A stretch of DNA of 64,000 nucleotides, from assembly GCA_032718475.1 (NCBI GenBank), contig JAUCBJ010003385.1:43825-107824 (forward strand). Reading direction: 5' to 3'. A model generated the notes under the pieces. That model was not told the DNA's origin and did not search any database. It worked only from the letters and a program-made list of their open reading frames with translations. This document shows, in pieces, positions 1 to 64,000 of the stretch. The translations under genes were made by a program, and so were the position numbers. Origin of the DNA: Nemertoderma westbladi. Its lineage: Eukaryota; Animalia; Xenacoelomorpha. Numbering within the stretch: the stretch's first letter is position 1; each line of letters opens with the position of its first letter.

Positions 1-3000
1 AGAACAACTAACCTTCATGGCAACTGTAATTAGGTACCAACGTTCAAGAACAACTAACCTTCATGGCAACTGTAATTAGGTACCAACGTTCTAGAACAAC
101 TAACCTTCATGGCAACTGTAATTAGGTACCAACGTTCTAGAACAACTAACCTTCATGGCAACTGTAATTAGGTACCAACGTTGTAGAACAACTAACCTTC
201 ATGGCAACTGTAATTAGGTACCAACGTTCTAGAACAACTAACCTTCATGTCAAATGTAATTAGGTACCAACGTTCTATAACAACTAACCTTCATGGCAAC
301 TGTAATTAGGTACCAACGTTCAAGAACAACTAACCTTCATGGCAACTGTAATTAGGTACCAACGTTCTAGAACAACTAACCTTCATGTCAAATGTAATTA
401 GGTACCAACGTTCAAGAACAACTAACCTTCATGGCAACTGTAATTAGGTACCAACGTTCTAGAACAACTAACCTTCATGGCAACTGTAATTAGGTACCAA
501 CGTTGTAGAACAACTAACCTTCATGTCAAATGTAATTAGGTACCAACGTTCAAGAACAACTAACCTTCATGGCAACTGTAATTAGGTACCAACGTTCTAG
601 AACAACTAACCTTCATGTCAACTGTAATTAGGTACCAACGTTCTAGAACAACTAACCTTCATGGCAACTGTAATTAGGTACCAACGTTCTAGAACAACTA
701 ACCTTCATGTCAACTGTAATTAGGTACCAACGTTCTAGAACAACTAACCTTCATGGCAACTGTAATTAGGTACCAACGTTCTAGAACAACTAACCTTCAT
801 GGCAACTGTAATTAGGTGCCAACGTTCTAGAACTACTAGCCTTCATGGCAACTGTAATTAGGTACCAACGTTCTAGAACAACTAACCTTCATGGCAACTG
901 TAATTAGGTACCAACGTTCTAGAACAACTAACCTTCATGTCAAATGTAATTAGGTACCAACGTTCAAGAACAACTAACCTTCATGGCAACTGTAATTAGG
1001 TACCAACGTTCTAGAACAACTAACCTTCATGGCAACTGTAATTAGGTACCAACGTTCTAGAACAACTAACCTTCATGGCAACTGTAATTAGGTACCAACG
1101 TTCTAGAACAACTAACCTTCATGGCAACTGTAATTAGGTACCAACGTTCTAGAACAACTAACCTTCATGGCAACTGTAATTAGGTACCAACGTTCTAGAA
1201 CAACTAACCTTCATGGCAACTGTAATTAGGTACCAACGTTCTAGAACAACTAACCTTCATGGCAACTGTAATTAGGTACCAACGTTCTAGAACAACTAAC
1301 CTTCATGGCAACTGTAATTAGGTACCAACGTTCTAGAACAACTAACCTTCATGGCAACTGTAATTAGGTACCAACGTTCTAGAACAACTAACCTTCATGG
1401 CAACTGTAATTAGGTACCAACGTTCTAGAACAACTAACCTTCATGGCAACTGTAATTAGGTACCAACGTTCTAGAACAACTAACCTTCATGGCAACTGTA
1501 ATTAGGTACCAACGTTGTAGAACAACTAACCTTCATGGCAACTGTAATTAGGTACCAACGTTCTAGAACAACTAACCTTCATGTCAAATGTAATTAGGTA
1601 CCAACGTTCTAGAACAACTAACCTTCATGTCAAATGTAATTAGGTACCAACGTTCTATAACAACTAACCTTCATGGCAACTGTAATTAGGTACCAACGTT
1701 CTAGAACAACTAACCTTCATGTCAAATGTAATTAGGTACCAACGTTCTAGAACAACTAACCTTCATGTCAAATGTAATTAGGTACCAACGTTCTACAACA
1801 ACTAACCTTCATGGCAACTGTAATTAGGTACCAACGTTCTATAACAACTAACCTTCATGGCAACTGTAATTAGGTACCAACGTTCTAGAACAACTAACCT
1901 TCATGGCAACTGTAATTAGGTACCAACGTTCTAGAACAACTAACCTTCATGGCAACTGTAATTAGGTACCAACGTTGTAGAACAACTAACCTTCATGGCA
2001 ACTGTAATTAGGTACCAACGTACTAGAACAACTAACCTTCATGGCAACTGTAATTAGGTACCAACGTTGTAGAACAACTAACCTTCATGGCAACTGTAAT
2101 TAGGTACCAACGTTGTAGAACAACTAACCTTCATGGCAACTGTAATTAGGTACCAACGTTCTAGAACAACTAACCTTCATGGCAACTGTAATTAGGTACC
2201 AACGTTCAAGAACAACTAACCTTCATGGCAACTGTAATTAGGTACCAACGTTCTAGAACAACTAACCTTCATGGCAACTGTAATTAGGTACCAACGTTCT
2301 AGAACAACTAACCTTCATGGCAACTGTAATTAGGTACCAACGTTGTAGAACAACTAACCTTCATGGCAACTGTAATTAGGTACCAACGTTCTAGAACAAC
2401 TAACCTTCATGTCAAATGTAATTAGGTACCAACGTTCTATAACAACTAACCTTCATGGCAACTGTAATTAGGTACCAACGTTCAAGAACAACTAACCTTC
2501 ATGGCAACTGTAATTAGGTACCAACGTTCTAGAACAACTAACCTTCATGTCAAATGTAATTAGGTACCAACGTTCAAGAACAACTAACCTTCATGGCAAC
2601 TGTAATTAGGTACCAACGTTCTAGAACAACTAACCTTCATGGCAACTGTAATTAGGTACCAACGTTGTAGAACAACTAACCTTCATGTCAAATGTAATTA
2701 GGTACCAACGTTCAAGAACAACTAACCTTCATGGCAACTGTAATTAGGTACCAACGTTCTAGAACAACTAACCTTCATGGCAACTGTAATTAGGTACCAA
2801 CGTTCTAGAACAACTAACCTTCATGTCAAATGTAATTAGGTACCAACGTTCTAGAACAACTAACCTTCATGGCAACTGTAATTAGGTACCAACGTTCTAG
2901 AACAACTAACCTTCATGGCAACTGTAATTAGGTACCAACGTTCTAGAACAACTAACCTTCATGGCAACTGTAATTAGGTACCAACGTTCTAGAACAACTA

Positions 3001-6000
3001 ACCTTCATGGCAACTGTAATTAGGTACCAACGTTCTAGAACAACTAACCTTCATGGCAACTGTAATTAGGTACCAACGTTCTAGAACAACTAACCTTCAT
3101 GGCAACTGTAATTAGGTACCAACGTTCTAGAACAACTAACCTTCATGTCAAATGTAATTAGGTACCAACGTTCTATAACAACTAACCTTCATGGCAACTG
3201 TAATTAGGTACCAACGTTCAAGAACAACTAACCTTCATGGCAACTGTAATTAGGTACCAATGTTCTAGAACAACTAACCTTCATGTCAAATGTAATTAGG
3301 TACCAACGTTCAAGAACAACTAACCTTCATGGCAACTGTAATTAGGTACCAACGTTCTAGAAGAACTAACCTTCATGTCAAATGTAATTAGGTACCAACG
3401 TTCAAGAACAACTAACCTTCATGGCAACTGTAATTAGGTACCAACGTTCTAGAACAACTAACCTTCATGGCAACTGTAATTAGGTACCAACGTTCTAGAA
3501 CAACTAACCTTCATGGCAACTGTAATTAGGTACCAACGTTCTAGAACAACTAACCTTCATGGCAACTGTAATTAGGTACCAACGTTGTAGAACAACTAAC
3601 CTTCATGGCAACTGTAATTAGGTACCAACGTTCTAGAACAACTAACCGTCATGGCAACTGTAAATAGGTACCAACGTTCTAGAAGAACTAACCTTCATGG
3701 CAACTGTAATTAGCTACCAACGTTCTAGAACAACTAACCGTCATGGCAACAGTAATTAGGTACCATCGTTCTAGAACAACTAACCGTCATGGCAACTGTA
3801 AATAGGTACCAACGTTCTAGAACAACTAACCGACATGGCAACTGTAATTAGCTACCAACGTTCTAGAACAACTAACCGTCATGGCAACAGTAATTAGGTA
3901 CCAACGTTCTAGAACAACTAACCGTCATGGCAACTGTAAATAGGTACCAACGTTCTAGAACAACTAACCTTCATGGCAACTGTAATTAGCTACCAACGTT
4001 CTAGAACAACTAACCGTCATGGCAACAGTAATTAGGTACCAACGTTCTAGAACAACTAACCGTCATGGCAACTGTAATTAGCTACCAACGTTCTAGAACA
4101 ACTAACCGTCATGGCAACAGTAATTAGGTAACAACGTTCTAGAACAACTAACCGTCATGGCAACTGTAAATAGGTACCAACGTTCTAGAACAACTAACCG
4201 ACATGGCAACTGTAATTAGGTACCAACGTTCTAGAACAACTAACCGTCATGGCAACAGTAATTAGGTACCAACGTTCTAGAACAACTAACCGTCATGGCA
4301 ACTGTAAATAGGTACCAACGTTCTAGAACAACTAACCGACATGGCAACTGTAATTAGGTACCAACGTTCTAGAACAACTAACCGTCATGGCAACAGTAAT
4401 TAGGTACCAACGTTCTAGAACAACTAACCTTCATGGCAACTGTAATTAGGTACCAACGTTCTAGAAGAACTAACCTTCATGGCAACTGTAATTAGCTACC
4501 AACGTTCTAGAACAACTAACCGTCATGGCAACAGTAATTAGGTACCAACGTTCTAGAACAACTAACCGTCATGGCAACTGTAAATAGGTACCAACGTTCT
4601 AGAACAACTAACCGACATGGCAACTGTAATTAGGTACCAACGTTCTAGAACAACTAACCGTCATGGCAACAGTAATTAGGTACCAACGTTCTAGAACAAC
4701 TAACCTTCATGGCAACTGTAATTAGGTACTAACGTTCTAGAACAACTAACCTTCATGGCAACTGTAATTAAGGTCACGAACGTTCTAGAACAACTAACCG
4801 TCATGGCAACTGTAATTAGGTACCAACGTTCTAGAACAACTAACCTTCATGGCAACTGTAATTAGGTACCAACGTTCTAGAACAACTAACCTTCATGGCA
4901 ACTGTAATTAGGTACTAACGTTCTAGAACAACTAACCTTCATGGCAACTGTAATTAAGGTCACGAACGTTCTAGAAGAACTAACCTTCATGGCAACTGTA
5001 ATTAGGTACCAACGTTCTAGAACAACTAACCTTCATGGCAACTGTAATTAGGTACCAACGTTCTAGAACAACTAGCCTTCATGGCAACTGTAATTAGGTA
5101 CTAACGTTCTAGAACAACTAACCTTCATGGCAACTGTAATTAAGGTCACGAACGTTCTAGAAGAACTAACCTTCATGGCAACTGTAATTAGGTACCAACG
5201 TTCAAGAACAACTAACCTTCATGGCAACTGTAATTAGGTACCAACGTTCTAGAAGAACTAACCTTCATGGCAACTGTAATTAGGTACCAACGTTCTAGAA
5301 CAACTAACCTTCATGGCAACTGTAATTAGGTACCAACGTTCTAGAACAACTAACCTTCATGGCAACTGTAATTAGGTACCAACGTTCTAGAACTACTAAC
5401 CTTCATGGCAACTGTAATTAGGTACCAACGTTCTAGAACAACTAACCTTCATGGCAACTGTAATTAGGTACTAACGTTCTAGAACAACTAACCTTCATGG
5501 CAACTGTAATTAGGTACCAACGTTCTAGAACAACTAACCTTCATGGCAACTGTAATTAGGTACCAACGTTCTAGAACAACTAACCTTCATGGCAACTGTA
5601 ATTAGGTACCAACGTTCTAGAACAACTAACCTTCATGGCAACTGTAATTAGGTACCAACGTTCTAGAACAACTAACCTTCATGGCAACTGTAATTAGGTA
5701 CCAACGTTCAAGAACAACTAACCTTCATGGCAACTGTAATTAGGTACCAACGTTCTAGAACAACTAACCTTCATGGCAACTGTAATTAGGTACCAACGTT
5801 CTAGAACAACTAACCTTCATGGCAACTGTAATTAGGTACCAACGTTCAAGAACAACTAACCTTCATGGCAACTGTAATTAGGTACCAACGTTCTAGAACA
5901 ACTAACCTTCATGGCAACTGTAATTAGGTACCAACGTTCTAGAACAACTAACCTTCATGGCAACTGTAATTAGGTACCAACGTTCTAGAACAACTAACCT

Positions 6001-9000
6001 TCATGGCAACTGTAATTAGGTACCAACGTTCTAGAACAACTAACCTTCATGGCAACTGTAATTAGGTACCAACGTTCAAGAACAACTAACCTTCATGGCA
6101 ACTGTAATTAGGTACCAACGTTCTAGAACAACTAACCTTCATGGCAACTGTAATTAGGTACCAACGTTCTAGAACAACTAACCTTCATGGCAACTGTAAT
6201 TAGGTACCAACGTTCAAGAACAACTAACCTTCATGGCAACTGTAATTAGGTACCAACGTTCTAGAACAACTAACCTTCATGGCAACTGTAATTAGGTACC
6301 AACGTTCTAGAACAACTAACCTTCATGGCAACTGTAATTAGGTACCAACGTTCTAGAACAACTAACCTTCATGGCAACTGTAATTAGGTACCAACGTTCT
6401 AGAACAACTAACCTTCATGGCAACTGTAATTAGGTACCAACGTTCTAGAACAACTAACCTTCATGGCAACTGTAATTAGGTACCAACGTTCTAGAACAAC
6501 TAACCTTCATGGCAACTGTAATTAGGTACCAACGTTCTAGAAGAACTAACCTTCATGGCAACTGTAATTAGGTACCAACGTTCTAGAACAACTAACCTTC
6601 ATGGCAACTGTAATTAGGTACCAACGTTCTAGAAGAACTAACCTTCATGGCAACTGTAATTAGGTACCAACGTTCTAGAACAACTAACCTTCATGGCAAC
6701 TGTAATTAGGTACCAACGTTCTATAACAACTAACCTTCATGGCAACTGTAATTAGGTACCAACGTTCAAGAACAACTAACCTTCATGGCAACTGTAATTA
6801 GGTACCAACGTTCTAGAACAACTAACCTTCATGGCAACTGTAATTAGGTACCAACGTTCTAGAACAACTAACCTTCATGGCAACTGTAATTAGGTACCAA
6901 CGTTCTAGAACAACTAACCTTCATGGCAACTGTAATTAGGTACCAACGTTCTAGAACAACTAACCTTCATGGCAACTGTAATTAGGTACCAACGTTCTAG
7001 AACAACTAACCTTCATGGCAACTGTAATTAGGTACCAACGTTCAAGAACAACTAACCTTCATGGCAACTGTAATTAGGTACCAACGTTCTAGAACAACTA
7101 ACCTTCATGGCAACTGTAATTAGGTACCAACGTTCTAGAACAACTAACCTTCATGGCAACTGTAATTAGGTACCAACGTTCAAGAACAACTAACCTTCAT
7201 GGCAACTGTAATTAGGTACCAACGTTCTAGAACAACTAACCTTCATGGCAACTGTAATTAGGTACCAACGTTCTAGAACAACTAACCTTCATGGCAACTG
7301 TAATTAGGTACCAACGTTCTAGAACAACTAACCTTCATGGCAACTGTAATTAGGTACCAACGTTCTAGAACAACTAACCTTCATGGCAACTGTAATTAGG
7401 TACCAACGTTCTAGAACAACTAACCTTCATGGCAACTGTAATTAGGTACCAACGTTCTAGAACAACTAACCTTCATGGCAACTGTAATTAGGTACCAACG
7501 TTCTAGAAGAACTAACCTTCATGGCAACTGTAATTAGGTACCAACGTTCTAGAACAACTAACCTTCATGGCAACTGTAATTAGGTACCAACGTTCTAGAA
7601 GAACTAACCTTCATGGCAACTGTAATTAGGTACCAACGTTCTAGAACAACTAACCTTCATGGCAACTGTAATTAGGTACCAACGTTCTATAACAACTAAC
7701 CTTCATGGCAACTGTAATTAGGTACCAACGTTCAAGAACAACTAACCTTCATGGCAACTGTAATTAGGTACCAACGTTCTAGAACAACTAACCTTCATGG
7801 CAACTGTAATTAGGTACCAACGTTCTAGAAGAACTAACCTTCATGGCAACTGTAATTAGGTACCAACGTTCTAGAACAACTAACCTTCATGGCAACTGTA
7901 ATTAGGTACCAACGTTCTAGAAGAACTAACCTTCATGGCAACTGTAATTAGGTACCAACGTTCTAGAAGAACTAACCTTCATGTCAAATGTAATTAGGTA
8001 CCAACGTTCTAGAACAACTAACCTTCATGGCAACTGTAATTAGGTACCAACGTTCTAGAACAACTAACCTTCATGGCAACTGTAATTAGGTACCAACGTT
8101 CTAGAACAACTAACCTTCATGGCAACTGTAATTAGGTACCAACGTTCTATAACAACTAACCTTCATGGCAACTGTAATTAGGTACCAACGTTCTAGAACA
8201 ACTAACCTTCATGGCAACTGTAATTAGGTACCAACGTTCTAGAAGAACTAACCTTCATGGCAACTGTAATTAGGTACCAACGTTCAAGAACAACTAACCT
8301 TCATGGCAACTGTAATTAGGTACCAACGTTCTAGAAGAACTAACCTTCATGGCAACTGTAATTAGGTACCAACGTTCTAGAAGAACTAACCTTCATGTCA
8401 AATGTAATTAGGTACCAACGTTCAAGAACAACTAACCTTCATGGCAACTGTAATTAGGTACCAACGTTCTAGAACAACTAACCTTCATGGCAACTGTAAT
8501 TAGGTACCAACGTTCTAGAAGAACTAACCTTCATGGCAACTGTAATTAGGTACCAACGTTCTAGAAGAACTAACCTTCATGGCAACTGTAATTAGGTACC
8601 AACGTTCTAGAACAACTAACCTTCATGGCAACTGTAATTAGGTACCAACGTTCTAGAACAACTAACCTTCATGGCAACTGTAATTAGGTACCAACGTTCA
8701 AGAACAACTAACCTTCATGGCAACTGTAATTAGGTACCAACGTTCAAGAACAACTAACCTTCATGGCAACTGTAATTAGGTACCAACGTTCTAGAACAAC
8801 TAACCTTCATGGCAACTGTAATTAGGTACCAACGTTCTAGAACAACTAACCTTCATGGCAACTGTAATTAGGTACCAACGTTCTAGAACAACTAACCTTC
8901 ATGGCAAATGTAATTAGGTGCCAACGTTCTAGAACAACTAACCTTCATGGCAACTGTAATTAGGTACCAACGTTCAAGAACAACTAACCTTCATGGCAAC

Positions 9001-12000
9001 TGTAATTAGGTACCAACGTTCTAGAACAACTAACCTTCATGTCAAATGTAATTAGGTACCAACGTTCAAGAACAACTAACCTTCATGGCAACTGTAATTA
9101 GGTACCAACGTTCAAGAACAACTAACCTTCATGGCAACTGTAATTAGGTACCAACGTTCTAGAACAACTAACCTTCATGGCAACTGTAATTAGGTACCAA
9201 CGTTCTAGAAGAACTAACCTTCATGGCAACTGTAATTAGGTACCAACGTTCTAGAAGAACTAACCTTCATGGCAACTGTAATTAGGTACCAACGTTCAAG
9301 AACAACTAACCTTCATGGCAACTGTAATTAGGTACCAACGTTCAAGAACAACTAACCTTCATGGCAACTGTAATTAGGTACCAACGTTCTAGAACAACTA
9401 ACCTTCATGGCAACTGTAATTAGGTACCAACGTTCTAGAAGAACTAACCTTCATGGCAACTGTAATTAGGTACCAACGTTCTAGAACAACTAACCTTCAT
9501 GGCAACTGTAATTAGGTACCAACGTTCAAGAACAACTAACCTTCATGGCAACTGTAATTAGGTACCAACGTTCTAGAACAACTAACCTTCATGGCAACTG
9601 TAATTAGGTACCAACGTTCAAGAACAACTAACCTTCATGGCAACTGTAATTAGGTACCAACGTTCAAGAACAACTAACCTTCATGGCAACTGTAATTAGG
9701 TACCAACGTTCTAGAACAACTAACCTTCATGGCAACTGTAATTAGGTACCAACGTTCTAGAAGAACTAACCTTCATGGCAACTGTAATTAGGTACCAACG
9801 TTCTAGAACAACTAACCTTCATGGCAACTGTAATTAGGTACCAACGTTCTAGAACAACTAACCTTCATGGCAACTGTAATTAGGTACCAACGTTCAAGAA
9901 CAACTAACCTTCATGGCAACTGTAATTAGGTACCAACGTTCTAGAAGAACTAACCTTCATGGCAACTGTAATTAGGTACCAACGTTCAAGAACAACTAAC
10001 CTTCATGGCAACTGTAATTAGGTACCAACGTTCAAGAACAACTAACCTTCATGGCAACTGTAATTAGGTACCAACGTTCTAGAACAACTAACCTTCATGG
10101 CAACTGTAATTAGGTACCAACGTTCAAGAACAACTAACCTTCATGGCAACTGTAATTAGGTACCAACGTTCTAGAACAACTAACCTTCATGGCAACTGTA
10201 ATTAAGGTCACGAACGTTCTAGAACAACTAACCTTCATGTCAAATGTAATTAGGTACCAACGTTCTAGAACAACTAACCTTCATGGCAACTGTAATTAGG
10301 TACCAACGTTCTAGAACAACTAACCTTCATGGCAACTGTAATTAGGTACCAACGTTGTAGAACAACTAACCTTCATGGCAACTGTAATTAGGTACCAACG
10401 TTCTAGAACAACTAACCTTCATGGCAACTGTAATTAGGTACCAACGTTGTAGAACAACTAACCTTCATGGCAACTGTAATTAGGTACCAACGTTCTAGAA
10501 CAACTAACCTTCATGGCAACTGTAATTAGGTCCCAACGTTCTAGAACAACTAACCTTCATGGCAACTGTAATTAGGTACCAACGTTCAAGAACAACTAAC
10601 CTTCATGGCAACTGTAATTAGGTACCAACGTTCAAGAACAACTAACCTTCATGGCAACTGTAATTAGGTACCAACGTTCAAGAACAACTAACCTTCATGG
10701 CAACTGTAATTAGGTCCCAACGTTCTAGAACAACTAACCTTCATGGCAACTGTAATTAGGTACCAACGTTCAAGAACAACTAACCTTCATGGCAACTGTA
10801 ATTAGGTACCAACGTTCAAGAACAACTAACCTTCATGGCAACTGTAATTAGGTACCAACGTTGTAGAACAACTAACCTTCATGGCAACTGTAATTAGGTA
10901 CCAACGTTCTATAACAACTAACCTTCATGGCAACTGTAATTAGGTACCAACGTTCTAGAACAACTAACCTTCATGGCAACTGTAATTAGGTACCAACGTT
11001 CAAGAACAACTAACCTTCATGGCAACTGTAATTAGGTACCAACGTTCAAGAACAACTAACCTTCATGGCAACTGTAATTAGGTCCCAACGTTCTAGAACA
11101 ACTAACCTTCATGGCAACTGTAATTAGGTACCAACGTTCAAGAACAACTAACCTTCATGGCAACTGTAATTAGGTACCAACGTTGTAGAACAACTAACCT
11201 TCATGGCAACTGTAATTAGGTACCAACGTTCTAGAAGAACTAACCTTCATGGCAACTGTAATTAGGTACCAACGTTCTAGAACAACTAACCTTCATGGCA
11301 ACTGTAATTAGGTACCAACGTTCTAGAACAACTAACCTTCATGGCAAATGTAATTAGGTGCCAACGTTCTAGAACAACTAACCTTCATGGCAACTGTAAT
11401 TAGGTACCAACGTTCAAGAACAACTAACCTTCATGGCAACTGTAATTAGGTACCAACGTTCTAGAACAACTAACCTTCATGTCAAATGTAATTAGGTACC
11501 AACGTTCAAGAACAACTAACCTTCATGGCAACTGTAATTAGGTACCAACGTTCAAGAACAACTAACCTTCATGGCAACTGTAATTAGGTACCAACGTTCT
11601 AGAACAACTAACCTTCATGGCAACTGTAATTAGGTACCAACGTTCTAGAAGAACTAACCTTCATGGCAACTGTAATTAGGTACCAACGTTCTAGAACAAC
11701 TAACCTTCATGGCAACTGTAATTAGGTACCAACGTTCTAGAACAACTAACCTTCATGGCAACTGTAATTAGGTACCAACGTTCTAGAACAACTAACCTTC
11801 ATGGCAACTGTAATTAGGTACCAACGTTCAAGAACAACTAACCTTCATGGCAACTGTAATTAGGTACCAACGTTCAAGAACAACTAACCTTCATGGCAAC
11901 TGTAATTAGGTACCAACGTTCTAGAAGAACTAACCTTCATGGCAACTGTAATTAGGTACCAACGTTCTAGAAGAACTAACCTTCATGGCAACTGTAATTA

Positions 12001-15000
12001 GGTACCAACGTTCAAGAACAACTAACCTTCATGGCAACTGTAATTAGGTACCAACGTTCAAGAACAACTAACCTTCATGGCAACTGTAATTAGGTACCAA
12101 CGTTCTAGAACAACTAACCTTCATGGCAACTGTAATTAGGTACCAACGTTCTAGAAGAACTAACCTTCATGGCAACTGTAATTAGGTACCAACGTTCTAT
12201 AACAACTAACCTTCATGGCAACTGTAATTAGGTACCAACGTTCTAGAAGAACTAACCTTCATGGCAACTGTAATTAGGTACCAACGTTCTAGAACAACTA
12301 ACCTTCATGGCAACTGTAATTAGGTACCAACGTTCAAGAACAACTAACCTTCATGGCAACTGTAATTAGGTACCAACGTTCTAGAACAACTAACCTTCAT
12401 GGCAACTGTAATTAGGTACCAACGTTCTAGAACAACTAACCTTCATGGCAACTGTAATTAGGTACCAACGTTCTAGAACAACTAACCTTCATGGCAACTG
12501 TAATTAGGTACCAACGTTCTAGAAGAACTAACCTTCATGGCAACTGTAATTAGGTACCAACGTTCTAGAACAACTAACCTTCATGGCAACTGTAATTAGG
12601 TACCAACGTTCTAGAACAACTAACCTTCATGGCAACTGTAATTAGGTACCAACGTTCTAGAACAACTAACCTTCATGGCAACTGTAATTAGGTACCAACG
12701 TTCTAGAACAACTAACCTTCATGTCAACTGTAATTAGGTACCAACGTTCAAGAACAACTAACCTTCATGGCAACTGTAATTAGGTACCAACGTTCTATAA
12801 CAACTAACCTTCATGGCAACTGTAATTAGGTACCAACGTTCAAGAACAACTAACCTTCATGGCAACTGTAATTAGGTACCAACGTTCTAGAACAACTAAC
12901 CTTCATGGCAACTGTAATTAGGTACCAACGTTCTAGAAGAACTAACCTTCATGGCAACTGTAATTAGGTACCAACGTTCTACAACAACTACCCTTCATGG
13001 CAACTGTAATTAGGTACCAACGTTCTAGAACAACTAACCTTCATGGCAACTGTAATTAGGTACCAACGTTCTAGAACAACTAACCTTCATGGCAACTGTA
13101 ATTAGGTACCAACGTTCTAGAACAACTAACCTTCATGGCAACTGTAATTAGGTACCAACGTTCTAGAACAACTAACCTTCATGGCAACTGTAATTAGGTA
13201 CCAACGTTCTATAACAACTAACCTTCATGGCAACTGTAATTAGGTACCAACGTTCTAGAACAACTAACCTTCATGGCAACTGTAATTAGGTACCAACGTT
13301 CTAGAACAACTAACCTTCATGGCAACTGTAATTAGGTACCAACGTTCTATAACAACTAACCTTCATGGCAACTGTAATTAGGTACCAACGTTCTAGAACA
13401 ACTAACCTTCATGGCAACTGTAATTAGGTACCAACGTTCTAGAAGAACTAACCTTCATGGCAACTGTAATTAGGTACCAACGTTCAAGAACAACTAACCT
13501 TCATGGCAACTGTAATTAGGTACCAACGTTCTAGAAGAACTAACCTTCATGGCAACTGTAATTAGGTACCAACGTTCTAGAACAACTAACCTTCATGGCA
13601 ACTGTAATTAGGTACCAACGTTCTAGAACAACTAACCTTCATGGCAACTGTAATTAGGTACCAACGTTCTAGAACAACTAACCTTCATGGCAACTGTAAT
13701 TAGGTACCAACGTTCTAGAACAACTAACCTTCATGGCAACTGTAATTAGGTACCAACGTTCTAGAACAACTAACCTTCATGTCAACTGTAATTAGGTACC
13801 AACGTTCAAGAACAACTAACCTTCATGGCAACTGTAATTAGGTACCAACGTTCTAGAAGAACTAACCTTCATGGCAACTGTAATTAGGTACCAACGTTCT
13901 AGAACAACTAACCTTCATGGCAACTGTAATTAGGTACCAACGTTCTAGAACAACTAACCTTCATGGCAACTGTAATTAGGTACCAACGTTCTAGAACAAC
14001 TAACCTTCATGGCAACTGTAATTAGGTACCAACGTTCTATAACAACTAACCTTCATGGCAACTGTAATTAGGTACCAACGTTCTAGAACAACTAACCTTC
14101 ATGGCAACTGTAATTAGGTACCAACGTTCAAGAACAACTAACCTTCATGGCAACTGTAATTAGGTACCAACGTTCTAGAACAACTAACCTTCATGGCAAC
14201 TGTAATTAGGTACCAACGTTCTAGAAGAACTAACCTTCATGGCAACTGTAATTAGGTACCAACGTTCTAGAACAACTAACCTTCATGGCAACTGTAATTA
14301 GGTACCAACGTTCTAGAACAACTAACCTTCATGGCAACTGTAATTAGGTACCAACGTTCTAGAACAACTAACCTTCATGGCAACTGTAATTAGGTACCAA
14401 CGTTCTAGAACAACTAACCTTCATGGCAACTGTAATTAGGTACCAACGTTCTAGAAGAACTAACCTTCATGGCAACTGTAATTAGGTACCAACGTTCAAG
14501 AACAACTAACCTTCATGGCAACTGTAATTAGGTACCAACGTTCTAGAACAACTAACCTTCATGGCAACTGTAATTAGGTACCAACGTTCTAGAACAACTA
14601 ACCTTCATGGCAACTGTAATTAGGTACCAACGTTCTAGAACAACTAACCTTCATGGCAACTGTAATTAGGTACCAACGTTCTAGAACAACTAACCTTCAT
14701 GGCAACTGTAATTAGGTACCAACGTTCTAGAACAACTAACCTTCATGGCAACTGTAATTAGGTACCAACGTTCTAGAACAACTAACCTTCATGGCAAATG
14801 TAATTAGGTACCAACGTTCAAGAACAACTAACCTTCATGGCAACTGTAATTAGGTACCAACGTTCTAGAAGAACTAACCTTCATGGCAACTGTAATTAGG
14901 TACCAACGTTCTAGAACAACTAACCTTCATGGCAACTGTAATTAGGTACCAACGTTCTAGAACAACTAACCTTCATGGCAACTGTAATTAGGTACCAACG

Positions 15001-18000
15001 TTCTAGAACAACTAACCTTCATGGCAACTGTAATTAGGTACCAACGTTCTAGAACAACTAACCTTCATGGCAACTGTAATTAGGTACCAACGTTCTAGAA
15101 CAACTAACCTTCATGGCAACTGTAATTAGGTACCAACGTTCAAGAACAACTAACCTTCATGGCAACTGTAATTAGGTACCAACGTTCTAGAACAACTAAC
15201 CTTCATGGCAACTGTAATTAGGTACCAACGTTCTAGAACAACTAACCTTCATGGCAACTGTAATTAGGTACCAACGTTCTAGAACAACTAACCTTCATGG
15301 CAACTGTAATTAGGTACCAACGTTCTAGAAGAACTAACCTTCATGGCAACTGTAATTAGGTACCAACGTTCTAGAACAACTAACCTTCATGGCAACTGTA
15401 ATTAGGTACCAACGTTCTAGAACAACTAACCTTCATGGCAACTGTAATTAGGTACCAACGTTCAAGAACAACTAACCTTCATGGCAACTGTAATTAGGTA
15501 CCAACGTTCTAGAACAACTAACCTTCATGGCAACTGTAATTAGGTACCAACGTTCTAGAACAACTAACCTTCATGGCAACTGTAATTAGGTACCAACGTT
15601 CTAGAACAACTAACCTTCATGGCAACTGTAATTAGGTACCAACGTTCTAGAACAACTAACCTTCATGGCAACTGTAATTAGGTACCAACGTTCAAGAACA
15701 ACTAACCTTCATGGCAACTGTAATTAGGTACCAACGTTCTAGAACAACTAACCTTCATGGCAACTGTAATTAGGTACCAACGTTCTAGAACAACTAACCT
15801 TCATGGCAACTGTAATTAGGTACCAACGTTCTAGAACAACTAACCTTCATGGCAACTGTAATTAGGTACCAACGTTCAAGAACAACTAACCTTCATGGCA
15901 ACTGTAATTAGGTACCAACGTTCTAGAACAACTAACCTTCATGGCAACTGTAATTAGGTACCAACGTTCTAGAACAACTAACCTTCATGGCAACTGTAAT
16001 TAGGTACCAACGTTCTAGAACAACTAACCTTCATGGCAACTGTAATTAGGTACCAACGTTCAAGAACAACTAACCTTCATGGCAACTGTAATTAGGTACC
16101 AACGTTCTAGAACAACTAACCTTCATGGCAACTGTAATTAGGTACCAACGTTCTAGAACAACTAACCTTCATGGCAACTGTAATTAGGTACCAACGTTCA
16201 AGAACAACTAACCTTCATGGCAACTGTAATTAGGTACCAACGTTCTAGAACAACTAACCTTCATGGCAACTGTAATTAGGTACCAACGTTCTAGAACAAC
16301 TAACCTTCATGGCAACTGTAATTAGGTACCAACGTTCTAGAACAACTAACCTTCATGGCAACTGTAATTAGGTACCAACGTTCTAGAACAACTAACCTTC
16401 ATGGCAACTGTAATTAGGTACCAACGTTCAAGAACAACTAACCTTCATGGCAACTGTAATTAGGTACCAACGTTCTAGAACAACTAACCTTCATGGCAAC
16501 TGTAATTAGGTACCAACGTTCTAGAACAACTAACCTTCATGGCAACTGTAATTAGGTACCAACGTTCAAGAACAACTAACCTTCATGGCAACTGTAATTA
16601 GGTACCAACGTTCTAGAACAACTAACCTTCATGGCAACTGTAATTAGGTACCAACGTTCTAGAACAACTAACCTTCATGGCAACTGTAATTAGGTACCAA
16701 CGTTCAAGAACAACTAACCTTCATGGCAACTGTAATTAGGTACCAACGTTCTAGAACAACTAACCTTCATGGCAACTGTAATTAGGTACCAACGTTCTAG
16801 AACAACTAACCTTCATGGCAACTGTAATTAGGTACCAACGTTCAAGAACAACTAACCTTCATGGCAACTGTAATTAGGTACCAACGTTCTAGAACAACTA
16901 ACCTTCATGGCAACTGTAATTAGGTACCAACGTTCTAGAACAACTAACCTTCATGGCAACTGTAATTAGGTACCAACGTTCTAGAAGAACTAACCTTCAT
17001 GGCAACTGTAATTAGGTACCAACGTTCTAGAAGAACTAACCTTCATGGCAACTGTAATTAGGTACCAACGTTCTAGAACAACTAACCTTCATGGCAACTG
17101 TAATTAGGTACCAACGTTCTAGAACAACTAACCGTCATGGCAACTGTAATTAGGTACCAACGTTCTACAACAACTAACCTTCATGGCAACTGTAATTAGG
17201 TACCAACGTTCTAGAAGAACTAACCTTCATGGCAACTGTAATTAGGTACCAACGTTCTACAACAACTAACCTTCATGGCAACTGTAATTAGGTACCAACG
17301 TTCTATAACAACTAACCTTCATGGCAACTGTAATTAGGTACCAACGTTCTAGAAGAACTAACCTTCATGGCAACTGTAATTAGGTACCAACGTTCAAGAA
17401 CAACTAACCTTCATGGCAACTGTAATTAGGTACCAACGTTCTAGAACAACTAACCTTCATGGCAACTGTAATTAGGTACCAACGTTCAAGAACAACTAAC
17501 CTTCATGTCAAATGTAATTAGGTACCAACGTTCTAGAACAACTAACCTTCATGTCAAATGTAATTAGGTACCAACGTTCAAGAACAACTAACCTTCATGT
17601 CAAATGTAATTAGGTACCAACGTTCTAGAACAACTAACCTTCATGGCAACTGTAATTAGGTACCAACGTTCTACAACAACTAACCTTCATGGCAACTGTA
17701 ATTAGGTACCAACGTTCTATAACAACTAACCTTCATGGCAACTGTAATTAGGTACCAACGTTCTAGAAGAACTAACCTTCATGGCAACTGTAATTAGGTA
17801 CCAACGTTCAAGAACAACTAACCTTCATGGCAACTGTAATTAGGTACCAACGTTCTAGAACAACTAACCTTCATGGCAACTGTAATTAGGTACCAACGTT
17901 CAAGAACAACTAACCTTCATGTCAAATGTAATTAGGTACCAACGTTCTAGAACAACTAACCTTCATGTCAAATGTAATTAGGTACCAACGTTCAAGAACA

Positions 18001-21000
18001 ACTAACCTTCATGTCAAATGTAATTAGGTACCAACGTTCTAGAACAACTAACCTTCATGGCAACTGTAATTAGGTACCAACGTTCTAGAACAACTAACCT
18101 TCATGGCAACTGTAATTAGGTACTAACGTTCAAGAACAACTAACCTTCATGGCAACTGTAATTAGGTACCAACGTTCTAGAACAACTAACCTTCATGGCA
18201 ACTGTAATTAGGTGCCAACGTTCTAGAACAACTAACCTTCATGGCAACTGTAATTAGGTACCAACGTTCTAGAACAACTAACCTTCATGGCAACTGTAAT
18301 TAGGTACCAACGTTCTAGAACAACTAACCTTCATGGCAACTGTAATTAGGTACCAACGTTCTAGAACAACTAACCTTCATGGCAACTGTAATTAGGTACC
18401 AACGTTCTAGAACAACTAACCTTCATGGCAACTGTAATTAGGTACCAACGTTCTAGAACAACTAACCTTCATGGCAACTGTAATTAGGTACCAACGTTCT
18501 ATAACAACTAACCTTCATGTCAAATGTAATTAGGTACCAACGTTCAAGAACAACTAACCTTCATGGCAACTGTAATTAGGTACCAACGTTCTAGAACAAC
18601 TAACCTTCATGGCAACTGTAATTAGGTGCCAACGTTCTAGAACAACTAACCTTCATGGCAACTGTAATTAGGTACCAACGTTCTAGAACAACTAACCTTC
18701 ATGGCAACTGTAATTAGGTACCAACGTTCAAGAACAACTAACCTTCATGTCAAATGTAATTAGGTACCAACGTTCAAGAACAACTAACCTTCATGTCAAA
18801 TGTAATTAGGTACCAACGTTCTAGAACAACTAACCTTCATGTCAAATGTAATTAGGTACCAACGTTCAAGAACAACTAACCTTCATGTCAAATGTAATTA
18901 GGTACCAACGTTCTAGAACAACTAACCTTCATGGCAACTGTAATTAGGTACCAACGTTCAAGAACAACTAACCTTCATGGCAACTGTAATTAGGTACCAA
19001 CGTTCTAGAACAACTAACCTTCATGGCAACTGTAATTAGGTGCCAACGTTCTAGAACAACTAACCTTCATGGCAACTGTAATTAGGTACCAACGTTCTAG
19101 AACAACTAACCTTCATGGCAACTGTAATTAGGTACCAACGTTCTATAACAACTAACCTTCATGGCAACTGTAATTAGGTACCAACGTTCTAGAACAACTA
19201 ACCTTCATGGCAACTGTAATTAGGTACCAACGTTCTAGAACAACTAACCTTCATGGCAACTGTAATTAGGTGCCAACGTTCTAGAACAACTAACCTTCAT
19301 GGCAACTGTAATTAGGTACCAACGTTCTAGAACAACTAACCTTCATGGCAACTGTAATTAGGTACCAACGTTCAAGAACAACTAACCTTCATGTCAAATG
19401 TAATTAGGTACCAACGTTCAAGAACAACTAACCTTCATGGCAACTGTAATTAGGTACCAACGTTCTAGAACAACTAACCTTCATGGCAACTGTAATTAGG
19501 TGCCAACGTTCTAGAACAACTAACCTTCATGGCAACTGTAATTAGGTACCAACGTTCTAGAACAACTAACCTTCATGGCAACTGTAATTAGGTACCAACG
19601 TTCTAGAACAACTAACCTTCATGGCAACTGTAATTAGGTACCAACGTTCTATAACAACTAACCTTCATGGCAACTGTAATTAGGTACCAACGTTCTAGAA
19701 CAACTAACCTTCATGGCAACTGTAATTAGGTACCAACGTTCTAGAACAACTAACCTTCATGTCAAATGTAATTAGGTACCAACGTTCTAGAACAACTAAC
19801 CTTCATGGCAACTGTAATTAGGTACCAACGTTCTAGAAGAACTAACCTTCATGGCAACTGTAATTAGGTACCAACGTTCTAGAACAACTAACCTTCATGG
19901 CAACTGTAATTAGGTACCAACGTTCTAGAACAACTAACCTTCATGGCAACTGTAATTAGGTACCAACGTTCTATAACAACTAACCTTCATGGCAACTGTA
20001 ATTAGGTACCAACGTTCTAGAACAACTAACCTTCATGGCAACTGTAATTAGGTACCAACGTTCTAGAACAACTAACCTTCATGTCAAATGTAATTAGGTA
20101 CCAACGTTCTAGAACAACTAACCTTCATGGCAACTGTAATTAGGTACCAACGTTCTATAACAACTAACCTTCATGGCAACTGTAATTAGGTACCAACGTT
20201 CTAGAACAACTAACCTTCATGGCAACTGTAATTAGGTGCCAACGTTCTAGAACAACTAACCTTCATGGCAACTGTAATTAGGTACCAACGTTCTAGAACA
20301 ACTAACCTTCATGGCAACTGTAATTAGGTACCAACGTTCTAGAACAACTAACCTTCATGGCAACTGTAATTAGGTACCAACGTTCTATAACAACTAACCT
20401 TCATGGCAACTGTAATTAGGTACCAACGTTCTAGAACAACTAACCTTCATGGCAACTGTAATTAGGTACCAACGTTCTAGAACAACTAACCTTCATGTCA
20501 AATGTAATTAGGTACCAACGTTCTAGAACAACTAACCTTCATGGCAACTGTAATTAGGTACCAACGTTCTAGAACAACTAACCTTCATGGCAACTGTAAT
20601 TAGGTACCAACGTTCTAGAACAACTAACCTTCATGGCAACTGTAATTAGGTACCAACGTTCTAGAAGAACTAACCTTCATGGCAACTGTAATTAGGTACC
20701 AACGTTCTAGAAGAACTAACCTTCATGGCAACTGTAATTAGGTACCAACGTTCTAGAACAACTAACCTTCATGGCAACTGTAATTAGGTACCAACGTTCT
20801 AGAAGAACTAACCTTCATGGCAACTGTAATTAGGTACCAACGTTCTAGAAGAACTAACCTTCATGGCAACTGTAATTAGGTACCAACGTTCTAGAAGAAC
20901 TAACCTTCATGGCAACTGTAATTAGGTACCAACGTTCTAGAAGAACTAACCTTCATGGCAACTGTAATTAGGTACCAACGTTCTAGAACAACTAACCTTC

Positions 21001-24000
21001 ATGGCAACTGTAATTAGGTACCAACGTTCTAGAACAACTAACCTTCATGGCAACTGTAATTAGGTACCAACGTTCTATAACAACTAACCTTCATGGCAAC
21101 TGTAATTAGGTACCAACGTTCTAGAACAACTAACCTTCATGGCAACTGTAATTAGGTACCAACGTTCTAGAACAACTAACCTTCATGTCAAATGTAATTA
21201 GGTACCAACGTTCTAGAACAACTAACCTTCATGGCAACTGTAATTAGGTACCAACGTTCTAGAAGAACTAACCTTCATGGCAACTGTAATTAGGTACCAA
21301 CGTTCAAGAACAACTAACCTTCATGGCAACTGTAATTAGGTACCAACGTTCTAGAACAACTAACCTTCATGGCAACTGTAATTAGGTACCAACGTTCTAG
21401 AAGAACTAACCTTCATGGCAACTGTAAATAGGTACCAACGTTCTAGAACAACTAACCTTCATGGCAACTGTAATTAGGTACCAACGTTCAAGAACAAATA
21501 ACCGTCATGGCAACTGTAATTAGGTACCAACGTTCTAGAACAACTAACCTTCATGGCAACTGTAATTAGGTACCAACGTTCTACAACAACTAACCTTCAT
21601 GGCAACTGTAATTAGGTACCAACGTTCTAGAAGAACTAACCTTCATGGCAACTGTAATTAGGTACCAACGTTCTAGAACAACTAACCTTCATGGCAACTG
21701 TAATTAGGTACCAACGTTCTAGAACAACTAACCTTCATGGCAACTGTAATTAGGTACCAACGTTCAAGAACAACTAACCTTCATGGCAACTGTAATTAGG
21801 TACCAACGTTCTAGAACAACTAACCTTCATGGCAACTGTAATTAGGTACCAACGTTCTAGAACAACTAACCTTCATGGCAACTGTAATTAGGTACCAACG
21901 TTCTAGAAGAACTAACCTTCATGGCAACTGTAAATAGGTACCAACGTTCTAGAACAACTAACCTTCATGGCAACTGTAATTAGGTACCAACGTTCAAGAA
22001 CAAATAACCGTCATGGCAACTGTAATTAGGTACCAACGTTCTAGAACAACTAACCTTCATGGCAACTGTAATTAGGTACCAACGTTCTACAACAACTAAC
22101 CTTCATGGCAACTGTAATTAGGTACCAACGTTCTAGAAGAACTAACCTTCATGGCAACTGTAATTAGGTACCAACGTTCTAGAACAACTAACCTTCATGG
22201 CAACTGTAATTAGGTACCAACGTTCTAGAACAACTAACCTTCATGGCAACTGTAATTAGGTACCAACGTTCTAGAACAACTAACCTTCATGGCAACTGTA
22301 ATTAGGTACCAACGTTCTAGAACAACTAACCTTCATGGCAACTGTAATTAGGTACCAACGTTCTAGAACAACTAACCTTCATGGCAACTGTAATTAGGTA
22401 CCAACGTTCTAGAACAACTAACCTTCATGGCAACTGTAATTAGGTACCAACGTTCAAGAACAACTAACCTTCATGGTAACTGTAATTAGGTACCAACGTT
22501 CTAGAACAACTAACCTTCATGGCAACTGTAATTAAGGTCACGAACGTTCTAGAACAACTAACCTTCATGGCAACTGTAATTAGGTACCAACGTTCTATAA
22601 CAACTAACCTTCATGGCAACTGTAATTAGGTACCAACGTTCAAGAACAACTAACCTTCATGTCAAATGTAATTAGGTACCAACGTTCTATAACAACTAAC
22701 CTTCATGGCAACTGTAATTAGGTACCAACGTTCTAGAACAACTAACCTTCATGGCAACTGTAATTAGGTACCAACGTTCTAGAACAACTAACCTTCATGT
22801 CAAATGTAATTAGGTACCAACGTTCTATAACAACTAACCTTCATGGCAACTGTAATTAGGTACCAACGTTCTAGAACAACTAACCTTCATGTCAAATGTA
22901 ATTAGGTACCAACGTTCTAGAAGAACTAACCTTCATGGCAACTGTAATTAGGTACCAACGTTCTAGAACAACTAACCTTCATGGCAACTGTAATTAGGTA
23001 CCAACGTTCTATAACAACTAACCTTCATGGCAACTGTAATTAGGTACCAACGTTCTAGAAGAACTAACCTTCATGGCAACTGTAATTAGGTACCAACGTT
23101 CAAGAACAACTAACCTTCATGGCAACTGTAATTAGGTACCAACGTTCTAGAAGAACTAACCTTCATGGCAACTGTAATTAGGTACCAACGTTCAAGAACA
23201 ACTAACCTTCATGGCAACTGTAATTAGGTACCAACGTTCTAGAACAACTAACCTTCATGGCAACTGTAATTAGGTACCAACGTTCTAGAACAACTAACCT
23301 TCATGTCAAATGTAATTAGGTACCAACGTTCTATAACAACTAACCTTCATGGCAACTGTAATTAGGTACCAACGTTCTAGAACAACTAACCTTCATGGCA
23401 ACTGTAATTAGGTACCAACGTTCTAGAAGAACTAACCTTCATGGCAACTGTAATTAGGTACCAACGTTCTAGAACAACTAACCTTCATGGCAACTGTAAT
23501 TAGGTGCCAACGTTCTAGAACAACTAACCTTCATGGCAACTGTAATTAGGTACCAACGTTCTAGAACAACTAACCTTCATGGCAACTGTAATTAGGTACC
23601 AACGTTCAAGAACAACTAACCTTCATGGTAACTGTAATTAGGTACCAACGTTCTAGAACAACTAACCTTCATGGCAACTGTAATTAAGGTCACGAACGTT
23701 CTAGAACAACTAACCTTCATGGCAACTGTAATTAGGTACCAACGTTCTATAACAACTAACCTTCATGGCAACTGTAATTAGGTACCAACGTTCAAGAACA
23801 ACTAACCTTCATGTCAAATGTAATTAGGTACCAACGTTCTATAACAACTAACCTTCATGGCAACTGTAATTAGGTACCAACGTTCTAGAACAACTAACCT
23901 TCATGGCAACTGTAATTAGGTACCAACGTTCTAGAACAACTAACCTTCATGTCAAATGTAATTAGGTACCAACGTTCTATAACAACTAACCTTCATGGCA

Positions 24001-27000
24001 ACTGTAATTAGGTACCAACGTTCTAGAACAACTAACCTTCATGTCAAATGTAATTAGGTACCAACGTTCTAGAAGAACTAACCTTCATGGCAACTGTAAT
24101 TAGGTACCAACGTTCTAGAACAACTAACCTTCATGGCAACTGTAATTAGGTACCAACGTTCTATAACAACTAACCTTCATGGCAACTGTAATTAGGTACC
24201 AACGTTCTAGAAGAACTAACCTTCATGGCAACTGTAATTAGGTACCAACGTTCAAGAACAACTAACCTTCATGGCAACTGTAATTAGGTACCAACGTTCT
24301 AGAAGAACTAACCTTCATGGCAACTGTAATTAGGTACCAACGTTCAAGAACAACTAACCTTCATGGCAACTGTAATTAGGTACCAACGTTCTAGAACAAC
24401 TAACCTTCATGGCAACTGTAATTAGGTACCAACGTTCTAGAACAACTAACCTTCATGTCAAATGTAATTAGGTACCAACGTTCTATAACAACTAACCTTC
24501 ATGGCAACTGTAATTAGGTACCAACGTTCTAGAACAACTAACCTTCATGGCAACTGTAATTAGGTACCAACGTTCTAGAAGAACTAACCTTCATGGCAAC
24601 TGTAATTAGGTACCAACGTTCTAGAACAACTAACCTTCATGGCAACTGTAATTAGGTACCAACGTTCTATAACAACTAACCTTCATGGCAACTGTAATTA
24701 GGTACCAACGTTCTAGAAGAACTAACCTTCATGGCAACTGTAATTAGGTACCAACGTTCAAGAACAACTAACCTTCATGGCAACTGTAATTAGGTACCAA
24801 CGTTCTAGAACAACTAACCTTCATGGCAACTGTAATTAGGTACCAACGTTCTAGAACAACTAACCTTCATGGCAACTGTAATTAGGTACCAACGTTCTAG
24901 AACAACTAACCTTCATGGCAACTGTAATTAGGTACCAACGTTCTAGAAGAACTAACCTTCATGGCAACTGTAATTAGGTACCAACGTTCTAGAACAACTA
25001 ACCTTCATGGCAACTGTAATTAGGTACCAACGTTCTACAACAACTAACCTTCATGGCAACTGTAATTAGGTACAAACGTTCTAGAACAACTAACCTTCAT
25101 GGCAACTGTAATTAGGTACCAACGTTCTAGAACAACTAACCTTCATGGCAACTGTAATTAGGTACCAACGTTCTAGAACAACTAACCTTCATGGCAACTG
25201 TAATTAGGTACCAACGTTCAAGAACAACTAACCTTCATGTCAAATGTAATTAGGTACCAACGTTCTAGAACAACTAACCTTCATGGCAACTGTAATTAGG
25301 TACCAACGTTCTACAACAACTAACCTTCATGGCAACTGTAATTAGGTACAAACGTTCTAGAACAACTAACCTTCATGGCAACTGTAATTAGGTACCAACG
25401 TTCTAGAACAACTAACCTTCATGGCAACTGTAATTAGGTACCAACGTTCAAGAACAACTAACCTTCATGGCAACTGTAATTAGGTACCAACGTTCTAGAA
25501 CAACTAACCTTCATGTCAAATGTAATTAGGTACCAACGTTCAAGAACAACTAACCTTCATGGCAACTGTAATTAGGTACCAACGTTCTAGAACAACTAAC
25601 CTTCATGGCAACTGTAATTAGGTGCCAACGTTCTAGAACAACTAACCTTCATGGCAACTGTAATTAGGTACCAACGTTCTAGAACAACTAACCTTCATGT
25701 CAAATGTAATTAGGTACCAACGTTCAAGAACAACTAACCTTCATGGCAACTGTAATTAGGTACCAACGTTCTAGAACAACTAACCTTCATGTCAAATGTA
25801 ATTAGGTACCAACGTTCAAGAACAACTAACCTTCATGGCAACTGTAATTAGGTACCAACGTTCTAGAACAACTAACCTTCATGGCAACTGTAATTAGGTA
25901 CCAACGTTCTAGAACAACTAACCTTCATGGCAACTGTAATTAGGTGCCAACGTTCTAGAACAACTAACCTTCATGGCAACTGTAATTAGGTACCAACGTT
26001 CTAGAACAACTAACCTTCATGGCAACTGTAATTAGGTACCAACGTTCAAGAACAACTAACCTTCATGGTAACTGTAATTAGGTACCAACGTTCTAGAACA
26101 ACTAACCTTCATGGCAACTGTAATTAAGGTCACGAACGTTCTAGAACAACTAACCTTCATGGCAACTGTAATTAGGTACCAACGTTCTATAACAACTAAC
26201 CTTCATGGCAACTGTAATTAGGTACCAACGTTCAAGAACAACTAACCTTCATGTCAAATGTAATTAGGTACCAACGTTCTATAACAACTAACCTTCATGG
26301 CAACTGTAATTAGGTACCAACGTTCTAGAACAACTAACCTTCATGGCAACTGTAATTAGGTACCAACGTTCTAGAACAACTAACCTTCATGTCAAATGTA
26401 ATTAGGTACCAACGTTCTATAACAACTAACCTTCATGGCAACTGTAATTAGGTACCAACGTTCTAGAACAACTAACCTTCATGTCAAATGTAATTAGGTA
26501 CCAACGTTCTAGAAGAACTAACCTTCATGGCAACTGTAATTAGGTACCAACGTTCTAGAACAACTAACCTTCATGGCAACTGTAATTAGGTACCAACGTT
26601 CTATAACAACTAACCTTCATGGCAACTGTAATTAGGTACCAACGTTCTAGAAGAACTAACCTTCATGGCAACTGTAATTAGGTACCAACGTTCAAGAACA
26701 ACTAACCTTCATGGCAACTGTAATTAGGTACCAACGTTCTAGAAGAACTAACCTTCATGGCAACTGTAATTAGGTACCAACGTTCAAGAACAACTAACCT
26801 TCATGGCAACTGTAATTAGGTACCAACGTTCTAGAACAACTAACCTTCATGGCAACTGTAATTAGGTACCAACGTTCTAGAACAACTAACCTTCATGTCA
26901 AATGTAATTAGGTACCAACGTTCTATAACAACTAACCTTCATGGCAACTGTAATTAGGTACCAACGTTCTAGAACAACTAACCTTCATGGCAACTGTAAT

Positions 27001-30000
27001 TAGGTACCAACGTTCTAGAAGAACTAACCTTCATGGCAACTGTAATTAGGTACCAACGTTCTAGAACAACTAACCTTCATGGCAACTGTAATTAGGTACC
27101 AACGTTCTATAACAACTAACCTTCATGGCAACTGTAATTAGGTACCAACGTTCTAGAAGAACTAACCTTCATGGCAACTGTAATTAGGTACCAACGTTCA
27201 AGAACAACTAACCTTCATGGCAACTGTAATTAGGTACCAACGTTCTAGAACAACTAACCTTCATGGCAACTGTAATTAGGTACCAACGTTCTAGAACAAC
27301 TAACCTTCATGGCAACTGTAATTAGGTACCAACGTTCTAGAACAACTAACCTTCATGGCAACTGTAATTAGGTACCAACGTTCTAGAAGAACTAACCTTC
27401 ATGGCAACTGTAATTAGGTACCAACGTTCTAGAACAACTAACCTTCATGGCAACTGTAATTAGGTACCAACGTTCTACAACAACTAACCTTCATGGCAAC
27501 TGTAATTAGGTACAAACGTTCTAGAACAACTAACCTTCATGGCAACTGTAATTAGGTACCAACGTTCTAGAACAACTAACCTTCATGGCAACTGTAATTA
27601 GGTACCAACGTTCTAGAACAACTAACCTTCATGGCAACTGTAATTAGGTACCAACGTTCAAGAACAACTAACCTTCATGTCAAATGTAATTAGGTACCAA
27701 CGTTCTAGAACAACTAACCTTCATGGCAACTGTAATTAGGTACCAACGTTCTACAACAACTAACCTTCATGGCAACTGTAATTAGGTACAAACGTTCTAG
27801 AACAACTAACCTTCATGGCAACTGTAATTAGGTACCAACGTTCTAGAACAACTAACCTTCATGGCAACTGTAATTAGGTACCAACGTTCAAGAACAACTA
27901 ACCTTCATGGCAACTGTAATTAGGTACCAACGTTCTAGAACAACTAACCTTCATGTCAAATGTAATTAGGTACCAACGTTCAAGAACAACTAACCTTCAT
28001 GGCAACTGTAATTAGGTACCAACGTTCTAGAACAACTAACCTTCATGGCAACTGTAATTAGGTGCCAACGTTCTAGAACAACTAACCTTCATGGCAACTG
28101 TAATTAGGTACCAACGTTCTAGAACAACTAACCTTCATGTCAAATGTAATTAGGTACCAACGTTCAAGAACAACTAACCTTCATGGCAACTGTAATTAGG
28201 TACCAACGTTCTAGAACAACTAACCTTCATGTCAAATGTAATTAGGTACCAACGTTCAAGAACAACTAACCTTCATGGCAACTGTAATTAGGTACCAACG
28301 TTCTAGAACAACTAACCTTCATGGCAACTGTAATTAGGTACCAACGTTCTAGAACAACTAACTTTCATGGCAACTGTAATTAGGTACCAACGTTCTAGAA
28401 CAACTAACCTTCATGGCAACTGTAATTAGGTACCAACGTTCTAGAACAACTAACCTTCATGGCAACTGTAATTAGGTACCAACGTTCTAGAAGAACTAAC
28501 CTTCATGTCAAATGTAATTAGGTACCAACGTTCTAGAACAACTAACCTTCATGGCAACTGTAATTAGGTACCAACGTTCTAGAACAACTAACCTTCATGG
28601 CAACTGTAATTAGGTACCAACGTTCTAGAAGAACTAACCTTCATGTCAAATGTAATTAGGTACCAACGTTCTAGAACAACTAACCTTCATGGCAACTGTA
28701 ATTAGGTACCAACGTTCTAGAACAACTAACCTTCATGGCAACTGTAATTAGGTACCAACGTTCTAGAACAACTAACCTTCATGGCAACTGTAATTAGGTG
28801 CCAACGTTCTAGAACAACTAACCTTCATGGCAACTGTAATTAGGTACCAACGTTCTAGAACAACTAACCTTCATGTCAAATGTAATTAGGTACCAACGTT
28901 CAAGAACAACTAACCTTCATGGCAACTGTAATTAGGTACCAACGTTCTAGAACAACTAACCTTCATGTCAAATGTAATTAGGTACCAACGTTCTAGAAGA
29001 ACTAACCTTCATGGCAACTGTAATTAGGTACCAACGTTCTAGAACAACTAACTTTCATGGCAACTGTAATTAGGTACCAACGTTCTAGAACAACTAACCT
29101 TCATGGCAACTGTAATTAGGTACCAACGTTCTAGAACAACTAACCTTCATGGCAACTGTAATTAGGTACCAACGTTCTAGAAGAACTAACCTTCATGTCA
29201 AATGTAATTAGGTACCAACGTTCTAGAACAACTAACCTTCATGGCAACTGTAATTAGGTACCAACGTTCTAGAACAACTAACCTTCATGGCAACTGTAAT
29301 TAGGTACCAACGTTCTAGAACAACTAACCTTCATGGCAACTGTAATTAGGTACCAACGTTCTAGAACAACTAGCCTTCATGGCAACTGTAATTAGGTACC
29401 AACGTTCTAGAAGAACTAACCTTCATGGCAACTGTAATTAGGTACCAACGTTCTAGAAGAACTAACCTTCATGGCAACTGTAATTAGGTACCAACGTTCT
29501 AGAACAACTAACCTTCATGGCAACTGTAATTAGGTACCAACGTTCTAGAAGAACTAACCTTCATGGCAACTGTAATTAGGTACCAACGTTCAAGAACAAC
29601 TAACCTTCATGGCAACTGTAATTAGGTACCAACGTTCTAGAACAACTAACCTTCATGGCAACTGTAATTAGGTACCAACGTTCAAGAACAACTAACCTTC
29701 ATGGCAACTGTAATTAGGTACCAACGTTCTAGAACAACTAACCTTCATGGCAACTGTAATTAGGTACCAACGTTCTAGAACAACTAACCTTCATGGCAAC
29801 TGTAATTAGGTACCAACGTTCAAGAACAACTAACCTTCATGGCAACTGTAATTAGGTACCAACGTTCTAGAACAACTAACCTTCATGGCAACTGTAATTA
29901 GGTACCAACGTTCTAGAACAACTAACTTTCATGGCAACTGTAATTAGGTACCAACGTTCTAGAACAACTAACTTTCATGGCAACTGTAATTAGGTACCAA

Positions 30001-33000
30001 CGTTCTAGAACAACTAACTTTCATGGCAACTGTAATTAGGTACCAACGTTCTAGAACAACTAACCTTCATGGCAACTGTAATTAGGTACCAACGTTCTAG
30101 AACAACTAACCTTCATGGCAACTGTAATTAGGTACCAACGTTCAAGAACAACTAACCTTCATGGCAACTGTAATTAGGTACCAACGTTGTAGAACAACTA
30201 ACCTTCATGGCAACTGTAATTAGGTACCAACGTTCTAGAACAACTAACCTTCATGGCAACTGTAATTAGGTGCCAACGTTCTAGAACAACTAACCTTCAT
30301 GGCAACTGTAATTAGGTACCAACGTTCTAGAAGAACTAACCTTCATGGCAACTGTAATTAGGTACCAACGTTCAAGAACAACTAACCTTCATGGCAACTG
30401 TAATTAGGTACCAACGTTCTAGAACAACTAACCTTCATGGCAACTGTAATTAGGTACCAACGTTCTAGAACAACTAACCTTCATGGCAACTGTAATTAGG
30501 TACCAACGTTCAAGAACAACTAACCTTCATGGCAACTGTAATTAGGTACCAACGTTCTAGAAGAACTAACCTTCATGGCAACTGTAATTAGGTACCAACG
30601 TTCTAGAACAACTAACCTTCATGGCAACTGTAATTAGGTACCAACGTTCTAGAACAACTAACCTTCATGGCAACTGTAATTAGGTACCAACGTTCTAGAA
30701 CAACTAACCTTCATGGCAACTGTAATTAGGTACCAACGTTCTAGAACAACTAACCTTCATGGCAACTGTAATTAGGTACCAACGTTCAAGAACAACTAAC
30801 CTTCATGGCAACTGTAATTAGGTCCCAACGTTCTAGAACAACTAACCTTCATGGCAACTGTAATTAGGTACCAACGTTCTAGAACAACTAACCTTCATGG
30901 CAACTGTAATTAGGTACCAACGTTCTAGAACAACTAACCTTCATGGCAACTGTAATTAGGTACCAACGTTCTAGAACAACTAACCTTCATGGCAACTGTA
31001 ATTAGGTACCAACGTTCTAGAACAACTAACCTTCATGGCAACTGTAATTAGGTACCAACGTTCAAGAACAACTAACCTTCATGGCAACTGTAATTAGGTC
31101 CCAACGTTCTAGAACAACTAACCTTCATGGCAACTGTAATTAGGTACCAACGTTCTAGAACAACTAACCTTCATGGCAACTGTAATTAGGTACCAACGTT
31201 CTAGAACAACTAACCTTCATGGCAACTGTAATTAGGTACCAACGTTCAAGAACAACTAACCTTCATGGCAACTGTAATTAGGTACCAACGTTCTAGAACA
31301 ACTAACCTTCATGGCAACTGTAATTAGGTACCAACGTTCTAGAACAACTAACCTTCATGGCAACTGTAATTAGGTACCAACGTTCTATAACAACTAACCT
31401 TCATGGCAACTGTAATTAGGTACCAACGTTCAAGAACAACTAACCTTCATGTCAAATGTAATTAGGTACCAACGTTCTATAACAACTAACCTTCATGGCA
31501 ACTGTAATTAGGTACCAACGTTCTAGAACAACTAACCTTCATGGCAACTGTAATTAGGTACCAACGTTCTAGAACAACTAACCTTCATGGCAACTGTAAT
31601 TAGGTACCAACGTTCAAGAACAACTAACCTTCATGGCAACTGTAATTAGGTACCAACGTTCTAGAACAACTAACCTTCATGGCAACTGTAATTAGGTACC
31701 AACGTTCAAGAACAACTAACCTTCATGTCAAATGTAATTAGGTACCAACGTTCTATAACAACTAACCTTCATGGCAACTGTAATTAGGTACCAACGTTCT
31801 AGAACAACTAACCTTCATGGCAACTGTAATTAGGTACCAACGTTCAAGAACAACTAACCTTCATGGCAACTGTAATTAGGTACCAACGTTCTAGAACAAC
31901 TAACCTTCATGGCAACTGTAATTAGGTACCAACGTTCTAGAACAACTAACCTTCATGGCAACTGTAATTAGGTACCAACGTTCTATAACAACTAACCTTC
32001 ATGGCAACTGTAATTAGGTACCAACGTTCAAGAACAACTAACCTTCATGTCAAATGTAATTAGGTACCAACGTTCTATAACAACTAACCTTCATGGCAAC
32101 TGTAATTAGGTACCAACGTTCTAGAACAACTAACCTTCATGGCAACTGTAATTAGGTACCAACGTTCTAGAACAACTAACCTTCATGGCAACTGTAATTA
32201 GGTACCAACGTTCAAGAACAACTAACCTTCATGGCAACTGTAATTAGGTACCAACGTTCTAGAACAACTAACCTTCATGGCAACTGTAATTAGGTACCAA
32301 CGTTCTAGAACAACTAACCTTCATGGCAACTGTAATTAGGTACCAACGTTCAAGAACAACTAACCTTCATGGCAAATGTAATTAGGTACCAACGTTCAAG
32401 AACAACTAACCTTCATGTCAAATGTAATTAGGTACCAACGTTCTATAACAACTAACCTTCATGGCAACTGTAATTAGGTACCAACGTTCTAGAACAACTA
32501 ACCTTCATGGCAACTGTAATTAGGTACCAACGTTCTATAACAACTAACCTTCATGGCAACTGTAATTAGGTACCAACGTTCAAGAACAACTAACCTTCAT
32601 GTCAAATGTAATTAGGTACCAACGTTCTATAACAACTAACCTTCATGGCAACTGTAATTAGGTACCAACGTTCTAGAACAACTAACCTTCATGGCAACTG
32701 TAATTAGGTACCAACGTTCTAGAACAACTAACCTTCATGGCAACTGTAATTAGGTACCAACGTTCTAGAAGAACTAACCTTCATGGCAACTGTAATTAGG
32801 TACCAACGTTCTAGAACAACTAACCTTCATGGCAACTGTAATTAGGTACCAACGTTCTAGAACAACTAACCTTCATGGCAACTGTAATTAGGTACCAACG
32901 TTCTAGAACAACTAACCTTCATGGCAACTGTAATTAGGTACCAACGTTCTAGAACAACTAGCCTTCATGGCAACTGTAATTAGGTACCAACGTTCTAGAA

Positions 33001-33918
33001 CAACTAACCTTCATGGCAACTGTAATTAGGTACCAACGTTCAAGAACAACTAACCTTCATGGCAACTGTAATTAGGTACCAACGTTCTAGAACAACTAAC
33101 CTTCATGGCAACTGTAATTAGGTACCAACGTTCTAGAACAACTAACCTTCATGGCAACTGTAATTAGGTACCAACGTTCTAGAACAACTAACCTTCATGG
33201 CAACTGTAATTAGGTACCAACGTTCTAGAACAACTAACCTTCATGGCAACTGTAATTAGGTCCCAACGTTCTAGAACAACTAACCTTCATGGCAACTGTA
33301 ATTAGGTACCAACGTTCTAGAACAACTAACCTTCATGGCAACTGTAATTAGGTACCAACGTTCTAGAACAACTAACCTTCATGGCAACTGTAATTAGGTC
33401 CCAACGTTCTAGAACAACTAGCCTTCATGGCAACTGTAATTAGGTACCAACGTTCTATAACAACTAACCTTCATGGCAACTGTAATTAGGTACCAACGTT
33501 CTAGAACAACTAACCTTCATGGCAACTGTAATTAGGTACCAACGTTCTAGAAGAACTAACCTTCATGGCAACTGTAATTAGGTACCAACGTTCTAGAACA
33601 ACTAACCTTCATGGCAACTGTAATTAGGTACCAACGTTCTAGAACAACTAACCTTCATGGCAACTGTAATTAGGTACCAACGTTCTAGAACAACTAACCT
33701 TCATGGCAACTGTAATTAGGTACCAACGTTCTAGAACAACTAACCTTCATGGCAACTGTAATTAGGTACCAACGTTCTAGAACAACTAACCTTCATGGCA
33801 ACTGTAATTAGGTACCAACGTTCTAGAACAACTAACCTTCATGGCAACTGTAATTAGGTACCAACGTTCTAGAACAACTAACCTTCATGGCAACTGTAAT
33901 TAAGGTCACGAACGTTCT
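1..33918. repeat. 46-bp tandem satellite (~737 copies, runs off the left edge), derived from an exon/5' splice site junction on the minus strand
   Basis: Unit agaacaactaaccttcatggcaactgtaattaggtaccaacgttct. On the minus strand it reads AGAACGTTGGTACCTAATTACAGTTGCCATGAAG|GTTAGTTGTTCT. A few recurrent variants; homology stops at 33918. Confidence 0.99.
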
Positions 33919-34026
33919 CCCTCTCAGCTGTATCAGCGACATCGGATATCGAGCGTTGGATATGTCGACGCCGACGTTGTCTAGCTTGTCGGCTACCGTC
34001 TGGTGGTTCGTAATGAGTGAGTTCGT
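33883..34026 (-). CDS. Probable downstream exon of the SH3YL1-like gene (linker region); reading frame and 5' boundary uncertain
   Basis: Acceptor atccttatatacag| precedes 34026 and donor GAAG|GTTAGT follows 33883 (same hexamer as the donor at 59378). It is 144 nt with two open frames (DELTHYEPPDGSRQARQRRRRHIQRSISD... or TNSLITNHQ...VAMK) and could extend to ~34135. No homology recognised, so the assignment is positional. Confidence 0.5.
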
Positions 34027-34867
34027 CTGTATATAAGGATAGTACATACCGTGTAGTACATCTAGGAGCGCTCAGCTCAATGCTACCTAACTGGGATCTA
34101 ACTGGACGGAATTCTAAACTAGCTGACGACCGTAGCTTTGCAGTCATGGCATATTAGATAGTCTCTTAATCCAGTAGTCCATTCTGTGAGCGAATCCAAT
34201 TCACTGCACTACCCAGCGGAAAATGGGGAAAGTGGCCTTTTACCAATTATAGTTGGCTAGGTGACATTAGCAATATAATGTCACCTAACAACCAACAAAG
34301 GCAATATACATTGCCAGCCACAAGTAGAGATGAGAGGCTACAAGCCATCTCAGGGGGACAAAGGGGGCTAGGCTAGCACGTGTGCATGAGGGAACAGGGA
34401 GTGCCAAGAGAAGGGAGGATAGATAGCCAATGATGGGGCAGCACACCATATGATTGGGATGCATCCATTGGCCAGGTCACATAACAAGTACCAATATTCT
34501 ATGTGTTAGTAATATAACCGTTGCATTTATTACCTGTTGTTCAGTTGGTTTGTGTAGAGCTGTGGAAGCGAGACGGTTTCAACCGTCGTCGACAGTAACC
34601 GTGCTATTATTATATTCTGCTTGTACTATTATTGTATTCTGACATTACGAAAAACTGCCACTAAAAACTCAGTTATTTTATCGGCCTCCGGCCTTTCAGA
34701 CTCAGGTACTACAAGCCGTTCAGCAGCCAGTGGACGCGGGGACGCGTATTAACCAAAAGCAAACACACACCGGTCGGGATTCCCTCGCCAACTCGGGGAT
34801 CCCGTCACACATTCAACTGTAATGGCTGTTTCTTAGCCGCCTTGAAGTCCTCGTTAGTTAACAGCTG

Positions 34868-35028
34868 CAGCCCATGACGTTCTTGAGCGTTGAACGTGTC
34901 TTAAAAGGACACTGGCCTTGAAGATGCGGATGATCTAGCAAATGTCATGGGTGATAGGGAATTGTGGCGGCAATTTTGTCGACAAGCCGGCACAGCATTC
35001 TTAATGTATGTAATATAATGCAGCTGCT
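34868..35028 (+). mobile_element. Short 3' fragment of the RTE-like LINE family found at 57990-59148
   Basis: aaggacactggccttgaagatgcggatgatctagcaaatgtcatgg...cgacaagccgg is nearly identical to ~58975-59110. Confidence 0.85.
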
Positions 35029-35190
35029 ACAAACCGGCGCTTTATCTTTGACTTACCTCGAAACCGGTTCCCAAAATTCCTCACCGACATCTAAAAAATA
35101 TAATAATAACTTTTAATAAAATGCTGATATAAAGGAGCTCTCCAAAGGAGAACAACAGTAAGGAAGTTGGTTAACTTGTCAGAAGTTAAA

Positions 35191-35269
35191 TAAACCAATA
35201 TAGTATTACGGTAGTATAGGATTACACATAAACCAGTATAGTATTACGGTAGTATAGGATTACACATAA
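35191..35269. repeat. 38-bp tandem duplication (2 copies)
   Basis: taaacca(a/g)tatagtattacggtagtataggattacaca occurs twice in a row. Confidence 0.9.
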
Positions 35270-35432
35270 GCAGTTTTTGCGGTGTGAGTGAAATACGTAA
35301 TTCTATGTAGTTAAAAAGTTTATTCTGTATTATTTGAATAACCGTCAGATTTAACAACTCGTGTTATCTTTGTATTACTGTATTTGTATTTCTATTTTTT
35401 TTTATTCCATTCTTATTTTAATTTATATTCTT

Positions 35433-36085
35433 TACAAAATTAAGGCAGCATTATTAAAACGAGTTTTAGGCGTCCACAAGAGCTCGAAAAATCGGTTGGT
35501 CTTCGCTCTGTGCCAGGAAACCCACTTGGCCAAAGAACTACAATCGAATAGCAATTTTCCTGCGACCGATGAATTCAAAAAATACATCGGCACAATCGAA
35601 GAAAAACACAGAGAGATCAACTGGGACTTCTAGACCGCCCCTGGATTTATAAAGAGGAACTGGACCGAGCCAAGATCTCAATCCAGACACGTAATCGCAC
35701 GCTTCTCGATTCACGGCTTTCACCATCTGGTCTGCCAATCTAATGTTTTCCACGATATTTCCCCAGATTGCCGTTGCAAGTTGTGCGGTGGAGCCGCTCC
35801 TCTTCTACACTTGCTGGATTGTCCAGGAAATTCGCGCAGCCTTACTGAGTTAGCAACCAAGATCAATCCTCAGTTGTAACGTAACCAAGGAATTCTAAAT
35901 TTTCGTGCTTTTTAATACTTTTTACATAACTATTTATTTGTCTATATTTTAACCTTTTACTGCCCAGTTGTTGATTAAGTGCCGCTTCCCTGGCTTGTTA
36001 ATTAAAATATATATGCATTTATATTCTTTGTATTTAGCCTTGTTATCTTAATTAACAATTTAAGAATTGTTAAATTAATTAAGTC
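35433..36085 (+). mobile_element. 5'-truncated, degenerate LINE 3' end, related to the adjacent element
   Basis: Translates KIKAALLKRVLGVHKSSKNRLVFALC...WDF*...RHVIARFSIHGFHHLVC...CKLCGGAAPLLHLLDCP, matching KIQAAFLKRVLSVHKSSRNRLVDALC...RFALHGFHFRIC...CSLCGRPADTYHLLSCP at 38530-38930. AT-rich tail follows. Confidence 0.85.
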
Positions 36086-36089
36086 GCCC

Positions 36090-39000
36090 CCCGATTCTCA
36101 GTATCAGACTGCGTGACAATCTGATCACGCTAGGGACAAACACAGGGAAAATGCAGCCAATAAAGCACCGCCACAACAATCGTTTTCCTCAGTTTTCTGG
36201 AATATCGAAGGACTTAAAACTGTATATAATCTTTCTCATAGGGAAGCTTTATTCGAAAATGAGATTCTACAGTTTGTAGAAACGATGACAACAAAATCTT
36301 TCAATCTACCTGGCTTTTATACCTATGAGTCTCTAGCTTCGCGCCAGAGTGGGAGAGGAAGACCAGTGGGTGGAATAAAACGGTCGCAGTAAACCCTAAA
36401 TTACAGCCGAAACTTGTCTGTTCAAACAGTTCACATGTTATAGTTTCAACGACGGAGGCTATATTTGTATGTTGTTATTTTCAACCTCAGCTATCACTAG
36501 AGGATTTTATAGAGGGAGTCCTCGACATGTTAGACAATATTCCTACTGACTTTTCCAAGTTAATCGCTATCTCCGGAGACTTTAACGCGAGATTAGACAT
36601 CGAGGATAATGCTGGCCAACGCGTTGGAGGAATTGATGGAAGATTTTGGTTTGATGTTACAAACGGATCCTTCCAAACCAACGTATATATGCCACAATGG
36701 ATCTAGTGTCATAGATGTAGCGTATTCCAATAAAGGAGTTAACAACGTGAAGTACTGTCCCAACCCACTGCGCAAACATATTCCACTTGTTTGTACATGG
36801 ACACTTCAGACACCCCCATCGACAGACAACAGACCCCTACACAAGAAGCGGAAACGAGAAATCAATCTGTCTACACTACAGAATGATTCACGGCTCGTCG
36901 ATGTCAACCATTTATTGGATGCAAATAATATAGACGACGCCTATGATCTACTGGCAGAGTCAATAAAAGACGCGGCCCCCCAAAAAAACCCCTGGAACCG
37001 TACATCGAAACACTGGTTCGACGCGGAATGTTTTGTTAAAAGGAAGGAGGTTCTGGAACTCAACGCCGCCGCCCAATTTGATAGTTCCTTGCGGGAAAAT
37101 CTCTGTGCCAAAAAACGCGAATACAAAGCACTTCTGAAGGACAAAGAGAAGAGTGCAGCAGTTCGAAATGAAGAAAGGCTAATTGCCGACGCAGAAAAAC
37201 AGGCGTACAAATGGTGCAAGAAACAAAGAGGATCTGCTGGATGCCCTGTCGATTTAGCTACTTGGGAGGATCATTTCTCAAAGCTCCTCTACGACGATAA
37301 TGCTGAGGCTGAAATCTCTGCAGCGATCGATGAGTGTACTTCCTCAGCAATAAACTCTCCTCCACTAGACGACGACGTTCAGGAATTTTCGGACACAGAA
37401 GTCGCATCGGCAATCAACAGTAAATCAGCTAACAAATCGGGGGGTCCAGATAAACTCTTCTACGAACTCATAAAAGGAGCGCTCCCAGCAACATTAGTTC
37501 TATGGACTTTATTATTCAACATTTGTTTGTCCACCGGTTCACTCGTAAAATCATGGAAAGAAAGTTTGTTGATTGTTCTATACAAAGGAAAAGGATTAAT
37601 CGTAGATCCAAACAACTATAGAGGGATTTCTCTTTTATGTAACGCGTACAAAATCTTTACGAGTTTAATCGAAAAGCGACTCCGAGGTCTCGTTTCCAAA
37701 AGAATACCCCCCGAACAGTACGGCTTCAGTCCCGGGAAATCTACCTCAATGCCTCTAAGTCAGTTTATTAATAAAATTCATAGCAATTTGTCATACCCTC
37801 GAAAACCATTGTACGCGGTTTATGTCGACTTCCGCAAAGCTTTTGATTCGGTCCCCAGGTCTAAACTACTCTTAAAGTTATGGTTTGATTTTAATATTCG
37901 TGGTTCACTTTTTAACATCATTAAATCGATTTTAAGTCCTAATTATATAGTAATTTCAGATGGCCTCCGTAATTCTAGAATTATAAAACAAGTGCGTGGG
38001 GTTTTACAAGGAGACAGCTTGAGCCCTTTCGTAATTTTTATTTACGATATTGTGAAGTTTATACGTGATATTACCGTCAAGATTGGGGAATTATTTATAT
38101 TATTATTTGCGGATGATTTGCTATTTTATGGCGACTCCCGTGAGGTAGTGCAAGCTGGTCTAAATGCAACTCCTAATTGGGCCCGGGAAAACGGTCTTGA
38201 AGTAAATCTTACAAAGACTTCCGTAATGAAATTTAGGAGAGGTGGCCGACTGTCCGCTCAGGATTAATTTTTCTACAACGGAAACGAGGTGAAAATAGAA
38301 AAGTCTTATAAATATTTGGGAGTCACATTTCAATCGTCCTTGAAATTCACAAAGCACATAAATATAATAGTCTGCAAATCACTTTCCACAATACGGTCAA
38401 TCCAGAAACCACATCTACTATCTATTAGCACAGCTAAAAAGCTTTTTTCCTTAAAAGTAACACCGATAGTTATGTATGGACTTCGCGAAATTTGGCCTTT
38501 CTTGTCAGTCAACAACCTTCATAGTATCGATAAAATCCAAGCTGCTTTCCTCAAAAGAGTACTTTCAGTTCACAAATCGTCTAGGAATCGGCTAGTTGAC
38601 GCTCTCTGTGATTCGCGAAATCTTTCTATGGTACTTAAAGGTCAACTAAATTTAACAGACACGGATGTATTCAAAAAATACACCGCTGAAGTCGAAGACA
38701 AAACTCGTGAAATCCCAGTAGAGTTCTGGAACAGTATCGCGTTCATAAATCGCAGTTGGACAATCGCAAATTGTCGTAAGAGGCACACCATAACCCGCTT
38801 TGCTCTTCACGGTTTCCATTTCCGAATTTGTACATCCAGACCCACAGAATTTCATGAGGCGGGGAATGACTGTGTATGTAGTCTCTGCGGGAGGCCGGCG
38901 GACACGTACCATCTCCTTAGTTGCCCGAGCAACCACCACCCCCTTACGTACTGTACTGGGCCAACAAACTCTGATTTAAAATTGTTTTATAACTGTGTAA

Positions 39001-39125
39001 ATATTTTATTATTTATGTATAGTATATTTGGATTTTACTGCTTGCTTGCTTAATGCTTATATAGTTTTACAATCGTACCATTATTTTGGTCTAATAAATA
39101 ACAATAGGCACAAATTAATTAAGTA
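36090..39125 (+). mobile_element. Non-LTR retrotransposon (APE endonuclease + reverse transcriptase + C-terminal CCHC knuckle), inactivated
   Basis: APE motifs FWNIEG, FVET, GRGRPVGG, GDFNAR, SVID. RT motifs NYRGISLL, QYGF, DFRKAFDSV, QGDSLSP, LFADD, YKYLG. C-terminal CSLC-x7-H-x3-C. Ends approximate. Confidence 0.92.
36190..39053 (+). pseudogene. Disrupted LINE ORF2 (APE-RT)
   Basis: Frameshifts near 36380 and 36610 in the endonuclease. An in-frame TAA at 38265-38267 separates ORFs 36609-38267 and 38289-39053, which are in the same frame. Confidence 0.88.
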
Positions 39126-39205
39126 CGCCCATAACTTACTTATATAAATATAGCTCATGTTATTAATATAAGAATAATATTCACGCTCAGAATTAAATAA
39201 AAAAT

Positions 39206-42200
39206 CTATAGAAACTAACCCGCAACCTATAGAAACTCACCCGCCACCTATAGAAACTCACCATCAACCTATAGAAACTCACCCGCAACCTATAGAAACT
39301 CACCATCAACCTATAGAAACTCACCCGCAACCTATAGAAACTCACCCGCAACCTATAGAAACTCACCCGCAACCTATAGAAACTCACCGCAACCTATAGA
39401 AACTCACCCGCAACCTATAGAAACTCACCCGCAACCTATAGAAACTCACCCGCAACCTATAGAAACTCACCCGCAACCTATAGAAACTCACCCGCAACCT
39501 ATAGAAACTCACCCGCAACCTATAGAAACTCACCCGCAACCTATAGAAACTCACCCGCAACCTATAGAAACTCACCGCAACCTATAGAAACTCACCCACA
39601 ACCTATAGAAACTCACCCGCCACCTATAGAAACTCACCATCAACCTATAGAAACTCACCCGCAACCTATAGAAACTCACCATCAACCTATAGACACTCAC
39701 CCGCAACCTATAGAAACTCATCCGCAACCTATAGAAACTCACCGCAACCTATAGAAACTCACCCGCAACCTATAGAAACTCACCCGCAACCTATAGAAAC
39801 TCACCCGCAACCTATAGAAACTCACCCGCAACCTATAGAAACTCACCCGCAACCTATAGAAACTCACCCGCAACCTATAGAAACTCACCCGCAACCTATA
39901 GAAACTCACCCGCAACCTATAGAAACTCACCGCAACCTATAGAAACTCACCGCAACCTATAGAAACTCACCCGCAACCTATAGAAACTCACCCGCAACCT
40001 ATAGAAACTCACCGCAACCTATAGAAACTCACCCGCAACCTATAGAAACTCACCGCAACCTATAGAAACTCACCCACAACCTATAGAAACTCACCCGCAA
40101 CCTATAGAAACTCACCGCAACCTATAGAAACTCACCGCAACCTATAGAAACTCACCCACAACCTATAGAAACTCACCATCAACGTATAGAAACTCACCCG
40201 CAACCTATAGAAACTCACCCGCAACCTATAGAAACTCACCCGCAACCTATAGAAACTCACCCGCAACCTATAGAAACTCACCGCAACCTATAGAAACTCA
40301 CCCACAACCTATAGAAACTCACCCGCAACCTATAGAAACTCACCCGCAACCTATAGAAACTCACCCGCAACCTATAGAAACTCACCGCAACCTATAGAAA
40401 CTCACCCGCAACCTATAGAAACTCACCCGCAACCTATAGACACTCACCCGCAACCTATAGAAACTCACCCGCAACCTATAGAAACTCACCCGCAACCTAT
40501 AGAAACTCACCCGCAACCTATAGAAACTCACCCGCAACCTATAGACACTCACCCGCAACCTATAGAAACTCACCCGCAACCTATAGAAACTCACCCGCAC
40601 GTATAGAAACTCACCCGCAACATATAGAAACTCACCCGCAACCTATAGAAACTCACCCACAACCTATAGAAACTCACCCGCAACCTATAGAAACTCACCC
40701 GCAACCTATAGAAACTCACCCGCAACCTATAGAAGCTCACCCGCAACCTATAGAAGCTCACCCGCAACCTATAGACACTCACCCGCAACCTATAGAAACT
40801 CATCCGCAACCTATAGAAACTCACCCGCAACCTATAGAAACTCACCCGCACGTATAGAAACTCACCCGCAACCTATAGAAACTCACCCGCAACCTATAGA
40901 CACTCACCCGCAACCTATAGATACTCACCCGCAACCTATAGAAACTCACCCGCAACCTATAGAAACTCACCCGCACGTATAGAAACTCACCCGCAACATA
41001 TAGAAACTCACCCGCAACCTATAGACACTCACCCGCAACCTATAGAAACTCATCCGCAACCTATAGAAACTCAACCGCAACCTATAGAAACTCACCCGCA
41101 ACCTATAGAAACTCACACGCAACCTATAGAAACTAACCCGCAACCTATAGAAACTAACCCGCAACCTATAGAAACTCACCGCAACCTATAGAAACTCACC
41201 ATCAACCTATAGAAACTCACCCGCAACCTATAGAAACTCACCCGCAACCTATAGAAACTCACCCGCAACCTATAGACACTCACCCGCAACCTATAGAAAC
41301 TCACCCGCAACCTATAGAAACTCACCCGCAACCTATAGAAACTCACCCGCAACCTATAGAAACTCACCCGCAACCTATAGAAACTCACCGCAACCTATAG
41401 AAACTCACCCGCAACCTATAGAAACTCATCCGCAACCTATAGAAACTCACCCGCAACCTATAGAAACTCACCGCAACCTATAGAAACTCACCATCAACCT
41501 ATAGAAACTCACCCGCAACCTATAGAAACTCACCCGCAACCTATAGAAACTCACCCGCAACCTATAGACACTCACCCGCAACCTATAGAAACTCATCCGC
41601 AACCTATAGAAACTCAACCGCAACCTATAGAAACTCACCCGCAACCTATAGAAACTCACCATCAACCTATAGAAACTCACCCGCAACCTATAGAAACTCA
41701 CCCGCAACCTATAGAAACTCACCCGCAACCTATAGACACTCACCCGCAACCTATAGAAACTCATCCGCAACCTATAGAAACTCAACCGCAACCTATAGAA
41801 ACTCACCCGCAACCTATAGAAACTCACACGCAACCTATAGAAACTAACCCGCAACCTATAGAAACTAACCCGCAACCTATAGAAACTCACCGCAACCTAT
41901 AGAAACTCACCCGCAACCTATAGAAACTCACCCGCAACCTATAGACACTCACCCGCAACCTATAGAAACTCATCCGCAACCTATAGAAACTCAACCGCAA
42001 CCTATAGAAACTCACACGCAACCTATAGAAACTCACCCGCAACCTATAGAAACTCACCCGCAACCTATAGACACTCACCCGCAACCTATAGAAACTCATC
42101 CGCAACCTATAGAAACTCACCCGCAACCTATAGAAACTCACCCGCAACCTATAGACACTCACCCGCAACCTATAGAAACTCATCCGCAACCTATAGAAAC

Positions 42201-45200
42201 TCAACCGCAACCTATAGAAACTCACCCGCAACCTATAGAAACTCACACGCAACCTATAGAAACTCACCCACAACCTATAGAAACTAACCCGCAACCTATA
42301 GAAACTAACCCGCAACCTATAGAAACTCACCCGCAACCTATAGAAACTAACCCGCAACCTATAGAAACTCACCCACAACCTATAGAAACTCACCCGCAAC
42401 CTATAGAAACTCACACGCAACCTATAGAAACTCACCCACAACCTATAGAAACTAACCCGCAACCTATAGAAACTAACCCGCAACCTATAGAAACTCACCG
42501 CAACCTATAGAAACTCACCATCAACCTATAGAAACTCACCCGCAACCTATAGAAACTCACCCGCAACCTATAGACACTCACCCGCAACCTATAGAAACTC
42601 ATCCGCAACCTATAGAAACTCAACCGCAACCTATAGAAACTCACCCGCAACCTATAGAAACTCACACGCAACCTATAGAAACTCACCCACAACCTATAGA
42701 AACTAACCCGCAACCTATAGAAACTAACCCGCAACCTATAGAAACTCACCCGCAACCTATAGAAACTCACCCGCAACCTATAGAAACTAACCCGCAACCT
42801 ATAGAAACTCACCCGCAACCTATAGACACTCACCCGCAACCTATAGAAACTCACCCGCAACCTATAGAAACTCACCCGCAACCTATAGAAACTCACCCGC
42901 AACCTATAGAAACTCATCCGCAACCTATAGAAACTCAACCGCAACCTATAGAAACTCACCCGCAACCTATAGAAACTCACACGCAACCTATAGAAACTCA
43001 CCCACAACCTATAGAAACTAACCCGCAACCTATAGAAACTAACCCGCAACCTATAGAAACTCACCCGCAACCTATAGAAACTCACCCGCAACCTATAGAA
43101 ACTAACCCGCAACCTATAGAAACTCACCCGCAACCTATAGACACTCACCCGCAACCTATAGAAACTCACCCGCAACCTATAGAAACTAACCCGCAACCTA
43201 TAGAAACTAACCCGCAACCTATAGAAACTAACCCGCAACCTATAGAAACTAACCGCAACCTATAGACACTCACCCGCAACCTATAGAAACTCACCCGCAA
43301 CCTATAGAAACTCACCCGCAACCTATAGACACTCACCCGCAACCTATAGAAACTCACCCGCAACCTATAGAAACTAACCCGCAACCTATAGAAACTAACC
43401 CGCAACCTATAGAAACTAACCCGCAACCTATAGAAACTCACCCGCAACCTATAGAAACTCACCATCAACCTATAGAAACTCACCCGCAACCTATAGAAAC
43501 TCACCCGCAACCTATAGAAACTCACCCGCAACCTATAGACACTCACCCGCAACCTATAGAAACTCACCCGCAACCTATAGAAACTCACCCGCAACCTATA
43601 GAAACTAACCCGCAACCTATAGAAACTAACCCGCAACCTATAGAAACTCAACCGCAACCTATAGAAACTCACCCGCAACCTATAGAAACTCACACGCAAC
43701 CTATAGAAACTCACCCACAACCTATAGAAACTAACCCGCAACCTATAGAAACTAACCCGCAACCTATAGAAACTAACCCGCAACCTATAGACACTCACCC
43801 GCAACCTATAGAAACTCATCCGCAACCTATAGAAACTCAACCGCAACCTATAGAAACTCACCCGCAACCTATAGAAACTCACACGCAACCTATAGAAACT
43901 CACCCACAACCTATAGAAACTAACCCGCAACCTATAGAAACTAACCCACAACCTATAGAAACTCACCCACAACCTATAGAAACTAACCCGCAACCTATAG
44001 AAACTAACCCGCAACCTATAGAAACTCACCCGCAACCTATAGAAACTCACCCGCAACCTATAGAAACTCACACGCAACCTATAGAAACTCACCGCAACCT
44101 ATAGAAACTCACCCGCAACCTATAGAAACTCACCCGCAACCTATAGAAACTAACCGCAACCTATAGAAACTCACCGCAACCTATAGAAACTCACCATCAA
44201 CCTATAGAAACTCACCGCAACCTATAGAAACTCACCATCAACCTATAGAAACTCACCCGCAACCTATAGAAACTCACCCGCAACCTATAGAAACTCACCC
44301 GCAACCTATAGAAACTCACCGCAACCTATAGAAACTCACCCACAACCTATAGAAACTCAACCGCAACCTATAGAAACTCACCATCAACCTATAGAAACTC
44401 ACCGCAACCTATAGAAACTCACCCACAACCTATAGAAACTCATCCGCAACCTATAGAAACTAACCCGCAACCTATAGAAACTAACCCGCAACCTATAGAA
44501 ACTCAACCGCAACCTATAGAAACTCACCCGCAACCTATAGAAACTCACACGCAACCTATAGAAACTCACCCACAACCTATAGAAACTAACCCGCAACCTA
44601 TAGAAACTAACCCGCAACCTATAGAAACTCACCCGCAACCTATAGACACTCACCCGCAACCTATAGAAACTCATCCGCAACCTATAGAAACTCAACCGCA
44701 ACCTATAGAAACTCACCCGCAACCTATAGAAACTCACACGCAACCTATAGAAACTCACCCACAACCTATAGAAACTAACCCGCAACCTATAGAAACTAAC
44801 CCACAACCTATAGAAACTCACCCACAACCTATAGAAACTAACCCGCAACCTATAGAAACTAACCCGCAACCTATAGAAACTCACCGCAACCTATAGAAAC
44901 TCACCATCAACCTATAGAAACTCACCGCAACCTATAGAAACTCACCATCAACCTATAGAAACTCACCCGCAACCTATAGAAACTCACCCGCAACCTATAG
45001 AAACTCACCCGCAACCTATAGACACTCACCCGCAACCTATAGAAACTCATCCGCAACCTATAGAAACTAACCCGCAACCTATAGAAACTAACCCGCAACC
45101 TATAGAAACTCAACCGCAACCTATAGAAACTCACCCGCAACCTATAGAAACTCACACGCAACCTATAGAAACTCACCCACAACCTATAGAAACTAACCCG

Positions 45201-48200
45201 CAACCTATAGAAACTAACCCGCAACCTATAGAAACTCACCCGCAACCTATAGACACTCACCCGCAACCTATAGAAACTCATCCGCAACCTATAGAAACTC
45301 AACCGCAACCTATAGAAACTCACCCGCAACCTATAGAAACTCACACGCAACCTATAGAAACTCACCCACAACCTATAGAAACTAACCCGCAACCTATAGA
45401 AACTAACCCACAACCTATAGAAACTCATCCGCAACCTATAGAAACTAACCCGCAACCTATAGAAACTAACCCGCAACCTATAGAAACTCAACCGCAACCT
45501 ATAGAAACTCACCCGCAACCTATAGAAACTCACACGCAACCTATAGAAACTCACCCACAACCTATAGAAACTAACCCGCAACCTATAGAAACTAACCCGC
45601 AACCTATAGAAACTCACCCGCAACCTATAGACACTCACCCGCAACCTATAGAAACTCATCCGCAACCTATAGAAACTCAACCGCAACCTATAGAAACTCA
45701 CCCGCAACCTATAGAAACTCACACGCAACCTATAGAAACTCACCCACAACCTATAGAAACTAACCCGCAACCTATAGAAACTAACCCACAACCTATAGAA
45801 ACTCACCCACAACCTATAGAAACTAACCCGCAACCTATAGAAACTAACCCGCAACCTATAGAAACTCACCGCAACCTATAGAAACTCACCATCAACCTAT
45901 AGAAACTCACCGCAACCTATAGAAACTCACCATCAACCTATAGAAACTCACCCGCAACCTATAGAAACTCACCCGCAACCTATAGAAACTCACCCGCAAC
46001 CTATAGACACTCACCCGCAACCTATAGAAACTCATCCGCAACCTATAGAAACTAACCCGCAACCTATAGAAACTCACCCGCAACCTATAGAAACTCACCA
46101 TCAACCTATAGAAACTCACCCGCAACCTATAGAAACTCACCCACAACCTATAGAAACTCACCCGCAACCTATAGACACTCACCCGCAACCTATAGAAACT
46201 CACCCGCAACCTATAGAAACTCACCCGCAACCTATAGAAACTAACCCGCAACCTATAGAAACTAACCCGCAACCTATAGAAACTCAACCGCAACCTATAG
46301 AAACTCACCCGCAACCTATAGAAACTCACACGCAACCTATAGAAACTCACCCACAACCTATAGAAACTAACCCGCAACCTATAGAAACTAACCCGCAACC
46401 TATAGAAACTAACCCGCAACCTATAGACACTCACCCGCAACCTATAGAAACTCATCCGCAACCTATAGAAACTCAACCGCAACCTATAGAAACTCACCCG
46501 CAACCTATAGAAACTCACACGCAACCTATAGAAACTCACCCACAACCTATAGAAACTAACCCGCAACCTATAGAAACTAACCCACAACCTATAGAAACTC
46601 ACCCACAACCTATAGAAACTAACCCGCAACCTATAGAAACTAACCCGCAACCTATAGAAACTCACCCGCAACCTATAGAAACTCACCCGCAACCTATAGA
46701 AACTCACACGCAACCTATAGAAACTCACCGCAACCTATAGAAACTCACCCGCAACCTATAGAAACTCACCCGCAACCTATAGAAACTAACCGCAACCTAT
46801 AGAAACTCACCGCAACCTATAGAAACTCACCATCAACCTATAGAAACTCACCGCAACCTATAGAAACTCACCATCAACCTATAGAAACTCACCCGCAACC
46901 TATAGAAACTCACCCGCAACCTATAGAAACTCACCCGCAACCTATAGAAACTCACCGCAACCTATAGAAACTCACCCACAACCTATAGAAACTCAACCGC
47001 AACCTATAGAAACTCACCATCAACCTATAGAAACTCACCGCAACCTATAGAAACTCACCCACAACCTATAGAAACTCATCCGCAACCTATAGAAACTAAC
47101 CCGCAACCTATAGAAACTAACCCGCAACCTATAGAAACTCAACCGCAACCTATAGAAACTCACCCGCAACCTATAGAAACTCACACGCAACCTATAGAAA
47201 CTCACCCACAACCTATAGAAACTAACCCGCAACCTATAGAAACTAACCCGCAACCTATAGAAACTCACCCGCAACCTATAGACACTCACCCGCAACCTAT
47301 AGAAACTCATCCGCAACCTATAGAAACTCAACCGCAACCTATAGAAACTCACCCGCAACCTATAGAAACTCACACGCAACCTATAGAAACTCACCCACAA
47401 CCTATAGAAACTAACCCGCAACCTATAGAAACTAACCCACAACCTATAGAAACTCACCCACAACCTATAGAAACTAACCCGCAACCTATAGAAACTAACC
47501 CGCAACCTATAGAAACTCACCGCAACCTATAGAAACTCACCATCAACCTATAGAAACTCACCGCAACCTATAGAAACTCACCATCAACCTATAGAAACTC
47601 ACCCGCAACCTATAGAAACTCACCCGCAACCTATAGAAACTCACCCGCAACCTATAGACACTCACCCGCAACCTATAGAAACTCATCCGCAACCTATAGA
47701 AACTAACCCGCAACCTATAGAAACTAACCCGCAACCTATAGAAACTCAACCGCAACCTATAGAAACTCACCCGCAACCTATAGAAACTCACACGCAACCT
47801 ATAGAAACTCACCCACAACCTATAGAAACTAACCCGCAACCTATAGAAACTAACCCGCAACCTATAGAAACTCACCCGCAACCTATAGACACTCACCCGC
47901 AACCTATAGAAACTCATCCGCAACCTATAGAAACTCAACCGCAACCTATAGAAACTCACCCGCAACCTATAGAAACTCACACGCAACCTATAGAAACTCA
48001 CCCACAACCTATAGAAACTAACCCGCAACCTATAGAAACTAACCCACAACCTATAGAAACTCATCCGCAACCTATAGAAACTAACCCGCAACCTATAGAA
48101 ACTAACCCGCAACCTATAGAAACTCAACCGCAACCTATAGAAACTCACCCGCAACCTATAGAAACTCACACGCAACCTATAGAAACTCACCCACAACCTA

Positions 48201-49150
48201 TAGAAACTAACCCGCAACCTATAGAAACTAACCCGCAACCTATAGAAACTCACCCGCAACCTATAGACACTCACCCGCAACCTATAGAAACTCATCCGCA
48301 ACCTATAGAAACTCAACCGCAACCTATAGAAACTCACCCGCAACCTATAGAAACTCACACGCAACCTATAGAAACTCACCCACAACCTATAGAAACTAAC
48401 CCGCAACCTATAGAAACTAACCCACAACCTATAGAAACTCACCCACAACCTATAGAAACTAACCCGCAACCTATAGAAACTAACCCGCAACCTATAGAAA
48501 CTCACCGCAACCTATAGAAACTCACCATCAACCTATAGAAACTCACCGCAACCTATAGAAACTCACCATCAACCTATAGAAACTCACCCGCAACCTATAG
48601 AAACTCACCCGCAACCTATAGAAACTCACCCGCAACCTATAGACACTCACCCGCAACCTATAGAAACTCATCCGCAACCTATAGAAACTCAACCGCAACC
48701 TATAGAAACTCACCCGCAATCTATAGAAACTCACACGCAACCTATAGAAACTAACCCGCAACCTATAGAAACTAACCCGCAACCTATAGAAACTCACCGC
48801 AACCTATAGAAACTCACCATCAACCTATAGAAACTCACCCGCAACCTATAGAAACTCACCCGCAACCTATAGAAACTCACCCGCAACCTATAGACACTCA
48901 CCCGCAACCTATAGAAACTCACCCGCAACCTATAGAAACTCACCCGCAACCTATAGAAACTCACCCGCAACCTATAGAAACTCACCCGCAACCTATAGAA
49001 ACTCACCGCAACCTATAGAAACTCACCCGCAACCTATAGAAACTCACCCGCAACCTATAGAAACTCACCCGCAACCTATAGAAACTCACCCGCAACCTAT
49101 AGAAACTCACCCGCCACCTATAGACACTCACCCGCAACCTATAGAAACTC
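39206..49150. repeat. 21-bp tandem array (~475 copies) derived from the 3' end and donor site of SH3YL1 exon 49318-49132
   Basis: Unit ctatagaaactcacccgcaac, minus strand GAGTTTCTATAGGTTGCGG|GT. It continues directly from exon codons GGG AGT TTC TAT AGG. Occasional 20-bp units. Confidence 0.99.
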
Positions 49151-49318
49151 CCGTTTCTCTCCCTGTTGATGGCGGCGGCCTTCAACGACCGTCGTATTTT
49201 GCTATTCTGGGCGTTGCATATAAGATCGGAGAGAAGTCCGCACAGTTCGTTACACTCCACTGGCCGAGCTACTTCCCCAGAAAGTAACTGTTTGGCTCGA
49301 ACAGCCGTAGAATAAAAC
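49132..49318 (-). CDS. SH3YL1: SH3YL1-like exon (end of SYLF domain, start of linker)
   Basis: Acceptor gttcgcggtag| in phase 2 gives (R)FYSTAVRAKQLLSGEVARPVECNELCGLL, matching the family pattern KFY...RA.DIL.G...RP.....LY..L. The donor is most likely CGG|GTGAGT after 49132; alternative AG|GTTGCG after 49139. Confidence 0.8.
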
Positions 49319-49434
49319 CTACCGCGAACAAACACATATCAATTAATTCATTAAAATATTTGTCAACCAAATATTATATATATTTAATGCTACCAAAAGG
49401 GACATAAAGTGAACATAACGTAACTCGGGCCCAC

Positions 49435-49579
49435 CTGTGATTGGTGGATTTTCGCTCATAGAATAGGGCGCCCTCTATAGACACTCCGACGAATAATCCC
49501 TTACTTTTGCTGTACGTGAATATGGCGCTGGGTGGGTTGCGAACTGCTAAATCACCTTCGGCACTCCTCCCAACGGGAC
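49435..49579 (-). CDS. SH3YL1: SH3YL1-like exon (SYLF domain)
   Basis: ttttacctccctag|GT CCC... encodes GPVGRSAEGDLAVRNPPSAIFTYSKSKGLFVGVSIEGALFYERKSTNHR and ends AG|gtgggc. 145 nt, phase 1 to 2, followed by a 116-nt intron. Confidence 0.92.
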
Positions 49580-49794
49580 CTAGGGAGGTAAAACTCAAAG
49601 TCAGACTCAGAGGTCTCGTTTTTGTATATTGTGTTTGTCACCAACATTTAGCAATTAGACTAAGGTAATTTATTCTGAAATTATTGGTGAATTGATATTG
49701 CAAGTAAGTAAGCCAGCTTATTAGAAAGTAAGCCATGGTAATATACGGTGTGGAGGGAAATTCAAATTTGTGCAAGTAAAAATATTAGTTATCG

Positions 49795-49960
49795 ATATTG
49801 CCTTGGTTCCCATTTATCGACCACTGAAGGATGAAAGCCAGGGTTGGGCCAGGCTGAAGCATTTAAAGCATTGTGCCCAAACAGTGCTGCCCCATCTAGG
49901 GATCGAAACAGGGCTTCCTAATTAGAAGCCCAGGAATGTCACCACTAGACCATACACACC
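49795..49960 (-). mobile_element. tRNA-derived SINE remnant
   Basis: Minus strand has A box TGGTCTAGTGG and B-box-like GTTTCGATCC, then ctttcatccttcagtggtcgataaatgggaacc, which from memory resembles the conserved central (Meta-type) SINE domain. Confidence 0.6.
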
Positions 49961-50285
49961 CCCAAATAGAACGTATTGGTGGGAAATTCAAATTGTCTAA
50001 GGAATTATCAATCCATTCAAGTAGGCCAATTAATTGCCGGGGCGGTAGGCCTATCAGCCTCTTCCTAATTTTCAATAATTGTCTATTTTCAATCCATTAA
50101 ACCCCAAATCAGTAGACATATTAGGATACAACGGCTGGGATTATAACTGTATAACTAGCCTTAATGAGGTAAATGTTATACCAGCGCATCAATCGTGGAG
50201 TTTATGAACTCTGTTTACGGTTTATTGTCCGTTGTTAAGGGATACTGGAGGACTGGGTTCTGGTATATAAATAAATAAATAAAAT

Positions 50286-51788
50286 ATGTACGTTGCTAAA
50301 CACCGACTACGGTGTAGTAACTGGGGATATCAGAGATACTGTACGTCCACGTCGAATGGTATCAATGGAAACACGAACTCAGCAAAACCGATGGCGAAAT
50401 TAAAACAACTGAAATCGCGCCCACCGCCCCCTCCAAGAACAGACGAGACACCTCTAGCGGGGGGAAGGGAACTCAACCCACGGGCGAGGGAACGCGCGGT
50501 CCCGGCCTCCCAACTGTCGCGACTCAGCCACTTCGCGTCGTTAGGGGGCGGCCTCGCGTGGGGGTCGCTAAGCAACGCGGCGAGTCGAGTGTTGGCGGGG
50601 CAACGACTGGACACAACGCTAGTGCTGAACGAGGCCAACGTTCGTCGGATAGTCGATACTCTGTGCGCCGTTAGAGGCGCGGCGCTCAAGATGGGACAGA
50701 TGCTGAGCATCCAGGACAACACGCTAGTGAGTGCGGAGCTGAGAGCGGCGTTCGAACGAGTGCGACAAAACGCAGATTACATGCCGCTACGACAACTAGA
50801 GGGCGTGATGCGCGGGGAGTTAGGGGAGAGTTGGAGGGAGAGATTCGGAAGGTTTGAGAACGTTCCGTTCGCGGCCGCGTCCATCGGGCAGGTTCACCGG
50901 GCGACCTCGACCGCAGGGGAACCCCTCGCGGTGAAGGTTCAGTACCCGGGGGTGGCTCGCAGTATCGACAGCGATCTGTGGAACCTGGGGAACCTGGTGG
51001 CGCCGTTCCTGCCCCGGGGATTGTACGTGGATCGGGTGATGGAAGTGGCGCGCGCCGAGTTGGTCTGGGAGACCGACTACCTGCGGGAGGCGGCGATGCA
51101 ACGCCGGATGGGCGAACTCCTCCGCGACGATCCCTTCCTCGCGGTGCCGCGGGTTCGGGACGAACTCTCCACGCGACTCCTCCTCACCTCGGAGCTCGCC
51201 GTCGGCGTCCCTTTGGACGCGACCACGGGACTCGATCAACCCACGCGCGATTGGCTCGCGGAGACCGTCTTACGTCTGTGTCTCCGGGAGCTGTTTGAGT
51301 TTCGAGTGATGCAGACCGATCCGAACTGGTCCAACTTCCTCTTCGACTCGGAGGCTCATCGGATCGTCCTCCTGGACTTCGGAGCGACTCGGGAGTTCGA
51401 GGAATCGTTCGTCGCCGACTACTTCCGGCTAATAAACGCCGCAGTTCATAGAGATTCCGATAAAGTGGTGGAGTATTCTAGAACTCTGGGTTTCCTAACG
51501 GGCTACGAGTCGTCAACTATGACAGAGACTCACGTCCAGGCTATAATGATACTGGGAGAGGCCTTCTCTCTGGAAGACCGCTTTGATTTCGGAGCGCAGT
51601 CCACAAGTAAACGAATTCTCTCTCTGGTACCCCGCATGGTAGAAGGCAGACTAACCCCGCCACCCAGGGAAACCTACTCTCTGCACAGGAAGATGAGTGG
51701 TGCCTTTATGCTTTGTACGCAAGTGAGAGCCAATATAAACTGCTCCACTATGTGGAAAGAATTAACAGCTAATTACAATGAAACGTAG
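50286..51788 (+). CDS. COQ8: Atypical kinase COQ8/ADCK3-4 (UbiB/ABC1 family), 500 aa, intronless, nested antisense in an SH3YL1 intron
   Basis: ARERAVP, VRGAALKMGQ (KxGQ), A-rich loop PFAAASIGQVH, AVKVQYPGV, MQTDPNWSNF, LLDFGA, PPPRETYSLHRKMSG. Basic N-terminus compatible with a mitochondrial presequence. Confidence 0.96.
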   Translation: MYVAKHRLRCSNWGYQRYCTSTSNGINGNTNSAKPMAKLKQLKSRPPPPPRTDETPLAGGRELNPRARERAVPASQLSRLSHFASLGGGLAWGSLSNAASRVLAGQRLDTTLVLNEANVRRIVDTLCAVRGAALKMGQMLSIQDNTLVSAELRAAFERVRQNADYMPLRQLEGVMRGELGESWRERFGRFENVPFAAASIGQVHRATSTAGEPLAVKVQYPGVARSIDSDLWNLGNLVAPFLPRGLYVDRVMEVARAELVWETDYLREAAMQRRMGELLRDDPFLAVPRVRDELSTRLLLTSELAVGVPLDATTGLDQPTRDWLAETVLRLCLRELFEFRVMQTDPNWSNFLFDSEAHRIVLLDFGATREFEESFVADYFRLINAAVHRDSDKVVEYSRTLGFLTGYESSTMTETHVQAIMILGEAFSLEDRFDFGAQSTSKRILSLVPRMVEGRLTPPPRETYSLHRKMSGAFMLCTQVRANINCSTMWKELTANYNET

Positions 51789-51914
51789 CCCTCCATCATA
51801 TCTGTTTCAATTAAGTGCTAAACCACGATAACAGTGAACTTTTAGGTAATTAAAAGTTAATTAACTACCGGTAATCCCGTTAATTATGTGGCTAAATTAT
51901 TATACCCATCCATG

Positions 51915-51959
51915 ACTTCTAGAACATAGTATTTATTATAAATACTATGTTCTAGAAGT
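51915..51959. repeat. Perfect inverted repeat, 21-bp arms with a 3-nt loop
   Basis: acttctagaacatagtattta-tta-taaatactatgttctagaagt. Confidence 0.9.
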
Positions 51960-52336
51960 AATTGATGATACTGATAGCATTCGCAAAACCAAACCGAACC
52001 ATCACATTCCTTCCAATCTTTTCGCATCCATTTTGGCTAATATTAATTTATTATTCCTGTACAATACTTAACGATTATTCAATTATTGATTTCTATGTCC
52101 GAAAATATATTCTACAGTAAATACGAAATTCTACTAAATTAGCGGTTTTTCCCAACCGAATGGAATGAGGGCCGCCGGATTCCAATAAATGTGATACTAG
52201 CAGTTAAGAAAGTTTCCGACAATTTTATAAATTAATGGTTTGTGGATGCGGTTACACGGACTTACATTAATAGTTTTGGGTTTTTTTTTATTATAAAAAT
52301 TAGGTGATTCCTAAATTTGTTGTACTCTACCCGGTT

Positions 52337-52421
52337 GCCAATAAAAGATACGTTATTTTCGGGCCAATAAAAGATACGTTATTTTCGGGCCAATAAAAGA
52401 TACGTTATTTTCGGGCCAATA
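52337..52421. repeat. 26-bp minisatellite, ~3.2 copies
   Basis: gccaataaaagatacgttattttcgg repeated. Confidence 0.92.
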
Positions 52422-52769
52422 GAGTTTTCATTCGAGGTGAAGAAGGACGCCTACCTATAATATATAATATAATATAATATTTTACTTAGCGTATAAGAAC
52501 TACAAACGATTTTGGTTTGTTGCTTTTCTATTTTTAACATGCTATCCGTTTTCTTTTCGTTGCAATGCACTGAATTTGATTTTATGATGTATTTGTATTT
52601 GATTTGATGTGGCTGTGTATATGGCATGTGGGGCGAGCCACGAAGTAAGGAACGCCTAGTGTATGTGTATACCGCTATTGTCTGAATGTTTATAATACTA
52701 CATACATATTTATTTGCATTATGATTTGTTATTTGAAACAAGTGAGTAATTTAACTATTTTTGTATTAA

Positions 52770-53640
52770 GGCCGGAGTACCCCCAACCCCCTCCCCTGGT
52801 CAAAATTTCAAATGTCTGTTTTTGATTTAATCTATAGCAGAATCTCAAATCTGAAAACGGCTTAGCGAAACCTCTTTTAGTTCTCGAGTTATCGCTGTTT
52901 TTCTGTATGATATGTCAGTCAAATTGTAAGACAGACAGACAGACAACCGACAGACAGACAGACTAGATTCCACCAAACCTTAAAACTGACATCGGTAATG
53001 AAATCAGCGACCCCGACGCGACCCCCGTAATGAAAGTTTTAGCCCGGGGATGTGCTTCGTTCGTTCCAGAAATGATTAACCAACCAGAACACAGACAGCC
53101 ACTTTTGGCGGGAAGGTTCAAACTTTAGAGGCAATTATCTCGGAATGACATTTTTCATTTTTCAAAATACTACGCCTCCGTCATTTTTCACCAAATTTTC
53201 TTTATTTTTGGCTCATTCGAAAGGCTTTCGGCAGTTCTTTAAAAGTTATCGGTTGGAATTTTTATATTTCTGTTTTTTCCGCCAATTATTCAGAAGATTA
53301 AAGCCAACAGTTTGTTAAAATTTTGCCAAATATTAATAAATGTTAATCAATTTTCATACAAACGCTAAACAAAAACTTGTATAACCGATAACGATAACGC
53401 TCACTCCGTAATTCGAAAAAAATTGGTTTCAGACAATTTCACCTCAGATTGATTGACTATTAGCATTTTAACCGCAAATATTGTTTCATTAATGGCCACT
53501 TGAGGGCGACTGGAAATTGGCCATATTTTAACAGCCCATAATGTATAAAATCAAAATATGTTATTTTCAGTAGAAATTGTAGACATTTAAAGAAAGTGTT
53601 CGGGGGGGTGGGGGGTGGGGGGGGGGGGGTCTTCCGGCCG
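52770..53640. mobile_element. Non-autonomous DNA transposon flanked by TTAA (Kolobok/piggyBac-type target)
   Basis: Left end TTAA-ggccggagtacccccaacccc...aaatgtct; right end agacattt...gggggggtcttccggccg-TTAA. Imperfect terminal inverted repeats, no ORF. Confidence 0.6.
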
Positions 53641-53844
53641 TTAAATTAATATAATAATACCAATAATATTACTGTCTCTGTACAGTATCCAAAGAAACTG
53701 CTATGATGAGTTCCTTTGCTTAAGAGTTTAATTATTTATTTGTTTTCCAACAATTGTTCTAGAATATTCATTAATTCTGTGAGATTATACGTGCTGGATA
53801 TCAATTACGTGTTATCAGTTCGTAGATTAAACACAACAGTGAAG

Positions 53845-54841
53845 ATGTTTCTTTTGAAAAATGCAACTGAGATTCTGGAGATTCTGTCCCAATATTTTCA
53901 CTTGTCAGTGGAATTTGTAATTGCCTTAATATTAGTCTACGTGGTAGGAACGTGGCTGAGAATAAACTGTAAGGAACGCATTGGAGGAACGCAGGAACAG
54001 GCAACTCAAACTCCATTCGAATCGACGAGATTGCATTGCGAATACAAAACAAATAGTGTCAACGGGGACACAGAGAGACAAAGAATATGCAATAATTGTG
54101 ACAATGGGGACACAGAAAGACAAAGAATATCCAATAATGGTGACACAGACAGTGATGAATGGGACGCTGAGACTGTACCAGCAATGGGTGATGACACCCA
54201 AAAGGAGACGATCAATAGGTACTACTGTGTTTTGGGCACACCCCTACCTACACCCCCCAGAAGTTTGTTTTTAAATAGCTAGTTTTAGTTACTTTTTTTT
54301 ATGTTCTACAACATATTGACTACTCATTTTTTTTATTAATTTTGTTCTCGAACAAAATTAATTAATTCGGTTTTTTTGTTGTTAGCAAAGCAAAATGTTC
54401 TAGAACATATCATCTATTCATTTTTGTAAAAAGTAATGTTCTAGAACAAATAGTGTTGTTCTAGAACATTTTAAAAAACTTGTTTTTTGTGACGTGTTTT
54501 TCCGGCTAGTGTTAAAAACAATTACTAACAACTAACTGTACAAATTTTCATTGTAGCTAGTGATTTTTATTAAATATGTGATACAAAGATAACATTTCAA
54601 AATAACAATTTCAAGATAACATCAAAATTTTTATATTAAATGAATAGATAATATGCTCTAGAAGAACTTTGTTTTTAAAAAGTAACAAAAACTAGCTAGT
54701 ATAAAAAATTTGAGGGGGGGGGGGGGGGGGGTGGGGTGGGGGGGTGTGCCCAAAACACAGTAGTACCGGTACCCGATCAATTTAAGGGCGAGGGGTAAGG
54801 TACCAATTGGGGAGGATCAGGTTACTGCCACATTAGTATGA
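53845..54841 (+). pseudogene. Possible small single-TM orphan ORF interrupted by a MITE
   Basis: ATG at 53845, hydrophobic FVIALILVYVVGTWL, QATQT, NGDTERQRI repeats. The frame resumes after the insertion (INLRARGKVPIGEDQVTATLV*, TGA 54839-54841). No homology recognised. Confidence 0.35.
54218..54767. mobile_element. MITE-like element with ~80-100 bp terminal inverted repeats
   Basis: ggtactactgtgttttgggcacacccc... mirrors ...ggggtgtgcccaaaacacagtagtacc, and the symmetry continues through tagctagtttt/aaaactagcta. cgatcaat lies on both flanks. Confidence 0.8.
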
Positions 54842-55124
54842 CCCCCCCCCCCCCCCCATCGTACATCCTTGGCGATTCATTTTACTAGCTATTCCCTACT
54901 TTTATTATATAGAACGTTCTAGAATATAGTTTATGTCTAAGCTCTACATAATGTGTTAGTATCTTTTTAAATGAATAACTTATTTATTTAACTGCTAGCG
55001 GTAGTTAGCCTCGGCTTAATTTAAAATTAAATTAATTTAAAACTGTAATCACTAGCTAACATATTAAAAATGAATGTCCAGTCCAATCATGTTTAAAAAG
55101 TAAACAAAAAATAGAATAAATATA

Positions 55125-55994
55125 CACCATGACCCGTAGTGTCATTTTCTGATGACACGGACTCCCCCCCCCCCCCCCCCCAGATTTTTCTACAAATCTT
55201 TATCCTATTGCTTGAAATTTGAAACACAACTAGTTCAACTCACCGTGGTTGTTACCATGAAGCCGGAATTTTCGATTTTGCCTTTAAATCTTTTTAATAA
55301 GCGTTTTAAAAAAAGTGTGTTTTGCGAAATCGCACCCTCCGTATCGTGGCCATTATTCACATTAGTCGTTGCCTTGCGTTGAAAGGATTCAAAATATGTA
55401 ACAATATCTTAATTTCGTTGAGAAACAGCTGAGATATAGGCGTTCAAAGATTGCAAGAATTATTGTTCGCTGCAGGCCATTTATTCAATTTAATAAATAC
55501 ACAAAATTCTAGAACGTGTTATTTATTTTATGAGTTGGTTGGCAATTGCGGTATGCCTATCCAATATCTATATTGCATAGCTAATCATACATAAGCAAAG
55601 TTCCAGAACATCGTGTATTTATTAAATAGAATAAATTGCCTAACAGCGAAGAATAATTCTTGCAATCTTTGAACGCCTGTATCTCAGCTGTTTCTCAACG
55701 AAATTCAGATATTGTTACATATTTTGAATCCTTGCAACGCAAGGCAACGACTAATGTGAATAATGGCCACGATACGGAGGGTGCGATTTCGCAAAACACA
55801 CTTTTTTTAAAACGCTTATAAAAAATTTTTTAAGGCGAAATCGAAAATTCCGGCTAGATGGGGCCAACCACGTTGAGTTGAACTAGTTGTGTTTCAAATT
55901 TCAAGCAATATGATAAGGATTTGTAGAAAAATTTGGGGGGGGGGGGGGGGGGTCCGTGTCATCAGAAAATGACACTATATTACGGGTCATGGTG
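55125..55994. mobile_element. Foldback/MITE element with ~390-bp inverted arms and TA flanks
   Basis: TA-caccatgacccgta...tacgggtcatggtg-TA. Arms ~55125-55515 and ~55600-55994 are near reverse complements (e.g. gtatcgtggccattattcacattagtcgttgccttgcgttg). TA target is typical of Tc1/mariner-type elements. Confidence 0.9.
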
Positions 55995-56224
55995 TAATAA
56001 CTAATATTTACAGTTTTCTTAGTGTCGGAAGGTTACTTTGCTTATCATTTTTTCAAGGAATGTCCTGTTTATGACACCCAACTTGGCAGTTATTTTCATT
56101 CATTATTCGTTTTTACTATACTTTTATTTTAATGTTCCAAAACTCCTTCACTTAGTTTTCGTTTCGGCCAGAGCGCTTTAAAGGAACTATATTATGGTTT
56201 TGTTGAGAAATGGAAAAAGTGAGA

Positions 56225-56445
56225 AAGCGCGTCACCAGGGGTTGAACCAGCGCTTTATGTACGTTTTAGCTTATCAGGCCTCATCAGTAGCGCTAACAAG
56301 TTCAGCCACTTGCCCCTTTACTTCACTTTAATTACAGTTGCATTTAACAGCTCATCTCCAATTCATTTATTAAAGGGACTAGCCAGGGCGCATCTCTGCC
56401 TTGCATCCTTAAGTGGTAGCTAAATGAGTACTGGAGTTTCCTCTG
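56225..56445. mobile_element. Degenerate SINE-like fragments
   Basis: B-box-like GGTTCAACCC on the minus strand (~56240). On the plus strand gccttgcatccttaagtggtagctaaatgagtactgg resembles the central domain of the SINE at 49800-49850. Confidence 0.4.
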
Positions 56446-56766
56446 GAGAGTATAGTTCTGGGGGGCACTTAAATAAGTCGTCAGACTTTGCGCGTAATCC
56501 CTGGCCTAACGACCAAATTTTAAACTTCATTTTTAAAAAATGTATCTCGTTTTAGTCGTTTCTGCGAGCGATAATTTTTTAAACTTGATTTGTGCCCAAA
56601 ATTCAAAAGTCAAAACCACACATTAAGCCTACGCCAACCGATATCCGTACAGACATGTCTCCTAAATTTTTCCTGAGTAAAAGTACATCTACTCCTCTGG
56701 TACTAAAAATACCATGGGGTGTACGAGGATCATACTAATGCCTTTATTGCTATGAGAGAGCTTCGG

Positions 56767-57150
56767 GAACCAATCAGAGACGATCACCTTATGGGAGATT
56801 GGTAGGGAATCAATCGCAGATTATCAACTTATGGGAGATGGGTAAGGAACAAATCAGTGACGATCAACTTATGGGAGATGGGTAAGGAACCAATCAGAGC
56901 CGATTAACTTATGGGAGATGGGTAAGGAACCAATCAGAGCCGATTAACTTATGGGAGATGGGTAAGGAACCTATCAGAGCCGATTAACTTATGGGAGATG
57001 GGTAAGGAACCTATCAGAGCCGATTAACTTATGGGAGATGGGTAAGGAACCAATCAGAGCCGATTAACTTATGGGAGATGGGTAAGGAACTATCAGAGAC
57101 GACCAACATATTGTACATAGTAGGGAACCAATCAGTGACGATCAACTTAT
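56767..57150. repeat. 40-bp minisatellite, ~9 copies, degenerate at both ends
   Basis: Unit atgggagatgggtaaggaaccaatcagagccgattaactt. Confidence 0.93.
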
Positions 57151-57989
57151 CGAAGAGGGTGTTGTAATCTTTTTGTTTTTTTTTATCGGAAATTCTACAG
57201 CAGGATGGAAAGCTGAATAATAATATTGATACTGTAATGCTTGGGTGAGATTCTTTAGAAATTAATTATTATTCTCAAGTTAAGTTCATAGTTTTGTGTG
57301 AAAGGAAGTTGTTTAGAAGAATCTGGAGACCTCTCATTAATATATTGCTAAGTTTGGTACAGTTTTGTTTTGTTGATATTCTGGGGCAGTATGTAAACTA
57401 TCTGAATATTGTTCTGTATCAATTATAAAATTATTCGTATTTATTAATATTTGTTATTAGTGACAATTATTGATAACACACTTTTAATTAGCCAAACAAC
57501 AATTGGCATTAAACTCAAACATCCAATAAAAACTATATTAATAACCAGAACCATTACTAATTTTAATTAGATAAGAAATTTACCTTAATTAACTTTTAGT
57601 GTCAAAAGCAGAAGTGGAAAAGCTTAAAACGCTTTTTACCCATACGGCATACATATATACAGCTTGCCAAAACCTTGTTAATATAATTAATAAAAAATCT
57701 GGGGATAATAAAATGGCATCTTTAAAATTCATACTCCATATCTCAATAACCTGTGGCGTGGCCTATAAATGTTGTTGTCTGTGCTCCCACCCAATTTACA
57801 ACAAAACTGACAAGAATTTTGGGTATGGGATACCTTCATACAAAGTAGAATGTCGGGGGTGTACTTTATTTACCTCAACTTTATTTGGGTATAAAATACC
57901 TGTACTTTATGTTGCTTTACATGGGACCATGGAGCCCGTTTTGGTACTTAGAAGGATAATTTAAGAGTTATCAAAAAAGAAAAATTATC

Positions 57990-59148
57990 TTTGCTGACTT
58001 CTTCAAGACCTTTGATTCAGTCTCTCGCTCACGTATGTTCAGCATACTTTCATTATGGGATTCCTGATGAAATTATTGCAGCAATAAGATCAGTATACGA
58101 TGGTTCGACAACATTTGTGTCTACTGTTGACGGTGACACATAACCATTTGAAGTGTTATGGGGCATCCTCCAGGGAGACACACTTGCACCATTCTTGTTC
58201 ATAATTGTGGTTGACTATGTTCTACGCATGTCCTTAGATCATCATAATGATGATGGGGTGATGATAACTCCACCTACTGGCTCCAGAAGTCGAGGAAATC
58301 CTGCCAAGTACCTAACTGATCTAGACTTGGCTGATGACTTAGGAGTACTCTCAGAATCATTAGAGGGAGCCCAACGGCTCCTCAGCTCATTAGAACATGC
58401 TGCTTATAGTGTTGGTCTTTTTATTAACTCCAGAAAGACCAAAATTTTGACAGTTAACTTTGAAAGTTCTCAGCAAGTCTCTGATCGGATGAGCATAAGC
58501 TCAAAGGATGGTATGCTTGAGCATGTGGACGACTTCTGTTACCTGGGATCATGGATCCGGAAGTCAGGTGAGGACCTTCGAATACGTAAGGGAAAGGCAT
58601 GGGCAGCCTTGAATAGGCTTTCCAGGATTTGGAAGTCACCGAGAATTAATCGGAAACTTAAGGTCCGATTATTTAGAGCAGCAGTAGTTCCAGTACTCCT
58701 CTATGGGAGTACATGCTGGGCTCTAACTGCTGAGGACACCAAATCTCTGGATGGCACATTCACAAGAATGCTACGCCGGGTTCATTGTGTCAAGTACAAT
58801 GCACACATCTCCAACCAGACACTATATAACATTGGAGGTGTCTCATTGGTTCCCCCAAGCTTGACACTAGAACAAAATCGCCTCCGCTTTGCAGGACATT
58901 GCTTTCGCCATGAGGACCAGCCAGTGCATAATCTTGTACTTTGGCAGCCTCATGGAGTGAATAAGCATGGTGGACAGCCCATGACTTTCTTGAGACGCAT
59001 CTTAAAGGACACTGGCCTTGAAGATGCGGATGATCTAGCAAATGTCATGGCTGATAGGGAGTTGTGGCTGCGCAATCGACAAGCCGGTACAACATTCTTA
59101 AAAATGCAGCTGCAATGCAGCATACCGATCCTAGTAGTAGTAGTAGTA
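57990..59148 (+). mobile_element. 5'-truncated RTE-like non-LTR retrotransposon (RT remnant)
   Basis: DFFKTFDSV, GILQGDTLAPFLF, DLADDL, DFCYLGS, VLLYGSTCW, RLRFAGHCFR. Disrupted upstream of 58153; ends in a (TAG)n tail at 59132-59148. Confidence 0.9.
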
Positions 59149-59378
59149 CATTATTTATGTAAACTTATACAAAATTATGTCTACTTTCTTTTATTTGTAT
59201 TTACTTTAATTACGCCAACTTTAATTATGTTTACTTTATTAGAATGTACTTTATTTACGTCTACTTTATGCGATGTAATTATTTCAGCAGTGCATTCCAT
59301 TATCCACTCTATTTAATGTTACACATAATTCGTTAACATATGAATACTGAGGGATTGGATAATGGATGTAAGACTAAC

Positions 59379-59543
59379 CTGCAGCTATTGTTAGGTTCCC
59401 ACCAACAGTAAAGTTACCCCCCATAGAGAAAGCGTCAACAGCTGCCTGATTGTTGAGAATGATGACGAACTGAGTGAGTTCCAGTCCGACTTCCAATCCA
59501 CCACCGACACCAAATATACCAACAGCCGACGGTGCAGACCATT
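59379..59543 (-). CDS. SH3YL1: SH3YL1-like exon (SYLF domain)
   Basis: ttttgccttttag|AA TGG TCT... encodes WSAPSAVGIFGVGGGLEVGLELTQFVIILNNQAAVDAFSMGGNFTVGGNLTIAAG and ends GCAG|gttagt. 165 nt, phase 1-1. Confidence 0.93.
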
Positions 59544-62500
59544 CTAAAAGGCAAAAATATACCAACAGCTGACGGTGCAGACCATTCTATAAGGTAAAAA
59601 TATACCAACAGCCGACGGTGCAGACCATTCTATAAGGCAAAAATATACCAACAGCCGACGGTGCAGACCATTCTATAAGGTAAAAATATACCAACAGCCG
59701 ACGGTGTAGACCATTCTATAAGGCAAAAATATACCAACAGCCGACGGTGCAGACCATTCTATAAGGCAAAAATATACCAACAGCCGACGGTGCAGACCAT
59801 TCTATAAGGCAAAAATATACCAACAGCCGACGGTGCAGACCATTCTATAAGGTAAAAATGTACCAACAGCTGACGGTGGAGACCATTCTATAAGGTAAAA
59901 ATATACCAACGGGCCGACGGTGCAGACCATTCTATAAGGTAAAAATATACCAACAGCCGACGGTGGAGACCATTCTATAAGGTAAAAATATACCAACGGG
60001 CCGACGGTACAGACCATTCTATAAGGTAAAAATATACCAACAGCCGACGGTGCAGACCATTCTATAAGGTAAAAATATACCAACAGCCGACGGTGGAGAC
60101 CATTCTATAAGGTAAAAATATACCAACAGCCGACGGTGCAGACCATTCTATAAGGTAAAAATATACCAACAGCCGACGGTGGAGACCATTCTATAAGGTA
60201 AAAATATACCAACGGGCCGACGGTGCAGACCATTCTATAAGGTAAAAATATACCAACAGCCGACGGTGCAGACCATTCTATAAGGTAAAAATATACCAAC
60301 GGGCCGACGGTGCAGACCATTCTATAAGGTAAAAATATACCAACAGCCGACGGTGCAGACCATTCTATAAGGTAAAAATATACCAACAGCCGACGGTGGA
60401 GACCATTCTATAAGGTAAAAATATACCAACAGCCGACGGTGCAGACCATTCTATAAGGTAAAAATATACCAACAGCCGACGGTGGAGACCATTCTATAAG
60501 GTAAAAATATACCAACGGGCCGACGGTGCAGACCATTCTATAAGGTAAAAATATACCAACAGCCGACGGTGCAGACCATTCTATAAGGTAAAAATATACC
60601 AACGGGCCGACGGTGCAGACCATTCTATAAGGTAAAAATATACCAACAGCCGACGGTGGAGACCATTCTATAAGGTAAAAATATACCAACAGCCGACGGT
60701 GCAGACCATTCTAAAAGGCAAAAATATACCAACAGCTGACGGTGCAGACCATTCTATAAGGTAAAAATATACCAACAGCCGACGGTGCAGACCATTCTAT
60801 AAGGTAAAAATATACCAACAGCCGACGGTGCAGACCATTCTATAAGGTAAAAATATACCAACAGCCGACGGTGGAGACCATTCTATAAGGTAAAAATATA
60901 CCAACGGGCCGACGGTGCAGACCATTCTATAAGGTAAAAATATACCAACAGCCGACGGTGCAGACCATTCTATAAGGTAAAAATATACCAACAGCCGACG
61001 GTGCAGACCATTCTATAAGGTAAAAATATACCAACAGCCGACGGTGCAGACCATTCTATAAGGTAAAAATATACCAACAGCCGACGGTGCAGTGGTGCAG
61101 ACCATTCTATAAGGTAAAAATATACCAACAGCCGACGGTGCAGACCATTCTATAAGGCAAAAATATACCAACAGCCGACGGTGCAGACCATTCTATAAGG
61201 CAAAAATATACCAACAGCCGACGGTGCAGACCATTCTATAAGGTAAAAATATACCAACAGCCGACGGTGCAGACCATTCTATAAGGTAAAAATATACCAA
61301 CGGCCGACGGTGCAGACCATTCTATAAGGTAAAAATATACCAACAGCCGACGGTGGAGACCATTCTATAAGGTAAAAATATACCAACGGGCCGACGGTGC
61401 AGACCATTCTATAAGGTAAAAATATACCAACAGCCGACGGTGCAGACCATTCTATAAGGTAAAAATATACCAACAGCCGACGGTGCAGACCATTCTATAA
61501 GGTAAAAATATACCAACAGCCGACGGTGCAGACCATTCTATAAGGTAAAAATATACCAACAGCCGACGGTGGAGACCATTCTATAAGGTAAAAATATACC
61601 AACAGGCCGACGGTGCAGACCATTCTATAAGGTAAAAATATACCAACAGCCGACGGTGCAGACCATTCTATAAGGTAAAAATATACCAACAGCCGACGGT
61701 GCAGACCATTCTATAAGGTAAAAATATACCAACAGCCGACGGTGCAGACCATTCTATAAGGTAAAAATATACCAACAGCCGACGGTGCAGACCATTCTAT
61801 AAGGTAAAAATATACCAACAGCCGACGGTGCAGACCATTCTATAAGGTAAAAATATACCAACAGCCGACGGTGCAGACCATTCTATAAGGTAAAAATATA
61901 CCAACGCCGACGGTGCAGACCATTCTATAAGGTAAAAATATACCAACAGCCGACGGTGCAGACCATTCTATAAGGCAAAAATATACCAACAGCCGACGGT
62001 GCAGACCATTCTATAAGGTAAAAATATACCAACAGCCGACGGTGCAGACCATTCTATAAGGTAAAAATATACCAACAGCCGACGGTGCAGACCATTCTAT
62101 AAGGCAAAAATATACCAACAGCCGACGGTGCAGACCATTCTATAAGGTAAAAATATACCAACAGCCGACGGTGCAGACCATTCTATAAGGTAAAAATATA
62201 CCAACAGCCGACGGTGCAGACCATTCTATAAGGTAAAAATATACCAACAGCCGACGGTGCAGACCATTCTATAAGGTAAAAATATACCAACAGCCGACGG
62301 TGCAGACCATTCTATAAGGTAAAAATATACCAACAGCCGACGGTGCAGACCATTCTATAAGGTAAAAATATACCAACAGCCGACGGTGCAGACCATTCTA
62401 TAAGGTAAAAATATACCAACAGCCGACGGTGCAGACCATTCTATAAGGTAAAAATATACCAACAGCCGACGGTGCGTGTGCAGACCATTCTATAAGGTAA

Positions 62501-64000
62501 AAATATACCAACAGCCGACGGTGCAGACCATTCTATAAGGTAAAAATATACCAACGGCCGACGGTGCAGACCATTCTATAAGGTAAAAATATACCAACAG
62601 CCGACGGTGCAGACCATTCTATAAGGTAAAAATATACCAACAGCCGACGGTGCAGACCATTCTATAAGGTAAAAATATACCAACAGCCGACGGTGCAGAC
62701 CATTCTATAAGGTAAAAATATACCAACAGCCGACGGTGCAGACCATTCTATAAGGTAAAAATATACCAACAGCCGACGGTGCAGACCATTCTATAAGGTA
62801 AAAATATACCAACAGCCGACGGTGCAGACCATTCTATAAGGTAAAAATATACCAACAGCCGACGGTGCAGACCATTCTATAAGGTAAAAATATACCAACA
62901 GCCGACGGTGCAGACCATTCTATAAGGTAAAAATATACCAACAGCCGACGGTGCAGACCATTCTATAAGGCAAAAATATACCAACAGCCGACGGTGCAGA
63001 CCATTCTATAAGGTAAAAATATACCAACAGCCGACGGTGCAGACCATTCTATAAGGTAAAAATATACCAACAGCCGACGGTGCAGACCATTCTATAAGGT
63101 AAAAATATACCAACAGCCGACGGTGCAGACCATTCTATAAGGCAAAAATATACCAACAGCCGACGGTGCAGACCATTCTATAAGGCAAAAATATACCAAC
63201 AGCCGACGGTGCAGACCATTCTATAAGGTAAAAATATACCAACAGCCGACGGTGCAGACCATTCTATAAGGTAAAAATATACCAACAGCCGACGGTGCAG
63301 ACCATTCTATAAGGTAAAAATATACCAACAGCCGACGGTGCAGACCATTCTATAAGGTAAAAATATACCAACAGCCGACGGTGCAGACCATTCTATAAGG
63401 TAAAAATATACCAACAGCCGACGGTGCAGACCATTCTATAAGGTAAAAATATACCAACAGCCGACGGTGCAGACCATTCTATAAGGCAAAAATATACCAA
63501 CAGCCGACGGTGCAGACCATTCTATAAGGCAAAAATATACCAACAGCCGACGGTGCAGACCATTCTATAAGGCAAAAATATACCAACAGCCGACGGTGCA
63601 GACCATTCTATAAGGTAAAAATATACCAACAGCCGACGGTGCAGACCATTCTATAAGGTAAAAATATACCAACAGCCGACGGTGGCAGACCATTCTATAA
63701 GGCAAAAATATACCAACAGCCGACGGTGCAGACCATTCTATAAGGCAAAAATATACCAACAGCCGACGGTGCAGACCATTCTATAAGGTAAAAATATACC
63801 AACAGCCGACGGTGCAGACCATTCTATAAGGTAAAAATATACCAACAGCCGACGGTGCAGACCATTCTATAAGGCAAAAATATACCAACAGCCGACGGTG
63901 CAGACCATTCTATAAGGTAAAAATATACCAACAGCCGACGGTGCGAGACCATTCTATAAGGTAAAAATATACCAACAGCCGACGGTGCAGACCATTCTAT
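59512..64000. repeat. 43-bp tandem array (~104 copies, runs off the right edge) derived from the acceptor and first ~32 nt of exon 59543-59379
   Basis: Unit aatataccaacagccgacggtgcagaccattctataaggtaaa, minus strand TTACCTTATAG|AATGGTCTGCACCGTCGGCTGTTGGTATATTT. The terminal copy is the real exon start. Confidence 0.99.

Follow-up and report, generated by a model that had tools for sequence, protein, structure and literature searches.

The window analyzed here, a 64,000-bp stretch of Nemertoderma westbladi DNA, contains one SH3YL1 gene with three giant tandem arrays of the mirage type, each built on a splice junction of that gene. We think it probable that each array began as a short duplication of a junction at the DNA level, was kept since an intact exon edge survives and is used in the one spliced transcript observed, and grew to 4.5 to 34 kb by ordinary unequal exchange. 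Tandem Repeats Finder (TRF) reported 11 repeat rows in the window. Three of these are the giant arrays, all on the minus strand: a 46-bp array at 1..33918 (737.0 copies, 97% matches), a 21-bp array at 39206..49150 (475.6 copies, rounded to 476; 94% matches; 9.9 kb) that starts in the end of exon C, and a 43-bp array at 59512..64000 (103.8 copies, rounded to 104; 97% matches). Together they occupy 48,352 of the 64,000 bases (75.6%), which, with the exon structure described below, bears out a sequence-only reading of the window that had placed three giant arrays at exon-intron boundaries and let them fill about 48 kb. The 46-bp array runs past the window start and the 43-bp array past its end, so that their sizes are minima (at least 33.9 kb for the 46-bp array). 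With these far ends beyond the window, and with a LINE bordering the 21-bp array on its distal side, microhomology at the breakpoints is unreadable.

The gene is represented in the window by five minus-strand exons, which have AG/GT ends and share one stop-free frame of 224 codons. Exons A (59379..59543, 165 nt) and B (49435..49579, 145 nt) encode the Ysc84 domain (Pfam PF04366; E values of 7e-11 and 5e-12, respectively, both above the cut-off), and the match in exon C (49132..49318, 187 nt) is weak. The best matches of exon A, among 331 candidates, are named SH3YL1 proteins, with up to 76% identity, and tblastn placed exons A, B, and C in order. Exons D (35057..35090, 34 nt) and E (33883..34026, 144 nt) complete the series. 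Among 45 metagenome loci, we found no close relative (best-segment identity of 29 to 63%), and these loci were left out of the further analysis.

Splicing was read from four sequencing runs, of which X1 may come from the source of the window, X2 and X3 come from one other sample, and X4 comes from a third sample (S3). Run X4 is labeled "DNA?" and its sample differs from the window's source; we took it to be RNA from its joints, and a contig that was instead a processed DNA copy would likewise show which splice sites had been used. A 1,603-nt contig of this run, with a depth of 105.5, spans exon E and skips exactly 34027-35056 (1030 nt), with 34 letters on the short side of the joint 34026/35057. 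A record of equal length and depth spans exon A and has the start of exon B as its loose end. The contig covers exon A at its positions 361-529 and exon E at 894-1040, and the positions predicted for exons A to E agree with it to the base, which puts the donor GT of exon C at 49131, provided that the sequence has been read correctly for the exon B donor and the exon C acceptor; the reading of exon C also draws on the frame and tblastn, and that of exon E on the frame. Skipping exon D likewise leaves an open frame, so the frame alone is insufficient for this exon, and it is the spliced contig that settles it. The same contig, by skipping 34027-35056 and spanning exon E, makes real the exon end that the sequence-only reading had called probable for the 46-bp unit. 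The spliced evidence is one unbroken contig from one run and describes the major form; contigs lose rare isoforms.

Each giant array holds one splice site of this gene, two donors and one acceptor in all. The 43-bp unit consists of the last 11 nt of the intron and the first 32 nt of exon A, with AG ending the intron part in 103/103 units, and the acceptor AG of exon A (59545-59544) belongs to the last copy of the array. The 46-bp unit combines the initial 14 nt of the intron that follows exon E with 32 exon-E-like nt. Its intron part starts with GT in 729 of the 735 units, and the donor GT of exon E (33882) is the first copy. Seven of the 735 units are 48 nt long and match exon E exactly, there being no other length variants, and this longer form is likely ancestral to the 46-mer. 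The 21-bp array begins within exon C; GT starts 421 of its 474 units, and 42 of the 474 are 20 nt long. The compositions first proposed for the 43-bp unit (about 11 nt of intron including the AG plus about 32 nt of SH3YL1 coding sequence) and for the 21-bp unit (an exon end plus its donor) were thus correct. The final 21 nt of exon C form one whole 21-mer in which GT is replaced by GG, possibly the trace of a natural donor shift. A GT plus a later AG occur within one unit in 468/474 (21-bp) and 590/735 (46-bp) cases.

The three units are unrelated to each other in sequence. The best 14-nt matches between them comprise 10, 10, and 9 positions, and these scores were equaled in 85, 155, and 254 of 300 shuffles, respectively, in agreement with the view that the units have no common sequence and that the gene underwent three independent junction-spanning expansions, each on its own splice site. 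We considered a 14-nt "mini-intron" common to both donor units (10/14 alike) and rejected it as unproven, as 85/300 shuffles do equally well; its positions 7 to 14 gave a P value of 0.034 post hoc. Within the window, 14-mers of the 21- and 43-bp arrays do not occur elsewhere. Those of the 46-mer have seven matches outside the array, six of which coincide with a palindrome inside a MITE-like element.

All three units are contiguous genomic letters of exon plus intron, so that spliced mRNA was not the template. Above exon A, the transcript letters differ from the 43-mer beyond the AG, and below exon E, the transcript departs from the array 3 nt on; at these points, the units carry intron letters and not those of the neighboring exon. 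We therefore rejected spliced-mRNA templating. Variant units lie in ordered, nested duplicated blocks; a run of 54 units recurs exactly at an offset of 53, and one of 120 units at an offset of 126. These blocks, together with the scattered 48-nt units, fit amplification by unequal exchange, although the assembler could have produced the long exact blocks by mistake. In the 43-bp array, 9 of the 15 unit types are singletons, several with small insertions.

At all three arrays, the transcript takes the splice site nearest the exon, namely, 59543, 49132 (by arithmetic), and 33883. The 9-mer of the used donor recurs downstream in 702 copies in the 46-bp array and 204 copies in the 21-bp array. Over 20 nt of context, the used donors recur 552 and 32 times downstream, respectively, and the used acceptor context recurs once. 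Given 552 and 32 copies with the same 20 nt, sequence alone cannot single out the donors that are used. Use of a decoy would mostly be destructive: a stop follows directly after the second donor of the 46-bp array, and stops follow after one, two, or three upstream acceptors of the 43-bp array. Past exon C, the 21-mer can be read in frame through several units until a stop is reached. There is no sign that decoys are being erased, with AG or GT kept in 729/735, 421/474, and 103/103 units of the 46-, 21-, and 43-bp arrays. RNA structure that hides the decoys was rejected as an explanation, because folding was not significant (z scores of -1.67, -0.55, and -1.14). We also rejected a coding role for the 21-bp array; open stretches reach 334 codons, yet 42/474 units are 20 nt long and the transcript exits at the first donor. 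Nor does the 21-bp array supply both splice sites of an intron, since the acceptor of exon D lies about 4.1 kb beyond it. Use of the exon-nearest sites fits the earlier proposal that only expansions leaving one intact exon copy are tolerated.

The arrangement is known in kind. In the portions of PMC3087553 and PMC3902484 consulted, lancelet "mirage" minisatellites are described in Adh3, the globin genes BflGb6 and BflGb9, troponin C, and PGBD5 as tandem copies of exon-intron boundaries, both 5' and 3', with units of 10 to 160 bp; many copies retain AG/GT, splicing is reported to be normal, clusters show concerted evolution, and the mechanism of origin is stated to be unclear. The PGBD5 mirage has 2 to 7 copies, and troponin C is a further case in what was consulted of PMC3902484. 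Like these, the SH3YL1 arrays span a real boundary, keep AG/GT pseudo-sites, have a functional edge copy, and are spliced normally in the major form. Unlike them, with the 2 to 7 copies given in those portions, they have 104 to 737 copies, extend over 4.5 to more than 33.9 kb, number three in one gene, and belong to a different animal lineage. Human junction-spanning variable-number tandem repeats (VNTRs) listed in the part of PMC1557585 consulted include F7 intron 7 (37 bp, 5 to 9 copies), CBS intron 13 (15 to 20), 6-16 (25 pseudo-sites), lamin B2, and PDGF. In F7, according to the same part of PMC1557585, the first unit spans the donor and identical pseudo-sites come next, oriented scanning selects the site farthest upstream, and loss of that site activates the next copy. 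The donor-side arrays of SH3YL1 resemble these VNTRs in that the first unit spans the donor, the most upstream donor is used, and identical pseudo-sites lie downstream. They differ in having up to about 30 times the copies of the largest case in that part of the source, and the gene differs in its acceptor-side array and in the possible donor shift at exon C.

Tandem repeats inflate introns in other systems as well. In Drosophila Y-linked fertility genes, giant introns of expressed genes are filled with satellites to the megabase scale (PMC6508621 and PMC11207136, as far as consulted). The SH3YL1 arrays, unlike those introns, are derived from the gene and carry its own splice sites. The Drosophila intron satellites are simple and not known to be related to the exons. 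The gain of introns from proto-splice sites duplicated in tandem (Rogers 1989; Zhuo et al. 2007, both as cited in the consulted part of PMC3087553) is similar in that splice signals are multiplied in tandem, with GT plus a later AG in the 21- and 46-bp units. It is unlike the present case in that the 21-bp array forms no intron by itself, the next acceptor being separated from it by other DNA. The part of PMC10078293 consulted concerns repeat length and splicing rather than junction-spanning units. In the literature searched, with most subscription papers outside its scope, no publication turned up that describes junction arrays on the kilobase scale or tests junction arrays genome-wide. The assembled copy numbers exceed the range of about 2 to 25 in the consulted parts of these sources by one to two orders of magnitude, and the arrays are likely far larger than in reported cases. 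The differences lie in the satellite scale and the presence of three such arrays in one gene.

On the reading that we prefer, seeding would consist of a 21- to 48-bp duplication across a junction, through slippage or unequal repair. Such a duplication would leave one whole exon edge and would be near neutral. The splice site would be chosen by position, as the first donor after an exon or the last acceptor before one, which has been shown experimentally for human F7. Unequal exchange would then amplify and homogenize the arrays, which would persist as tolerated passengers. The bias toward junctions would be mostly a survivor effect combined with a small target, the ancestral introns having been short at the time and later inflated by transposons.

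The sequencing runs bear on whether the arrays are real and how long they are. Unique contigs halt at the edge of the 46-mer (33873, 33873, and 33889 in X1, X2, and X3), where the depth of the 46-mer bin is 11,091, 1,169, and 67,016, respectively, compared with 24 to 43 in adjoining bins. The 46-mer is also present in X4, as a 76-nt contig with a depth of 9. A 73-nt contig of one 43-bp unit was found in X1, X2, and X3; none was found in X4, so sample S3 may carry shorter arrays. Since the 46- and 43-bp repeats occur in a second sample, they are not an assembler invention. The 21-mer bin shows clearly in X1 (1,492) and weakly in X2 (80) and X3 (212). The ratio of the 43-mer contig to its unique neighbor varies among samples, at 29-fold in X1 (458.6/15.8), 6.3-fold in X2 (293.1/46.6), and 8.2-fold in X3 (250.2/30.4), with contig depth being no measure of copy number. 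The window predicts a ratio of at least 69-fold, and the lower observed values suggest that the 43-bp array has fewer copies than were assembled. These shortfalls, the singleton unit types of the 43-bp array with their small insertions, and the shallow 21-mer bins in X2 and X3 could mean that each array is an ordinary mirage with some tens of copies, either inflated in assembly or extreme only in the sequenced individual. We consider this improbable. Contig depth gives no copy number, as the 57-fold spread at the 46-mer bin between X2 and X3, two runs of one sample, illustrates, and polymorphic length, library bias, and assembly inflation are each possible for the 43-bp array. Moreover, the 46-bp array is uniform except for its seven exon-type units, its variant blocks are ordered, unlike random errors, and its bin in X1 is 11,091 deep against about 40 for unique neighbors.

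A process in this lineage that targets junctions would explain the placement of the arrays differently. Breaks, including transcription-linked ones, or conversion tracts would preferentially end at exon edges, either because polymerases pause or R-loops form at splice sites or because allelic homology falls from a conserved exon to a polymorphic intron, and arrays there would be seeded or amplified far more than at other places. All three giant arrays, versus none of the eight other TRF rows, touch any of the 10 splice sites, and the joint chance of three hits in three is 1.6e-5 if the arrays are placed at random in today's 13.5 kb of nonarray, noncoding DNA; for at least three of the seven arrays with a period of 20 or more, it is 8.6e-4. 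Exons A and E are also identical between samples and exon D has one difference, whereas the intron DNA is highly variable. However, the window was chosen for being striking and covers one gene, and the chance rises to 0.004, 0.025, and 0.13 with ancestral introns of 400, 200, and 100 bp at seeding. Seven of the 10 splice sites are free of arrays, the units have no common motif beyond the splice consensus, and templating from spliced mRNA disagrees with their letters. A pure survivor effect, for its part, accounts for the contrast of 3/3 with 0/8 only if introns were short at seeding, and one gene cannot decide between the two. We regard targeting as a possible but unlikely account, and the same holds for the lineage-wide process proposed from the sequence. 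It is very unlikely that the arrays are kept for a function, be it as decoy sites that tune expression, as 7-residue repeats that lengthen exon C in frame, as a means of delaying transcription, or as a landing array for heat shock factor in the 46-mer. The in-frame 21-mer units past exon C would suit such a role, as would 669 GAAnnTTC/TTCnnGAA doublets in the 46-bp array, which we take to be the heat shock element consensus. Against this, no decoy is used by the major transcript, the units are unrelated, and folding is ordinary, while only seven perfect triplets remain and the common 46-bp unit has lost the third element.

The locus is a natural extreme test of positional splice site choice, with more than 700 matching donor 9-mers behind one exon versus 5 to 25 in the human cases. 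A genome with mirages on the satellite scale would also provide the statistical power to separate mutational targeting from survivor bias. A bolder and rather doubtful extension is that splice junctions are the main seedbed of satellites genome-wide. Gene-private exon-edge units would then expand to tens of kilobases and make introns gigantic, position alone would let the spliceosome pass over hundreds of perfect donors per intron, and the next copy would rescue lost edge sites and thereby lengthen exons, an event of which the GG-for-GT unit of exon C may be a trace. Should the arrays have only tens of copies, or should the pattern be limited to SH3YL1, this would be an ordinary mirage locus.

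Outside the arrays, multicopy or transposon-like sequence makes up much of the unique intron DNA, and the single array-free short intron measures 116 bp. Single-copy intron stretches are without cover in X4, in which 17 of 30 bins are covered. A LINE-like retroelement lies on the plus strand at 36083..39205 (ends approximate), with a reverse transcriptase domain (RVT_1, E value of 2.5e-32) and an endonuclease remnant; its 3' end is A-rich and borders directly on the 21-bp array, at the distal side of the latter. Nested antisense in the intron that separates exons A and B is an intronless open reading frame of 500 amino acids for a COQ8/ADCK3 kinase (50286..51788, plus strand; ABC1, E value of 4.5e-62), whose best match among 7,994 candidates scored is 55%.

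The splice acceptor of exon A in SH3YL1 (the AG at 59545-59544 that is used in the spliced contig) lies in a rare unit variant of the 43-bp array (59544-59586, minus strand), and only 1 of the 102 decoys, the other copies of the array, is identical to it. This copy carries a G-to-A difference 27 nt upstream of the junction that is present in 3 of the array's 103 units. The variant could provide a branch point, or it could merely mark an edge unit that was spared homogenisation. At exon C, the final 21 nt (49132-49152, minus strand) form one complete unit of the 21-bp repeat, with GG in place of the array's donor GT. Considering that 21 nt correspond to seven codons, this terminal unit may be an exonised copy that followed a donor shift; alternatively, it may represent the microhomology that seeded the 21-bp array. 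A 40-bp minisatellite of 9.7 copies (56766-57150), which is wholly intronic and distant from all splice sites, provides an internal contrast to these junction arrays.

The palindromic core of the 46-mer (array at 1-33918), TTCTAGAA, which is similar to a heat-shock element, was also observed in inverted-repeat (MITE-like) elements at 51907-51967, 54218-54767 and 55137-55977, with 10 copies in the 15.6 kb of non-array DNA. A perfect triplet of the heat-shock-element-like motif is present in the 48-nt exon-type units and absent from the common 46-mer.

The 21-bp array is immediately adjoined at its distal end by the A-rich tail of a LINE-like element (36083-39205, plus strand); most of this element was without cover in run X4, a different sample. 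A related fragment lies at ~35434-36014, and a second reverse-transcriptase fragment (58144-59316, plus strand; RVT_1, E = 1.2e-7; DUF6451) is located within the intron that separates exon A from exon B. A very high-copy, SINE-like short element (34904-35010) had bin depths of 524,730 to 918,270, compared with ~40 in unique DNA; contig depth is not a copy number. A stretch resembling it (~58990-59120) lies next to a LINE fragment close to exon A.

Nested antisense within an SH3YL1 intron is an intact, intronless COQ8/ADCK3 kinase gene (50286-51788, plus strand; 500 amino acids). Since its closest database match reaches only 55%, the source animal is divergent from annotated species.

Follow-up and report, generated by a model that had tools for sequence, protein, structure and literature searches.

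On the minus strand of the window analysed here, a stretch of 64,000 nucleotides from Nemertoderma westbladi, a conserved exon of an SH3YL1-like gene is preceded by a tandem array of 103 complete units of about 43 nt, located at 59544-64000 (-). The array is best explained as a young and tolerated minisatellite derived from the gene's own junction between intron end and exon start, in which the splice site adjacent to the exon is chosen by its position; a probability of about 0.7 is assigned to this reading. The first-pass annotation treated the arrangement as unprecedented, but it belongs to a kind already described under the name of 'mirage' in the accessible part of one report (PMC3087553). 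Besides this array, the same gene carries one, and probably two, much larger junction arrays.

The host gene and the junction copied by the array

The host gene was recognized by means of the Pfam Ysc84 (SYLF) profile (PF04366), which runs on across three successive minus-strand exons. Exon A (59379-59543, 165 nt, phase 1-1, donor GTTAGT) covers profile positions 2-45 with an E value of 7.8e-11, exon B (49435-49579, 145 nt) covers positions 44-94, and exon C (49132-49318, 187 nt to the first GTGAGT donor) covers positions 94-125 with an E value of 0.017 using Pfam and of 1.4e-6 using a custom profile. The best named match for exon A is scallop SH3YL1 (69% over exon A). Upon joining at the canonical GT/AG sites, the three exons are read in frame without a stop, display 61% identity to scallop SH3YL1 over 132 aa and score 223 bits on a profile built from 40 full-length relatives. 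When the sequence outside the arrays was translated in six frames, giving 803 segments, none of them matched an SH3 domain (best E 2); a C-terminal SH3 exon may sit beyond the left window edge.

The array was delimited by TRF at 59512-64000 with a period of 43, 103.8 copies, 97% matches and a score of 8417, a value far beyond chance; the array is real. It reaches the right window edge at 64000 and is hence open-ended. The AG|AATGG site is found 104 times on the minus strand, namely as exon A's own acceptor at 59543 and as 103 copies upstream of it, so that the initial claim of more than 100 decoy 3' splice sites before a conserved exon stands. The consensus unit consists of the first 32 nt of exon A (the head) followed by an 11-nt intron-derived tail ending in AG. 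The unit was indeed derived from the gene, as had been proposed, and was copied from its intron/exon junction. The same annotation described the acceptors as made of coding sequence, which applies to their upstream context only: the family profile match starts at the W motif, the final 11 nt of the unit with their AG fall outside it, and relatives differ upstream of this motif, where RLPDGS is the commonest sequence (32 of 151). The 11-nt tail is therefore intronic and not coding.

The position of this intron may be an old one. Family sequence is lacking upstream in 36 of the 153 motif-bearing matches; seven of these 36 end in E, five of the seven after P, A, T, S or L. Such endings fit gene callers reading through a same-phase YAG acceptor and thereby point, circumstantially, to an old intron position before exon A. 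The intron-position check was extended to 80 metagenome loci, with 74 found continuous through the motif, four outside the pattern and two without the motif; these loci appear to be mostly intronless prokaryotic genes and uninformative in this respect.

Complete units measure 43 nt in 89 of 103 cases and 44 nt in 11, with one unit each of 42, 49 and 51 nt. Those of 43 nt (n=89) show a mean divergence from the consensus of about 1% and are thus about 99% alike, and the exon A head is unchanged in 74 of the 103 units. All 103 complete units end in AG. The tail quoted in the first-pass annotation was said to be offered by every copy, a statement which has to be restricted: the 103 tails are distributed among TTACCTTATAG (84 units), TTGCCTTATAG (17 units) and TTGCCTTTTAG (2 units), and 19 of the 102 fully visible decoy tails deviate from the quoted one. 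The two TTGCCTTTTAG tails are the real acceptor of exon A, carried by the exon-proximal unit (59544-59586, -), and that of a single further unit (60753-60711, -), in agreement with the recurrence reported near 60711. Pairing of this second acceptor with the donor at 59379 would define an exon of 1332 nt. A 21-nt piece of the unit lacks an exact counterpart in metagenome contigs, and no 14-mer of the 43-nt or 21-nt arrays occurs elsewhere in the 64-kb window, both being weak evidence against a dispersed repeat family.

The consequences of decoy use were derived for each acceptor. With each of the 103 upstream acceptors the reading frame runs into a premature stop, located inside the array in 102 cases and inside exon A for the nearest decoy, 56 nt before the exon A donor. 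The acceptor at 59543 is the only one giving an open product, and an intact protein therefore needs the last acceptor, as was initially stated. The unit contains a single donor-like GT, a weak one (TTG|GTATAT), and the decoys thus lack a good donor partner of their own. From the AG to this weak donor, at 59586-59563 (-) and at the equivalent positions of each unit, the distance is 24 nt, and a decoy could serve as an in-frame microexon of eight residues if this donor were used. No signal of selection for or against the decoy AGs was detected: chance would suffice to retain them in all units (P 0.51, taking 14 distinct mutations). With lengths that break the frame in 14 of 103 units and AG retention at chance level, the decoys drift as if neutral.

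Donor arrays and other contents of the window

The second array follows exon C, at 39206-49150 (-), and may prove more interesting than the 43-nt array. Its 21-nt unit comprises the end of exon C and the donor, and is repeated about 470 times over 9.9 kb (TRF copy number 475.6), with 394 donor-like sites of the form G|GT(G/T)AGT. As the unit length is divisible by three, the five donors next downstream (49111-49027) preserve the reading frame; they are also stop-free and each of them adds seven residues. This in-frame ladder of donors could conceivably yield isoforms with a variable number of seven-residue repeats.

The third array occupies 1-33918 (-), where at least 735 units of 46 nt (TRF copy number 737) extend over at least 33.9 kb and remain open-ended at the window edge. 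The site GAAG|GTTAGT occurs 703 times. The unit spans the end and donor of a putative exon E, about 20 nt matching exactly and a further stretch loosely. Putative exon E (33883-34026, -; 144 nt, AG...GTTAGT, open in two frames) has an exon-like GC content of 0.51, as in exons A-C, and is one of five candidates given by a crude scan of 33870-39200. A putative exon D of 34 nt lies at 35057-35090 (-; AG...GTAAGT, GC 0.50). No homology was found for putative exons D and E with Pfam or with the custom family profile. As a raw count, the palindrome TTCTAGAA of the 46-nt unit also occurs 10 times outside the arrays (15.6 kb), with a cluster of three at 54394-54470.

Taken together, the 43-, 21- and 46-nt arrays account for 76% of the 64-kb window. 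Under a crude uniform model, a probability of 0.022 is obtained for at least one other array to fall on any of the six supported junctions, a figure conditioned on the 43-nt array having been chosen for its junction. Exon E was left out of this calculation because it is partly defined by its own array. This value is a hint, not proof, that junction arrays cluster in this gene region.

The intron separating exons A and B harbours, on the other strand, an intronless and GC-rich ORF for a COQ8/ABC1 atypical kinase (50283-51788, +; Pfam ABC1 E 4e-62). It displays up to 55% identity to animal COQ8; the best 120 matches listed range from 48 to 55% identity and the named ones span several phyla, which points to a source animal without a close annotated relative. 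Remnants of LINE-like reverse transcriptases are found in introns at 36117-39050 (+) and 58144-59150 (+), with Pfam RVT_1 E values of 2.5e-32 and 1.2e-7, respectively, the former being broken by stops and frameshifts. An open frame of 190 codons (53710-54279, +) contains a hydrophobic stretch and a 42-nt two-copy repeat and has no Pfam match. A 40-nt tandem repeat of about 10 copies (56766-57150, +) is tied to no recognised exon, and Rfam gave no match in 33000-64000.

Origin of the array and choice of the acceptor

The origin of the 43-nt array can be outlined as follows. An initial duplication across the junction would have been followed by expansion and turnover through slippage or unequal exchange. 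The tail types form a one-step series leading from the proximal type to the bulk type (17 tails with one change, two with two changes). On the simplest reading of this unrooted series, the proximal tail would be the original one, still retained, and the bulk tail would be derived from it in two steps; most simply, the original acceptor would have been kept at the edge of the array. The spliceosome would then mostly use the one acceptor that adjoins the complete exon with its donor. In the absence of a strong donor within the decoys, pairing across the exon to the GTTAGT donor at 59379 would favour the nearest acceptor, the resulting exon being 165 nt long for the true site against 208, 251, 294 nt and more for successive decoys. 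Leaky decoy use would be cleared by nonsense-mediated decay. The same tolerance would extend to the donor arrays that follow exon C and putative exon E, with use of the first donor as in human F7. Against this explanation, exons of 208-294 nt, as formed by the nearest decoys, are still of ordinary size, and the branching of acceptor A is left unexplained. Branch-like motifs are canonical at exons B and C, at -22/-21 (CTGAC and TTGAT), and acceptor A offers only two candidates, the UnA at -27, which is weak, and the yUnAy at -47.

Choice of the last acceptor by exon definition, as initially suggested, is plausible, and published splicing data speak in part for it. According to the available part of one report, long flanking introns favour the splice sites closest across the exon; on the other side, for human 3' sites between long introns the upstream preference is only reduced, not reversed (PMC9225289). 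A duplicated beta-globin 3' site followed by an exon of 14, 55 or 205 nt was spliced in vitro exclusively at the downstream site, with very low efficiency; duplicated strong 3' sites also gave poor splicing in vitro, double occupancy lowering it, as stated in the accessible sections of another report (PMC5389562). These data are mammalian and would apply to the present animal by analogy.

An alternative which we consider doubtful is that position alone is insufficient and that the proximal unit, held or shaped by selection, marks the right site by means of a branch adenosine at -27 and of a U at -4 that would unfold a hairpin covering the AG. Its tail is present in only two of 103 units, and the unit differs from the bulk consensus by three changes (-27 G>A, -9 A>G, -4 A>T). 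The proximal acceptor had been described as richer in pyrimidines, which is correct by a single pyrimidine at -15 to -3 (11 against 10 in the bulk decoys); the acceptor of exon C, itself supported by homology, has only eight, so that measured against this gene the bulk decoys are not weak. The -27 change supplies the UnA which the bulk units lack between -18 and -46, albeit a weak one, and brings in a further AG as well, 26 nt upstream of the genuine one. In folding predictions, the bulk tail pairs with the unit's own head (-4.9 kcal/mol) and the -4 change opens the AG, and taken alone ranks no lower than 6th, 8th and 15th among the 123 single changes in this respect. The -27 change nevertheless counteracts the -4 change in the predicted folds, and the AG unmasking by the full three-change variant is equalled by 47, 118 and 137 of 250 random triples under three folding settings. 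The proximal AG ranks only 6th to 39th in accessibility among 101-102 acceptors across six settings, and the folding z-scores of the unit amount to -0.47 to -0.96. Hairpin unmasking by the proximal variant was accordingly rejected as setting-dependent and not beyond random variants, and the special help initially expected from this variant is not borne out. Edge units are moreover reported to escape homogenisation anyway (PMC3087553).

The preferred reading of a tolerated array chosen by position has also to be weighed against a weakly selected or failing allele, in which the arrays impair splicing by in-frame skipping of exon A or by decoy use and decay, the loss of SH3YL1 being cheap. The presence of three huge arrays in one gene region and the inefficiency in vitro of duplicated 3' sites (PMC5389562, available part) agree with such an allele. 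Exon A, with its symmetric 165 nt, can be skipped with conservation of the frame, at the cost of about a third of the Ysc84 domain. Whole-body SH3YL1 knockout mice reportedly serve in adult disease models, which also fits a cheap loss. The 497 nt of homology-supported exons nonetheless contain no stop, frameshift or lost splice dinucleotide and keep the conserved family positions; the arrays being young, the exons would not yet bear traces of a recent functional loss. A failing allele is on balance quite improbable. It is far harder to believe that the decoys form a regulatory poison ladder, whose use is coupled to nonsense-mediated decay and whose copy number tunes the level of SH3YL1. The retention of the AG by 103 of 103 decoys, all of them giving premature stops, is what such a ladder would show, but it is equally expected without selection, the array is young at about 1% mean divergence, and a 21-nt piece of the unit has no exact match in metagenome contigs, which is weak evidence on conservation. 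Inflation of a short real duplication into long arrays during assembly is likewise very improbable: several singleton one-base indels could be read errors, yet the recurrent unit variants are regionally patterned, with 15, 18 and 44 unit types in the 43-, 21- and 46-nt arrays, respectively, a pattern not usual from collapse or duplication errors.

Known junction repeats and meaning

Minisatellite-like duplications of intron/exon boundaries were described in lancelet globins (BflGb6 and BflGb9) and Adh3, with an acceptor-side layout included, and appear not to disturb splicing (PMC3087553, available part). PGBD5 and troponin C were subsequently added to these mirages according to the accessible part of a second report (PMC3902484). 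As in the present case, amphioxus mirages are head-to-tail copies across an intron/exon boundary, either the 5' or the 3' boundary being copied (PMC3087553, PMC3902484). In the sections available, BflGb6 is built like the 43-nt array from an intron's 3' end and an exon's 5' portion, and the range of Adh3 units (10-72 bp) includes 43 nt (PMC3087553). The 43-nt array is itself head-to-tail, spans a boundary with the authentic boundary at its end and keeps the AG in 103 of 103 units; it is a mirage. The differences lie in scale and in the type of evidence. The globin and PGBD5 mirages of amphioxus hold 2-7 copies in the accessible accounts, against at least 103, about 470 and at least 735 copies here, in at least 4.5, 9.9 and at least 33.9 kb. 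Normal splicing is backed there by RT-PCR, and for the arrays reported here it is a prediction from the DNA sequence.

Human VNTRs spanning splice junctions were described for F7 IVS7 (37 bp), CBS intron 13, 6-16, lamin B2 and PDGF. In the available part of this report, all are donor-side with 5-25 copies and the first donor is used (first-site scanning), the two nearest pseudo-sites being used as well in 6-16 and CBS (PMC1557585). The 21-nt and 46-nt arrays resemble them, in that their initial monomer lies across the exon/intron boundary and the same splice site recurs from unit to unit. The 43-nt array differs in being acceptor-side, and first-site scanning of the F7 type cannot explain it because its last site must win. 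Duplication also multiplies splice signals in intron gain by tandem duplication, which requires a wholly exonic unit with AG|GT, as given in the accessible parts of two reports (PMC2891723, PMC2812944). Intron gain was rejected for the 43-nt array: with an intronic tail and AG|AA no clean new intron is possible, and the final copy contains no acceptor to match the weak internal donor. The 21-nt unit, unlike the 43-nt unit, does contain a proto-splice site (TATAG|GT, in 468 copies). Introns dominated by tandem repeats are also known in protein-coding genes of the Drosophila Y chromosome. These gigantic introns reach megabase size and consist of simple satellites; they are not known to be copies of splice junctions from the host gene. 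No description of satellite-scale junction arrays, with hundreds of copies, was found in the literature, in which subscription journals were thinly covered and supplements excluded.

A single locus of this type is a known oddity; the scale of the neighbouring donor arrays (about 470 and at least 735 units) is the addition. In the acceptor array, the last of more than 100 near-identical sites must win with the original branch region moved more than 4 kb away, which makes it a ready-made test of exon definition versus scanning. It is a tentative and rather unlikely proposal that a genome-wide process seeds satellites at splice junctions, such that introns grow to tens of kb of their own splice sites and the spliceosome picks one among hundreds of identical donors or acceptors. 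If the clustering were genome-wide, it would indicate a mutational link between splice junctions and the birth of satellites and a route for intron expansion, and this genome would lend itself naturally to tests of the choice of 3' splice sites.
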